From contig OZ237736.1 in the NCBI GenBank assembly GCA_965178125.1, positions 1,426,001 through 1,490,000 on the forward strand: a stretch of DNA of 64,000 nt, given 5' to 3'. Numbering within the stretch: position 1 is the stretch's first letter; each line of letters begins with the position of its first letter. The stretch is from Bilabrum cf. latius. Taxonomy: Eukaryota. Of the stretch, positions 1 to 64,000 are shown piece after piece. Position numbers and translations under genes: made by a program. The notes beneath the pieces were generated by a model. It had not been told where the DNA came from. It ran no database searches and saw only the letters and a list, made by a program, of their open reading frames with translations.

Positions 1-3000
1 CTGCTGCCCGTTGCGGATGAAAAACTCGCTCTCGCGCACCACCATGGCGTAGGTTGGCAGCAGCACCGACTGCACGAACTTGACGAGGAGGGTGGGGATG
101 AGGGACAGGAACACAACCATGGGCACGGTGAACCAGAAGGCCGCGCTCCCGAAGACCTTGCTCATGATCCCCTTGGAGCCCTCGGAGTCGAAGTAGTCGA
201 TCAGGTACGCCACGGCAGGCCAGGAGGCAGTGCTGAGGAACGTGAAGCACACAAAGATGATCTCGTGCTGGTAGGTCTCGATGGCGATGCGGATGTTCAC
301 CACGCACACCACGATGCTCATGAGCACGCTACCAAACCCAAAGATGCTGGCAGTGTACCCGTCAGGCTGCGCGGACTCTCCCATGGCTAGCACGCACAGG
401 AAGAAGATCAGCAGCGACTCGTACACAGACTGGAAGAGCCAGCGGACTGCCACGTAGGAGTTGAAGTGCTTGCGGAGGCGCCCAGAGCTGTACAGGGCAG
501 GGAACCGCTGCGCCGAGTCCTGGTCCACGTCCTGGTCCATGGCTCCCACCGCAATGATGGCCACGCCAGTGAACGTCATGTTGTAGGCCTGTGTGGCGAA
601 CTCGGGGAATACCTTCTGTCCGGACCAGCCCGTGTAGATGTTGTACCAGTACTGCACCAGCGTGAAGAGGCTGTTCTTGTAGAAAACAACCAGGATGAGG
701 ATGGCCATCCGCATGTAGTTCCAGCGGCCGTGCACCAGCAGGAGCTTCTGCAGGAAGCGGAACTGGCCGAACGAGTAATCGGAGGCGTTGGCGGCGCTGT
801 TGCCCTCCAGCCCCTCGATGCCCACCCCCACGTGCGCCGCCGAGATCATCTCCACGTCGTTGGCGCCGTCGCCGATGCCAAGGCAGCACGAGTTGGGCAC
901 CTCATACTTGACCAGCTCAAGCACCGTGCGCTTCTGTGAGGGCTAGCAGCGTGCACCGATCACGCTCGTGCACCGCTGCAGCATCTCAAGGAAGGCCGCC
1001 CTGCGGTCCCTCTTGAAGTCGAGGTTCTTGGACATGACGCCGTTCGGGTACTTGGCCGTGTCCGCCTCGATCTCCTCGTAGCCGGGCCAGTCGAGGAAGA
1101 AGCTCATCGAGCCCTCGTCCACGACGAGCGCGAGGGGTCGGGAGTTGCCGCCAGCGTACTTGACGAGCAGCATCACCAGATCAAAGGCAAGCACCCACTC
1201 CACCACGTCGCGCTTGTCCTGCGCGGCCTTCTCCTTGTTCTTCTCCGTCTTGGCAGCGCGGACCCTCAGGTCCACCTCCTTGATCTCGCGATAGAGACCC
1301 TTCACCACGGACTGCGCCGCGTTCAGGACAGACTGGCTGACTCTGCCGTCCTCGCCCCGCGTGGGCACGAGGAAGTCCCTGAGCTTGGTCAGCTGCGTCT
1401 CGCGCACCTTGCCATACGGGAGCGGGGAGCGGCCGAGCCCCATCGCTGGGTTGCTCATCGGGCTGACGGCCGCGCTGTCCCGCCGCACCGAGTCGAGCTC
1501 AGCGAGGGGGTTGGGCGACCGGTGGTTCCCGGGCGTGACTCCTCCTTCCTCCAGGTCCGCGTCGGGGGACTGCGACGTGGCCTTATCGTCGGCCGCCACC
1601 TTGCGCGAGAGGGCCGAGTGAGGCGAAGGCGCGTCCCCACCGGATGCAGCCGCAGCCGCGCCCCCCACACCCCGAGCGGAGCGCATCTTCGGCCCCCCGC
1701 CGAAGCTGGAGCTGCGGCTGGAGCGGCGCAGCGGGTTGGCATCTGCGTCCACGAAGGCCTGCCCCTTGCTGAGGGCCTTGTCCACCTCGCGCAGCAGCGC
1801 GCGCTCGAACCGCAGCGGGTCCCGGTTGCCCGCCTCGTCATCGTCGTCGCCAAAGAGCTTGCCGTAGCGCCACTCCCAAGTTAGCTTCTGCATCTCAGTC
1901 TCGCTCGTGAGCATCTGCACGCCGTATCCGATGTTGATGGCCGTGCCCTCCTTGTCTCCCGTGAGCATAAACACGCTGATGCCCGCGTCCGAGAGCCTGG
2001 AGATCGTGTTGGGCACGTCCTCCTGCAGGGTGTCTTCGTAGCCGACGGCTCCCGCGTACACGAGGTCCCTCTCGATCTTGTTGATGGCGTGGTTGATGAT
2101 GTTCTTCTTGGCCTTTTTCGCAGCCGATTCGTCGTTCGTGCGCTCCAGCATCTCCTTGAACACGCGATCCGCCTCCTTGCTCGCCGCGTCCCTCTCCTCG
2201 AACCACTGAGCGAACTCGTCGTAGCTCATGCGGCGGTATCCGAACACGAGGGTACGCAGGCCGTCCACGGCGAACTGCTTGCAGTGGTCCGCGGTCCTAT
2301 CGCGCATCGCGCGCTGCCTCTCGTGGAAGGACCTCTGGCGGTCGTCCATCCCGCGCAGAGCCTGGTCGCTGGGCAGCTGGTACAGCTTGGCCAGCACCTT
2401 CTGGTCGCTGCCCTTGGCGTAGATGGTCACGCGGTCCGGGGCGTCCTCGTCCTTGTCCGGGTCCATCATGACAATGCTCATCATGGCGCGGGCGCTCGAG
2501 TACGGGTTCAAAGAGGCGATCAGGCGGCGGATGTACACCTTCTGTCCGGTCTTGGGGTCGACCTTCTCGACCTCTACGGTGGGAAGCTTGGTGTCCTTGT
2601 CGTACGACCGCACCATGAGCTTGTAGCCGAGCTCCTTGGCGGCGTAGCAGAAGCAGATCTCGTCGCTGGAGTCGCCGGCCAGCGCGTAATCGCCGCTCTT
2701 GGCGTCTGGCTCTAGGTCCACCGTGGAGCAGAGGATGAAGGAGAGGATGAATTCCTCCAGGTCCTGGATGTGCTCGTTGGTCATGTCCCGGCCCTGGGCG
2801 TCCATCGTCCGCACCTGGGCCGTGCGCACCGCCTGCAGCTTGCGGCGCTCCCCGTCGTCCTCCACGAAGTTCACGTGGGGGGTCTTGTTGGACCTCTTCA
2901 TGTTCTCGATGCCGCGCTTGAGGATGATCTCCTTCTGCTTGACGTTCTGGCGGTCCGCCTCCGTGCGAGCCTGGCCCCTGGCGCTGATCACCGCGATCTC

Positions 3001-4837
3001 CGTGGTGCCCACGCCGTACTGGAAGCCCCCCACGGTCATCTTCCGGAACTCGAACGAGTTGGCCGTGAGCGTGCCCGTCTTGTCGCTAAAGATGTGCGTG
3101 ACCTGTCCCAGCTGGTCGTTGAGCGTCGAGTTTCTCACCCTGGGCAGGATGTTGCGGTTGCGCTCCCCCGGGGTGGAGTAGTACATGTCGTCGTCCTGCT
3201 CCATGAAGAGCTTCTGCGCGATGCGAGCCATCTCCATGGACACGTACAGCGAGATGGGGATGAAGCCCGAGGTCACCTGCACGAACGTGAAGAAGGTGAT
3301 CACGGCGTCCAGCGGCTGCACGTCCTCGAGGCCGAGGTACAGGTGCGTGTCCGAGTTGGCCGAAGCAAAAACGTAGAACATGATGGCTCCAAGGAGGCAG
3401 AGCACCAGCTGCGTGATGAACATGATGGCCACAAAGGTGTTCATCTGCTGCGAGAGGAAGATCTGCTTGGCCGCTGTCTTCTTGCTCTGCTGCTTGATGA
3501 ACGTGTCGGGGCCCGTGTAGATCGCCAGTCCGATGATGTGCGAGCACGCCCTCAGCTTGCACTCCCGCAGCAGTACCTGCGCGTTGCCCTTTGTGCTCGC
3601 CTTGATGTCGAAGCCCTCGGGTGGCACCGACACGTCAATGTTCGTGGGAGTGGCCCCGTTCGGGGGCTGGTAGGTGGCGCTCGTGAGCTTCCCGCTGAAC
3701 TTGTCCAGGTCCTTCATGTTGGGCTGCAGCTCGCACCCGATGGACAGGCCGCTGACCCTCCGCTCCTCCTGCACCAGCTGGGCGATGTCAGGGGACACCG
3801 CGTTGAACTTCTTGAGGTTGGACTCCCCGTCGAGGGAGGCCGTGTCCACGGAGCACGACGTCATCTTGGCGAGCTTGGCGGCCTCAGTGAGCTCCTCGCC
3901 CTCCTGGCTCTGGAAGGCTGCGGGGGGTTGGGAGAATCGGGGCGAGGTAACTGATGCGTTCAATGGCAGTGTAGGCGGCGGGTACGTGGTGCCATGTCAG
4001 CAGCATCCCCTCGGATTGGAACTATGGCTACCAAAGCAAAGCCCGATGCGGCGCTTCACTGGAAACACTTCACTCACCGACTCCGAGCAGCACCATATCA
4101 CAAGGGAAGAACTCCTCGTTGTACACCTTGATGATGTCGCCAGGCCGCACCTCCTCCCAGCGCACCTTTTTGGCGGCGCCGTCGCGGAACACTGTGGTCT
4201 GCTGGCCATTCGTCGTAGACTGCTCGACTCGCCTCAAGTACTCTTCGTAAAATTCGCGACTGCGACCGATGGTGAGGTGAAGGCATTACGAGAATATAAT
4301 ACAGAAAAGCATCATTCGTCTCGGATCGCTGACGGCTCTGGCAAAACCGAAAAGGCTGTCGCTTCACTCACGCCAGTGAGACTAGATAGACGAACGTCAG
4401 CGGGAAGTATGTCACAGGGACTTGTTGAGTCGTCGAAATCTCCCGGATCATCTGGAGCAAGCCAATTATGACGAAATAGAAGTTCGCTGCCTGCGACATG
4501 AAGGGTGCATGCATGGGGGACCACATGAGCGCTTATGCAGTCCTTAGGCAGAAAAAGTTTAAATGTGTGTCTGCAAGTCGTGTCTCGTCAGTTAAGCTCA
4601 TATCCATCCTGTTTGTAGTCTTCTTGCAAGCATTCTCGAATCGGGTAGCCGGGACGCAATGGCACTCACCTGAACAAAGAAGTCCAAGAAAGTGAACACA
4701 ACAAACAGATCGATGTAGGTCCAGTACTTGGCAACCTTGATCCAGTTTGTTCTGTCCCCTTTGTCATTTGTAGGGCCCTAAAATCCTACTTTTCGCTGGG
4801 TCTCTTCCTGCACATCGCCGCCGCAACACCACGACAT
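1..4837 (-). CDS. P4-type ATPase (phospholipid flippase); 3' end runs off the window
   Basis: Motifs NWIKVAKY, ANFYF, LDGESNLK, FIPISLYV, DKTGTLT, MLTGDK, ARC[Q]PSQK, GDGAND, LVHGRWNY. GT-AG introns at 4491-4669, 4260-4371 and 3918-4077 join in frame. In-frame TAG at 4778-4780 and 943-945; GDGAND and the C-terminal TM segments lie downstream of the second TAG. Start ATG 4837 (MSWCCGG) is a best guess. Confidence 0.93.
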
Positions 4838-5201
4838 GTCCTGCGCTTTCGTGCCGGTGCTAACGTCCCCGTCGAGTGGACTTGTCGGGGTAGGCGCAAC
4901 TCTTGCACCCGCGATGGCTTCCTAGCGGCCAAGAGGCCTCGATTTTAAGTCTTCTCGGGGAAACGGCCTTTCGGTTTCGTCATAAAAGTGCACGCAACCC
5001 AAAAACAGGGATTGCTGGTGTGCCGATGCAATCAGCCATTCTTGCACGTAAAGGAGATTTCTAAGTTCCAGGTTGCCACCAGCTCGCATGTGATGCTTTG
5101 CTCCCTCTACGACGTTTGTTGAATGGTCAGGAGAAAAGGGCAAGATCCGCGGTGCATCTCGAACCCCTTGCATCAAGCAAGCACGCTGCATGCGCCAGCA
5201 C

Positions 5202-7941
5202 TCACCTCCTCCCGCCACCGCCACCCCTCCTGTCTCTTCTCCTTCGATCGCGACCCTTCCTCCGCCTATCCCGCCGACGGCCACCGCCACCGCCACCGCC
5301 ACCGCCACCGCCACCGCCACCGCCACTAGATCCCCTTGCGCCGGGGCCGGCACCACGCCCAGGCCATACCGAACGTTCCCTGGATCCGGAGCGGGATCTG
5401 GACGGACCACGACGGCCGTTGCCCGCCGGTGAACGAGACCGCGAGCGTGACCTCGACCGCCGCCAGTCCACGGCCCCACCCCCCATCGCCAAGGGGCCTC
5501 CAGCCCCCCCTCGTCCATACCCGGAGCCAGAAAGTGTGCGCTGCTCTCCCCAGCGATCACGAGGGGGCGGGCCGCCGCGGCGATACGCGTCATCCTCTGC
5601 TCGACCAGCCGAGGCGTAACCCCTGCCGCGGAAGTCGCCTCGGGGTGGGCTGCGGCTGCGGCCACGGAAGCCGCCTCGGGGTGGGCTGCGGCTGCGGCCG
5701 CGGAAGCCGCCACGGGGTGGGCTGCGGCTGCGGCCACGGAAGTCGCCTCGGGGTGGGCTACGGCTGCGGCCACGGAAGTCGCCTCGGGGTGGGCTACGGC
5801 TGCGGCCACGGAAGTCGCCTCGGGGTGGGCTGCGGCTGCGGCCACGGAAGTCGCCTCGGGGTGGGCTACGGCTGCGGCCACGGAAGTCGCCTCGGGGTGG
5901 GCTGCGGCTGTGGCCACTCCCTATCCCTCTTGCTCCCCTCTATGGAGCCCCCTGGCGGTCTCTTGGGCTTGCTGGCCTCACAGGCCCGCGCCCATCCCCG
6001 TGCCTGTCGGGTCCCGGCCGGCTCCCAGCACCATCACCACCCACAGCACCACCCTCGCTGCTGCCTAGTGGCCCACGGTTCACGCGCCCCCTCCCCCTCC
6101 CGCTCCCGTCGTCCCTCTGTGGGAGGCCACTCGATGCAGCCTGCCCAGGGGTCGGGCCTCCCCTGCCAGTTCCCTCTCTCCGGCCCCCGGCCCGCCAGTC
6201 CCCTGCGGGAAGGCCCCTTTTGTCACCATCAGGTTCCCGGGCCTGTCGGGACGCAGGTGCAGTCGCGATCTCAACGCGCAGTCCGCTCCCCCCTCCGGGC
6301 CCACGCCCGGTCCCTGCTGGTGGCGGTGCCCCAGCTCTGGGCCCTCCCGAGCCATAGGTCTAGCTCTGGTGCGGGTTCTGCCTCTCCCTCCCAAGCGCGG
6401 ACACTGGCTATCTCTCTGCTGAAGCCGGGCCACGGGCAGCATGACCTGCACTGCCATAGCCAGAGCTGCTGCTGCCACGAGCGCCGGGCCGAGGCGCAGG
6501 CTCAGGTCCTGAACCAGACCTCTCTCCTTTCTGCGCCGACGGGGCCGGTGCACTGGCTCGGCCGGCGGCTGCAGCAGCAGTAGATGCAGTCACGGTGGAG
6601 GCAGACGCACCGGTGGCTCCTCCCATCTGCTGCTGCTGCTGCTGCTGCTGCTGCCCCTTTGCAGCCACGGCTGCCTTCCGCCTCTACCTGGAGGAGTACT
6701 CGTGAAAGTCGAGCCTTGCGTCCAACAGGGCGCTGAGGGGCCGCAGTCCCGCCGTGGGGCGGTCGGGGTCAACGACAGGGGGGCTCCTGGTGAAATATGG
6801 GTCCTTCAGCGCATCTGCCGCAGTTGGCCGCCGGGTCGGGTCGGAGTCGAGCAGCCTTGCAGTGAACTTTCTGAGGTCTGGGGGAAGACCCAGGCGCTGC
6901 AGGTGGTGGACCAGCTGAGGCGTCTGGTTGGTAGGCACGACGCCCGCATCCTTCGCGCTTCTAAAGTCGGGGAGGTTGGCTAGGAAGGAGCCGGGGGCGG
7001 GTGTGCCGAGCACCTTGAGCATGTTGCGGAGCTGGTCCGCCTCGTTGGCGGCCTGAAAGAGGGGCCGCTTGATCCACAGCTCGGCGGCGATGCAGCCCAC
7101 GCTCCACATGTCCACGGCGGCGCCATACTGCTTCTGGCCCAGCAACAGCTCGGGAGGCCTGTACCACAGAGTAATCACCTTTGTCGTCATGGCACCCCGT
7201 GCCGAGGAGGACGGGGGCTCCACGCCGCGCGCCAGGCCAAAGTCTGCTAGCTTCAATGTGTGGTCTGTGTGCAGCAGGATGTTGCTGCACTTGATGTCCC
7301 TGCGGTGCGAAACGAGTGTGGAGTTGGCACACGATGGCAGCTGTGTGGCGGACACGTGCTTGCGGGCGCATGGCCGGCAGATTGGCGTCGATTCGTACCG
7401 ATAAGCGCATCAATGCGCAAGTAAGCTGTGGCAAGACTCACCGGTGCACCACATCGTTCGAGTGGAGGGCCTCGAGGGCTCCGAGCAGCTGGAACAGATA
7501 GCTCTTCACCATGCCAGCGTCAATACGGGCCCCACTGTGGAGAATGCCGTACAGGTCGTATGGACAATACTCAAACACCATGTATGCCGTGCCTGCTCTG
7601 TCTTCGGAGTCTAATGCCTAGTCTTCGTCTGTTGCAGTGACCACCTCGACGAGCTGTACAATATTGCGACCCTGCAGCACCGGATTATTCAAAATGGCAA
7701 CCTCCCTCAGGGCAGTACGAGGAAAACCTTCCGCTTTACGTTCATCCCGAACCATTATTTTCTTGATTGCAACGGGGCGGCCTGTCTCTCTGCACGTCGC
7801 TCGATACACCTTGCCGTATGTCCCTTCGCCGACCTGTTCTATCCGTTCATACGAACGAATCGATCTTGTTCCAAAGGCAAGCTCGCTAAGCGAACGAGAC
7901 ATGCCGACATCGGAGGGAGCAGGCTCCCCTTGTAGAGCCAT
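5202..7941 (-). CDS. CDK9/CDK12/CDKC-like cyclin-dependent kinase with long Gly/Arg/Ser-rich C-terminal tail (~865 aa)
   Basis: GEGTYGKV, VAIKK, GFPRTALRE, HR|DIKCSN (intron 7300-7441), LADFGLAR, VITLWYRPPELLLG. In-frame TAG at 7618, 6684, 6408, 6360 and 5940; the frame continues into RS repeats and ends at TGA 5202-5204. Confidence 0.88.
5626..5915 (-). repeat. 36-bp coding tandem repeat x8 encoding RSRSPPRGDFRG
   Basis: The ggaag anchor recurs every 36 nt from 5630 to 5882, in frame within the CDK tail. Confidence 0.92.
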
Positions 7942-8217
7942 GATGAAAAATTTGCTGGAGCCGCGCACGTGTTGCAGTCGCCTCCAGATTGCTCAACTCC
8001 AATCGAGTCTTGTCAATGGTATATCCAACAATATGAAATGCTTGTATTTTGCAGGAACGCCTCGCAGAAACGCTCGACTGCCCGGATAGCGTCCACTCGA
8101 AGAGAACTTGAAGTGTGATGATGAGAGCTTATACTAGTAGTAGCTTCAATTGGTACTCTGGTGGTCCCATCGTACCGATCGACAGCTTGATAATATGAAT
8201 TGAATTTGAAGCAGAGA

Positions 8218-10857
8218 ATGGCTGGTGCGCCATGCGTCGTTATTCTCGATATTGGCTCATCATCTATCAGGTCCACACTAGTAGCTCCAGGCATGGATTT
8301 GCCAATTGGCTTTGCCCAAGTCCCATTCAACCTGCACGATGAGTTGCAAGTCAATAATATTGGAATCTTGTCCCGTGCTTTGTCTACGGTAGAGAGAGCG
8401 TTGATTGAGGCCGTGGAAAGCGCCGTTGTTGCCAAAAAGCGATTTCACGTTGCAGCTATCGGGTGTTCAAGCTTCGTGGGAAATTGGGCACTGTGTCAAG
8501 AGGGATCAGAACCAGGTCCCTTGCACACGTATGCGGAAACGGGAGAAGCTCTGGTGGAAGCGGCAGACCAGGTCGCCAGAAACTACCGCTCTGCGTGCGA
8601 TCTTTCCCCTCCGGTCAGCACCACTAGCAGCGAGGCGGCCGGTAGCAGCACGGGCTCAGGCACCAAGGCATCAGTTCATGCTCGATACAAAATCCATGCC
8701 GCTACCGGGGCACCTCTGCACCCTGCCTATGCAGCACCCGGTATGCTTCTTCACGCGTCCACAGCCCCACCAAGAGGCCGAGGTGGGTCTGCCGAGGAGC
8801 CCCCGCCTGCCTCTGCGAGTCCACAATCAGACAAAGAACACCTAGTTACTGTCGGTGGGTACGTCATGTCGCGGCTCGGAGGCATGCAGCCGCACGAAGT
8901 CGGGCTCTCGCTCTCGGAGGCCTCTTGGCTCGGCCTGTGGAGGACCCCAAAGGCAGTGGAGGCTGCTGCTGCCCCTGGTCCTCGAGAAAATGGAGCAAGC
9001 GGTGAAAGCGGCAGCATTTCCAATGCGCAGCTGTGGGAGACGAATGTGTTGCGTGCGTCAGGGGCTAGCGAGTCTCTGACTGCCTCACTCAATGCGTCAT
9101 GGACACACGCGATCTCGGTGCCTGGGCCAGAGCCAGCTACAGCTGAAGCACCATGTGTTGCAGTACGCGAAGAGGTTATTGATCAGGGCACAACAACACA
9201 ACCTGCCGGCAAACGGACCCACCGGGCAGCCCGACTAGCCAATGACGGAATCCTCAGTGCTCTGCGCAGGGCAGGTGCCCTGTGCTTGTGCAGGCAGGTG
9301 TGCCCTGCCGGCGAGGAACGTGACGTGGAGGTGCCTCCTGTCCTGTTTCGGTGTGTGGGAGATGGGGCGGCGGCTGCCATCGGCAGCGGGTGTCTTGGCG
9401 GCGACCGCATCAGCGTCACGATCGGCACCTCTGCAGCTGCTCGCACGCTCATCCAGGTCGCGCCAGATGGCGTCGTGCCATCGAACCTGACACCAAACGC
9501 CGCTGTCGGCTCCGGATCAGGAGCCTCTGCGTTGCGTTTGGAAAGTGTACAGCACGGCGAAGTCGCGGAAACGGGACCGGGCGATGAACCGCTTGCAAGC
9601 TCGCTCGGTTGCATGCTTGCGAGTGCCGGGCTGTGGATGTACCAGGTCACAAAAGACCGCTTTCTCGTTGGCGGCGCGCTGACTGACGGTGGATCCGTTG
9701 TCGATTGGGTGCAGCAGAAGTGGGGGGGCGGGTTGGAGGAAGGAGACGGAGAAGGAAGCCATGGCAAGCGTGCTGCTGCTGCTGCTGCTGCTGCAGGCAC
9801 ACGCAGTCAGGTGAGTGGTCCCAAGGCGAGTGCGGGCACAGCGGGAGCTGCTGCGCAAGAGGCGGACAGCCCTCGGAGCCAACCTTGCGTCGCTGCGCGG
9901 GTGTTGCCTCCTGCCTCTCCTGTGGGCTGTCTCCCCTTCTTGCATGGCGAACGGTCCACAGGCTGGCGGGCCAATGCAACTCTGTGCCTGGATGGAATGA
10001 ACGGTGGCACCGGAGCCGGTGATGTCGCGCTCGGTGCGGCCCAGGCGGTGTGTTTTCGGCTCAGGGAAATCACGGATGCCCTGTCGAAGATTTTGTCTCG
10101 TATTCCATAGGTAGAAGGCTCGTCAAATGGGCGGCAAGGTACTCGAGCCATCGGCTCCGGCGGCTGTCTTGAGCACAGTGCCTTGCGCTGGATTCAGGAT
10201 GCAGGTACCTTCAGAGGATTTGTCGAATCGAGCGGCGTGCCCTATGCACGATCGCTGAAGCAGGTCCGCAGCCTGTGGGCCCCACTGCTGTGCATGTCCC
10301 TTGACATGCCGCTGGTGATCCCTGGAGCCTCAGCCAAGGGCGAGCACAAGTCTGGGACAAGTGCTCGCAGCGGCAGTGCCGGGCCCTCCGTCGGAACTGC
10401 AGCGAGTGGCATGCCAGTGCCAGTGCCAGTGGCTGTGGAGACGACCACGCGTGGAGTGGCAGCGCTCATATTCGGGGAGCTCGTTGCGGCGGGCGTTCTG
10501 CGAGTGCCTGGTCCTGGCAGTGCAGAGACGGGCATGGAGAGTGGAGAGAGGGTCGGCCTGGACTGTTGCCGGCTGGCCAGTTGGTCGGGAGAAACTGCTG
10601 CTGTTGAGTAGGAGATGGCGGGAGACGGAGGCGGAGATGGGCGCGGGGGAAGGAAGGACCCGTTCCTGGCTGGGTGCGAGCTTGCCAAGGTGCCTGGGGT
10701 CGGGAGCGGGGCAGATCTCGCTGGCGTGCGGATCGTTCCTCGCGCCGGCGTGCCAAGCTAGATGGAACTGGAAATCGCGGGGTCGTATGGGACAGCGCGG
10801 TCCAAGCACAGGGCGCTGTACAAGAGAATGGTGGCTGCGACAGATGAAGCGTTCTGA
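8218..10857 (+). CDS. FGGY-family carbohydrate kinase (gluconokinase/xylulokinase-like) with low-complexity insertions (~879 aa)
   Basis: VILDIGSSSIR, GDGAAAAIGSG, VTIGTSAAAR, GGALTDGG, LPFLHGERSTGW. In-frame TAG at 10108, 10609 and 10759; the GSGG and ETTTRGVAAL C-lobe motifs follow the first TAG. Ends at TGA. Confidence 0.85.
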
Positions 10858-10967
10858 CTCGTATCATCGCGTGACCCGACGCAACGACCGTGCGACCAAC
10901 TGTCGTCAGTCACTATGAATGTGACGACCAAAAACAGCACGCGCTGCAGCGCGTCACATTTTTCGGT

Positions 10968-13900
10968 ATGCTGCTCCACGCAGCGTTATCTGCGAGCCTC
11001 GCAATGACAGCTACTGCATTCTATGCACAATACGAACCACCCCCGATCCATGGGATGGTAAGGATGGACACCTGGGAGCCATCCACGCGAAATGCGCCGC
11101 GTGAGTTCTGAGATTCTACATGCTCCTTGATCTCGCATTGAAGCAACCTAGTCGCATAGATAAGTTGAATACCAGATAAGTATCGACAGTGCTGCCGATT
11201 CTTTGCATATGGTTGGAAGATCTTGCCCTACATTTCATGGTTGGCCGTCTCCCATGATTCTGCACCTTGCACGCGCCTGTGCTTCTACCGCAGCAATGCC
11301 GTATCGATTGGAAAGCTGGGCATAGCACAATGGCTTTGTTTATATGTCAACTAATCGTGATACTGACAACACCTGGTGGAACTTCGGTGTTTGGCGCCTG
11401 GAGCAGGACAGCGTCGGGGAGCGTTGGTGAGTGGGTGTTTCTGGTCCTGTTCGATCGCTAGTTCCACACGGGAAGGGTTTTTCGGCATGAAATCAGTTTC
11501 GCTACATGCACTCTCATTCACTTGTCGATACTGTTGCTGATTGATCTTCTCTTATCTTCTTTCGGCACTGTACTTCCGCCTGACGCAGGCGCCATGTTGC
11601 CCGGCGCGCCGGTCGGTCGAGCGACAAGCTGGTCTCTTGCGAAGAGCACGGGCTGTATTCTATTAACTCTCAGGTCCTATACCGTCTGAACATGACTGGG
11701 TTCGAGCAACCAGCGAATTACACGCGCGAGGGGGCGGGCGAGCTCCCAGCGGAAGAAGCGCAGAGACGAGCAAGTTGGATCGAGATCCCGACGCCCGGCT
11801 TCAAGCTGTCAGGTGCTGGCAGGTACTACGACCCCGTGCAAGGCCGTATGCTTGCAGCATACGACGAAGTGTACGAGTCAGACAGCTGGGTGGACGCGCA
11901 CGGGCTCGCGCAGCTGAACATGAGCACGATGGAGTGGACGCTGCTGCCTAGGACGGGCCTCACCGACTCTGACATCCGTACAATCGCTGCCCTGAGCGAT
12001 GGGACCATTGCCGTGGGTCAGTCCGTCTTCCAGCTTCCATGCCCCGCCTCCGGCACAACCAACGGCGCCCTGTTCAGGCTCTCGCCGGGGGGCGACAGCT
12101 GGGAGGACATCTCGAGAGACAGGTATTGCAACTCGCGCTGCTTTGCTCAGGGTGAAGAGACGCAGTGCAGCCAGCTCGACCGCTACTATGGCAACGTCGC
12201 GGTGCGCGCTCCCGACCGCGACAGGCTGTACCTGGAGAGCAATGAGCTCTTCAGCTGGAGCGAGGCCGAGGACGACTGGGTCTCGGAAACAGGAGACTCC
12301 ATCCCGTACGGGTCAAGTTCGTACGTGGGAGACTCGTTCTTCATGGTCATCGGGGGCAGGATGCTCCGGCAGGACAGCGCATCGCTGACGGTGTACTCCC
12401 ATGCGAGCAACTACAGCGCCTTCCAGAACCCGGGGGCCTCCTCGTGGTACCGCTGCAAGCACCTAGACAACATCTTCACGCCGGATGGGGGCAGGACCTT
12501 TTACGCCGAAGTGAGGACGGGGTACGCCGACGGAGATGTGGAGGGGCTGTGCGACTGGGGCCAGAGGAGGGTCTGGAGGGGCATCCACCGGCTCGTGATC
12601 GACCCATGCCGCGCAGAGCGCACTAACGATTTGTCCGTTGAGTTCGGGACGTACCTCGGCTCGTCCGAAACAGAAGACGCCAACGTGGCAGGCGTGCAGG
12701 TGGTGCCGGCCACCGCCGACTCTGTACCCGCCCAGAGCACTCCAGGGCAGGTGACGGCATCCCCGGAGCAAGACGGGCAGCACGTGCTCGTGGCCGGGAA
12801 CTGGGGCAACATACCCTCCATCGGCCACTCGTCACACTGGCCCCTGGAGGCGAGCGGCTACGGTATCCAGAACGAGACCTCGGCTCGGCTGGTGGGCCCC
12901 GTGGCTCAGGTGGCGCGCATGTCGCCAGAAGGTAGGCTGTACTACGTGTCCAGGTTCGGCAACACCACCATGACAGATTTTGAAGCCAGCACAGCCGGCC
13001 ACGGCGCCCCCGTGGGCGGGTCGGGATCCACATCTCAGGGCACTCCGGCGGAGTGGAGGCGCCTCGTGTACGCTGCCCTGGAGGGGAAAGGCGTCGTAGC
13101 AATCAGCCCGAACGGCACACATGTGGCCTGGCGCACGTGCAGCTACGACAACGAGCACGCGGCCTCGAGCGCCGGCAACGCTGAGCCCTCATCTAGCGCT
13201 TCATCGCAGGCGTGCTGCCCCTCGGGCCTGCCCTGCAGGGTGTCCGTCTCAGAGGACGGGAGACTAGTCTCTGTGCTCTCCGGCAAGCAGGCTCGCGTGT
13301 TCGATGCCGCCTCGGGCGCAGAAATCGCGCGCACGTCGCCCGCTCTCCTCTCTGGACAGTCGTACGTGGAGGACGTGGCGGTGTCTGGCGACGATGAGAA
13401 GCTGTACGTGGCCGGATTCAACAACCGGTTCAACGGGGGCATCCCCGTGCAGATCGCATTCATCTTCGCGTACGACCTGACCGCTGCCGTGCAGGCGCAC
13501 GCGAGCTCTGGCCAGCTGCCCGTGCTGTTGACAGAGCGAGTATGGACGTCTTTCAACTTCCATGAGGACAACGTGACGCTGGACATGGCCGACACCCGCA
13601 TGTACAGGCTCGCCGTGGGTCCCGACGGGCAGCTTTACGCTGCCGGCGAGACGGCTGGGGGCAACACCATCTTCCGGTATGATGGCAAGGCGACGGAGAC
13701 GCAGGCGGTGGAGCGCGGTGTTTTGCTGAGGAGGAGGCTCATTCAGACGGACCAGTGCAACACTCCGTTCCTCATGACTGATGCCCACGTCGCGTACGCA
13801 GCACGGCTGGATCCCTCGACAGGTGAGGTGCAGGCTGCCCAGATGATGATTCCCCGCCTGACTGGGTCCGTCCCCAAGTCCAACACGTACAGAGTGCGCT

Positions 13901-16900
13901 CTCTCGGGGTCGATGACCAGGGTCGGGTCATGTTCGGGGGCCAGGCTAGTTCCCGGATCTGCGGGAGGGGCAGCAAGCGCACCGGCGGAGAGTACATCGG
14001 CAGCTACGATGGCGCCGACGCTGCCTTTGCCGTGTTTGACTCTGCGTTCCGCGACCGCATCTACTGGCACATCCCTGCGGAAGGTGGCAGCAGGACTCGA
14101 GGGTCCGCTGACGCCGTGTCTGGCCTCGGCGGCACGATGGCTGCCGTGGTGCGGGCGAAGCGGGGGCAGTTCGAGACCACCGACACGGGGTACCAGCTGA
14201 CCCCGCTGCGCGCTGAGAACGAGCAGTACGACAGGAACCACGCATACCTGGCTATCTGGCAGGCGCCCACGATCGACTATGCTGTCTGCAATCCTCTGGA
14301 TTTCAGGGAGCCACCGGTCGCCATTACCAAGGCCCGGCTGACGCTCGCCCGCACCGAGGTCGTGGTGAGTCTGGATCAGGACTCCGACCGCGGCAGGGCG
14401 TACGGTCTTCCCCTCGCGCGCTGGTTTGCGTGCGAGGATGTGTTCGACCAGCGCTCTGCCAGGCTGCTCGACGGGCGGCAAGGGGGCTCCTCTCAGGGCA
14501 CAGCAGCCAGCTGCCGATTCTCGACGTCGAGCGAACTGCGAGTGCGGCTCGGTTCAGAGTCGGTCGTCCAGCCCGGGGACTACGTGCAGTTCCGCGGCGG
14601 GCGCATCTTCTCGGCGAGGGCTCGCTCGCTCAGCAGCACGAGCGCCGCTGAGGTGCAGCCTCCCTTCGGCGAGGCCGTGGCTCAGGCGAAGATCAGGTGC
14701 CCGAAGCGCGTCTCGTATTGCGATGACGCCATCCTGGACGGGAGGCAGTCGCTCGCCGGGCTAGGGGGAGACCGCAGCCAGCTTACCTACCGCTGGCAGC
14801 TCGTCTCGCCCGAGGTTCGCACGGCCGGGGATCAGACCGACAGGCTCATCAGTTTCTTGGCGCAGCAGGGCAACGACAAGCCGCTCATCCGCGTTCCCTC
14901 TGACCTCATGCGGCAGGGCACGAAGCACCGCTTCACTCTCGTCGTGGACAACCGGCCCATGTCGGAGCAAGAGGCCAACCCAAATCCCAGCCCTGGGATC
15001 CCAGACATCGCGCTGACGTACCGCGACAGCGACTCGTGCAGCTTCGACAAGGAGAGCACGATTTTCCCTCTGCTTCGAGCGGGCAACCCAGACAAGCAGC
15101 CTCCCAGGAGCGGCCTGGCCTACCGCCTGGCGGTGTAGCCGGAGTTTCCTGGATGTGCCGACCCGCAGGAGCTGTCCTATCGGTGGCACGTGTCTATCCT
15201 TGACAGGCGCCCAGAGCAAGACCGCCACGCCTCTGTGATCGCCGGTGACGCGCGCACCGAGGCGATCGTGTCTGGCGCCCAAAGTCCGTCTGTGTTCTTC
15301 CCTCCCGGCTCCATCTGGGGCAACCGGCTGTACAACGTGACGGCAGTCTCTTGGTTTACGGCCACGCCTGCGAACAGGGACTCCGTCACTGAGCTATTCA
15401 CGCCTACCCTGCGCCGTCTGGTCGCTTTGGTCCGCGGTGGTGCAGCGCAGGGAGGATCATTGGAAGACAGGACCGTCGTGGCTGACGTGGAGACGGTACT
15501 TGACGGGAGCAGGTCCTTCGATCCTGACGAACCCGCAGACCCTCGGGAGCTGCAGTTCGAGTGGAGTTGCAGGGACCACCAGAATGACGACCGTCCGTGC
15601 TCGTTTGCCAGCGGCGCAGAAGACCCCACAGCCGACGCATCGGCGGTCACGCCACGCCTGCGCATCCCTGCCGGCACTCTCCTGGACCGCACGCGGTACG
15701 AGTTCGTGCTGCGTGTGTTCAAGCGCGACTCGCCCTTCGATCGGGAGGCCCGTCTCGCCGAGGACTTCACGCGGCTGACCGTGGGGCAGAGCGCTACGCC
15801 CGTCGTGACGATTGAGGCACCCGCCGCAGTGAACGTGCACACGGCCACAAAGATCAGGGCCAGGGCATTCAGCAACCACCCGCCGATGTCGTATCGGTGG
15901 AACGTGGTGCAGACGAGGGATGGAAGCAGCACCGCCTCCTCCTCCTCGCAGTCTCCCACGGAGCTGGCTTCGCTGCGCGTGGAGCGTCCATTCATTACGA
16001 TTCAGCCGTTCACTCTGCGATCCGAGAACGAGTACGAGGCTCGCATCACGGCCACTGACAGCCGTGCGCAGGGACTCGGTGGGCCTGCCTCTGGGACGGG
16101 CACACTAGAGTTGGTGCCGAATGCCCCTCCCCGCCTCGTGTCTGCGGGGGGGTCGAGCACCGGGCCGTCATTTTCGCCGTCGAGCGGGACCGAGTTCAAC
16201 ACGTCCTTCACGCTGGACTGCGGCGTGTGGGAGGACAATGATGCACCCGTCACCATCACCGTCCTGTTTCGGGATTTCAGGGGCCGGTGGACCCCACTAC
16301 GGACCGGCGTGCCTGCGGGCGAGTCGATCAGCGGCCTGCTTCTTCCGAAGGGCTACTCTGCTGGCAGCTCTCTGCAGGTGGTCTGCAGGGCGGAGGATGC
16401 CCGCGGCGGCCGCGCGGAGCAGCTGGTCACCGTGCAGGTGGACGAGAGCCCCAACGTGGTGGACCTGGTCATGCACGTGTTCAGGTCGGGCGCGCACCTC
16501 GCCAACCTCGAGGTGTTCCCCGCGGCGCTGCGTCGCCTGGAGGAGGCCGAAATCGCGAGGTTCGACTCGTAGCAGAGCGGAACCGTGAGGCGGGCGCAGG
16601 GAACAGAGGGCGAGTAGTCGTCCTTCTCGGAGGGGTTGCGTCTGTTCGGCATGGCCTTCGAGCGGTCCCAGCCCGAGGATCCCGCGTCGATAGAGGCCGC
16701 TGCTGTGGCGGCCGAGTCGGCGCTGGCGGTAGAAGAGGCTGCACCCGGCACTGTGGACCGCGGGCAGCTCCAGAATCTGGTGACGGCGTCGCTAGCCGGC
16801 TTTGCTGCAAGCGGACAGACGGCGCTGGAGGGCACAAGAGCAGCAAATGTGTCGGCATCCCTGCAGAAGGCCCTTATTGACATCGGAGACGTGAGTGGCA

Positions 16901-18276
16901 GCACTGGTGGCGGTCCGTCGCAGGGCGGGTCCCGGAGGGGGTCCTTGGAGGCCTCCTTGTCTCTTCTGCAAGCTGATGCTCTGGGCTGCGGGGAGGAATC
17001 GACGGGCGAGGGTGGCAGCATCCTGCAGAGAGGTTTCGCTGAGGACTTTGATGGCTTCTCTGGGGGATCGGCCGGGTCGCTCACGGCGCAAGGTTCGGGT
17101 GCTGAGCTGCGCGGGTCTTTCGAAGCAGACGAAGAGTCAGTGCGTGCGCTGCTCGGCGGCGTGGACCGCTGCATTGCACTGGCGAGGGGCGGGGCCGAGG
17201 GCCCACTGCGGGGCTCGCACGTCGGGGCAGCGCTGGATGCCGCAAGAGCGAACGAGTCGGGCACGGGGCCTTGGTTCCCTCCTCGGGACCGTGGCACCTT
17301 TCGAACTCTACTTGCAGCGGCGCAGGCAGCCGTGACCGATGCCGACGTGGACGGCCAGCCCGGTGGCCCGTTCGACGTGTCTGACCGCGTCTTCGTGGCT
17401 GTGCTGGGTGATAACGGGGTTGTCGAGCGGCCTGCCGTTCCGCTTAATGTGACTGTGGACATCACAAGGGCCCAATGGCGCGTGGGTGCTATGGCGTCAG
17501 GAGCCATGGGTGCGTGGGAGCCGCAGGACGGGCAGGCGATTGGCCTCTTGCCCGTGCTGTCCATGGGATAGGCTGTCAGCAGCAGGCGGCTGCAAGGACA
17601 GGATGCAGGCGCTATCGCGTGCGATGGCGTGGCGGTGGCCGGTGGGAGTGCGTCCGCAAGCAGCGCGGTGGCTTCCGTCTGCGAGGCGACTGGAGCGACC
17701 GTTGTGTCGGGCGATGGACAGTAGACAGCTGTTCTCGAGGCAGCATCGGCCGCTGAGAGCATTTGGACCGAGGCTGAGCAGGCTGGGTCCGGTGACCCCT
17801 TGCTGCGGGTCACGTGCGAGTGCCACGACAGCGCGCTCGTGTCCTTACAGATGAGCCAGGACCTCACGGCGCTTGCAGCAGCCCCGCCAGTGCCACCGGC
17901 CGCCTCCCCATCTACCAGCCCAGCTCCCGGAGACGGCAGTACCCCGCCGGACGGGAGTGGTGACGATGGTGGGGACGGCAACGACGGTGTCGGTGCGGGG
18001 CTTATCGCAGGCGTCGTCGTTGGTGCCCTGGTGTGCGTGGCAGCTCTGGTGGCTGGCGTGTGGTACTTCAGCAACCAGGGTACCAACGGTGGGTCTGCAC
18101 CCTGTTCCGCTGGTAGTGCTGCTGCCGGTGGAAGTGGAGCGGCAGCATACCAGGTTAAGCCTGAGCAGGGTGGGCATACGAAAGGTCGCTCAGTGGCTCC
18201 CGCCGACAGCAAAGAGGCATCAACCAGGGCAGCTGGGTTTGGAGGCAGCAATCCGATGCAGGCGCAGCAGGTCTGA
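10968..18276 (+). CDS. Large type-I membrane protein (~2317 aa): signal peptide, beta-propeller-like region, REJ/PKD-like region, GPS-like motif, single TM
   Basis: Signal peptide MLLHAALSASLAMTATA. Introns 11101-11293 and 11427-11588 are phase-compatible. REJ-like motifs LDGSRSFDPD..LQFEWSC and F.LDCGVWED.D.P; GPS-like TCECHDSALVSLQM; TM LIAGVVVGALVCVAALVAGVWYF. Standard-code ORFs are joined by in-frame TAG at 11323, 15136, 16570, 16615, 17569 and 17722. Ends at TGA. Confidence 0.8.
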
Positions 18277-18500
18277 GGAGACTCGCGGCTGCCTGCACAC
18301 AGGATTGCCAGTAGAGGTAGATGGCGCGAAGAAGGCATCGTCCTTCCTACGCCGCACGTCTCCTCACACAGGTTGGAAGAAAATTCAAAACAATATGAAC
18401 TTTTCATATATCCGTTCAGCATCAATTCACAGCTTACTAACATTACTCGCAGCGCTGGCTCAATCGATCCCTTTGGATCATGCGCTTCTCGGATCCAGAG

Positions 18501-21500
18501 TCACTTGCCGGACCGCAGCATTCGAGACAGAGCAGCAATCTGCATCTTCCCGCCTTCGATCTGCGCGTCGGCGTTCGCAAGCTTCTTCTTCAGGCCGTCG
18601 ATGGCGCCTTGCTAGGCCCTCAGCCTAAGCTCAGTCCTACGCAGCGTCTCGCTCAGCTGGTCAACTCGCAACCGCTCCGTCCGAGCTGTCTCGTTGGCGC
18701 GGTCCACTTGCAGTTTCGCGTGCTTCTTGACATCCTCGATCACCTGCCTATCTGCTATGATGTGCTCCGGCGTTGCACCTGGGCTGCCCATCCCTGGGCG
18801 AGATACGAGGCTGTCCCAAGTTCGGAAGGGGGTACCCTCGCCGGAGGCAGCCCCGCCGTCTCGCTGGCCTCGCATCGGAGTGGAGACAGCGTCTGCTTTG
18901 GCTGGAGCCTGCCTGCGCTGCAGATCTTCGATCTGACCCTGGGCATTGGCCAGGCTCTCCAGCAAACGATCCACACGAGCCGCAAGCCCGTCTCGCTGCT
19001 GTTCTAAGTCGGCAGCCCTGGCCCTCAGCTGTCCCTCCAGCTCGCGCTTTCCCGCTTCCTGCTCACCGGCCCTCCGCAGAGTGAGCTCAAGCTCCTCCTT
19101 GACCTCAACCAGGTCCTCCTCCAGCCGTGCCACCTCGTGCTATCTCGTCCTCTCGGCATCTTTCAGCTTGCTCTGCAACTCCCTGATCTCACTCGCCTGG
19201 ACCGACTGCATCCCAGCGGCGTTGCTCTCGTGCAGGTGAGCCTCAGAGGCCACCTCCTCCAGTCGGCGCCTCAGCTCTCCGGCCTCTGCCTCAGCCTGCG
19301 TGGCACGACGGTCCAGCTGCCTGCGGTCCTCCTCGAGAGATGAAACCACGGCGTTGAGGCTCTCTTTCTCGTCCCGCAGGTCCCTCGCCTGCTGCTCCGC
19401 GCGGTTTGCTGCATCCTTCAAGCGCGCCAGCTGCTTCTCGGTGGCCTGGGTCTGGTCGCCCTAAAGACGCTCTTTGTCGATGGCCTAGCTTCGCAGAGAC
19501 TCCACCACCCCGCGAGTGGTCTGCAGCTCCTCTTGCAGCTGCACGATCTCGGCTTCAAGCGCTGCTGCCTTCGATTCGCTAGAGTCTAGCTTGGCCTTCA
19601 GCTCGCCCTAGTCCTCGGCGAAGCGCTCCTTGCTCTGCTCCAGCTCTGCCTTCGCTGCCGAGGCCTTGTCTTCCGCCCCCTGAATACGAGCGTCGGCTTT
19701 TTGCTCCATCTCCTCCAAGCGCGCCGCTAGCTACCGCTCTGAGGCAGCAAGCTATTCGTTGGCCTCGTGCAGCTTCGCTGCAAAAGCGTCCACACGCGTC
19801 TACGATTGCTAATTTGTTTCCTTCGACGATTGACGGAACTCCTCAAGCTACTTGCGAGCATCGTCCGCATCTCCCTGGGAAGCCTCTAGAGCTTCTCTAA
19901 GTTCAGAAATGCGCGACTCAAGAGTCGTAGTCTCAGCGCTGCCCTGGTTCGCAGCCTTCACCGCCGCTAGCACCTCATCGCGCCCCGCTTGGACATCACG
20001 CACCTGTTGCTGCAGCTCCCCTATTCTTGTTGTTTGCTCCTTGTTCACCTTTCGTTGGGCCTCGAGCTTGGCTTTCATATCTTTTAAGGCATCTAACGCC
20101 TTACGCAGCTTCTTCGTAAACTTGCCGACTAACTCATCGTGCGACGCCACCTACTACTGCTACTCCAAACCTAGCCCTTTAAGCTCGGCCTGCAGCTTGC
20201 TCTCGCTCGCTTCCCCATCGGCCACAGCCTTCTCATGCGCCGCCTTGGCCGCTGCCAGCTCCTGCTCCACATCGCTCACCCGAGCTCGAGACGCATCCAG
20301 CTCGCGACGCAGCTCATCCGTGCTGCTGCTGCCCTCGGCCACAGCCTTCTCATGCGCCGCCTTGGCCGCTGCCAGCTCGGCCTGCAGCTTGCTCTCGCTC
20401 GCTTCCCCATCGGCCACAGCCTTCTCATGCGCCGCCTTGGCCGCTGCCAGCTCCTGCTCCACATCGCTCACCCGAGCTCGAGACGCATCCAGCTCGCGAC
20501 GCAGCTCATCCGTGCTGCTGCTGCCCTCGGCCACAGCCTTCTCATGTGCCGCCTTGGCCGCTGCCAGCTCCTGCTCCACATCGCCCACCCGAGCCCGAGA
20601 CGCATCCAGCTCGCGACGCAGCTCATCCGTGCTGCTGCTGCCCTCGGCCACAGCCTGCTCATGCGATGCCTTGGCCGCTGCCAGCTCGGCCTGCAGCTTG
20701 CTCTCGCTCGCCTGACCATCGGCCACAGCCTTCTCATGCGCCGCCTTGGCCGCTGCCAGCTCGGCCTGCAGCTTGCTCTCGCTCGCCTGCCCATCGGTCA
20801 CAGCCTTCTCATGCGCCGCCTTGGCCGCTGCCAGCTCCTGCTCCACATCGCCCACCCGAGCCCGAGACGCATCCAGCTCGCGACGCAGCTCATCCGTGCT
20901 GCTGCTGCCCTCGGCCACAGCCTTCTCATGCGCCGCCTTGGCCGCTGCCAGCTCCTGCTCCACATCGCTCACCCGAGCCCGAGACGCATCCAGCTCGCGA
21001 CGCAGCTCATCCGTGCTGCTGCTGCCCTCGGCCACAGCCTGCTCATGCGCCGCCTTGGCCGCTGCCAGCTCGGCCTGCAGCTTGCTCTCGCTCGCCTGAC
21101 CATCGGCCACAGCCTTCTCATGCGCCGCCTTGGCCGCTGCCAGCTCGGCCTGCAGCTTGCTCTCGCTCGCCTGCCCATCGGCCACAGCCTTCTCATGCGC
21201 CGCCTTGGCCGCTGCCAGCTCCTGCTCCACATCGCCCACCCGAGCTCGAGACGCATCCAGCTCGCGACGCAGCTCATCCGTGCTGCTGCTGCCCTCGGCC
21301 ACAGCCTTCTCATGCGCCGCCTTGGCCGCTGCCAGCTCGGCCTGCAGCTTGCTCTCGCTCGCCTGCCCATCGGCCACAGCCTTCTCATGTGCCGCCTTGG
21401 CCGCTGCCAGCTCCTGCTCCACATCGCCCACCCGAGCTCGAGACGCATCCAGCTCGCGACGCAGCTCATCCGTGCTGCTGCTGCCCTCGGCCACAGCCTT

Positions 21501-24428
21501 CTCATGTGCCGCCTTGGCCGCTGCCAGCTCCTGCTCCACATCGCCCACCCGAGCCCGAGACGCATCCAGCTCGCGACGCAGCTCATCCGTGCTGCTGCTG
21601 CCCTCGGCCACAGCCTTCTCATGCGCCGCCTTGGCCGCTGCCAGCTCCTGCTCCACATCGCCCACCCGAGCTCGAGACGCATCCAGCTCGCGACGCAGCT
21701 CATCCGTGCTGCTGCTGCCCTCGGCCACAGCCTTCTCATGCGCCGCCTTGGCCGCTGCCAGCTCCTGCTCCACATCGCCCACCCGAGCCCGAGACGCATC
21801 CAGCTCGCGACGCAGCTCATCCGTGCTGCTGCTGCCCTCGGCCACAGCCTTCTCATGCGCCGCCTTGGCCGCTGCCAGCTCCTGCTCCACATCGCCCACC
21901 CGAGCCCGAGACGCATCCAGCTCGCGACGCAGCTCATCCGTGCTGCTGCTGCCCTCGGCCACAGCCTTCTCATGCGCCGCCTTGGCCGCTGCCAGCTCGG
22001 CCTGCAGCTTGCTCTCGCTCGCCTGCCCATCGGCCACAGCCTTCTCATGCGCCGCCTTGGCCGCTGCCAGCTCCTGCTCCACATCGCCCACCCGAGCTCG
22101 AGACGCATCCAGCTCGCGACGCAGCTCATCCGTGCTGCTGCTGCCCTCGGCCACAGCCTTCTCATGCGCCGCCTTGGCCGCTGCCAGCTCGGCCTGCAGC
22201 TTGCTCTCGCTCGCCTGCCCATCGGCCACAGCCTTCTCATGTGCCGCCTTGGCCGCTGCCAGCTCCTGCTCCACATCGCCCACCCGAGCCCGAGACGCAT
22301 CCAGCTCGCGACGCAGCTCATCCGTGCTGCTGCTGCCCTCGGCCACAGCCTGCTCATGCGCCGCCTTGGCCGCTGCCAGCTCCTGCTCCACATCGCCCAC
22401 CCGAGCCCGAGACGCATCCAGCTCGCGACGCAGCTCATCCGTGCTGCTGCTGCCCTCGGCCACAGCCTTCTCATGCGCTGCCTTGGCCGCTGCCAGCTCC
22501 TGCTCCACATCGCCCACCCGAGCTCGAGACGCATCCAGCTCGCGACGCAGCTCATCCGTGCTGCTGCTGCCCTCGGCCACAGCCTTCTCATGCGCCGCCT
22601 TGGCCGCTGCCAGCTCCTGCTCCACATCGCCCACCCGAGCCCGAGACGCATCCAGCTCGCGACGCAGCTCATCCGTGCTGCTGCTGCCCTCGGCCACAGC
22701 CTGCTCATGCGCCGCCTTGGCCGCTGCCAGCTCGGCCTGCAGCTTGCTCTCGCTCGCCTGCCCATCGGCCACAGCCTTCTCATGTGCCGCCTTGGCCGCT
22801 GCCAGCTCCTGCTCCACATCGCCCACCCGAGCTCGAGAGGCATCCAGCTCGCGACGCAGCTCATCCGTGCTGCTGCTGCCCTCGGCCACAGCCTTCTCAT
22901 GCGCCGCCTTGGCCGCTGCCAGCTCGGCCTGCACCTTGCTCTCGCTCGCCTGACCATCGGCCACAGCCTTCTCATGCGCCGCCTTGGCCGCTGCCAGCTC
23001 GGCCTGCAGCTTGCTCTCGCTCGCCTGCCCATCGGCCACAGCCTTCTCATGCGCCGCCTTGGCCGCTGCCAGCTCCTGCTCCACATCGCCCACCCGAGCT
23101 CGAGACGCATCCAGCTCGCGACGCAGCTCATCCGTGCTGCTGCTGCCCTCGGCCACAGCCTTCTCATGCGCCGCCTTGGCCGCTGCCAGCTCCTGCTCCA
23201 CATCGCCCACCCGAGCCCGAGAGGCATCCAGCTCGCGACGCAGCTCATCCGTGCTGCTGCTGCCCTCGGCCACAGCCTTCTCATGCGCCGCCTTGGCCGC
23301 TGCCAGCTCGGCTTGGATGTCACTAATCGCAGTAGCAGAGCGTGAAGTCTCTTCGAATTCTGACTCAAGCTTCTGATTTTTTCGTCGCGCTGCCTCCAAA
23401 GCCTGTTTAAGCATCCTAGTTTCCTACTTATGCACGTCTCTATGCTCTTGCATTGATTTTTGCGCTGATTCGAGGTCGGCCTTCATCGATGTCAGTCTGT
23501 CTTCCGCTTCCTTGGCATGGGCTTGTGCTCGTGCTCGCGCCCCAGTCTCCGCCAGCACTAGCCCCTCTAACTCCTCCACCTTTCGCTACGCTGCCTTGCA
23601 ATCTACCCTGGCTCGTTCGAGACCCTCTCGCTCGGCGCTGGTGAAGTCAGTGGTGCTGCCGGCACTCAGGCCAGCCATCAAGGCAGCAGTGCCCTGGGTG
23701 CCTGTCGTGCTCGCGGTGCCAACAGACATCCCGTCACCACCCTATGCGAGCGCTTTCTTTAGCCTCTTGTTCTCCGATCGGATTCCTTTGTATCTCTCGA
23801 GGAGCTCTCTCATTTTGCGGAGCATGGCGGCGTTTTCATCGCGGAGCTCCTCGCGCTCCTTCCTCTGCCGATCTGATGCAGACTTAACGCTATCAAGCTC
23901 AGAGCGCATGCTTGCAAGGGCAGATGCACTACCCGCATCGTGGCCACTGGCAGCGCTGGGTGCACCGGCTCGAGACGGGCCTGCCTTGCTATCCACGCCA
24001 AGCAAGTCGACTTCAGTGGATTCATCCTCGCCGGCTGGCCTGGGTGCTTTGAGGCTCTAGATTGCCTTCACCACTTGTCTTAGTTCATTCTCACTGACTG
24101 GCTGGCTAGTTTCTGAGTGAAGCTGCTTCTGAAGAGCATCATCAGCAATAGAAGCCGGCAGCTATGATCGCACGAAATCTCGAAGCATGTCACGCTCTTG
24201 GATGACCCGCATTGCTCTACTACGACCAGTTGATGGTTGCGATACTTTGCTAGTTTCGGTCTCCCCTAAAGTGCTCCTGTTGGTTCCGGCTCTTCCAGTT
24301 GCTGGCGTGGCAGCGGCCCCGGATGCACCCTTCGCTTTCGTGGCTGGATCGGGGGATTTGACTGCATCAGCCAATCTATCAGCGAAGCTCATAGCGCTTT
24401 TTCCGACATTCCCAAAAAAATTGTCCAT
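18501..24428 (-). CDS. Giant coiled-coil protein with central tandem repeat array (~1975 aa), golgin/cytoskeletal-like
   Basis: One E/K/A/L/Q-rich frame from ATG 24428 (MDNFFGNVGK) to TGA 18501-18503. It contains 18 in-frame TAG codons and no in-frame TAA or TGA. Confidence 0.82.
20187..23309 (-). repeat. Coding array of two related units: 117-bp unit A x19 and 75-bp unit B x12
   Basis: A = ELAAAKAAHEKAVA-EGSSSTDELRRELDASRARVGDVEQ (39 aa); B = ELAAAKAAHEKAVA-DGQASESKLQA (25 aa). 19x39 + 12x25 = 1041 aa, which matches the ORF length. Confidence 0.95.
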
Positions 24429-24574
24429 AACTCTCCGCCCAGCAGCAGTGCAAAGATGCCAATGTTTCAACGTGTGCGCGAGCAAACAGCACCCAACAAC
24501 AAATCGGAGCGTGTGGGTGCAACTCAGCAAATATAGAAAAGAGTTTGCCACAGTTCTGGCTAGTCAAGCTGTTT

Positions 24575-26503
24575 ATGATTTTATTAGCATCTTTAGTCCT
24601 TGCTGCAGCAGCTACAGCGTCAAGTTCGTTGTATGTGAGCGTTCACGGCAGCGATCTTGCCTCAGGAACGTCTCCAACCGAAGCGTGGCGTACGCTAGCA
24701 AGGGCTAGCAACCACACATACAGTAGTGGTGACCAACTCCTCCTAGAGAGAAGTAGCTTCTGGCTCGACGACCCGTTGCGAGTGGATGTTGCATCCGCAG
24801 CAGGCGTCCGCATCGGAGCCTATGGCAACCAGTCGTAGCCAAGGCCAATGATAGAGCTATCTCGGCCGGCGAAAGCATCTGAGGCATCATCATGTGTGAT
24901 TGTTTCCGATCCAGGGAACGGGTTGACGGTCGAAAACCTGCATATCGCTGGCTGTGCATTTGGACTGGTCCTGCTGCATTCTTCAAGCGACAACTCCTCT
25001 GACGTCAATATCAGCAACAATTTCTTTCGGGACATTCGCCAGGCTTTCGAAGGGTACACTCCGTCCGCTGGGAGGTGGGGCGAGGCAATCACGCTCCGAT
25101 CTGTCGTGCCTTAGTCGTCCGAGTCTGCTCTGGGCAGTCCAACGGCCACGTCGACCAACCTCGTGGTCCGAAACAATATCGCGCTGAGGACCAGCGTATT
25201 TTACGGCGGCGGCGGCAGTCAGGTCTTCGTGGATGGCCTTCAGCTGCGCGCCAACACCGTGGAGAATTGCGGGGGCAACTGCTACTCGATCGGAGGCGCC
25301 ACGGGCGTCGTCCTGGAGGACTCGGTCTTTCTGCGAGACAGGCCAGACAGGTTCTTCATCTACGGCACCACCGACGTCATATTCGGTTCGGTGCAGGGCG
25401 AGAATGCCGTGCGGAACAACGACTTCAACAGGCGCGGGGAGACCGAGGGCGGGCCTGACGGCTGCGCCGTGGACTTCGAGACGAGCGCCACGGGAGTGCA
25501 GGTCACAGGGAACACATTCTCGCACTCGTGGGGCGCCGGCATCATGATTTTCGGACACGCCACCACCTCGCACGGGCTGAACATCTCGGACAACGTGTTT
25601 GACCAGGCGGGCTGCGAGCAGGTCCGCAACGACCACGCCGGCATCGCGATCATGTGCCCCAACGGGTAGAAGCCCTCGGGCACCATCGAGGGCAACCAGT
25701 TCCAGACGTGCGAGTCGGGGCTGGTGCCTGCCATATGGGCCAACCCCGCAGTGCCGGGGTGCAACTCGAGCATTCAGTTCGCGCGGAACTACATTGACGT
25801 GACTGCCATCGTGCAACCGCCCCGCATCTCCATCGACCCGACTTTGGCCACGCAGCATGTGCTGCCGTTCAAGGCGGTCTCCGACACTCAGGGCGCCACT
25901 ATCAGATACACGCTAGACGGCAGCCGCCCGACATAGACCTCCCCTGAGCTGCCCGAGGGCGGTAGCGTCCCCCTCCCGTGGCCCTCGGCTGCCACGGCGG
26001 TGAACGTGCGTGCCTTCAAGGAGAACATGCTGCCCTCCGTGACCAACGGGAAGGTAATCGAGCTGGACAGGGCCTTCCCTCTCCCCACGCAGTACATGAG
26101 AGGCAATTTTGATGGGCTGAGGCAGCCGAGCCCTGCGAGGGGGCGCGGGGTGGCACTGGCAGGTGCTGCACCTCCGTGCGCGTTCGGCTGGGTGGTGGAC
26201 CCCACCATGCAGGGCGGGGGCGTGCCTCCGGTGAACGTGAGCGTCATTGTGGACGGAAGCGATGTACCCCTGGTGGAGTTGGTCGCAAATGTGAACAGGC
26301 CGGACCTGGTCAAAGCCGGCGTGGCACCCAACCCGGAGCACGGCTTCGAGGTGTGCTTCTCGCCGGAGCAGTGGGCCCCATTGCAGCGGGGGCTCCACAG
26401 GCTTCAGTTCGAGGCGGTGGGCTCGCCGCAGACGACTCCGATCGGGTGGGATCTGCCGCAGTCGCCGATTTGCGTGTACAATGGCAAGCCAACGGCGTGC
26501 TGA
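24575..26503 (+). CDS. Secreted right-handed beta-helix (pectin-lyase-like) protein with chitobiase/FN3-like and C-terminal beta domains (~642 aa), intronless
   Basis: Signal peptide, then YVSVHGSD..GTSPTEAWRTL, GD.LLL.R, IGAYG..[Q]PRP.I, DGCAVDFE, Asn-ladder repeats, IRYTLDGSRPT[Q]TSP and V.VRAFK. In-frame TAG at 24836, 25112, 25667 and 25934. Ends at TGA. Confidence 0.8.
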
Positions 26504-26792
26504 ACCTGATCGTGCTTGATACCTTCTACTTGCTTGCTTGCTTGCTTGCTTGAGCCGAATCATACCTTCTCGTGCTGACCTCGCTATGCTGCCGGGACCA
26601 CATCCTGTTTAGGCAGCCGCATCAAGGTAGCCACCGCATTACCCACGTCTGTTGCTGCCACCCCCCCCCCAATCTGCAATCGCACAACGCACCCGATCCG
26701 CTCGTCACATGGTGGGCCATCGCGGGACCTCGAGGAGGTGCAAAGCACGCCTGTTTTGACTTCGGGCAGCTGTCTCAATCCGTTGAATCGCC

Positions 26793-28551
26793 ATGTACAA
26801 TAATATTGGACTGGCTACTGCACGCGGCAGTGGGACTAGTGGCTATGTGCAGCGTAATATGTCCTTTGTGAGAGCACAGGTTGCACGGCGGCGGCAGCAG
26901 GACACTGCGAATGCTGGCAAGAGAGAACACGAAAGAAAAGAGGCCCGCAAAGAGAGGGCCCCAAACAATGCGATTCTTATGCACAATCAGAAGCGACAAG
27001 TTGAACTCGAATTGATGCAACTGCGGGAGCGGCTGCAAAGTCAAGGGTAAGGAAATGGTTGCGGCTGGGTATTCATCGTTATTGCACTTGCGATAGTTCA
27101 ATACTTCCATCCTGTGGTATTATATAACTGTTCGCAGCGCTTCTGCGGATGCAATTGATGCTCGTGTGCAGGACGAGCGCGAACGACGGTATGCCGGTAT
27201 CGAACGTCAACTGGCGCCTAAATCGGCAGAACCTGCTCCGGGAGCTGCAGTTGAACCTGCTGATACCAGATCCGTGCAATAGGCAAGTGATTTACGTGAA
27301 GGATAGAAGCTAGAATCCTCTGTACCTGAAGATAGGGAACGAGACTTTCGGCGGGACCCCTACGGTAAGTCGGATGGCCCAAGGTCTCACACGGGCAGCT
27401 GGGCTCGAGGAGAGGGCGACCGCAAGTGGCAGCACAGTGCAGACTATCGAAGACACGAGCGGTGGGGTGGACGCGGTCGCGGGCACGGCCGCGACCGCAG
27501 CGTTCGGGATCGCGGGGGTAGAGGAGGAGGCGGGCCTCGCGACGACCACGACGAGGCAGACCGGAAGTAGGCACAGCTGGCGAGCTTCCGCAGGGGGCTT
27601 GGCATTCCGGATGCCGCGCGTCCAGGCGATGGGTTCGACGGAGAGGTGCAGGAGGAGCGGCAGAGGGCGAGGCGCAGGGAGCGCGAGGAGAGGAAGCGGG
27701 CGAGGAGGGAGAGGGAGAGGGAGAGGGAGAGGGAGAGGGAGGGTGAGCATGACAGGGATAGAGGCGCAGAGCGAGAGGGGAGCGGTGGCAGGGATGGAGA
27801 GGGAACAGAGTGGGGTGGGGACAAGGGGGTCAAGGGGAGTGACCGGTGGAGGCCGACGCGGGGAGCTGGCAGCAGGAGCAGGAGCAGGAGCGCATCACCA
27901 GGTGCACGTAGAGGTCGCAGTCAAGTTTCACGGTCTAGATCTAGATCCAGGTAGAGCTCAAGGTCTAGGTCAGTTTCAAGGTCTAGGTCTAGGTCTAGGT
28001 CTAGGTCAGGTGCCGGAAGAGGGGAATCTGGCAGGTCCAGTAGGCGTAGAGACAGGAGACGTGACCGCAGCCACAGGCGAAGGCACAGACGTAGGCATGG
28101 GCATTCGAGGAGGCATCGAAGGCGCCGCCACAGGTCTGGCTCGCGTTCGCCAAGTAGGAGCAGGAGTAGGAGTAGGAGCGGAGGCAGGCGCCCAGCCCTG
28201 GCTGAAGATGACGCACCGAGGGTGCAGCGACGCAGGTCGCCATCTCGATCTCAATCGCGGTCTCGCTCTCGCTCTCGCTCTCGCTCTCGGTCTGGAGGCA
28301 GGCGGCGGAGGTCCCGCTCGCCGTCTCGTTCCCGCTCAAGGAGTCGCGAGGAGGCTGGTGAGCAGAGTATCCGGCCCCGGCCCGACGCACCAAGCTTGCC
28401 AGTGGCGAAAGGCTAGCACGGTGCGGCGGCAGCAGTCCATGAGGAAGGGGAGGGGGTGGCAGTACCCGCCGTGCAAGAGGGCCGAATCGCTGGGGGTGAG
28501 CCTGCCAGTGAGGAGCAGGCAGCATCGCGGTTCGACAGCGACAGCGACTAA
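26793..28551 (+). CDS. CWC21: Pre-mRNA splicing factor Cwc21/SRRM2-like with RS tail (~555 aa)
   Basis: N-terminus MYNNIGLATARGSGTSGYVQRN and IL.HNQKRQVEL (cwf21 domain); intron 27047-27137; RS dipeptide tail. In-frame TAG at 27280, 27304, 27568, 27952 and 28414. Ends at TAA. Confidence 0.9.
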
Positions 28552-28714
28552 TCGCTTGAAAAGTGCCAAAGAATCAATACAATCACCCGCTGAGTGTTAA
28601 GTACAACTGATAATTTGGATCTGTCGCGCGTTGAGATTAGAGTTCCATGTATAAGGGCAGGGCAATTCTAGACACAACTCACTCCGCCTCGCCCGGCAGT
28701 ATGGCCGCCTGCTC

Positions 28715-30621
28715 TCACATGCCTCCCTGCCTCTACCTCGGGGCGCAACGGATGATGTCATCCACACGCAAGATCATCTCAGCGGCCTCTGCAGCGCTCA
28801 GCAGCACGTGCAGCTTGAGCTTGAGCGCCTCGCACACCCCCAGCTTCTCCATGTCGCCCACGCCGCCCTTGGCGATGTCGATCCCCGCCCGCATGTCTCC
28901 AGAGGCCTGCGCGGCCTTGACCCTACTCACCAGCTCGGCCCCGTCGAAGCCGGCGTTGTCCGCCACGATGGTGGGCAGCTGCCTGAGTGCCCTGGCGAAG
29001 GCCTCCATGGCCAGCTGCGCCTTGCCGGGAACCTTTGCCGCCTCCGCCTCCACGGCCCCCGCCATGAGCACCTCGGCGGAGCCTCCCCCGAAGGTGACCT
29101 TGGAGGTCTTGCAGGTCTGCTGCAGCACTGCGAGGGCGTCGTGGAGTGACCTCTCCGCCTCGTCGATCATGTGGTTGGAGGCGCCACGGAGCACGACGGT
29201 GCAGGCCTCGCCCTTCTTGACGCTGCCGAACCGGATGAGCCTGTCCTCGCCGATGATCATCTCGTCCACCGACGCGGCCGCGCCCAGCCGCGTGGACTCG
29301 GGGTGGTCAAAGGTGGACGCGATCTCGGACCCCGTCACCGCCGCCAGCCGCTCTACGCCGTCAAAGTCGGCGTGCTCCACCGCCAGCACCCCGGCCTCCG
29401 CGAACAGCTGCAAGGGATAGTCGTAGATGAGCTGCCTGTTGACGAACACGTTGATTCCGTGCGCGACGATCTTGTCGACCTTGGCCTTCATCTTGGCCCT
29501 CTCGGCCTCCTCGATGGCCGCCACCTTGGCCATCGAGTCCACGCGCACCTTGGACCCGAAGATCTTGATCTTGTCCGTGTCCATGGACGTGTTCGCTACC
29601 ATGATCTTGGCGTCCTTGATGCTCTTGGGCATGCCCGCGGGGAGCGTCTTGTCGAGGATGAAGCCGTCGGCCACGAAGGAGTCCTTGAGGGCACCCCCTG
29701 GCTTCTTGAGGACCTGGATGAGCTCCAGGCTGAGGCTGTCCTTCACGCGGAGGATCGAGTCAACGGCCAGCTGGGCAAAGTGCTCCTTGTCGTGGGTCAC
29801 CAGCTTGGAGGACAGCGTGGTCCTCGCGATGTTGGCCAGGTCGCGCTTGAAGGCCTCCTCGTCGGCGGAGTGGTCCACAGCGCTCGCCTCCAGGGCGGCG
29901 CGGGCCACGTCCACGGCCTTGCGCCAGCCGTCGATGATAGTCATGGGGTGCACTCGCGCTTCCACTAGCTTCTCGGCCTCTCGCAAGAGCTCGCCGCACA
30001 ACACCGTCACGCTGGTGGTGCCGTCGCCTACCTCGTCATCCTGGGTGCGAGCAATATCTACGAGAACCTTGGCGGCGGGGTTATCAACCACTACAGATTT
30101 CAGAATGGTAGCTCCATCGTTTGTTACAGTGATAGAATCCGATGACTGAGAGCCCCCTGACATCTGCGAGCGAGATTGGGCCTCGACAACGAAAAAGCTG
30201 AAATCCGTGCAATCCAAGCACCAGTGCAGGCTGAAAACTGCTGGCATACCCTCACGCTTTGCAAAATTTTGTCCATTCCTTTCGGTCCCAAAGTAGTCTT
30301 TACCAAGTCGGCAATCGCAATGGCACCCATAAACGAAGACATCCTAGCCGTCTCGCCCTTGTCTACCGTGGCTTGCTGCTTTAAAACACCCTGCAAAGAC
30401 ATTAAAGTAGAGAGCATACATTAAGGACTTGCCAAGAAACAATCCGCAGCGATTGTACAAGGATTTTGTGCCAACTGCAAGCAAGAGCCAATGTGGCCCA
30501 GGTTGAATTCAAGGAGGGAGCCACTGGCTTCTGGGCCATGTGCGCCAACCAGGACCGTTCTCCCACAAAATGAATAAAAATAAACGAAATCAAGCAAATG
30601 ACTCACTGCTGCTGCCGCCAT
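28715..30621 (-). CDS. CCT2: T-complex protein 1 subunit beta (~532 aa)
   Basis: [63 protein letters not shown]. Introns 30391-30606 and 30164-30255 (alternative donor 30249). C-terminus CAPR[Q]RQGGM then TGA, matching the family APRxR ending. Confidence 0.95.
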
Positions 30622-30773
30622 GTTGTGCGCTTGTGCAACGGTGCTGACACAAAGGCTGCGGCCGCAATCTCTTGCGGTGAGGCATCTCAGCTCGGCATCC
30701 GATCGACGAACCACGCCGAAGGTTCACATGCCCTGGGCTGGTGTTCCTTTTCCCGGCCCACGTTTTCTATAAT

Positions 30774-32139
30774 ATGCCGGGAAGCAAGCGACCAAGGGGC
30801 CATGCAAAGCGCCGGGAGAAACAAAAAGAACCTAAGCTAATTGAGGACGAGAAGAGAGTCCTGTGCTTTAGAATGAACAAGACCAGTGACGTCGGAGTTG
30901 CCTTTCTGCGTGATCTCGTGAGTTGCAGTGGGCAATGCTTTTGGGAAGCAACGTGGGCCAGCTGTACGGTGCACACATACAATCGATATGCTACTTCTTG
31001 TTATTCTGTGTGTCGCAGTCTAGGTTGAAAAAACCAGCCTCAGTCATGTTTTAGCGGCGCAACAACATTCTGCCATTCGAGGACCCGACTTCAGTTGAGT
31101 TCTTGTGCGAGAAGAACGATTGCGGTCTATTTGCATGCGTCTCCCACAACAAGAAGCGGCCAAACAATCTGATCCTAGGTCGAATACACGATGCCCACCT
31201 GCTTGACATGGTGGAGTTCGGTATCGACAACTACACTTCTTTGGATGACATGCCAGGCGACAAACCGGGCTATGCTCAAAGACCGATGATTGTGTTTCAG
31301 GGAGACTTGTTCTAGACTGATGTTTTCTTCAAGCGTTCCAAGTCCATGCTCGTGGGTGAGTCAAGGGCAGGCCAGCCGTCGACCAGTGCGTGCTTCGCGG
31401 GCTTGAGTGCGCTTCACGAATGGCTGTCTTGCTCCTGCTTTTCTCAACCATCGCAGATTTGTTCCGCGCGAAGGAATCCCCTTCAATCGTGCTGAACGGC
31501 CTGTCATGGCTCGTCAGCTGCACCGCCTCCGCCTCCCCTCCCACTCTGCACATCCGCTGCTTCGGCGTGCACCTCATGAAGTCAGGGTCAAAGGTGCCGA
31601 GGGTGGAGCTCAGTCCCCTGGGAATGTTCGCGGACCTTTCCCCGAGACGCACCCACCTGCCCTCCCCTGATTTGGACAAGCTTGCTCACCGGGTTCCTCA
31701 GCAGCTTCGCACCATGCGCAAGAAGAAGAAGAACATCGAGTATACCCCGGTGGGGGACCGCATGGGCCGCGTGCACATGCAGAGGCAGGACTTCTCCAGG
31801 CTAGAACTGAGGAAAATGAAGGCTTCCAAGGGGGGATTCGTCATGGACGGTGAGGATGAGGATGAGGATGATGATGATGAGCACAGTGAGGGAATGGCGG
31901 CGACCGGGGGCGCGGCTGCAGCGAGCGATTCAGAGGACAGCGACGAGGACGAGGACGAGGACAGTGATGAAGACAGCGAAGGGGTAGATCGGGGTGATGC
32001 CAGCAGTGCAGGGAGGAAGGCAGCTGCGAGCGGCGCCGGGGCAGACGAGCCCAGCGGGTCCTCGGTTGCTGCTGCGGTCGGAAAGGGAAGGGGAAGGAAG
32101 AGGAAGAGGGGGGCATCGTCTGATGGCGATGAGAGATAA
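30774..32139 (+). CDS. RPF2: Ribosome production factor 2 (Brix domain), acidic tail (~387 aa)
   Basis: EPKLIE, LKKP, NNILPFED, SHNKKRPNNLILGR, LDMVEFGI, PRVEL, GRVHMQRQD. Introns 30918-31018 and 31356-31456. In-frame TAG at 31052 and 31313 inside the Brix domain. Ends at TAA. Confidence 0.93.
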
Positions 32140-32580
32140 CCAACAGAAAATAGCATACGTTTAACAGAGTATTGACACAGAAGGCACCACAGGGAGCCAG
32201 CCGGCCAGTCCATCGCTGGTGCTGCAGAGTAACGTGCAGTTAGCAGACCACATTCGACGCGAACCAACATCCGCTGAAGTCGTGCCGATCAGACTGCTGC
32301 CATCAGAGTGCGTTGGTGCCGGATTGTGACAAAAGCTGCGATAACTAGCCTCACATACCAACCATCAATCGTACGGCTATCTTACTTTACCTCAACACTC
32401 GAGTAAGAATGATTTATGAGGTTGCATTTTGCTGCGCACGTGCCGTGAGCAGCTTGCTCGGAGAGTATTTGCGATTCTTGCCACCGTGCGAGGCGTTTGA
32501 AGCGAGGAAACCATGCATTACATTTCTTATATTGATTTATGGGGTGCTGGGCCCACTTCAGGCCGGGTGTCTCCGTCGTG

Positions 32581-34145
32581 ATGGCAACTGCGTGGTATGT
32601 GAAGTGATCTGGCTCACGCCCTTACGAACTACCTATGCGCATATTCTAGTCTATTTCTTACTGCAGGATGTCTCGCATGCAAGAGGGTAAGCTTATACAA
32701 TACGTTTCTCCACATTTAAGTCCACTTTGGGCGCACTGATGGGCTGTAACGACCTTTCCGGATGTGATTAAGTCAGGCCCCATCAACAATCGTTCACCTC
32801 TCGCAGGAGATCGCCTTCGCTACGACGCGCGATCAAAAACGTATAGATTGTCAGAAGTGGTGGATATCATCGCTTTTGCAGATCCCGGGCAGCAAGCAAG
32901 CGATCTGTAGCGAAGAAACGTTGTCGCAACTCTGAGGTCCAAGCCGAGATTTCAGCCACCTGATGGGGCGACCGTTCTGCGAGAATGGCGCAATGTCAAG
33001 GTCAGTGTTGTAGTCTCGTAGTCTCAGTTAGAGCATGATAGACATTGCGAAGAAAGGCTGCGGAGCGAACTGAAGTTGCTCGAGAAATCGTACCTGAGGC
33101 AATTCCTGAACGAATCAAGGGGAATCGGCAGCTAGCGGAGTGGACTGGGCGGTATGCAGCCTCGCCTTGTTCCACCTCGGCTTCCAGAATATCCAGTGGA
33201 CGGGCTAATGCGGATCCCAGCAGACGATGTGGGTCGAGCGCAGTCCGCAACTCAACACAACGCGACAGATGGCCCAGCTCTGGGTACAATCCCCACAGCA
33301 GATCAGATTAGGCGAGCCGTTCTGGCGCGTGAAGCCCGGTCTAGAGCCACAGCAGAAGAATAGAGGCACGTGGCAATCCGAGCAGCAATGAATAGCTCCT
33401 CAGGTGGTGCCCCTGCGATACAGATGGGAGGTCTTGCGCCGCCGTCTCTCCCTGGCCCACCCCGCGTTGATGCAAACGGCAAGAGCAGCGGCACAGGGCG
33501 CAGAATCATGCAAGGTAGCCCCCATGATACAAAACAGTGGGCTAATGGGGGCGTGGACACGCAGGCAGCTGGTGGCGCGGCAGGGGGGCTCAGGGCAGGC
33601 AGCTCGTCTGCCAGCATCGAATCCTCCTCGGGTGGACATGGACATGGCTAGTCAACTTTACCGAGCCAGCGCCAGCACGGCACGACTCTAGAATGGGCCC
33701 CACAGGGTGCTGCTGGTCCCCAACCCCATGTGCGGCAAGCCTCCCCGGCAGTGACCGTGGCTGCTGGGAGGGGTTCGTACTGGCAGGGGCAGGGCAACGG
33801 CATCGCTCGCCCACCGCAATTCATGAATGGTGCGGTTGCGGCGGGCCCGCGCGTGGGCCCGTCGACATTCGCAATGCTGGGTCAGGGACTGGCGCTGCGA
33901 CCCGGCGGTGAGGGTGGGGGCGGGGGAACAGTCGGACTGGGATTGGGCGGTGGCGGCGCCTCGCTGTCAAAGGCTGGTCCGGTGATGATTTCAAGCGGAG
34001 CACCTGCGGTCCAGGGGGTCCCGTTTGGGGGCAGCAGCGTCAGCAGCGGTTCCCTTCCTGGCGGCATGCGCTTGCAGCCGCAGGGGGTCGTGGTGACACA
34101 GGCGCAGCGCGGTCCATAGTTCGGCATTCCGCCTGGCAGCATGGA

Positions 34146-34179
<34 letters not shown>

Positions 34180-37100
34180 GACATGGGCATGGGCATGGGT
34201 CCGCAACGAGGTCAATTTGGTGCGATGGGCGCGGCGCCAATGAGCATGACGCCTACGATGGGCATTCTCTCGCAGCCCGAACCGCGATGGCTCGGCCCCG
34301 TACCTGGCGTCCCGGGGCAGAGCTTGGCAGGTAAGCCGCAGGCCAATATGACCGGCCCATCGTTTGTGCCCGGCAGGGTCCCAGGGTCCATGCCAGCGCC
34401 TGCGTACGCATCGTCATCGTCCTCCTCTTACGGGGCAGTCGGAGAGCCGCATCATGGCCAGGGCACCAAGGGGAGCATGCCCTCTGCCGGCAAGGAACAG
34501 CCAGTGGATCACGGCCAGATCATTGCGCAGGTCGCAGAGCTAGCCGGCGTGCTGGCAGACGAGACCACTGCGAAGCGCAACAAGTCCCGCACCACGGGGA
34601 CGAGAGGGCTACCCCCGCACGCCAACGACCTGCTCCGCAACTGGCTCTTCCACAAGGACAACATCCTGCGGCCGTACCCCACCCCTGCGCAGAAGATTGA
34701 CCTGGCCAAAAGGGCCTCCATCTCAAGGAAGCAAGTCGACACGTGGTTCGTCAACGCCAGGAAGAGGCTGTGGACGCCCACCATCCGGCAGCTCCTGCTC
34801 ACGGGCGAGGTCCCACCAGGCGCGCAGAAGGCTTTCTGCGCCGCGGCAGGGGTGCCCCCTGAGGAGCTGCAGAAAGCAGGCGTGTCCGTGTCTGGTGCGT
34901 TTCCGTCCTTGATGCGCCCGGCGATGGGGGCGCCCGTCCAGCGGCCCAGAGCAAGGAGCTCGTCGTCGGCAGGCACGGGACCTTCGACTGCACAGCAGTA
35001 GCAGCAGCAGGCACAACCGCAGCACCCGGGCCAGCTCGGCGGTGCGCGGCAAGCGCTGGCCAACGCGCTGTCTCAGGTTAACAGCGCGATGGCGGGACCT
35101 CCACCCGGTGCTGCCGGCGACGAAGGGGCAATGGGACAGCTGCGGGCAGCAGCAGCCCAGGCTAGCAGGCGGGAGCGTGACTAGGAGATGAGAAGGAGAG
35201 AGGCAGAGCGCACAGTGAACCGGCAGGGCGGGGCCCATCATCCCGGCTTCCACCCTTTCGGCGCGGAGGCCTCACATGGTGGGGGACAGGGGCACGCCCG
35301 CAGCGGCATAGACTCTCTGCTCCTCCTCGTGGACACCGCCACCAACAGCACTAGCAACAACATGTCAGCCAGCACCAGCTCCAACGCCTAGGCCACGGGA
35401 TCTGCGGCCAAGGACTCGAGCGTCACCGCGTCCACGGACCCGCCAAGGTCAAAGTTCGGTGAAAGCTCGGGTGCGATTGGAGCCGGGATCACCGTGGGGC
35501 CCCGTTCCTCGGGGATGGTTGGGCCTGGCAGCAGCAGCAGTAGCGGCGGCGGCGGCGGGGCTAGCGGCCGTGGCAGCGGCTCACTGCCCGCTGATCTCGC
35601 TGCCACGGAGGTGACTCGCCGCAGCACGGAGTCCGGTGGGTCGTCGGAGAAAGCTGAGAGGAACGGAAGCGGGGATGCGCAGGGCCCAGGGAACAAGGGA
35701 AGGCATCACGATTCGAAGGGCGGCCAGACCAGCGTGCCTGGCCACGGACACCACAGCCACGGGATTGCCCTGCGAGCGGGAGACAAGGAACTTCCGCGGC
35801 CCCCCCACCACGGCTCTTCTTCCTCGTCCTCGTCCTCGTCCGGCGGGGACGGCTCCGGGCTGGGAGGCAAGTCGGACGCTGCCACAGGCAAGAGCTCTAA
35901 CTCGGGGTCCGGCGGGGGCAGCATGGACGGGACGGCACGGTCAACTCGGACAGGCGGATCCGACTCGCAGTCGGGCGGGGTGTCGGGCGGCGGGTCTGGG
36001 TCTGGATCTGGTGGCAACTCTCACCAAGGGTCAGGGTCAGGGTCAGGGTCAGGGTCAGGCGGCGGGGAGGGCGGCAGCGCCGGGTACCCCCAGCTGACGT
36101 CGTCCTCCGGCAGCGGCTCGGACAGCCTGCCCCATGCCTCGCAACACACGGTGCAGGCCCAGCTCCAGATGCCCCAGGCCAGCGCGAGCTGGCAAGGTCT
36201 CCCTCAGGGTCAGGGACAGGGACAAGGACAGGCGCCCACGTCTTTGCAGGAGGCCGAGCAAGACCTGCTGACCCGCACTAGGCACGCCGCAGAGACGATC
36301 CAGCTGCTCGAGGCGCAGCTGGCCACCCTCCGGAGGGCTCTGTCTCCTGCCATGCAGATGGTGGCTCAGACGGCACAGAGCGGGGCTGCGGTGGCGGCCT
36401 CTCGCGTCTCTTAGCAGCAGGGCGGCATGCCTCCGCTGCCGTCCCAGGTACCGGGGGATGCTGCCATGGCTGCCACAACGCAGGGGTTCGTCAACAGGGC
36501 TTCGGGGTCGGGGTCGGGGTCGGGGCCGGGGTCGGGGTCAGCATCATCCGCGCGTGCGGCGGAGCAGCAGCTGGCAGATGCGGAGCAGCAGGCGGCAGCC
36601 ACGTCGGCCTGGCTGGCCGGGTAGCCCGCCCTGTTCAGCTCCTCAGCTGCGCCCAGGGACGCCTCGGAGATCGCCGGGACGCAGTGGGCCGCGCTGCAGC
36701 GGCTGGCCAAGCAGCGGGGCACGACGTCTGATGCTGGCGCGGGCGCGAGGAATGACCCCATTGCGGGGAGGTACCCGCAGCCACCCAAGCGGCTCAGGGC
36801 CAGGGGTTAGCTGGACCTGCCCCCCGGCGAGTACGAGCAGCTCAGGCGGCACTATGTGAACCTAGTCGCTGCGACGGCCGGCTCCAGCGTGCAGACTTGG
36901 ACCACAGGGCGTTCCGGCTCCGAGTCGGGGCGCACCGGCAGGGAACACAGCAACGGGCGCAGGCACTCACATTCGCGAAACAGGCCAGTGGGGGTGCGGA
37001 GTCCACAATCGTCACACGCGTCTGCCCTTGGTGACGGGTCTAGGAGCGCGAAGACGGAGGGCGGGCACAGCACCGGGAGCACCCGCCAGCAGCCCGCCTC

Positions 37101-38148
37101 CTCTGGAGACAGCCGGAGCGGGGCCGGCAGCGGGGGCGGCAGCGGCGGCAGTGGCAATGGCTCCGGGAACGGCACCAGCAGCGGGGACAACAGGCCGCGC
37201 TCGCCCGGCAAGCTGCTGTACCACCGCCACTCCAAATCCAAGTCGAAAGGCCGCAAGAAGGGCAAGAAAGGCTTGGGCCTAGACACTGGAAATGCAGCAG
37301 ACCAGTCCTCCGTGGCCGAGTTCAGCAGCTCCTCCATGTCATCGCATGATAGCCTGACCCAGCAAGAGGAGGGCTCGCCGGGACAGGGATAGGACGGGGC
37401 CAAGCCCAAAGAGGACCAGGGCCAGGGCCAGGGCTAGACCGGCTCGTCCGGGCACGGGGGGCAGGGGCAGGGGCAGGGCAGGAGGGCCAGCAGGGACGAG
37501 GAAATGAACGTGGGCCTTCACATGCTGCAGCGAGGTAAGGGGGACAGGGAGGGGGAGGGTGAGGGGGAGAGAGGCCGCAGCCGCAACCGCCGGGCGGGAC
37601 TGGCAGGCGCCGAGGACGGCAACTGCCTGCTCGAGGTAGACGTGGACACGGACTCGTCCGTGTCGCACCCGGGTGGTACCTCCAGGCGAGGCGGTGGGCG
37701 GGGTGCCGCGTCCCGTAGTGGCAAGGAGGGCGGCTCGGCGATGCCAAGGAGGGCGGCTCGAGGCAGGAGTGGGTCGCAAGACGGCAGTGGGGGTGGCGGG
37801 GGTCCGGGTGCCAAGGCATCTGCGGATCTGCGCGGGCACACTCACGGGGACGAAGGAAGCATGGGTGCGGCTCGGCCCGGGAAGAAGCGCCGGCGGTCCG
37901 TGGCCTCGGAAGGCGATGCTGTCAGACAGGCCAAGCGCACCCGAACCAGCCCAGCGGCACCCCAGGCGAAGGCTGCGGCGGTGCATGGCATCGCCAGCGA
38001 CGGGGCCGATAGCAGCTCGTCTGGAAACCGCGCAGATAGCGAGTGCAGCGACAACGAGGGGCACGGTGAGGACTGCGCGGGCGAGCGGGATCCCGCTTCT
38101 GTAGGAGAGCAGGACGGAGAGCAGCCACTGGGGGCTGGAGCAAACTAA
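32581..38148 (+). CDS. TALE-class homeodomain transcription factor in a long low-complexity protein (~1790 aa)
   Basis: Homeodomain LPPHANDLLRNWLFHKDNILRPYPTPAQKIDLA...QVDTWFVNARKRLW at ~34600-34775. One frame from 32807 to TAA 38146-38148 with 14 in-frame TAG. The small 5' exons (introns 32595-32666 and 32687-32806) and the start are tentative. Confidence 0.8.
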
Positions 38149-38235
38149 TGATAGCTTTTGCGCATTACGACGCTACTTTATTCAAAGCAGACAACTAAGA
38201 GCAATGCCTGAAAGACTGCATCTGTAGGACACGCA

Positions 38236-39861
38236 TCACAGGCTCTGCTGGCCTCGCCAGGCAGGGTGCTCCAGCGCACCCAAAGCACTCGCCCTGCAGC
38301 TGGGACCCCACGCCATCATGCTAGCCAGGCAGTCGCTTACGTCGGCTGGCACACCGCGGCGCGACAGATACTACACCAGCAGAGAAGCTGGGCGAGCGGC
38401 GACCACGTGGCTGCTTGCAGCCGCACCAGATTGGGCTGATGCCATTGATGATGAAGAGGCGGAGGAAGGCAACCGGTGCCCGCTGGAGCTAGTGGGCCGT
38501 CCTGGCATGCGTTCGCTCTGATGAGAGCAGCCCGCAGCATCAAAGAAAGCTTGGGCAGCGTCCGCAAGGCCGCCATCCAGCATTCGAAGCAGCTCCTCCT
38601 ACTCCGGTGGGGTTGGCACTCCTAGCAACGTAGCCCTCGCCAGCAGCTGTACTGCATCTCCTGTGAGCTCATCTGGTTCCGCAACGGGCCCACCAAGCGT
38701 TGCTTTGCGTTCGCGGAGCAGCGGCTCACCCAGCCACAGCTCCGCAAGTACAGCAGCAAGGCTAAAAACATCGGCCTTCAGGCCATACGCAGTCGAGCCA
38801 AGCAACAACTCTGGGGCGCGATACTGCCTATGGGCTATGAAGCAACAGTGTGGCCCAGCGCCAGGTCCCTTCTTGTTGCTTCCACCCACTGCTTTGGCAG
38901 TGCCCAGGTCTGCCAAGATCACTCGCGGGGCGTACTGCGGGCGGTCCTCGGAGCCCACATTAACGACGTCAACCAAAATGTTATTTGTTTTGATGTCTCT
39001 GTGACACACTCCCGTTGAATGCATCGTAGCAACAGCAGCGATGGCCTGTGCCGCGACTGCTCGTTTCCCGTGCTCGGTTCCCAACGTTGACACTAGGACG
39101 CTGGACGCATGAAGGGCTGGCCCATGCGTGCAAGCTAGAACCTGCCGCAAATCTGCTGTTAGAACCGCTCGTGAGCTTTTGCCAGTGTCGCAATCAGCCT
39201 GCTGGCCAAGCCTTGATGCCCTGCGCCTCGACCGTTTGCCTGTTGACGGCCGGGCGGCGGACGCTGGCGGCTTCTTGACAACAGCGAGGGACGCTTGCTC
39301 TCGTCTGACTAGATCGAGTGCATCTGATAGACTACAGTGGAGCTTTGGTGTCATCATGTGGACTGCGACTCGTGCTTTCCTGCCCATCAGGTCTGTGTAT
39401 TGGCTCCCGGTTGCTGTCGAACGGGATGAGCATGCAGCCACCGCTGGAGTCGATCCAGAGGGGATCTCGGTTGCAAATGGCCGGAAATTGATCTCAACAG
39501 TACTTCCTGGCAGCTGAGCGCCATAGAGTAGCGCGTCAGCTTCGCGCGCAGCAGATTTAGTCTCCCAGCAGTCTTTCAGCTCGTGACAGCGAATGGTCGT
39601 GTCCAGCAAGATTGACTTGAGCGCCACGCTGCGAGATTTCCCAACATAAACACTTGACGCAGCGGCAAGCTTCGAGCTAAGGCACGACAGATCAAGTCCA
39701 GGGTATGCTTCAGACAATCGTTTAGCCGAATCCATGGTTCTGCTCATCTGCTTCTACATCTCGGTCTCTGTGCTGAGCTCCTCTGCGATAGAAGCATCCA
39801 AAACGATGCCAAATGTCCCACTGCCGAGAACAGTACCAGTCTACACTCTTGCCTTCGGCAT
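38236..39861 (-). CDS. Divergent CMGC-type Ser/Thr protein kinase (~541 aa)
   Basis: LGSGTFGIV (upstream of TAG 39754), VALKSI, CHRDIKTNNILV, LADLGTAK, YRAPELLLGSTAYG..DVFS. Subdomain XI-like MMAWGPSCRASALGALEHPAW follows TAGs at 38599 and 38371; another TAG at 39841. Ends at TGA. Confidence 0.85.
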
Positions 39862-40015
39862 ACTCCTTCAAAATTTAGCAGTGAACGAATTCCGTGGTGA
39901 AGCGAGCACATTCATTTTGACGTCGCAAGCTCCGGTCGCAACTAGTTGGGCTGCAAAAGCTGCGATTCTCGCATACTTGCTGGATCAAGTTGGCCGCGTT
40001 CGATTCGGGCTCAAA

Positions 40016-42991
40016 ATGGATGGGGACAAAAAGGCTAGCCGCCTCAGCGCACTTCGAGAGAAGCGCGAGCGTCTGGCTAGGCTTCGTCAGAAAAAGCTTC
40101 AAAAAGCTGCCTCACCGTAAGTCCGCTGTTACTGATATGCGGGCGAGCATCAGCAGAGTTTCACAATGCAGTACAAATACTAGTGTTAATACCAACGGTA
40201 GCGCAGTGAGTTATCCGCGGAAGCTCCACCAAGTGGTGCGCCCTCATCAGATCCTGCGCTGGGATAGCAGCCTGAGCAGGACGGCGAGGCAGCACTAGAT
40301 AGTGCCGCAGTCGACGACATTGTGGATGAATTACTTGCTAGCCCTTCGACCGTGGATGCGATCCCGGCGGAAGTGAGGGCCAGGGTGGGTGCCGATGCAG
40401 TGGCCGCTCGTCGGCAAGAGATTCTGCGCCGCTGCACCTGGGATGGAGGGAAGCAGCGAGCCGTTGCCCTTGTACCTCGACTAGTGGATTCATACAGCAA
40501 AGGTGTTCAGGTTGGGGGCGAGGATGTCGGTGAAATCGGACAATCCAGCGCCAGCCAGGCAGCTGATGGCGGCTCAGAAGACGTTAACGACGCCGGTGAA
40601 GCCGCCACACGTGTCGAGGCTAGTGGCGCAGGCAACGCAATGTAGTCCAAGGAGGACCCCGACGAATAGACGGTAGCCGCGGCGGTGGCAGCCGCCGTGG
40701 ACTCGGAGGAGTACCGCTCGTTCGTCGCGCGCGCAGGCCGTGCTGTGTGGCGAGAGCTCAGGGGCTCGTACGGCCTGGGATCGGTGGCTCCGGCTGGAGC
40801 GGGAGCGGGAGCGGGATCGAGCGAGCAAGGAGACGCCTTGGGGACCAGGCTGGGCGTCAGGTCGGATTTCACGGTGGAGGAGCCCGGGCCGCTGGGGGCT
40901 TAGGGGGCGAACGGGCCGGGACCGGGACCGGGACAGGGGCAGGTGGCCGGCAGCGGAACTGGGGTCGGGGCCGGGTCCGGGGCTGTGCGGCAGCGGTTTT
41001 CGCTGACGCTGGTAGACGCACTGGCGGGCCACAGCGGAGGCGTGACGAGGGACAATGGATCGGAGCAACGGGTGGCGGCAGGCGAGGACGAGGACGAGGA
41101 GCAAGGGCGAGGCCACGGGGGCGCGTCGGCCGTTGCGACGTCGGATCCTGCCTTGCAGCTGGCGCATGCTTCCGTGGGAGATAGGGCTGTCACTGACATA
41201 GCGTGGTGCCCGCAGTACCCGCAGCTGCTGCTCGCAGCGTATGCCCCTGCCTCTGGCCGCGCGGGAGGCCCTAGGCTGGCTGGGCCCGGCAGCGGGCTAG
41301 CGGCGGGAGCCACTGGTTACCTGCGAGGCGACGGGGCCTTCGTGGTGGACGGAGTGGCGGTCGCTGGGGAGCAGGGGCAGAGGAGGCGGCGGCGCAGGCA
41401 GCGGGGAGGCGGAGGGGGTCTCCATGCCCCCGGGGTGCAGGGTGCAGCGCACTCCGGTACGAGAGGAGCGGGCCCGTCCTTCTCCTCTTCCTCTTTTTCT
41501 TCCTCCTCGGCTGCCTCGCTGGGAGCCCTCCGCGCCACCACGGCTGCGTCTGGGCTGGTGCTGGCGTGGGATGCGGCAAGGGGGGACGGGCCAGGCGGCC
41601 CCGAGATGGTCTTCTCGGCCGAGGAGGCCGTGGTGAAGGCGCAGTGGCACCCGCAGCACGGCAGGGTGGCCGTGGGCGGCTGCGCGTCGGGGCGGCTGTG
41701 CGTGTGGGACGGCAGGGCGGGCTCTCGGCCCGTGCTGCAGGCGGCGCCTGGCAGCAAGACTCTCTCTTCCGCGGTGGTGGGCCTCTCGGTTTCCGGCTCC
41801 GGGTCCGGGTGCACGGCCCACGCGGCCTCCGTGGACGGGCAGCTGGCTTCTTGGGACCTCGCCGCCGGGCTGCAGCTGGTGGGGGCTGGGTCCGGGTCCG
41901 GGTCAGGAGCAGGAGCAGGGCAGCAGGGGGCTCCCACGGAGTGGTTTTCGTACGCGTCGACACAGGGCACGTACAAGCCCCCGAGCAAGTCCAAGCGCCG
42001 GATCGGGGTTTCCTGCATGGCAGGTCTGCCCGACGACCCTGGGGCCGTGGTGCTGGGCGGGGCGGACGGCGGCTTGTTCTCCGCGCGGTTCGGGGCCAGG
42101 GGCGCCTCCGTGCTGCATCGGCTGCCCGCCCACGCCGCCGCCGTGTCTGACGTGTGCGCCCACCCTGATGGAGGGAGGTTCGAGGGGGTGTTCGCGACCG
42201 CGGGGCTGGACTGGGCGGTGAGGCTGTGGGCGCCCCGTGCCGCCGCGAGGCCGCTCGTCTCGGTGCTGGGGCTGGGGGCGGCTGCCAGCGCGGTGGACCT
42301 GCACCCGCAGCACGCAGGGGTGGTTGCAACCGCGACGGTGGGCGGGGAGGCGCACCTCTGGTCCCTTGTGGGGCCCGGGGACGAGGTTGTTGGGTCCACG
42401 CTGGCACTGCCCGCGGTGAGGGTGCGGCTGGCACCTTCGTCCCGGCAGCTGAAGGGGGCCGCGGGGGGCAGGGAACAGTGGGGCGGGCAGGGGAGCGCGG
42501 CCACGTGCGCTAGGTGGTCGCAAACGGGGGGCGGGCTGGCGATCGGGGACGCTGCGGGCCGCCTGCACGTGCTGGGCGTGGACGCGGGCCAGGTGGCAGG
42601 GTGCGGTGTGGGGAGGGCACGCGGGGCGCTGCTGCGGTCCGTGCGGGAGGCCGCGGAGGGGCGAGAGGAAGAGGCGGATGGGGCGAGGAGGGCTGCGTCT
42701 GGCGCCGGCGGTGTGACGAGTGAGGACGCGGGCGAGAGCAAGCTGTCCGAGCTGGACGCAGCCGCGGATGCGTCGCACTGGGTGGACGCCCCGCTGGTTG
42801 GTGCGGGCGAGGTGGACGAGGCGACCGGACTGGCGGGCGGCAGGCTCTGGTTCGAGCCGAGCGAGGGCGCTGGCAAGGGTGCGGCGGCAGAGGGCGGCGC
42901 AGTTGCTCCGGATGCGTGGGGAGCCCAGCTGCGCGAGGTCAGCCTCATGGCAGGATTGGCGGGGCAGTCGGGCGACTCCAGGGAGATGTGA
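40016..42991 (+). CDS. Cytoplasmic dynein 1 intermediate chain-like WD40 protein (~961 aa)
   Basis: N-terminal coil LREKRERLARLR, YSKGVQV light-chain-binding-like motif, SEEYRSFV.RAGRAVWREL, RAVTDIAWCPQYPQLLLAAY, TAGLDWAVRLW. Intron 40117-40206. In-frame TAG at 40265, 40643, 40667 and 40901. Ends at TGA. Confidence 0.8.
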
Positions 42992-43279
42992 GTGCTGCTC
43001 TTCATTCTATGACTCTCCCGCCAGAACAACTTCACCCGCCTGCTGTTCGGTGGAAATGTACGTGTGAGTCCCTTGAGTGTGAGAAGCAAAAATGCAGTGA
43101 GAACCGCGGCGGTCGAGGGGGCCACAGCCTGCGTGGTTGCGTCGGAAGCTGGATTGTATGCCTAAGCTGGTCTCGTCAACAAGAGTCCAATTCGATCGCT
43201 TCCGCGGTGGAGCTCTGCCCCAGTCCAGCGGAACCGCGTAGTATAGCTCGGCTCGCTATCATCCGTGCACCGCTTGCAC

Positions 43280-43808
43280 TCAGTCCATCCCGTCCATACC
43301 AGCCTTGCTCCGGGGATCGTTCTGGGCAGCCTCGCGCTTCCTCTTGATGATGTCGTTCCGGCCCTTGTTCGTCTTCAGCTTGATGATCTGAAGGTTGGAG
43401 GGATGGAACGGGATCTGCACGGTGTTACCGGACTGGCCGCTCTTGGTGCGCTTCACCTCCTCGATGTACACGACAAACTTGCGCCTACAAACCCGAGTCA
43501 CCTTGCCCTCCTGGCCGCGCACGGTGCGCTTGTTGCCTACCATCACGCGAACGCGGTCGCCAGTCACCACCGGCATGCGAGAGACGTGGTGCTCCAGCTT
43601 CTCATCCTTGCTCAGGCTGCACACCATCATCTTGTGGCGCCTCTCAGAGTGGGCAGAGAAATGAGCCTTGCGGGCCTTGCGCCGGGACGAGCTGACGTTG
43701 GGGCTGCGACGAGAGGGGCAATGCTGGATAAGGCAAACATCCGATGGATCAGGCCAACTGCACAATCAAAGGATACCACGGCCGCATTCCTGCTTACTTG
43801 AACTTCAT
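43280..43808 (-). CDS. RPL26: 60S ribosomal protein L26 (uL24), 144 aa
   Basis: MKFN|PNVSSSRRKARKAHFSAHS (intron 43704-43797), GD.V.V..G, EGKVTRV.R.K, HPSNLQIIKLK. No TAG codons; ends at TGA. Confidence 0.95.
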
Positions 43809-44183
43809 TATCCCAAATTACCTGCGAGGTAGGAGCAAGAAGCTAAGATACGACCGTTGCAGTACAAGTAGTGTCCATCCGCCGCTACACATGGACGAAC
43901 GCAGATTTTCAAGTGTCCTTGCAGATACATGCACCGACTTAGCAATACAAGTATACAAATAGAACACGGTGGTGATACGACAGCGACGTAGACAACCTCA
44001 AAGCCTCACCAAGCCTCCGAACTGCTCTTTGGTCGATGATTGGTTTGTCGCTCCGATCCTGTAACGTAACTATCTATTTTAATCAGACGTTCGCGAACGT
44101 TCGTTTCCAGTGTTCGTCGAAGGTTCGTCGGTTTCCTCGCAGAAAGTTTCAACTTGGTTTGCTTCAATTCGCACTTTTTCAGC

Positions 44184-45370
44184 ATGCCTGCAAGGGATCC
44201 ATCGATTCCAGTATGGAAGCATCTCCTGGGAGGTGGTCTGGCAGGCGCGATTGAGATCTCAATCATGTATCCTACTGGTAAGTTGGTTGCTCCGGCGGTT
44301 GCACTACCCCGCAGCTTGGGTTGAACACTCCATTGGGGTTCTTTACCAGCTTGTCTCGCAGAGTTTGTAAAAACATAGATGCAACTTCAGAAGAAAACGG
44401 CTGGCAAAATGCAGTTTGCAAACTCGCTTGATTGCGGAGTGAGCCGATCCGAAACGCATCTTCGAAAAGGGTTTGGCGCGCAGAGCAATTCCAGCATGAT
44501 CATACGGATATTTGTGCACGCAGAGATATTTTGTCCGGGAGAAGGGCTTTTTCAGCCTGTACCGCGGAATCACTTCGCTCATTGTTGGCACCGCGCCGAA
44601 GACAAGCCTCCGTTTCACTGTCTTTGGCAAGCTCAAGGAAGCGCTCAGAGACGAGCAGGGCAAGCTGTCAATGTTTAGGACGTGGCTTGCTGGTGCCATG
44701 ACTGGGTTTGTGGAGGCGACTGCCGTCGTCACTCCAGTGGAAACGATGAAGACAGTCATGGTGGCAGACACGAACTCGGCCAAGCCAAGGTTCACCGGCC
44801 TTGGCAATGCCGTCACGACAATTGTTAGGGAACAGGGAATTGGTGGAATCTACAAAGGAGTAGTACCGACGATCGCGAAGCAGATGGGCAACCAGAGCAT
44901 CCGATTCACGACCTACGAGACGCTCAAGAAGCTGCTCCGCAACCGCAATGCCGGCAAGCCGGTTCCCGCGTGGCAGATGATGCTGTGCGGGGGGACCGCA
45001 GGTTTCATCTCGGTGATACTTACGTGAGATCCATGCACAAATATGCGGCCACCGTCCTCTCCTTGTATGTGCCAGACAACCCGCTGCCGCTCACCCGTCA
45101 TGAACCCCCCCCCCCCCCGACCCCCCCCCCCCTCCTCCAACTCTCCCTTGCAGCCAGCCGTTTGACATGGTCAAGAGCCGGATGCAGGCTCCCGGGGCCA
45201 GCGCCGAGTACTCTAGCACGGTGGACTGCGTGGGCAAGGTGCTCCGGCAAGAGGGAGTCTTCGCGTTCTGGAAGGGTACGGCCGCTCGCATCCCAAGGGT
45301 GGCAGTCGGGCAGAGCATCACGCTCGCGGGGTACGACCAGATCATGCTGCTGATCAACAAGGTGTTCTGA
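44184..45370 (+). CDS. Mitochondrial carrier, citrate/tricarboxylate transporter-like (SLC25A1/CTP1 type), 295 aa
   Basis: Three carrier signatures: YPTEFVKT[Q]MQ, TPVETMKT, QPFDMVKSRMQ. Introns 44278-44361, 44439-44523 and 45024-45153 give a typical carrier length. TAG at 44376; ends at TGA. Confidence 0.9.
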
Positions 45371-45667
45371 GCAGGGCAGAGCAGGTTTACCACGCTGCCA
45401 CGCTTCGTGCAGGTGCACGTGTGTGCATTCCACAAGGATGAGTGCTGCGACTGCCAGTGCGGCCGAGCTGGATGAAGCCCATTGCCGGGTGTCGTGTCTC
45501 GAGCTCGAGCTGTGCCCAAGTTGTAGCGAGGCTGCCCCGATGTAGGGCCGCGCCTCATGTGTCCGTGACGAGACTCGATTCGATCAATAACTTCTTGCCT
45601 TTACGGTGCACATACACGTACACGTTTGTACTGATCGCATGCCCCCACATTAGACTCTATTCGAGGA

Positions 45668-47389
45668 TCAGAAACCGGCAAAGGGCGCCGCTCGATCAAG
45701 CGGGCTTCCGGCCCCCACTGCCTGCAGCCGACCACCGATCGCTCGCCCGCTGCCCCGTGTCCGTCCCGCGGCACTCGTCACACGGGCACCCTGCCCCAGC
45801 TCCTGGAGGGCCCTCCGCACGGGCTTGTCCCCGCGGCCCGATGCAGCACCAGCAGCACCAGCAACCGGAGCCGGGCTGGCACGGGCCTGTGACCGGCGCC
45901 CCCGCCCGACCCCTCTCCCGCCCCGGCGCTAGCCCGAGCCCGCCCCCGTCGATATGCCACTGCCAACGGCACCGCGCGAGCTCGAATCTGAGCGCTCGTC
46001 GACTGCGGCAGCGACAGCACGGCCCGCAGATAGGGTGGCAGCAGTTGACCCCGAGTTGGGCCCGTCTTGAGACCCCTGGGGGAATCCCGCTTGGGCGGGG
46101 GTGTGCCAGCTACTGCTCCTCGGACTAGGCGACTGCGGTGGGACCGAGGTGCTCCGGCGCGAGGACGAGGACGAGGACGACGATACGAAGATGGCGCCCG
46201 CTGGAACTGCATCCCCCTGCAGCCCACGAGAGGAGGAGGGGCGAGCAGCCATGATAGCAGGGCGCTGGTGCTCGGGCTGGTTCTCGTCTACTACACCCTA
46301 GGCTGTACCCGTGGCTGCAGCAAAGTCTACTACACCCTAGGCTGTACCCGTGGCTGCAGCAAAGTCTACTACACCCTAGGCTGTACCCGTGGCTGCAGCA
46401 AAATGCCCTGCGTGCCTGCCATGGCCGAAGCTCGGCCTGCCCGCCTCACCACCCCCTGATCGAAACCCGGCGACAGGGACGGGGCTCCCGAATCCGACAA
46501 CTTCGGCTGCTGCACCACCCCCCATCACACCCGCACCTGCACCCGCGCCCATCCCCGGTGCACTCCTCCTCACGGAGGGGAGGTCCCGGCTCCGGTCCAG
46601 ACCTACTGCAGGCATGCTCTCAACGTGTTGCATGCCACTGCCAGCTGACTCGACCGAGCTCCGGTGCCCGTCCGTTGGAGATGCGGACATGTCATCCACG
46701 GCGGTGACGGTACCGGCACCGCCTGAGATTGGCATGGCCTCTGAAGCTGGCGACGGCTCGTCTCCGAAGACAAGCACCTGTGGCACGTCGGAAGAGCCAT
46801 CGTGCTCCTCTCCCACAACCTCCCCGGCTCGAATCACGAAGACCTCTTCCCCATCACGGTCCTCTTCCGCCAGATCCTAGGAGCAGCCGGAATCGCTGCC
46901 GTCAAGCCGCAACACCTGCACGCCATCCCCAGAAATTTTACCTGCCTCGTTCCAGTCGTCCCCGTCATCGCCCCCGCTCCCTGCAAATCGCGCATTCAGT
47001 GCGGCAATTTCTGGATCCTCCTCGTCCTCATGCTGCCAAGCACTGCCCCCCTGCACCTAGTTAGCCCCACCGTGAGCACCGGAAGTTCTCCTGCCTCCCA
47101 TACCCGAGAGAACAGGCCTGGCTGTGCCCTCAGCGCCAGCGCCAAGGGTCTCGGGCCCGAAGTCGGGCTCACCAGGAGGCAGCACTCGAGCAACCCCACG
47201 CAGCTCCCCGCCCCATCCGCCAGAGCCCACCGAGACGTGTACCCCACCACCACCACCAACACCCGATCGTGGTCCGCTTCCCCCGGACATGTCAGAGTCC
47301 TCCAGCGAGGAAGAGGCCTCGCTCGAGTCCACCCAGTCGCTGAAACCCTCCTCCTCGTCCTCATCCTCCCCGCCACCTGTTCCACCAGA

Positions 47390-47425
<36 letters not shown>

Positions 47426-50400
47426 GTCCAGTCGCGGTTTGGGAGTGCTGGGGGAGGCCAGTGCGGCGGGTGATGCCCCAGCCGGCGTGACCACGGCCTG
47501 AGCCCCTACCTCCGTACTGGCCCTCTGTGCCCCGAGGGCGTCCCCCGCCCAGCTCCCCACCGCTAGCTGTTCCTTGCCCCTGGTCCCTGGGCGGGTTGGT
47601 AGCGTGGAGACCGGGCCGGATGGAGCCCCAGCAGCAGTGAATGACGAGGGAGTCGATGAGGACTAGGACGTGGGCGTGAGCGAGGGCTTCCCGGGCGTGT
47701 TGCCGCTGTTGCTAACGCCGAATCCAAAGCCAGCGACTGGCTTAGGTGCTTCGCCGGGACGCATACAGGCAGCTTGTTCCATCTCTGCGCCCCTCGGTTG
47801 GGCCAACATGCCGAGCGTGGTGGGGTCTGCCTGCTGCATCGCTTGCTCCGCGAGGGCGAGGGCGGCCTGCAGCCCTGGCGGCGTGCTCGCCCTATCTTGC
47901 TATGGGGCGGCAGGGCTGCCTAGTCGCTGCTCGTCGGACCGGTTCTGCTGCGTGTCTCCTGCTTCCTCCACGGGTTGGGCGCGCACTAGTGGTTCTGGTG
48001 TTGCATCCTCAGCAGACTCAGGGTCCACGCCCACCTTTTCGTGATCAGGCTAGGCAGACGAGTGCTGCATGTCTTCTCCATCTGCAGCAGTGGTCTGATT
48101 CGTCTTCGACTGCAAGGTACTCTCCGGTTCATACTCAGCTGCCTATTCGGTCTGGTTTTTCGAGGGAGCATCAGCAGAACCGGCGGCTGACTCTCTGGAG
48201 GGCTGTGCAGCCGAACGCGCGAACTCGCTCGAATAGAATGGCTGAACAGGGGAGTCTGTCAGCGCGGGTGGCGGCTGCAGCACCGCTGGGGCAGTCGCCT
48301 TGGCTTGCTGGATGGTGCCGACCACCGCCGCGTCAAGGGCTGCTGCTGCAGAGGCCGCGTTGCCATGCGCACCTGCAGCGCTGAAGATGCGTCCATTCGA
48401 AGCAGAGCCGCGCGGCTTGCTCAGCGGCGTGACTTTCCTTCGTGCGCGACCCGAGGCAGCCCCTCTCGCGGGCGTTTGTTCACGACTGCCGCCAGCGCCC
48501 ATGCCAGTTCGCGTGGGCGTGGATCCGAGCCAGCCTCGGGCCGCAAGATCCCCGCTGGCTTGTCCCCGGTCCGCTGCAGACGGGCCGCGCGGAGGCGTGG
48601 CTGGGATTCGACCAGCCGACCGGATACCTGCACCCAGCTGCTTTTCGACCGGGAGCGACAGGCTGCTCCTCCTGTGCCTCGGCCTGGATCGCAAAGAGCG
48701 AGGGCGTCTCGGGGCCTTCTGGGCTGACTTGGGCTTGGGCTGCCGACGCTAGCGGCTGGGCTGGGTCTAGGCATGCGCACGCGCTCCATCGGCAGACGTC
48801 GACCTGTTTCTGCGTTGCCCACTGGCCGCCTCCCTCTGATGTCTGCCGCCCGCGTGCTACCTGCGTCCATCGCTCGGCAGGGACGGTGGTGCCACCTTTT
48901 CTTTGCTTTCCAATTCGCTGGACTTGGAAACTCGGGGCGTAGCCCGTCGCTCCGAGGCTGGCGATGCAAATGCCAGGCCTGTTGCGGACGTGTCTTCAAC
49001 TGTGGCGGGGGCAGGCTGCGGGCTCGAGGGCCGGGCGTAGGCATTCACGGGCGATTCCGACCGTCGGGTGCGCCTATTTCCAACGGTATGGGCAGCAAGA
49101 TCGGGCGCCGGCTCCTCCACGATTACTTCTGCATCGCTAGTGTTGCTCTGCACCGTCACCTGGATGCCGCCCCGGGTCCGGAACGTGCGGCAGGGTGGCG
49201 CAGAGGAGCGTTCCTTTGCAGCGAGCGCTGCTCCTGATACACTTGCACCCACAGCAGGCAGGAGGTTTGCTCTGCCTACCCTTGGAGCTGCCCTTGAGGC
49301 TGCGTCTAGACCCCCTCGGCCTGCGCCGGCTCCAAAGTCCAGACGCCTTGCAGTGGATGCGGGGGACACTGCCGCAGTGGGACTGCCTGCCTCCAATCCG
49401 TCTCCATGGACATCCATGCGCTCGTCACGCTATACTGTTCCCCCGTCCCTGCTACCAGCTGACGGGTGGATCGGCGTGGCCTCCATCCCCGAGTCATCTG
49501 CGCCGCCGACTCCCATCTGACCATGGAGTCCGTCCAGTTCCGTCGGTGCAGCGTGGCTGCGAATCGGCGACAATTCCAGCTCTGGGTGGCGCATGCATCC
49601 CCGCGGCGACTGCCCTTGCCCTGCTTGGAGTACCGGCTGCAACAAGGAATCCCCATCCCCATCTCCATTTCCATCTCCCTGCGCACCAACCCCGTGCCCC
49701 CCCCCGACCGCCTCAAACCCCGAGCGCTCGGCCATCGATTCATCCCGCTGCCCTCGCGCGTTCACCGGGGAGAGAGGCGACGCAGGGCCAGAGGCAGTGC
49801 GAGAAGCACTCGCTCGCGTGGGCGTAGAGGGGGCACTGCGAGGCCCAGGGCTGCTGAGCGGCCCGGCGACGGAGGACTCGTTGTTCGCACCACTTGCACT
49901 TGCACTAGCACCAGCACCTGCACCTGCATGCCCTGCACCTGCAGTAGTCGGAGCTGGACACGTGGCGTGTTCGTCGACGCCACCACCCTCGGAGTTGCCA
50001 CCTTGTCTTGTTCCCTGGGAATGCTCTCCGCTGGAAGACACGGAGAAGCTGCATGAGGTGGCAGCGGCCTATGCACGGGATTGAGCAGCGGAACCGGCGT
50101 CTGCAGCCGCCGCAGGACCCAGCTCCAGCCGGTCCTCAGCCGGCAAGCTGCCTGGCTGCACCTGACCCCAGCCCGCCCTTGGGGGAGACAGGCTCACAGG
50201 GGAGGAGTGAGGGGACTGTACCACCTGCAGAACGACACCTTGGTCCTCCTCATCGCCCGGCATTAAAGAACCCGTCTCACCCGGAGCAGCAGGGTCGTCG
50301 AGGCCGAGACCAAGCCCCAGGCCGAGAGCCAGGCTGAGGCGGGGCAGCCTGCTTGCAGATCGACCGCTGGTGACACCACCTGCCGTGCACGGGGAGGAGA

Positions 50401-52153
50401 AAGCGCTGCCATTGCCATCGCCATTGCCATTGCTTGCTCGAATCGAGACTCGCCGCCCTTGGACTACGTGGTGCCCACTCGTAAGCGTAAGGGCAGGCGT
50501 GTCTCCATGGCGACTCGCAGCCGTCCCACGGGGAGCAGTGGTCGGGGAAGAGGACGAGGACGAGGATCCTGTCGCCACCAGGCTCGGATCCAGCCGAGGT
50601 GGCGATGGTGCGAGCAAGACAGGCTGCGGGAGGCCGGGCGGGCCTAGCGCCCTCTCTCTTTTGCTCCACCCACGGGGAGCAGCGGGCCTATCCCTGGCAT
50701 GCGTGCCCGCGGCTCCTGCTGGTGCTGCTGCATCGAGATGAGTTCCACCGAGCCATGGAACTGGGTTGATTGAAGAGATGTTCTCGGCCCCTGCACCTGC
50801 CATTGCCACGGCTGCGGCAAGACGAAGCTGCAGCGCAGGCAAAGTACCGCCGTTCACGTCATCGGTGTCCGTCGCATCAGCACTGGAGCGCGACAGCCAC
50901 AGTCCGCTACCAGTGCAATCCACACCAGCGCCTCGCACCGGTGTAGGTCTCACGATTCCTCGCACCGGCGCATGTGTACTGAATGGCGCCGCGCTGTCAC
51001 TGGTCTCATCATTGCACTTGCCTGTCCTATCCTCCACAGCGGGCTATACCCCCCCCGGGTGGCTGCCGCTCCCACTTCCACCCCTGCTCTGAGAACACAG
51101 AGAAGACACCAGCCTGCCAAAGGAGGGTTCTGCGGCGGGATCCGAACCGAGCTCCCAGCTGTCCTCGCGCGCCTGGGTCTTCCCCCCGGCCCGCGACGAG
51201 TCGTTTCGCTCCCTCCCAAACCCCGCCACGGGCCCGGTGCGGCTCTCGGCGGAGTCGTGAATCCCAGCGCTGACAGCGATGCCCAAATACTGGCTGTCAT
51301 CCTCGTCTTCCTCCCCCTCCTCGTCCTTGAAGTCGAGCTGCCTGATGGTGCGCGCCCCGAAGGGCGGCTGCCTCTGCCTGCCAGTGATGCTCTGCACCTT
51401 GCCGGCAGACCCTGGGATCACGTTGCTGGACAATTCGCCGAGAGGCGCGCGACTGCTCGTCTAGTTGGCATCTGTGCTGCTGCCAGTGCCAGTGCCAGTG
51501 GCAGTGGCACTCCGACAACTAGAGCCGCTCTCTCCAGCCGACTGGGTGCAATCGTGCGGGCTTCCAGCGGTGGCTAGCCTGGGGCATGGAAAGGCTTCAA
51601 CACGTCGGGGGCACATAGAATATGATTGCGATTTAGCGAATGGAACAGGTACGATCCGTTCAGAAACGGCAAGGGAGCACGCAGCTCGGGCTCACCTGGC
51701 TATGTCAGATTCGCAAGTCGCAGCAAGCTGGCCGTCTCCAGCAGCCAGAGCACTGTCTCGCTTGCGCAATAGGACTCGAACTATTTCACGCGCCACGACA
51801 GCTGACCGGATATGTGCGGGTTTGCTCTACCGCGTGTTTTGGGCAGCATCTGCGAACCTGACCCGGTGCGATTCGGCACCAACGGCGCTGTCTCCCTCAA
51901 GGACTTCATCAAAAGAGCTAAGTGGCAAGTCTAGAGAGGTATGCTATAATATACTTGGAATTTCCCCGGCGGCAACCCCAGCTTCCTCGCAGAGGTCGCG
52001 CAAGGAGGCCCTTTCCTCCAACAGCAACAGCCTCAGCTTTCGGTAAGCTTCCTAACCGAGTCGCCCTTTGCCGTGCTCTCGAAGCAAGATGGAATAAACT
52101 TGGACATGCAACAATGAGACTGTATCTGCATGCCCGCGAATCGCAGCTAGCAT
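45668..52153 (-). CDS. Large low-complexity (S/G/A/P/R-rich) hypothetical protein, ~2100 aa
   Basis: Successive minus-strand ORFs share one frame and are separated only by TAG (20 counted). One phase-compatible intron at 51579-51695; ends at TGA 45668-45670. Start uncertain (52153 or 52255). Confidence 0.65.
46286..46402. repeat. 39-bp perfect tandem repeat x3, coding FAAATGTA[Q]GVVD on the minus strand
   Basis: gtctactacaccctaggctgtacccgtggctgcagcaaa repeated three times. Confidence 0.93.
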
Positions 52154-52349
52154 CCTGCAGGCCCTGCAATAACCCAAACGGCAGGGAATCTGCTCCGATC
52201 GGCGATTCGGATCTCTGCATGATGCCTCACTCCCAAGGAGCAGTAAACGCAGCATACAGCCGTCATGGCAAACATAGAGGAAATATTTTCGCAGACATTC
52301 TTTAATATTGAGACATTATCGTGCTTGCAGGACGCGTCCGGGAGTGGTG

Positions 52350-54533
52350 ATGCAGTTTCAGTTCTCGACAGCCAGGACCTGGCCGGGCAGCGATTCTAGT
52401 GTGGCAATGACCAGCAGTTCAAGATATCGCTGTCGTACATTCATGCTGTCTGCATTGGGTTACCTATTGTATTTTTCGTGAGCTCTCACGCAAGAAGCCG
52501 CGCTCTTCGTTTTATCGTTTGCTTGCAGAGAGCGAACCATGCCTGTTTCCGTCGTGCTAGCGCAGGTTTTCATGTTCTACAGCGTCTGTGTCGTCACCTC
52601 GGCCCGCGTGTAGTTTAGTTTGCTGCTAGGCTATCTGGACCACGTGCTTCCGTTCGTTCGGAAGTATCCCACGGAGTCCACGGAGCACGTGCTGCTGGCT
52701 CAGCGGACTCAGGTGGACATCGCGGCCGCCTACCAGGTGGCCAGGGACGAGAAATCGTACCCTCTGCCGCCCCCGAATGGAAATGACCACCACTACGGCC
52801 TCCGCGCGCGGGACCTTTCCCTCGCCCAGGTGCGCCCCGTCAGCTGGCGCTCCATGGCGGTCGAGGAGGTGAAGGACCTGGCCGACCGACTGGAGCTGCT
52901 CGAGGCAGAGGCCACGCAGAGGGCCGGCCTCAGGTTGCAGGCGCGGGGGCCCTCCGCACTGGACGCATCGATGCACGGCGGGGAACAGGCCAGGGCGAGG
53001 AGGGCGAGGCGGAGGAGGGCGCTGGTCCGGGGGCACGCGCCCTCGGCTCCTGGCGTGCTCGCGGATAAAGAGGAGCTGCTGCGGGCCATGGCCACGAGGT
53101 CGGACGAGGCCTGGCGGTCGCTGTCCGTGGCGAGACAGCCGGCAGAGGGGGTCTCCGAGCTCATCACTCGACTGGGCCGCGCGTGTGCCGTAGTGCGGGA
53201 GGCGCTTGACGCGCGCAAGCAGCAGCAGGAGCAGGAGCAGCGACTGCAAGAGCAAGGCTATGCCAGTGGGAGCAAGAGCCAGCGGGGTCAAGATGGGCCG
53301 TCTAGGGACTCGCCAAGCGGTGCCGATGCCTTGGAGCATAGCCCCGACGACGTCCCCGCCGCTGCGGCTCAGCGCCTCAGGGAACAGATGCACCAGGACC
53401 GTATTAATTCCGGATCCACACCCCAAGGGCAGGATTCCTCCCAGTCTTCCACGGGCCCAAGGCGGAGAAATAGATCGGGCGGCAAGCGACCACCGCCCCC
53501 ACCACCCCCTCGCCGCCCCCTCGGGCAGCGACAGACCCCTCCGCTGCGGCCCTCCAGCCCGCCCTCAAGACCCGGCGAGGTGCGGCCCCCGCTGGCAGAG
53601 CACCTTCGTAGGAGCCGCCCTCGCCCTCGCCCCGACGACACGGCAACCGCAGCCAGCGCTGCAGGTGACGGTGAGGTAGGGGCTGGCACGAGAGCGGCGG
53701 ACGAGGCTGACCATCTCGGGGAACAGAGCAGGGAACAAGCCCAGGAGGTCGATGGCCCTGACAGCTGGGACGCGTTGACTCTGCTCCGGTTCTCCTCTGA
53801 CCTGCGCCGCTCGGTGGACACCTGTCTGTTCTGCGAGAGGCTTGCGGAGGACTGGCTGCGGAGGGACTTCGAGCAGCTGCAGGCCGGGCTGAGGACCATG
53901 CTGCGGCTGGCCGCCTGGCTGTGCGAGGAGAGGCTGGAGGCCCGGACGGGGGCGGGCCTGGGGGCGGCCCAGGGCTGGCCTGGTGCAGCAGCAGCCGCAG
54001 CGGGGACCCCCGGGGCCGGTGTGACGAGTGGGTCCGGCATGCCCTGGGCCTCCGCCTCGCCCGCGAGGAGGCAGCGGCGGAGACGCCGGAGCTCTCTCGA
54101 CAGGAGCCCGGGCGCAAGGCCACGGACGGGCCACTCAGCTCTGTGGTCAGTCGCAGAAACGGAAGCAGCATCGGTGACTGCGGTGCCAGGGGCCGGGGCG
54201 GCGGGACTCAGCCTCCGGGTGGGTGCATCGCCCGGAGGTGCGGGGCGTGGGGGTCCGGGATCGCCGAGGCGCCGGAGCACGATCGGGCCGGGGAGCAAGC
54301 TCTCCAGGCAGCTGAGCGTGTCCTCGAGACGCGCGCTGGACGGCAGGTTCGAGCCTCAGGGGGGTGCCCGGGGGGTGCGGCTAGGGGACCAAGGGGAGGA
54401 CGAGAGGGGGGGGCGCGGGGTGGCTCTGTCGAGCGAGCGGCACGGGTTCACCCCTGCCATGCAGCGGCTGCAAGAGGTGGAGGGCGACGAGGACGAGGAT
54501 GCCGGGAGCCGGGAGGGGGCCCAGAGCAGCTGA
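52350..54533 (+). CDS. Hypothetical protein with N-terminal hydrophobic segments
   Basis: ORF 52620-54533 extends upstream through TAG 52611 and a probable intron 52478-52528 into hydrophobic FMLSALGYLLYF / VVLAQVFMFYSVCVV. Ends at TGA; start uncertain. Confidence 0.6.
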
Positions 54534-54709
54534 AGGCTGCGGGTTCGCATGAATCATGCTAGTTGCAGCTCCCTCTGGCGTTAGGGCCTGGGTTCAACCC
54601 GCGAAGCGCATGCATGCATTGCACGACTGCGGCAGTTGCAGTTGAGCTAGTCTAGTGGTGGCTTCCGTCCCACATCCTTGGCCCTGTGGAATTAAAAACA
54701 ATAAGCTGT

Positions 54710-56002
54710 ATGCATCGGCTTGGACAAGAGGCGCAAACTAAGCTGAGATAGCACGCCCGATCCTTGGTACGAGCCTACCGCCCGCCATCCTGGGCTGTAG
54801 GCTCGTACCGCCATCCTGAAGGGCTGCGTGGCGCGGATTCGCAGGTGTGGCTTGGTGCTGAGCATGTGACCCCGATACAACCGTGGTTTCTCTCAAGCAA
54901 CGACCTACCCGATGGCTACAGTGTGCATATCAAGCGCGATGACTTTTTGCGGGGCGGTGCTAGCGCTGGCAACAAGGTACGAAAGCTCAGTTTTATCTTT
55001 GCCCAAGCCCTAGAGAATGGTTGCGATTCCATTATATCATGCGGAGGAGTGTAGAGCAACCACGCTAGGATTACGACTTCTATGAGCCGGGAACTCGGCC
55101 TCGAGCCCTTGATGCTGTTGCGATCCGCCACCCCCGAGGACGGCCAGCAGGCAGGTACACGCGGTAACATGTTTCTTCACCATGCGCTTGGCTGTCGTGT
55201 ATACCTGACCAGACAAGATCCATTCGAGACTGGCCTGCGACCAAAGATGGAGCGGATCATAGAACAGCTGCGAGTCCGGGAAGGCCGGCACACGCACCTG
55301 ATCGGGGTAGGTGGGTCCGATTGCACGGGTCTCTGGGGCTACATTGACGCGTGGCGAGAACTTGAGGAACAAGGCGTCTCTGAGCGGTTCGATGACGTGG
55401 TGGTGGCCGTGGGCTCGGGCGGCACGGCAGCGGGACTCGCCATCGGGGCGCATCTGGCGGGCTCCCCTGTCAGGGTGCACGCAGTGGCCGTGTGTGACGA
55501 CGCAAAGTACTTCCACGACCACACCGACGGAATGCTGCAAACAATCGGCCTTTACAGAGAAGCAGACGACCCGAGCCCAGGCGCAGCCGCAGGCGGCCCC
55601 GGCCCGGGTCTCGCTCCCACTGGCACTCGGTCCCGCGAGATCCTGGACGTGATCGAGGGCTACAAGGGGGCGGGCTACGGCAGAGCGAGAGCGGGCGACT
55701 ACGATTTCATACAGAGAATCGCGACTGAGACTGGCGTGCTCCTGGACCAGACATACACAGGAAAGGCGGTGCAGGGGATGCTAGCCGAATTGAAAACGAG
55801 TGCCGCTGGGGACAGTGCGAGCAGAGGCGGCGATCCGCAGGCTGCGGGCAGGTTTCGTGGCAAGCGAGTCCTGTACGTGCACACTGGAGGGGCCATGGGG
55901 CTGATGGATGGCCGCGCCGATTACCATTTCAATCGAGGAACCGTGTGGCCGTACAGTGACGCGTGCGAGGGGATCGGCGGAGCGGCAGACAGTACAGCAT
56001 GA
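54710..56002 (+). CDS. D-cysteine desulfhydrase / ACC deaminase family PLP enzyme (~430 aa)
   Basis: TPIQ, IKRDD, GNKVRKL (PLP lysine), CGGV[Q]SNHAR, GSGGTAAGL, LDQTYTGKA, YVHTGG. In-frame TAG at 54749 and 55052; ends at TGA. Confidence 0.93.
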
Positions 56003-56225
56003 AGCACTGCAGCTGCTGCTGTCGCGATCGATCGGGATACATAGTTTTCAGAAGGTACTGCTTGCTGCTAACTTGTCACGCATATTGTTCCTGTGCATTC
56101 CGGCATCTTGCAGGCTCCAAACCGGATCCACCAGCAGGCTCCAACTGGGTGGATTTCCAGCCCGACGGGGTACAGCCTCCAGCTACTGCTCCCATCTGGT
56201 CCGGGTAGCTTCAGATGGACATAAC

Positions 56226-58448
56226 TCAGATGGACTCTGCAGCCCTGGTCCCTTCGCCCTCCCCGTCGGCAGCCGCGCGATCCCCGCTGCTCGATCCCGT
56301 GCCAGTGGTGGGGTCCTCCAGCTGCTCGAACCCCGGGGCCGGCGCCGCGCCGCGGACCGATACCTGCGCATCAGACGACGGCTGCATCGCCCGCCCCGAA
56401 TATGCAGAGCCCCGCCCCGCACCTCCGGCGGCCCCCGCACCTTCGGTGGCCCCGCCGCTGCTGCCCCCCCCGCCGCAGCACACATAGTACAGCATCATCG
56501 CGAATGCCCCGCCGAAGACAAGCCCCAACACGAACGTCCCCGCCGCCAGCCCCACCTCCTCCCTCAGCTGCGCCTCCGTGCGCGAGGGACAGTCGGACTG
56601 GGCCGACGGCGGGGCCACGCTGCCCCCGCCCCCATCTTCGCCGCACAGCGACCGGTCGGGCACGGGGGCCGATGCGCAGTAGGGCGCCGTGTCGCACACG
56701 AGGTTCTCCAGTCCAACGTCGTTGAGCGAGTGCTCCGTGAGAGACTCGAGCGTGGGTCCGTGCGGGTCAAAGAACGCGAACGAGACGTCGCTCCGGAAAT
56801 CCTTCCATTCCCCCTCGGCCCCTGACACCGGGCTGCCGTCCTCGTGGCACCACCGCCGCCTCCCGCGGTATTGCACCTCGAGAGGCACGCCGGACATGCC
56901 ACCCCCGGGAACAGCGGTCCTGTACACGGGCCACGAGTCGGCCACGAAGAAGAAGCTCGCCACCCCTTCCGAGCACACGAACCTCTCCGAGGGGTCGAAG
57001 CGGGGGCCCAAGGGAGGCCCGTCGTCGTCACCCCCGTCCTCTCCCTCCTCCTCCCCGGCCGCCACCTCCTGGGCCTCCTCCTCCTCCGTCTCGAAGAAGA
57101 GCCCGTCGGCGGCCGAGGCCCCCGTCCGCTGGAACTGCGCGTCAAACTGCATGGCAGGCACGGTCCCGCGGGCCGTGACGAGGCCCTTGTAGGTCACGTT
57201 GAAGTCCACCCCGGGAGTCCCGTGCAGCCCGAACAGCTCTAGGGATGGGCGCAGGTGTCCCGTGTCGTCCGTTAGAATGTCCTGGGCGTTTCCAGCGTAG
57301 AATACCTGGCACTCAACGGCTAGATCGCCGTCCGCCGGGTCGATCGCTTCCCCTGGAGCCGCGGGCGTGGCTGGCCCCGCGGAGATGCGGTACCTGACCT
57401 TGCGGTTGAGGTCTTCGAGGAGCGTGACCCGCTCGCCACCGGGGGCCAGCACGTCCATGCGCGCCAGCTGCCGCTCCGAGTCGAAGAATTCCCGCACGTG
57501 CGACGTGCTGCCGACCCAGCCGGTAGGAGCGTCTGCCGCCAGAGCGGGGCCCGCGGGATCCACGTACATTTCCGAGGTATAGTCGAAGCTGGTGCTGTAG
57601 GCCGTGGGGAAGGCCGGCATCGTGGGCTCGGGGGACGGTGTGGGCACCGGGGGCGGCGAGGCCGCAGAAGGGGGCCCGAAGGAGCGCGCGGGGACGGGGT
57701 TGCAAGCCGCCCCCGGGGGCCTCGAGAGGGTGGGGGGGGGGGCCTCGGGCCAGAACCGGACGTACTCGTACGAGTGCTGGAATCTGTGCACGTCCACCAC
57801 GTCGCCGTTTGCGGCGAAGGTGATCCTGGCCCCAGAGACGAGGGCGCGGAGGGGCACCCTATACGGCGAGTGCTCGCCTTCGCCCGATCCGGGGCCGCGG
57901 CGGAAGGAGAAGGCTTCCCAGCCCTCTGCCGCGAAGCTGAACAGGATGTCGTACTCACTGTCAGATCGACCCCCGTTTGGTAAGGGCCGAGATTGGTTTC
58001 GTACCCTGACGTCCCACACCTCGGCCCTGATGCCTCGTACCATACGCATCCCGATGAATTGCGGGTTGAACTGCGCCCCAAATCGGAAGAAATCGGTAGA
58101 GCTCTCCAACCTGGGGGCAGAGCTGGTGTTTCCTGAGAATGGGCCATACGTTTCAGGGGAAACTTCGCACCGATCCTTGTACGTGATCAAGTTATCGTGG
58201 TCCGAATCTTCAATGGTGTATCGCCGCTCCGTCCGAAAATCGTCAATGATCGCTACTAGCACACCTGCGCGTCGTTCTTCCCGCCTCTGCCAGTTGTTGT
58301 CGTGGTCAAACCACTCACGGATCGATAGACTCTCATTTAACTCCAAAAAATTGGCCTCCACATCCACTGAGAACTATTCAGGCAGGATGGGCAGCTCGCG
58401 AGCCAGCGTGCCAGTCACCATGATTCCAGCTAGTGCTAGAACTAACAT
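56226..58448 (-). CDS. Signal-peptide and single-TM protein with two related beta-rich extracellular modules (possibly ependymin-related/LolA-like fold), ~740 aa
   Basis: Signal peptide MLVLALAGIMVTGTLA is only in frame through TAG 58374 (LPILPE[Q]FSVDVEAN). Repeated IREWFD/VREFFD and G...RG...(W/F)D patterns; TM LAAGTFVLGLVFGGAFAMMLYYV. Ends at TGA. The fold assignment is tentative. Confidence 0.7.
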
Positions 58449-58512
58449 CTACGAAATAAAAGGGGGTCTGAATGGCCTGTGTGGAGTACATGCCGGGTGG
58501 CGAGGCTGCTAG

Positions 58513-58678
58513 GGAGCGATCAAGAGCGACACGTCACCGCAGGCTGCATCGGCTGCTTCATGCATACAGCGGAGCGATCAAGAGCAACACATCACCGCAG
58601 GCTGTATCGTTTGCTTCATCCATACAACGGAGCGATCAAGAGCAACACATCACCGCAGGCTGCATCGGCTGTTTCACG
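58513..58678. repeat. 58-bp imperfect tandem repeat x~3, non-coding
   Basis: ggagcgatcaagagc(g/a)acac(g/a)tcaccgcaggctg... begins at 58513, 58571 and 58629. Confidence 0.88.
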
Positions 58679-59762
58679 CTAGACGAATCCTAACGGCGTG
58701 CGATGGGCCGGGCAAGTCACGAGATCGAAGTGCACACATCCCAACGTCTAAATCTGTATTTATATCTTTCACGCCATACAACTTCCACCCAGCCAGCCCT
58801 TCTTACTCACGTTGTTCGGAGTGCGTGCTCGATCATGTGGTTTTAATCTTCTTCTTGAATGAGGGGTTTTAATCTTCTTCTTGAAAGTTGAATGAGGGGT
58901 TGCAACCGCTGGCGCAAGTGCAGCTGTGCGCCGCGGTTGGCTAAACAGGTGAGGAGGTTGGTTCAGCGATGGTAATCGGGCCAGGGCACGACGGAGCAGA
59001 CGACGAAGTTGCTGGTGAAGGAGGTGGATGGACGATCCCCATGGACAGAGAAACCCTGGGAGTCGGAGCCGATTGAGTCATCCAAGGGAGCAGCAATTCC
59101 AAGGATGAGGTAGGTAGTGCACAGGATCAAGGAGGAAGTGCAAAGGAAGGAACTGAGTGGATTCCTGGACGCAATGGAGAACGCATGGAGTAGGTACCCG
59201 ACGCGGTGTCGGATGCTGAGATGGCGAGGAACATCCTTGTCAGCATGGCACTCAATGTACCTGCCGTACGGGCGCTCGATCTTGAGGTTAAATCGCGCAA
59301 TTGGACTCTCTGGAGATAAGGCGTACGCACCCAGTGCTATCCCAGAATAAAACGCAATCCTGGCAAAGGTTGACATGTGAATGGCTAGCAGAGGGATCGT
59401 AGCGAGGGAAACGGCACAGGATTCCAGCGAGCATGTCGAGCGTCGCCCGAGCCAAGCAGTGTCGAGCCTGGGTCGAACGGCGGCGGCAGTCTGTTCGGTA
59501 GCAGGGTATCGGAAGCAGGGGATCGAAAGCGTATTACGTCTGGTCCAGGTACAGCACGATCCAGCAGCGGTACGTAATGACGATGATCTCTGGATCGGAT
59601 GGCGGCCCGGGCCCGGGTGGTGGTGGAAGAATCGATCATCCACGTTGGTGCGGGGAATCGAAAGCCATGCAAACATGCGTATACAACAGAAGTGACAGCT
59701 CCAATAGCAACCTTGCTCACCTACCTGCTTCGTGTGTGCCTGCCAAGTTGGGCCACGGCCAG

Positions 59763-62700
59763 TCAGGACATGGTCGGCGCCAGTCCCAGCTCCCTCATGC
59801 GGTCCGCCAGCACGACCTCGTGGTCCTGCGTGATCTGCAGCAGCCGAGTGCTCGCCTCCCCGCGCTCCACCGCAAACTTTTCCTCGAGCGACCGGCGCCG
59901 CTTCGGGTCCTTCTCCTTGGCCAGCGCCGCCTCTCTCGCGTCCTCTGCCCCCTGCTCCTCCTGAAGCACCCGGAGCAAGTGCTCGTTCTGGTCCCTCCGG
60001 AGCTCCTCCAGCTGCTTGGCAGCGGCCCGACGGGCCTCCGAGCTACTACTACTGCCGCTGTTTCTGGTTCTGGTTCCACTCCCCGGCGCATCTCCCGGCA
60101 TCGCACCACTATGTCCCCTTGTTGCCCCGCGGCTGGCATCGCCGACAGCACCGCCCACGGCCTCTTCGAACCCGTCCAGGTCTTCCAGGTCTTCCCCGCC
60201 TGCATGCACGCCATCGTCGTACGCCTACCCATCTCCATTCTCGCCCGATGGGTCTGCTGCACGAGACCTGCTGCTGGCCCGAGAATGACCCTGCTGCAGC
60301 AGTGCAGGCGTCCTGCCGTACAGCTCAGGGGCAGCGCCAGGCCCCTCCTTCCCACTGCCTCCAGGGCCGCCCAACCGGCTGCTGCCGGGGCGCCGCCTGC
60401 TGCTCGACGAGGCGCCCGCGGTGCGGGGCCTCCTGCCTCTGCCACGGCCCTTGGCTCCCCTGCCCCTGCCAGTGCCCTTGCCAGTGCCCCGGCTCCTGCC
60501 CGAGCCAGTGCTCGGCCTGCCCTGGCCCCGGCCCCGGCCCACCGAGCTTCGCGCCGACTGGCCCCCGCGGCCGCCATCGATCGGAGGCAGTGAGGCACCG
60601 TGCCTGCTGTTCCCCGGCCCGCCATGCACCCCACGCTGGCCCCCACTCCCACCAGCACCCAGGCTGCTCGCGGACACCGCCTGCCGCGCCGCCCGCGCCG
60701 CCCTCCTCTCGATCCGAGCCTCCTCGCCCTCGTCCACGGGGCCCCTCGGGGGCACGAACCGAGCAGAGGCAGTGGAGGGACGCTCCCGCCCTGGACCCTT
60801 CACCCTGGCCCCGGGACTCCCATGGAGCCTCTTTCTGCGGCCACCGCGGACAGAGCCGGGGCGGGATCGGGCTCCGTCCCCGGCCCGGGTCGGTGACCCC
60901 ACACTGGGGACACCCGAGTCGCGGGGGTGTCGCCGAGGGGGGAGCGACAGTGGGGAGCCGTGGATGTCCCCGTCCCTGTCCCTTCCGCCCCTTCCGCCTG
61001 TGATCGAGGGGCTGCCCACTGATCCCGCCTGCGAGCCGCCTCCTCCTGCTCCTCCTCCTCCCGCCCGCGCTCTCGCCTCAACCGCTTGCACGTCGATGCC
61101 CATGGAGGCCGCCAGCTCCTTGAGCTTGCCCGTGTCCTTCTGCTTCTTGATGCGGTGGAACTCCTCCATGAGCTGTTCCTTCTCGTGCTTGCTCTGCTGC
61201 AGGGCCAGGTGCTTCTGGCGCCGCACCTCCTCGCGCTGCCGGCCGACCTCTTCGGCCCTGCGCGCGGCCGCATCGAGCCGCAGCTTGGTCCTCAGCTTTG
61301 CGTACTCCTCCTTGCGCTGGACCCTCCTGATCGCCTCCTGCCTGGCCTCTTCCTTGGCTGCCGCGCGGCGGTGCTTGGCCGCCTCTTGCCGTGCCAGCTC
61401 CTTCCGGGCCTCCTCGGCGCGCTGTTCCTTGGCCTCTAGCTGGCGGAGCATGGCCTCCCGTTTCTCCCTCTGCTCCTGCATGTACTGCTCCAGCGCCTGC
61501 TTGCGGTGGGCCTCCTTGGAGCCCTCTCCCCCGTGCATTGCCCTCCACTCCTTCTGCTTCTGCTCGAGGAACTTCTCCACGTACACTTCCTTTCTCCTCG
61601 CCTTGTCCAGGATGGCCTGCTTCCGCTCCCTCTCCTGCTCCTCCATCCGCCGCTGGGTCTCGCGGATGTGCCTCTCTTTCTCTGCCGCCTCCTCCCGCGC
61701 CTTCCTCTGCCTCGTCTCCTTCTCCATCTCGAACTCGCGCTGCCGACGGGCCACATCGGCGTCCCGCCTCGCCTGCTCCTCTGCCGCCCGACGCACCTGC
61801 TCCTGCTGCTGGGCCTGGGCCTGCGCCACGCGCTCCTCGGCGATAGCTCGCTTGCGGGCCGCCCGATCCTGTTCCTTGCGGCGCTGCTGCTCCACCTTGG
61901 CCTCTCTTTGCTTCTCCTTCTCGCGCGCCTCCCGCTGCCTCGCCTCTGCCTCCTCCCTCTGCCTGCGATAGATCGCCTCCTTTTCCTTCTGAAACTGCTC
62001 TGCCCTCCGTGTCAGCTCCTGCTGCTTCTTGATGGCCTCTCGCTTACGGCGCCACTCCTCCTTCTTGGCCTCGGCCGCCGCGCGAGCAGCTGCCTTCGCC
62101 TCGCGCTCCATCACCGCCTGCAGCTCCCTCTCCTTCTCCTCCTCGCGCCGGCGCCTCCGCTCCTCTGCGGCCTCCCGCTCCCTGATTGCCCGCGCGGCCC
62201 TCTCTTTCCTCTGCCTCTCCAGGGCCTCCTGCCTCTGCCTCGTGCGCTGCGCCTGCTGCTCCATGCGGCCCCCGATGGCGGCCATCTGCACCTCGTGCTC
62301 CAGCATCCGGGCGATCTCGTCACGCTGGTGCTGGCGCATCTTCTCGAGGGCGTCCTGTTCCTTGCGGAGGGTGCTGTCTGCGGCTCCCACTGAGCTCCTG
62401 CGCCTGCCGCTGCCCCTGCCAGCTCCGATCTGCAGGACGACGAGGTCTTTCGCACCAGACGCGATTATCGCATCGCGCGCCTGGATCACGGCTTGCAGCC
62501 TCTCTGCGAGCTTGTGGGGAACATTGGGGCAGTGCAACATGCATGGGGTGCTTCGAGCGGCAGGGCCGAGTCGGGTGCCGCTGCGGCTTGCAACATACCT
62601 CTTCTCCTCGCTTCGAACCGCTCGAACCGCTCTCGCTGCACGTCAGAGTCCTAACCGACCTCTCTAAATGCATCATAGTCGCGGAACACTAGCTCGTCGG

Positions 62701-62929
62701 GATCTACACCGTGTCGCAGGCAGGCTTCAAGAGAGCGTGGCGACGTGAGCGGGGGTCTAACCGACCCGCGCTCGTCGAAAGAGTCCAACGAAATGCCCCC
62801 ATCGGCTTCACTCTTTGGAACAATCCGTAATACCGGCAAATCACTGCCAGCTCCGCCGGCGGCAGGTCCAGAGCCGCCAAGCCTCTTCCTAGACTTTTTT
62901 GCCGACTTTGATTTCGGTGATCGAGGCAT
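59763..62929 (-). CDS. E/R/K/Q-rich coiled-coil hypothetical protein (~1023 aa)
   Basis: MPRSPKSK start, TSPRSLEACLRHGVDPDEL motif, intron 62504-62598, long charged helix. In-frame TAG at 62651 and 60225; ends at TGA. Confidence 0.8.
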
Positions 62930-63260
62930 ACTAGCGCAATTTTTCCGACTCAATACCTTCAAACCTAATTATGAGAGGGAAGGGTTATCGCGAAGAGCCC
63001 CGCTACGGTGTTTGGCTTGCAGTATACGGGGTGGAAGAAGCCCGAGCCGTTCAGTGCAATGTTGCGAGTACTTTTGGTCCGGATCCGGAAATAGAATTCA
63101 AACCGCCCGGTGGGCTTTATGCGGTAATTTGTCTGTACTATAGAAGAGTAGGGCAAGTCTGCAATACATTTTCGCAATATCGTGACTGTGCCGAGTTGTA
63201 GCACGCTCAATTAACGATCTGCATCAACTCTGTGACCTGCGGCGGCCCCACCATCGAGCG

Positions 63261-64000
63261 ATGCCGGTCCTCAGTCGTCCGATGCAGCTGCTGACATTCG
63301 TGGGAGGCCTCTCGCTCACGGCCGTTGCGATCCGGTAGTTTGGCCGTGGAGTTGCTAGGCATGCGCGGACGGTTGGCTTGCATGGCAGGGATGCGCGAGA
63401 CGCTGAAGACGACGAATCTTCGTCGGCCCAGCAAGGCGCCGGATCGTAGGCCCCGGGCAGCCGACGAACGCGGCGTAGGGGCCTGGCAGGTATTGCTAGG
63501 ATTGTTAAGATTTGTTGTCCCAACGGGATCGCATCGATAGAAGGTTTCTGGGCAGTGCTGTCGGCCGTGCTGATGCTCGTTCGAACGCAGGCAGACCTGC
63601 TCTCGATCAACAAGCAGACCGAGATTGAGCTTGCCATCATCCAGAAACGTGTCCGGTCCTTCGAGTCCCTCCTCGTGGAGGTCGCGCTGATCGCCATCCC
63701 GGTGAGCGCGGCAAACGCCATGATGCGGTACGCCCTGAAGCAGCTCGAGCACCGCCTGCAGCTCAACCTCACGGCCCACCTCGTCAGGAGGTGCACGGAG
63801 GAGAAGGTCCTGTACCGCCTCACACGGGTGGACGACCGCCTGCGGGAGGGCCCCCAGCACACCATCTCCGAGGACGCGGCCGAGTTCGCGCGCGTGCTCG
63901 TGGAGCTCTACCGCCGCGTGGTGTCCTCCCTCACCAACATCGCCATCTACTGCTACCGTCTCGGGCAGTCGATCGGCGTGGGCGCTCCCGCGGCGCTCAG
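63261..64000 (+). CDS. Peroxisomal ABCD (PMP70-like) half transporter, 5' part; runs off the window
   Basis: Not in the supplied ORF track. IVKICCP..SIEG, LVRTQAD, IELAIIQK, PVSAANAMMRYALKQL...NLT, YRLTRVDDRL..PQHTISEDAAEF resemble the ABC_membrane_2 domain. In-frame TAG at 63336 and 63447. Confidence 0.8.

Follow-up and report, generated by a model that had tools for sequence, protein, structure and literature searches.

Probable reading of UAG as glutamine, with UGA and UAA as stops, in a GC-rich genome of an apparent stramenopile

Genes and in-frame TAG codons

The window, that is the whole stretch of 64,000 nucleotides that was analysed, is nuclear DNA with a GC content of 63%. Introns are few and short, and GC3 in the genes is about 0.8-0.9. 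The genes are listed in Table 1. Coding segments were picked by Pfam matches, homology and/or spliced transcripts, and 4 of the 19 genes are supported by ORF length alone. The gene model of the citrate-type carrier was built from GT..AG sites.

Table 1. Genes of the window with their in-frame TAG codons (coordinates in the window).
Feature	Position	Strand	Structure and identification	In-frame TAGs	Stop
P4-ATPase (flippase) exon, runs off window	1-3996	-	Pfam PhoLip_ATPase_C, E 7e-73	1 (943-945, in ARC-x-PSQK, upstream of GDGAND; PDB flippases align through)	
CDK-like kinase	5202-7992	-	exons 5202-7409, 7441-7992; GT..AG intron, junction VVHR/gtgagt...cag; Pfam Pkinase in both parts	5 (7618-7620 precedes catalytic loop HRDIKCSN)	TGA
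FGGY-type carbohydrate kinase	8218-10857	+	Pfam FGGY_C	3	TGA
REJ-domain membrane protein	11689-18276	+	Pfam REJ, E 2e-32	5 (one at 15136-15138)	TGA
Long coiled-coil protein	18501-24428	-	tandem-repeat core	18 (all in non-repeat flanks)	TGA
Secreted beta-helix protein	24575-26503	+	Pfam Beta_helix, CHB_HEX_C_1	4	TGA
RS-rich protein	26760-28551	+	intron 27046-27136; spliced X7, X9 contigs	5 (exon 2)	TAA (28549-28551)
CCT2 (TCP-1 beta), 532 aa	28715-30700	-	introns 30164-30255, 30390-30605; Pfam Cpn60_TCP1, E 4e-140; spliced X7, X8, X9 contigs, 0 differences	1 (28733-28735, six codons before stop)	TGA
RPF2 (Brix domain)	30778-32139	+	introns 30918-31018, 31355-31455; Pfam Brix; spliced contig, 0 differences	31052-31054, 31313-31315 (inside Brix; PDB RPF2 alignments span both)	TAA (32137-32139)
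TALE-homeobox protein	32740-38148	+	Pfam Homeobox_KN	14 (34999-35001 within CAG run, 37435-37437 within (CAG GGC)n; DNA read directly)	TAA, then TAA TAG
GSK3/MAPK-like kinase	38236-39861	-	Pfam Pkinase; PDB GSK3	4	TGA
WD40 protein	39900-42991	+	intron 40117-40206; Pfam WD40	4 (exon 2)	TGA
RPL26	43280-43765	-	Pfam Ribosomal_L26; poly(A) near 43154 (poly-T loose end, X9)	0	TGA
Mitochondrial citrate-type carrier, 295 aa	44184-45370	+	exons 44184-44277, 44362-44438, 44524-45023, 45154-45370	44376-44378 (first signature motif, PTEFVKT-x-MQLQ)	TGA
2007-codon ORF, low-complexity, no known family	45668-51691	-	ORF length only	17	TGA
D-cysteine desulfhydrase / ACC-deaminase homologue (DcyD)	54800-56002	+	Pfam PALP	55052-55054 (GGV-x-SNH motif; PDB alignments shown: Q 3/4, H 1/4)	TGA
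783-codon ORF, no known family	56226-58577	-	ORF length and GC3 only	3	TGA
959-codon ORF, charged, coiled-coil-like	59763-62642	-		1	TGA
Peroxisomal-type ABCD transporter, N-terminal part, runs off window	63186-63998	+	Pfam ABC_membrane_2, E 7e-25	2	

Reading TAG as sense gives ORFs of up to 2231, 2021, 2008 and 1803 codons; the longest ORF under the standard code has 1185. Chance cannot produce ORFs of such length. Across 22 coding segments of the 19 genes (17,217 codons) there are 91 in-frame TAGs, or about 93 if two uncertain 5' parts are counted. The same segments contain no in-frame TAA, as had been claimed, and no in-frame TGA, two zeros that follow in part from the procedure, in which TAA and TGA ended each segment. 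All genes except RPL26 contain TAG (18 of 19). The preliminary description had arrived by hand at about 97 TAGs in 19 of 20 genes, which is close to our recount.

In the two off-frames, the same segments contain 215 TAG, 54 TAA and 544 TGA. At these proportions, 91 TAGs would be expected to stand beside about 230 TGAs and 23 TAAs. UAG makes up roughly 0.5% of all codons and 11% of the glutamine codons, next to 111 CAA and 618 CAG in the same genes.

Pfam and PDB alignments continue across TAGs in the flippase, RPF2, DcyD, the CDK and CCT2, and a further TAG lies within a conserved domain of the carrier. Essential motifs had been said to lie downstream of TAGs, and we confirm this for GDGAND of the flippase, HRDIKCSN of the CDK, the Brix domain and kinase subdomain XI. 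The family-typical lengths noted earlier are also recovered, with 532 aa for CCT2 and 295 aa, including one TAG, for the carrier.

Ten TAGs lie within spliced, hence RNA-derived, contigs from two studies and show no base differences. These contigs come from runs X7, X8 and X9 and carry GT..AG joints that are absent from the DNA run X1; no letter differs. Therefore, splicing-out or editing is excluded for these ten, and the persistence of TAG in transcripts, a check set by the preliminary description, is found. All four TAGs of the WD40 protein are in a spliced X7 contig with no differences, and X7 and X9 contigs cover the TAGs of the beta-helix protein, again without differences. Run X7 had been automatically guessed as 'probably DNA', yet it contains spliced contigs.

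The amino acid at TAG and the gene ends

Judged by its aligned homologues, UAG encodes glutamine, as originally proposed. Three conserved columns with a TAG are dominated by Q: 128 of 145 residues in DcyD (88%; 150 library matches), 87 of 125 in CCT2 (70%) and 5 of 7 orthologues in the carrier motif (71%). Relatives carry Q at two of these columns, P0121 (96% identical in CCT2) and P0281 (75% identical in DcyD).

The reciprocal comparison agrees. A metagenome orthologue of the REJ protein (L001) shares 70% identity with it over 585 codons and contains four in-frame TAGs of its own, three of which align to CAG in the window; Q accounts for just 22 of the 585 aligned residues. The in-frame TAG trait is thus shared by one or more further species of the lineage. 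Summed over 11 columns, the log-likelihood is -19.0 for Q and -39.6 for E, the next residue. In the TALE-homeobox gene, one in-frame TAG interrupts a run of CAG codons and another interrupts a (CAG GGC)n repeat. The adjacency of TAG to glutamine codons is no higher than for several other residues, and therefore context statistics add nothing.

The 18 gene ends of the window divide into 15 TGA, 3 TAA and no TAG. We obtain the same tally as the preliminary description, and it is circular because TAG was already taken as sense and ORFs were cut at TAA and TGA. Beyond each gene end, the frame meets further stops 0-30 codons on, and the sequence becomes UTR-like. For the three genes that end in TAA, the interval to the following stop is 0-14 codons, again with UTR-like sequence, and the TALE-homeobox gene terminates in TAA TAA TAG. 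The C-termini of CCT2, RPL26, the carrier and DcyD fit family lengths.

As a terminator, UGA is indicated by its 15 of 18 gene ends and by the lack of in-frame TGA. For UAA, no in-frame TAA stands against about 16 expected from the CAA:CAG ratio, evidence that spans 64 kb and is partly circular. None of the 18 gene ends needs TAG, with poly(A) or ribosome data for very few genes. Only three TAGs are 40 codons or less away from the end of an ORF (CCT2, the coiled-coil protein and the FGGY kinase), and the protein continues after each. In all, 12 TAAs are flanked on both sides by 100 or more stop-free codons, and every one is antisense, out of frame or intronic relative to supported genes.

Alternative readings

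We consider it highly probable that, in cytoplasmic translation of this GC-rich, apparently stramenopile organism, UAG is glutamine and UGA (the main stop) and UAA are terminators, the pattern of NCBI table 15. Such a code is probably real in the window, a known variant in a lineage that is probably new for it. In an ordinary code of the table 6 type, TAA would be glutamine as well, and its rarity in a GC-rich genome would explain its absence from the reading frames of these 64 kb. This would suit the scarcity of A-ending codons that follows from GC3, the zero in-frame TAAs obtained by construction and the mere three TAA gene ends. However, 16 or so in-frame TAAs per 91 TAGs would have broken genes, and no gene is so broken. 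ORF lengths, those of the long ORFs included, are almost unchanged if TAA instead of TAG is read as sense. The stops and UTR-like sequence behind the TAA ends and the positions of the 12 TAAs with long open flanks also argue against it, and we regard this code as unlikely. Alternatively, the code could be ambiguous or context-dependent, with UAG as glutamine internally and as terminator near some 3' ends (compare Condylostoma, karyorelicts and Blastocrithidia). The position of the CCT2 TAG, just upstream of TGA, fits such a code, and standard-code gene callers stop the protein there (P0001). Yet no gene end requires TAG, the CCT2 tail QRQGGM matches QRQG and QRQ of relatives, and the coiled-coil and FGGY tails after TAG look coding. 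Hence this code, too, is improbable.

There is only a slight chance that UAG is sense for a residue other than Gln (for instance Glu, Lys, Ser or Leu), a situation known from some ciliates, Scotinosphaera and the rhizarian exLh. Four variable columns do not favour Q: the two in RPF2 read N12/S10/Q9 and E14/D9/T7/.../Q3, that of the flippase has T and S in PDB flippases, and the REJ TAG of the window faces AGC (Ser) in L001. One L001 TAG faces AAG (Lys). Against this stand the conserved columns and the close relatives with Q, a log-likelihood for Q about 20 units above E over the 11 columns, and TAGs inside CAG repeats. The least credible explanation is that the code is unchanged and the TAGs reflect assembly errors, pseudogene decay, RNA-edited sites or introns, for which we found no supporting point. 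The X1 DNA contigs carry the same letters as the spliced contigs of X7, X8 and X9, three runs that come from two studies, and TAGs lie inside exons bounded by confirmed joints. Moreover, TAGs occur in 18 of 19 genes, whose domains are intact, and L001, which is 70% identical and stems from an independent metagenome, has the same trait.

Host lineage, related codes and a possible origin

The organism is apparently a stramenopile near Cafeteria, as far as CCT2 indicates, which agrees with the earlier remark that the host does not resemble fornicates or ciliates. Among the best 120 CCT2 matches, the named ones are stramenopiles except for five records that are long or odd (three from plants, one from a fungus and one labelled ostracod). 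CCT2 is 70% identical to that of Cafeteria. In a FastTree phylogeny, the window sequence forms a clade with Cafeteria (the only named member) and 17 other sequences (SH-like 0.992); support for Cafeteria as its direct sister is weak (0.396). This is a single-gene placement, in a sample without a named labyrinthulomycete or other Bigyra besides Cafeteria. The best named matches of the carrier are the brown algae Ascophyllum and Ectocarpus.

The reassignment had been suggested to be independent and possibly undescribed. In line with this, our literature search found no published stramenopile with UAG alone as glutamine, including in the UAG-only list of PMC11687900 (2024) as far as that paper was available to us. 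A rare code variant is thus apparently unreported for stramenopiles, a major eukaryote group.

Among the closest known counterparts is the code of Iotanema spirale (Metamonada, Fornicata), in which UAG is glutamine and UAA and UGA are stops (Panek et al. 2017, PMC5304391, available in part). Both share the reassignment of UAG alone, UAA as terminator and the same predicted tRNA-Gln(CUA) and altered eRF1. Iotanema spirale differs in supergroup, in being an anaerobe and in its main stop, UAA instead of the TGA found here (15/18). It is represented in the available part of PMC5304391 by a transcriptome only, whereas genomic DNA, from a GC-rich genome, is available here.

UAG alone as glutamine is also listed, in the accessible parts of PMC11687900, for the ciliates Protocruzia tuzeti and two phyllopharyngean lineages. 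There, too, UAG is uncoupled from UAA, with several independent origins. Unlike the window organism, these ciliates belong to the alveolates, show nuclear dualism and have a long history of changes to the code. In hexamitid diplomonads, Streblomastix, Ulvophyceae and Amoeboaphelidium (table 6; same source), UAG likewise became glutamine, presumably via a mutated tRNA-Gln. In these lineages UAA is also glutamine, in contrast to the window with its three TAA-ended genes and without in-frame TAA. The rhizarian exLh (UAG = Leu) and Scotinosphaera (UAG = Ser) resemble the window in that UAG alone is reassigned and UAA stays a stop (PMC5304391 and PMC11687900, both as available in part); in contrast, the conserved columns here are Q.

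Following the accessible parts of PMC5304391, we infer that a tRNA-Gln(CUA), one base from the normal CUG, would read UAG and could not pair with UAA. An eRF1 that recognises G at the third position less well would spare UAG and still read UAA and UGA. ARAGORN found no tRNA genes in the 64-kb window, and eRF1 is not among the genes encoded there. A likely route is codon capture, starting from a GC-rich genome in which most genes already ended in UGA and UAG stops would have become rare. A copy of tRNA-Gln(CUG) that arose by duplication and then mutated could have captured UAG, and C-to-T transitions in CAG codons would have dispersed TAG among the genes.

Coding content, in-frame TAG codons and gene ends

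The window has a G+C content of 63% and contains eukaryotic nuclear genes. The genes identified with Pfam are listed in the table below, together with additional long ORFs that belong to no known family. We delimited gene segments by ORFs combined with Pfam, homology and transcript joints. Codon-usage segmentation was tried for exon limits, gave fragmented calls and was dropped. The genes have few introns; these are short (84-216 bases) and bounded by GT..AG.

Features of the window, with strand and the stop codon at the gene end
Feature	Position	Strand	Gene end
P4-ATPase flippase			
CDK-like kinase			TGA
FGGY kinase			TGA
REJ-domain protein	11689-18276	+	TGA
Long coiled-coil protein, 2020 codons	18501-24563	-	TGA
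Secreted beta-helix protein			TGA
RS-rich protein	26760-28551	+	TAA
CCT2	28715-30700	-	TGA
RPF2 (Brix)	30778-32139	+	TAA
TALE-homeobox protein			TAA
End of TALE gene, TAA TAA TAG	38146-38154	+	
GSK3/MAPK-like kinase			TGA
WD40 protein	39900-42991	+	TGA
RPL26			TGA
Mitochondrial citrate-type carrier			TGA
DcyD (D-cysteine desulfhydrase/ACC-deaminase homologue)	54800-56002	+	TGA
DcyD frame upstream of domain	53801-54799	+	
Peroxisomal-type ABCD transporter			
2007-codon ORF			TGA
959-codon ORF			TGA
683-codon ORF (stop 54531-54533)	52482-54533	+	TGA
783-codon ORF	56226-58577	-	TGA
970-codon ORF	55960-58872	+	
Gap in spliced contigs	27046-27136		
Gap in spliced contigs	30164-30255		
Gap in spliced contigs	30390-30605		
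Gap in spliced contigs	30918-31018		
Gap in spliced contigs	31355-31455		
Gap in spliced contigs	40117-40206		
Repeat CAG CAG TAG CAG CAG CAG	34993-35010		
Repeat CAG GGC CAG GGC CAG GGC TAG	37417-37437		

Under the standard code the longest ORF has 1185 codons. When TAG is read through, the longest ORFs reach 2231, 2021, 2008, 1803 and 1332 codons; reading through TAA instead leaves ORF lengths almost unaltered. Stop-free frames of 800-2200 codons do not arise by chance, because TGA and TAA together have a density of about 1.3% per codon. Over 17,217 codons (22 coding segments in 19 genes) we count 91 in-frame TAG, 0 TAA and 0 TGA, where the two zeros are partly a matter of construction, since segments were cut at TAA and TGA. 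The two off-frames of the identical segments contain 215 TAG, 54 TAA and 544 TGA. Alongside 91 TAG, the background expectation would be about 230 TGA and 23 TAA.

The hand count of about 97 TAGs in 19 of 20 genes, given in the preliminary description, is essentially right: our 91 lie in the segments of 19 genes, and RPL26 is the only gene without a TAG. The sites it named are found as well: ahead of GDGAND in the flippase, ahead of the CDK's HRD loop and twice inside the Brix domain. Spliced models reproduce its read-through lengths of 295 aa for the carrier and 532 aa for CCT2. Further TAGs lie inside the DcyD motif GGV-x-SNH and the first signature motif of the carrier.

Its gene ends, 15 of 18 with TGA and 3 of 18 with TAA, likewise hold within the 64 kb, a tally that becomes circular once TAG is taken as sense. 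A non-circular observation is that the sequence after every gene end is AT-richer and the frame runs into further stops there, within 0-30 codons. No TAG in the window is needed as a gene end. Three TAGs lie less than 40 codons from the end of an ORF, and in each case the downstream sequence continues the protein. The CCT2 tail reads x-RQGGM, compared with QRQG and QRQ in relatives. In the TALE-homeobox gene two tandem TAA codons are followed by a TAG.

If TAA also encoded Gln, the usage of CAA (111) versus CAG (618) would predict about 16 in-frame TAA beside the 91 TAG. The observed number is 0, as the hand reading had reported. Twelve TAAs are flanked on either side by 100 or more open codons; all are antisense, out of frame or intronic relative to supported genes, and we used this open-flank test solely for TAA in supported frames, as long spurious antisense ORFs in GC-rich DNA confound it. 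Hence, UAA as a stop is well supported, for this window only.

Several reading frames deserve a separate remark. In the coiled-coil gene, near-identical tandem repeats ('...VEQELAAAKAAHEKAVAEGSSSTDELRRELDASRARVGD...') make up a long core and have weak Pfam matches, for example to Pox_A_type_inc. The core is without any TAG; all 18 of the gene's TAGs are in the unique N- and C-terminal flanks (aa 134-380 and 1468-1984). Upstream of the DcyD domain the frame stays open for about 330 codons and contains three more TAGs. Translation probably starts near 54710 ('MHRLGQEAQTKLR-x-HARSL...'), which would place one of them within a presequence. The 683-codon ORF ends just before DcyD in a different frame, with one TAG and no Pfam match. 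On opposite strands, the 970-codon ORF (8 TAGs) overlaps the 783-codon ORF (3 TAGs). Neither has a Pfam match, and GC3 and GC2 favour the minus-strand one. In DNA this rich in GC, long antisense ORFs occur often, and length alone is insufficient to count genes.

Glutamine at TAG columns and TAG in spliced contigs

The most telling TAG columns are the conserved ones. At the DcyD TAG, three of the four PDB alignments shown have Q (D-cysteine desulfhydrases) and one archaeal homologue has H. Among the best 150 matches of a full-library HMMER search, 128 have Q, 17 other residues and 5 a gap. A 75%-identical DcyD fragment (P0281) reads 'SCGGVQSNHARIT'. For CCT2 we aligned 127 homologues (P0002-P0120 and P0124-P0131), leaving out the window's own cluster (P0001, P0121-P0123); the TAG column holds Q 87, E 11, R 9, K 8, A 7, P 2, G 1 and gap 2. 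The relative P0121 (96% identical) and P0004 (74% identical) each read CAPRQRQ. In the carrier, where the window reads PTEFVKT-x-MQLQ, 9 of 12 matches bear the first signature motif, and at the TAG position these nine have Q 5, E 1, R 1 and L 2. The enrichment for Gln that the preliminary description expected at TAG columns is thus present: 128/145 in DcyD, 87/125 in CCT2 and 5/7 in the carrier.

Variable columns behave differently. In 54 RPF2 sequences, one TAG column holds N 12, S 10, Q 9 and T 7 besides other residues; in the other, E 14, D 9, T 7 and S 5 lead and Q has only 3. PDB structures of RPF2 have K, H or N at the one and D or E at the other; flippase structures have T and S. These columns are uninformative or point away from Gln. 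For the GSK3-like kinase, the PDB alignments reach none of its TAGs.

Over 11 columns the log-likelihood is -19.0 for Q, followed by E (-39.6) and T (-39.8), with the two L carriers left out as other, multi-domain carriers. Mean BLOSUM sums are 28.8 for Q versus 13.7 for E. Twice, a TAG stands in frame in the place of CAG within a repeat (see table). Gln-neighbour context does not discriminate: it applies to 10 of 88 TAGs and to 82 of 732 codons for Q itself, and W, M, E and L behave alike. We take the conserved columns as decisive for the assignment, in which UAG is read as Gln.

Alternatively, the TAGs could be removed from the message, by splicing or by editing. We compared contigs of four public sequencing runs with positions 24001-44000. 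Those of run X1 are unspliced. Contigs of X7 and X9 (one study) and X8 (another study) skip six stretches (see table), all GT..AG on the coding strand; hence, the contigs of these three runs derive from spliced RNA. This RNA origin is inferred from splicing, as no run is on record as RNA and X7 is automatically guessed as 'probably DNA'. Ten TAGs lie within contigs bearing a splice joint (one in CCT2, two in RPF2, three in the RS-rich gene and four in the WD40 gene), and 12 more lie within unspliced pieces of the same runs. No differing letters, insertions or deletions are listed for the run contigs on 24001-44000. Wholesale editing or splicing-out, which the preliminary description named as refuting its reading, is therefore excluded at these sites. 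Partial editing would be compatible with the contigs, because contigs drop rare variants.

Placement, relatives and known UAG-only codes

Records of the window's own CCT2, a cluster of four, come solely from Logan, ENA and JGI. Among its best 120 matches, five are long or odd entries (three from plants, one from a fungus and one labelled as an ostracod), and every other named match is a stramenopile: Cafeteria roenbergensis at 70% identity, oomycetes at 65-67%, and Triparma, Tribonema, Ochromonas, Rhizochromulina, Chrysoparadoxa and a diatom. A FastTree phylogeny (LG+gamma) was built from the window's sequence together with P0002-P0120 and P0121, 121 sequences in all. It unites the window, P0121, Cafeteria and 17 unnamed sequences in one clade (SH-like support 0.992), which is separate from an oomycete-plus-ochrophyte group. 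A direct sister relation between window and Cafeteria is weak (support 0.396). The most that can be said from this tree, which covers one gene and a sample without named labyrinthulomycete, placidid or MAST sequences, is that the organism would be a bigyran stramenopile near the bicosoecids. The carrier's best named matches are brown algae. The host was earlier judged to be unlike known UAG-only hosts, and its CCT2 placement among stramenopiles agrees with this.

Screening metagenome contigs with the REJ protein yielded 37 pattern matches and one confirmed locus, L001. It has 1758 bases (61.5% GC) and one frame that is open throughout for TAA and TGA, with 70% identity to the window's REJ protein over 585 codons. 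Of its own four TAGs, three are opposite CAG in the window and one is opposite AAG. Q accounts for just 22 of the window's 585 aligned residues, so three of four is far from chance. The window TAG in this stretch aligns to AGC of L001. Since L001 has in-frame TAGs of its own, the trait belongs to the lineage and not to a single assembly. Metagenome relatives exist at 96%, 75% and about 70% identity, one of them shown to share in-frame TAGs, and these graded distances make the code change datable within the lineage.

UAA and UAG are nearly always reassigned together, and cases of UAG alone are few. PMC11687900 (2024) names Iotanema, Scotinosphaera, Protocruzia, a rhizarian and some phyllopharyngean ciliates, and its list of UAG-only cases includes no stramenopile. 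The code table itself, with UAG alone as Gln, is already known and is shared with Iotanema (PMC5304391) and with Protocruzia and two phyllopharyngean lineages (PMC11687900). We found no report of a stramenopile nuclear code change in the full-text literature, where subscription journals and supplements are largely beyond reach, so priority is uncertain. The sole labyrinthulean item, found via a reference list, concerns mitochondria. Mentions in PMC12560768, PMC12152300 and PMC11412368 proved to be entries in reference lists.

The lineage is probably the first among stramenopiles to have a non-standard nuclear code. On balance, we lean slightly towards the fuller reading of a first nuclear code change in Stramenopiles and an independent origin of UAG-only as Gln, in a GC-rich, free-living, bicosoecid-related lineage with several species in environmental metagenomes. 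One more independent case, from another branch at supergroup level, would help to show how UAA and UAG can be uncoupled. The case has the advantages of a GC-rich genome, UGA as the dominant stop, and existing DNA and RNA data.

According to Panek et al. (2017, PMC5304391), UAG can be sense beside a stop UAA only if a tRNA bears the anticodon CUA, and a single mutation separates tRNA-Gln(CUA) from tRNA-Gln(CUG). The same paper argues that eRF1 must lose its affinity for UAG, with T32G in Iotanema and a change at the L69 equivalent in the rhizarian as candidates. From this established work, the organism would be expected to have a tRNA-Gln(CUA) and a UAG-blind eRF1. A tRNA scan of the 64-kb window found 0 tRNA genes; with genomic DNA available, the predicted tRNA and the eRF1 determinants are directly readable. 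A GC-rich genome with UGA as dominant stop would fit a codon-capture route.

Gene callers that apply the standard code cut short or break up almost all of this organism's genes. For example, P0001, a standard-code product, stops at the CCT2 TAG, and P0186 is a DcyD fragment. Thus public proteins of the organism and its relatives will be fragmentary unless NCBI table 15 (UAG alone as Gln) is applied.

At 90% identity, the CCT2 of Cafeteria roenbergensis (P0020) clusters with a sequence, P0129, labelled 'CCT2 [Symbiodinium sp. KB8]', seemingly a bicosoecid contaminant in a dinoflagellate assembly. Nearly the whole of a 10-kb query from the window is present in sequencing runs of the year 2025 under four different coded organism labels from four studies, and small shares of it are found in runs labelled 'algae metagenome' or 'protist metagenome'. 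Such a distribution would fit a small flagellate living in cultures of other organisms.

Follow-up and report, generated by a model that had tools for sequence, protein, structure and literature searches.

A PLP-enzyme gene of the D-cysteine desulfhydrase (DCyD)/ACC deaminase family carries an in-frame TAG where the family has the glutamine of its active-site QSNH motif. The question raised by this locus is whether the triplet is a nonsense mutation or an ordinary codon of a genome with an altered genetic code. All of the evidence on the code comes from one 64-kb stretch of DNA, referred to here as the window. The features of the gene and of its protein, P0242, are as follows:

54710-56002, + strand: PLP-enzyme gene encoding P0242, a single exon of 430 codons plus a TGA stop
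54749-54751, + strand: second in-frame TAG, codon 14 of P0242, upstream of the conserved N-terminal motif
54974-54976, + strand: AAG, Lys89 of GNK, aligned with the family's PLP-binding Lys (K71 in P0001 numbering)
55040-55069, + strand: motif C-G-G-V-(TAG)-S-N-H-A-R, read from TGC GGA GGA GTG TAG AGC AAC CAC GCT AGG
55052-55054, + strand: TAG, codon 115 of P0242 (residue 97 in P0001 numbering), where the QSNH motif has its Gln
55754-55756, + strand: TAC, Tyr349, aligned with the catalytic Tyr287 of Salmonella DCyD (Y331 in P0001 numbering)
56000-56002, + strand: TGA stop of the gene

The P0242 frame contains the Pfam domain PALP (PF00291; 6.3e-24, 85.3 bits, above the cut-off of 35), and among NCBIfam models it fits TIGR01275, the D-cysteine desulfhydrase family, best (1.1e-65), with a score of 222.1 bits that falls under the model cut-off of 289.4. 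Equivalog models of DCyD, ACC deaminase, and CuyA likewise give scores far under their cut-offs. Because it scores below these curated thresholds, P0242 is assigned to the broad DCyD/ACC deaminase family and to no specific enzyme. Its matches in the PDB (1j0a, 7ysk, and 4d8t) are exclusively ACC deaminase and DCyD.

P0242 shares the fold-type II PLP family with Salmonella typhimurium DCyD (PDB 4D8T) and the ACC deaminases. The match to 4d8t is distant (phmmer E 3.8e-29), and P0242 differs from the Salmonella enzyme in carrying low-complexity insertions. The two have in common the lysine of GNK, the loop QSNH, and the tyrosine of YTGK. According to the available part of PMC3344862, Lys51 is the PLP-linked lysine of Salmonella DCyD, Tyr287 has a catalytic role, and the Q77H variant has lost activity on D-Cys, which places that residue under constraint; Gln77 is the position aligned with the TAG. 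Among homologues, the column of K71 (P0001) is nearly invariant and aligned to ggnK of 4d8t, and that of Y331 is invariant and aligned to ldpvYtgka. Lys89, Ser116, Asn117, His118, and Tyr349 are all kept in P0242, aligned with conserved columns. Judged by its sequence, the gene is an intact enzyme gene and not a pseudogene.

The conserved N-terminal family motif Y.PP.WA follows the ATG at 54710 and precedes the next Met downstream. This ATG is also the earliest in a contig from run X5 that starts at 54696, and translation from it requires readthrough of the TAG at codon 14. An intron acceptor near 54845, 5' of the DCyD exon, was considered and ruled out, since the X5 contig and the window are colinear here and the N-terminal motif runs on upstream as far as the ATG at 54710. 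Translated with NCBI table 15, the gene is unbroken.

To identify the residue that the TAG replaces, P0242 was aligned with its best 120 database homologues, of which 117 are aligned at the TAG column and three are gapped. Gln occupies the column in 111 of the 117, with Thr in three and Leu, Trp, and Asn in one each, the Trp belonging to a badly aligned fragment; Glu, Lys, Arg, Ser, and Tyr do not occur. The surrounding motif is similarly conserved, with counts of 117 and 101 for the two glycines, 116 for Ser, 117 for Asn, 109 for His, and 117 for Arg. In the solved structures, the residue opposite the TAG is the Gln of QSNH in 4d8t (Salmonella DCyD) and 7ysk, and His in the Pyrococcus homologue 1j0a. 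With these exceptions, the column is nearly, but not fully, invariant. When the column counts are converted to odds with a pseudocount of 1 (Gln 112/137), this site, taken by itself, puts Gln ahead of Thr by about 28-fold, of Leu or Trp by about 56-fold, and of Glu or Tyr by about 112-fold. The exceptions in the column (Thr, Leu, and Asn, together with the His of 1j0a) make the site good evidence for Gln that stops short of proof. An initial annotation had placed the TAG at the conserved Gln of the QSNH motif, had read the same codons from TGC to AGG, and had proposed that the site tells Gln apart from Leu, Trp, Glu, and Tyr. The alignment bears out the position and the reading, and it supports the separation with 56- to 112-fold odds in a column that has exceptions. 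The conservation check that the annotation had suggested, in DCyD and ACC deaminase homologues, thus returns a nearly invariant Gln. Its span of 55037-55069 contains the motif, and the three bases before 55040 merely add the preceding TCA codon.

The TAG of the DCyD-family gene is one of 89 in-frame TAGs, which are distributed over 17 reading frames of the window and fall, among others, in the DCyD-family gene, a P4-ATPase, CCT-beta, an RPF2/Brix exon, and a CDK-like kinase exon. The same frames contain neither TAA nor TGA in approximately 17,300 codons. Out of frame, TGA occurs at 15.1 and TAA at 1.6 per 1000 triplets, and TAG occurs at 6.1 out of frame and at about 5 per 1000 codons in frame; the out-of-frame rates are slightly affected by having been counted with the DCyD frame one base off. 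The in-frame TAGs exceed chance, because 17 long frames hold 89 of them but no TAA or TGA, despite the abundance of TGA out of frame. Reading TAG as sense extends the longest frames from 1184 residues to 2230, 2020, 2007, and 1802 residues, and the extended frames contain REJ, homeobox, P4-ATPase C-terminal, CCT, and protein kinase domains from Pfam. Reading TAA as sense barely alters frame lengths. The 16 gene ends seen in the window use TGA in 13 cases and TAA in three, one of these TAAs being directly followed by a TGA. This pattern matches NCBI table 15, in which UAG is Gln and UAA and UGA are stops. The window is, with high confidence, nuclear DNA of a GC-rich (~63%), intron-poor eukaryote that reads UAG as Gln and ends its proteins with UGA or UAA. 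Under such a nuclear code, the TAG at 55052-55054 is an ordinary Gln codon of the active-site QSNH loop and no nonsense mutation.

A first alternative is that UAG is ambiguous, being read as Gln within genes and as a context-dependent stop at some gene ends. Codes of this kind are described in the available parts of two reports (PMC4967479; 10.1101/2022.04.12.488043). The last TAG lies at most 45 codons from the TGA or TAA stop in five of 15 genes, compared with about 3.1 expected, an excess that is insignificant. The 160 codons that follow these last TAGs in the five genes have GC1/2/3 values of 0.69/0.53/0.73, close to the 0.67/0.56/0.70 of gene bodies and unlike the 0.50/0.55/0.52 of sequence past the real stops, where the coding GC pattern of the window genes is lost. 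The tails are thus coding-like in GC1 and GC3 (binomial p = 8e-8 for GC3). A coiled-coil gene provides the other point for ambiguity: P0398 (95% identity) and P0399 (52% identity), from a protein search with its C terminus that gave four hits in total, both have frames that end at its TAG codon 1984, which precedes the TGA by 36 codons. The frame end of P0399 could mean that the TAG there was, or still is, a stop. The 16 gene ends include none that requires TAG as a stop, and the relatives of CCT-beta carry Gln at its near-terminal TAG and continue past it (see below). Ambiguity at gene ends is therefore considered unlikely, and UAG as a regular sense codon is the preferred reading. Neither the base after TAG (C31 G24 A20 T12) nor its comparison with CAG (p = 0.087) reveals a special context.

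In addition to the DCyD-family gene, TAGs in two other genes fall in conserved columns:

943-945, - strand: in-frame TAG in the P4-ATPase (flippase) exon 1-3996 (-), GARC(TAG)PSQKR
28733-28735, - strand: in-frame TAG near the C terminus of CCT-beta, exon 28715-30181 (-), CAPR(TAG)RQGGM

At the P4-ATPase site, all five of the closest homologues carry Gln and read GARCQPSQK; one of them, encoded by the metagenomic locus L001, uses CAG for it. Another relative's P4-ATPase, P0243, has 85% identity. The wider family, with 104 aligned sequences, has Ser in 65, Arg in 16, Thr in 13, Ala in six, and Gln in four. The CCT-beta TAG lies five codons upstream of the TGA, and relatives at 96% (P0395/P0396) and 74% (P0125) identity have Gln there, in CAPRQRQ, and read on. 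Gln occupies this column in 85 of 116 hits, with Glu in 11, Arg in nine, and Lys in eight. The TAG thus corresponds to Gln at all three sites tested in conserved columns, and the proposal of the initial annotation that TAG encodes Gln gains support from two sites that it had not used. A likelihood combined over the three sites ranks Gln first: with the whole P4-ATPase family included, Arg comes second, 2.45 log10 units behind, and with the P4-ATPase subfamily alone Gln leads Glu by 3.7 log10 units.

That TAG encodes a residue other than Gln, such as Glu, Lys, Arg, Ser, or Leu, could draw on the preponderance of Ser in the wide P4-ATPase family, on the Glu, Arg, and Lys of some CCT-beta hits, and on the RPF2/Brix exon, where solved homologues have Lys, His, and Asn opposite the first TAG and Asp, Glu, and Asp opposite the second, a slightly better fit to Glu. 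Both RPF2/Brix columns are variable, as is the site of one coiled-coil TAG that lies opposite Ala in the 52% homologue; these three sites are uninformative on the residue. At each of the three conserved sites the nearest relatives carry Gln, the only residue found at all of them; the remaining residues trail it in likelihood by 2.45 log10 units or more, and Glu, Lys, Arg, Ser, and Tyr are absent from the 117 sequences of the DCyD column. A non-Gln assignment is accordingly very unlikely. Two further comparisons carry little weight in assigning the codon to Gln. Gln neighbours TAG codons in 13 of 178 positions, compared with 98 of 1505 for Gln codons and 139 of 2266 for Glu codons, a weak enrichment that is too small to discriminate. 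The tandem repeats of the coiled-coil gene are without TAG, so they afford no comparison of TAG and CAG between repeats.

The DCyD TAG was also compared with Logan contigs of four runs. Contigs of runs X1, X6, and X5, which belong to three separate studies, carry the same TAG, and contigs of run X8 do not cover it. The X5 contig (1330 bases, depth 7.4) covers 54696-56025 without gaps and with no differences from the window. Run X5 is classed as 'RNA? (probably DNA)'; the GT..AG-spliced form of the intron at 45024-45153 is nevertheless present in both X5 and X8, and since removal of this intron restores a mitochondrial-carrier frame, X5 holds cDNA. The UAG is thus likely to be retained in the DCyD mRNA. 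Near-identical proteins in the database tell of the same positions: P0122 and P0397 end at CAPR, exactly at the CCT-beta TAG, and P0398 and P0400 end at coiled-coil TAGs. Gene callers that assume the standard code have cut these four proteins exactly at TAGs of the window.

If UAG remained a stop and the mRNA were edited from U to C ahead of translation, each TAG would become CAG, and Gln would be expected at every TAG just as it is under a changed code. Such editing is scarcely credible given the gene-sized X5 contig, which shows no edited base in a run with spliced cDNA, and the database proteins that are cut at the TAG positions. That the DCyD-family gene is a pseudogene or its TAG a sequencing or assembly error, as a lone in-frame stop one C-to-T change away from CAG might suggest, is in effect refuted by the 89 in-frame TAGs over 17 frames without TAA or TGA, by the retention of all catalytic residues, and by the identical sequence in contigs of three studies. 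Reassignment of UAG to Gln remains as the reading to be placed among known codes.

Nuclear codes seldom depart from the standard one, and a split between what UAG and UAA stand for is rarer still; the code in which both UAR codons specify Gln is NCBI table 6, which also has ciliate cases. As far as the available part of PMC11687900 reports, UAG and UAA part ways only in Iotanema, a rhizarian, Scotinosphaera, and a few ciliates. One of the closest parallels in its codons is Iotanema spirale (Fornicata), for which the available part of PMC5304391 describes reassignment of UAG alone, to Gln, with UAA and UGA as terminators and UAA as the main stop. Similar to Iotanema, the window has TAG aligned with Gln and has TAA and TGA confined to gene ends; the main stop differs, being TGA in 13 of 16 genes. 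Phyllopharyngean ciliates and Protocruzia tuzeti also read UAG as Gln and retain UAA, in the same codon table as the window (NCBI table 15), with UAA making up 86.9-98.3% of their stops, in contrast to the mostly TGA stops found here (available part of PMC11687900). The same source lists UAR = Gln codes in ulvophycean green algae, Hexamita, Streblomastix, and Amoeboaphelidium. These codes resemble that of the window in the capture of a stop codon by Gln, presumably via a tRNA-Gln derivative, and differ in that UAA is also Gln, whereas in the window TAA is absent from the ~17,300 in-frame codons and ends three genes.

A one-gene tree of CCT-beta places the organism with Cafeteria among stramenopiles. 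By this tree it is no ciliate, unlike the Phyllopharyngea and Protocruzia tuzeti, and it is unrelated to Iotanema, a metamonad. Literature searches found no stramenopile case. The window would represent a further, independent case of a known code type, in a lineage of a different supergroup.

Metagenomes were scanned for related loci with P0006, which returned none, and with alignment A3, which returned L001 as the sole locus. L001 is a contig of a distant relative with 73% GC, and its P4-ATPase is about 50% identical to that of the window. A standard code had been considered for L001 from two TAG-free frames of 1311 and 1347 codons and was ruled out as a conclusion: TAG is nearly absent from every frame of the contig (0 and 0.37 per 1000), so L001 is uninformative on its own code. 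Such near-absence of TAG corresponds to the 'codon disappearance' state required by the capture model.

The proposed mechanism has three parts. UAG would be decoded by a tRNA-Gln with the anticodon CUA, eRF1 would have lost recognition of UAG, and the change may have come about through codon capture driven by GC pressure, TGA being the favoured stop and TAG rare. Within the 64-kb window, ARAGORN and Rfam found no tRNA gene of any kind, Rfam found no RNA family, and there is no gene for eRF1.

Tentatively, this may be the first case among stramenopiles of a reassigned nuclear stop codon, one in which a GC-rich heterotroph allied to Cafeteria and at least one close relative captured UAG for Gln while keeping UGA, as the main stop, and UAA, likely by codon capture under GC pressure. 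As a GC-rich genome with UGA-preferred stops in a different lineage, the case would test whether UAG-only capture needs UAA-dominated termination. For practical purposes, table 15 is the one to use when this genome and related metagenome bins are annotated, public proteins (P0122, P0397, P0398, and P0400) being already cut at TAG. The organism would also supply a natural pair of a UAG-decoding tRNA and an eRF1 for study.

The alignments and translations support reading the TAG at 55052-55054 as coding for glutamine within an intact gene; the window holds about 90 codons of this kind. With TAG read as sense, translation of this D-cysteine desulfhydrase (DCyD)-family gene proceeds uninterrupted from ATG at 54710 to TGA at 56000-56002 on the forward strand, 430 codons in all, and the stretch at 55040-55069 (forward) reads TGC GGA GGA GTG TAG AGC AAC CAC GCT AGG. 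The two TAG codons are numbered here in the full protein, P0242; a shorter translation, P0001, starts 18 codons downstream, so that residue 115 of P0242 corresponds to residue 97 in P0001.

54749-54751, forward strand: TAG, codon 14 of P0242, the second TAG of the gene, seen in the translation
55052-55054, forward strand: TAG, codon 115 of P0242, at the glutamine position of the QSNH motif

The protein matches Pfam PALP (6.3e-24), and the top-ranked NCBIfam model is that of the D-cysteine desulfhydrase family, TIGR01275 (1.1e-65), where the score of 222 bits falls short of the 289-bit cut-off. Its relatives of solved structure are exclusively ACC deaminases and D-cysteine desulfhydrases. P0242 retains the PLP lysine Lys89, the catalytic tyrosine Tyr349, and Ser116, Asn117, and His118 of the QSNH loop, and the gene looks functional in all respects but its two TAG codons. 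A candidate intron acceptor near 54845 was dropped because the N-terminal Y.PP.WA family motif continues upstream and a 1330-base contig from sequencing run X5 is colinear with 54696-56025.

The behavior of TAG as a sense codon extends across the window, which has a G+C content of 63%. The longest frame under standard stops is 1184 aa, and opening TAG yields frames of 2230, 2020, 2007, and 1802 aa. Opening TAA leaves frame lengths nearly unchanged; opening TGA brings a general gain in length, which is expected because TGA is the stop triplet that GC-rich DNA contains most often, yet the longest frame reaches just 1415 aa. The long TAG-open frames contain REJ, TALE homeobox, P4-ATPase C-terminal, CCT/TCP-1 (3.6e-140), protein kinase, FGGY, and WD40 domains. 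Seventeen frames hold 89 in-frame TAGs, approximately 5 per 1000 codons, a rate close to that out of frame (6.1 per 1000) and comparable to that of CAA (6.9). In-frame TAA and TGA are absent from these frames, occurring out of frame at 1.6 and 15.1 per 1000. Among the presumed glutamine codons of the window (TAG 89, CAG 634, CAA 120), TAG accounts for about one-tenth. Several exons lie outside the long frames, and the genome thus has some introns:

4073-4532, reverse strand: two upstream P4-ATPase exons, no TAG
7441-7992, reverse strand: CDK-like kinase N-lobe exon, one TAG, within an insertion
30914-31492, forward strand: RPF2/Brix exon, two TAGs
43283-43765, reverse strand: ribosomal protein L26 exon, no TAG

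A 2020-codon coiled-coil gene at 18501-24563 (reverse) encodes an extended tandem array of a nearly invariant protein repeat (ELAAAKAAHEKAV...); its copies are TAG-free, and the flanking unique parts carry 18 TAGs, including an E-TAG-Q-TAG-TAG-V run at 20153-20162 (reverse). Very long low-complexity coding stretches are found at 5202-7409 (reverse), 27016-28551 (forward), and 45668-51691 (reverse), with RSRSPPRGDFRG repeats, RS-rich tracts, GLGLGL runs, and a triple AATGTAQGVVDF repeat; Pfam searches of these stretches gave no match apart from the kinase domain.

The initial annotation placed the DCyD TAG at the conserved Gln of the QSNH motif and proposed scoring that column among homologues, and the alignment bears out this placement. 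When P0001 is aligned with the best 120 of 5886 homologues, the column holds Q in 111, T in 3, and a single L, W, and N (the W row being a poorly aligned fragment), with 3 gaps. Adjoining columns (G 117, S 116, N 117, H 109, R 117) show similar conservation in the same alignment. In structure alignments, the TAG lies opposite the QSNH glutamine of Salmonella DCyD (4d8t) and of 7ysk, and opposite H in the Pyrococcus homologue 1j0a. In PMC3344862, the corresponding Salmonella residue, Gln77, is counted among the active-site residues, the Q77H variant is described as inactive on D-Cys, and the His that replaces this Gln in the Pyrococcus protein is remarked upon. With a pseudocount of 1, this site alone gives Gln an advantage of 28-fold relative to Thr, 56-fold relative to Leu or Trp, and 112-fold relative to Glu or Tyr. 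Two further conserved sites agree, supporting the annotated choice of Gln rather than Leu, Trp, Glu, or Tyr:

943-945, reverse strand: P4-ATPase TAG, in a conserved column
28733-28735, reverse strand: CCT-beta TAG, five codons before TGA

A search of the full library with the last 532 residues of the P4-ATPase recovered database proteins P0243 (85% identity) and P0244-P0246 (approximately 50%). In the TAG column, 105 aligned sequences of the 150 matches listed show S 65, R 16, T 13, A 6, and Q 4, with 1 gap; all four Q residues belong to the four homologues closest to the window protein among those matches. With P0394 included, GARCQP[SA]QKR is found in 5/5 nearest homologues, and in L001, a metagenome contig of a distant relative and the one relative compared at the DNA level, the matching Gln is encoded by CAG. 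At the CCT-beta site, P0395 and P0396, cluster mates of P0122, both read CAPRQRQG, and P0125 (74% identity) reads CAPRQRQ; P0395 is 96% identical to the window protein in the tree alignment. Anchored on the preceding motif, 116 matches give Q 85, E 11, R 9, K 8, P 2, and A 1, leaving out 7 that are too short or without the motif. Combining the three sites (pseudocount 1) gives Gln a margin of 2.45 log10 units over the runner-up, Arg, with the wide P4-ATPase family, and of 3.7 over the runner-up, Glu, with its subfamily. Three other TAGs fall at variable positions that appear uninformative, neither contradicting nor supporting Gln: the first RPF2/Brix TAG matches K, H, and N in solved homologues, the second matches D, E, and D (Glu fitting slightly better than Gln), and coiled-coil codon 1808 lies opposite Ala of a 52% homologue in a poorly conserved stretch. 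The weak enrichment of Gln next to TAG codons is likewise uninformative.

The 16 gene ends within the window comprise 13 TGA and 3 TAA, one TAA being directly followed by TGA, and nothing in them requires TAG as a terminator. On a sample of 16 ends, TAG may occasionally serve as a stop as well as a sense codon, the less probable reading. The last TAG lies within 45 codons of the stop in 5/15 genes, with approximately 3.1 expected from TAG density. As a check on whether genes end at those five TAGs, the 160 codons after them have GC1/2/3 of 0.69/0.53/0.73. Gene bodies (12,287 codons) give a matching 0.67/0.56/0.70, and the 40 codons after TGA/TAA stops differ, at 0.50/0.55/0.52 (binomial p = 8e-8 for GC3). 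A local read-through signal is argued against by the unbiased base 3′ of TAG (C 31, G 24, A 20, T 12), with no difference from the bases after CAG (p = 0.087). Coiled-coil codon 1984, a TAG at 18612-18614 (reverse), lies 36 codons before TGA, and database frames of a 95% and a 52% relative stop exactly there. Either this TAG has been kept as a codon over that divergence, or it was once a stop and has since come to be read through.

The DCyD TAG codons are reproduced in independent data. Logan contigs of four sequencing runs (X1, X5, X6, X8) were aligned to 45000-64000, and no differences were found in an 11,204-base X1 contig across 47436-58599, in X6 (another study) over 54316-55144, or in the gene-sized X5 contig (a third study) across 54696-56025. 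The covering contigs list no variant at either DCyD TAG, and X8 gives no coverage there. Evidence on RNA comes from a mitochondrial-carrier gene:

45024-45153, forward strand: mitochondrial-carrier intron, 130 bases, GT..AG, between exons at approximately 44500-45023 and 45154-45420

A junction skipping this intron is present in X5 and X8 and absent from X1 and X6, the intron being retained in X1. Since its deletion restores a continuous carrier frame, both X5 and X8 contain spliced cDNA. In X5 and X8, read depth also peaks at the bin that holds this intron. The X5 contig, of depth 7.4 and from a run rated 'probably DNA', is probably the DCyD transcript with its UAG retained. Among database proteins, P0122 and P0397 end at CAPR, at the window's CCT-beta TAG, P0398 (95%) begins immediately downstream of coiled-coil TAG 1808 and finishes immediately upstream of TAG 1984, and P0400 (97%) terminates at TAG 1808; such truncation of near-identical proteins is the expected output of a standard-code gene caller. 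DNA identical to 53000-58000 occurs in runs from several studies filed under four organism labels, and makes up a minor part of some 'protist' and 'algae' metagenomes. Several names may be in use for the organism, or it may be a protist that often turns up in co-culture or as a contaminant.

The closest named CCT-beta proteins are from stramenopiles: Cafeteria (70%), oomycetes (67%), and ochrophytes (64-67%). A maximum-likelihood tree of 31 rows, the window plus 30 picked from 123 sequences for readable names or as nearest unnamed ones, places the window and the 96% relative in an 11-row clade (support 100/99) with Cafeteria as sole named member, apart from a clade of oomycetes and ochrophytes (99/99). 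Assignment to a Cafeteria-allied stramenopile is provisional because the tree represents one gene, thinly sampled, whose named rows lack labyrinthulomycetes, placidids, and opalinids. The 95-97% database fragments have TAG boundaries in common with the window, so this close relative probably shares the code, though with a standard Gln codon at its CCT-beta site. The L001 contig (73% GC, P4-ATPase approximately 50% identical) has no TAG in its two long forward frames, 1525-5457 and 7003-11043 (1311 and 1347 codons), and all four flanking triplets are TGA. Across all its frames, TAG occurs at 0 and 0.37 per 1000 and TAA at 0; L001 is therefore uninformative on its own code, but illustrates how a GC-rich relative can come to be almost free of TAG. 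With TAG near-absent there and TGA stops dominant in the window, codon capture would be a reasonable route to UAG reassignment.

PMC5304391 describes the first UAG-only changes, to Leu in a rhizarian and to Gln in Iotanema; UAA is kept there as the main stop. PMC11687900 reports UAG as Ser in Scotinosphaera, Leu and (twice) Gln in phyllopharyngean ciliates, and Gln in Protocruzia; UAA makes up 86.9-98.3% of stops in those ciliates, whereas the window's genes end mostly in TGA. NCBI table 15 translates the DCyD-family gene through both TAGs, and the UAG-to-Gln kind of change is therefore already known. Searches of a full-text library with few subscription journals returned no nuclear reassignment in stramenopiles, and a publication on the organism may exist; the word 'stramenopile' is absent from the text of PMC11687900. 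By extension from other lineages, a tRNA-Gln(CUA) would decode UAG and eRF1 would be blind to it. The change would add another independent case of UAG-only capture, from a lineage new to this kind of code and a GC-rich genome with UGA as its main stop.
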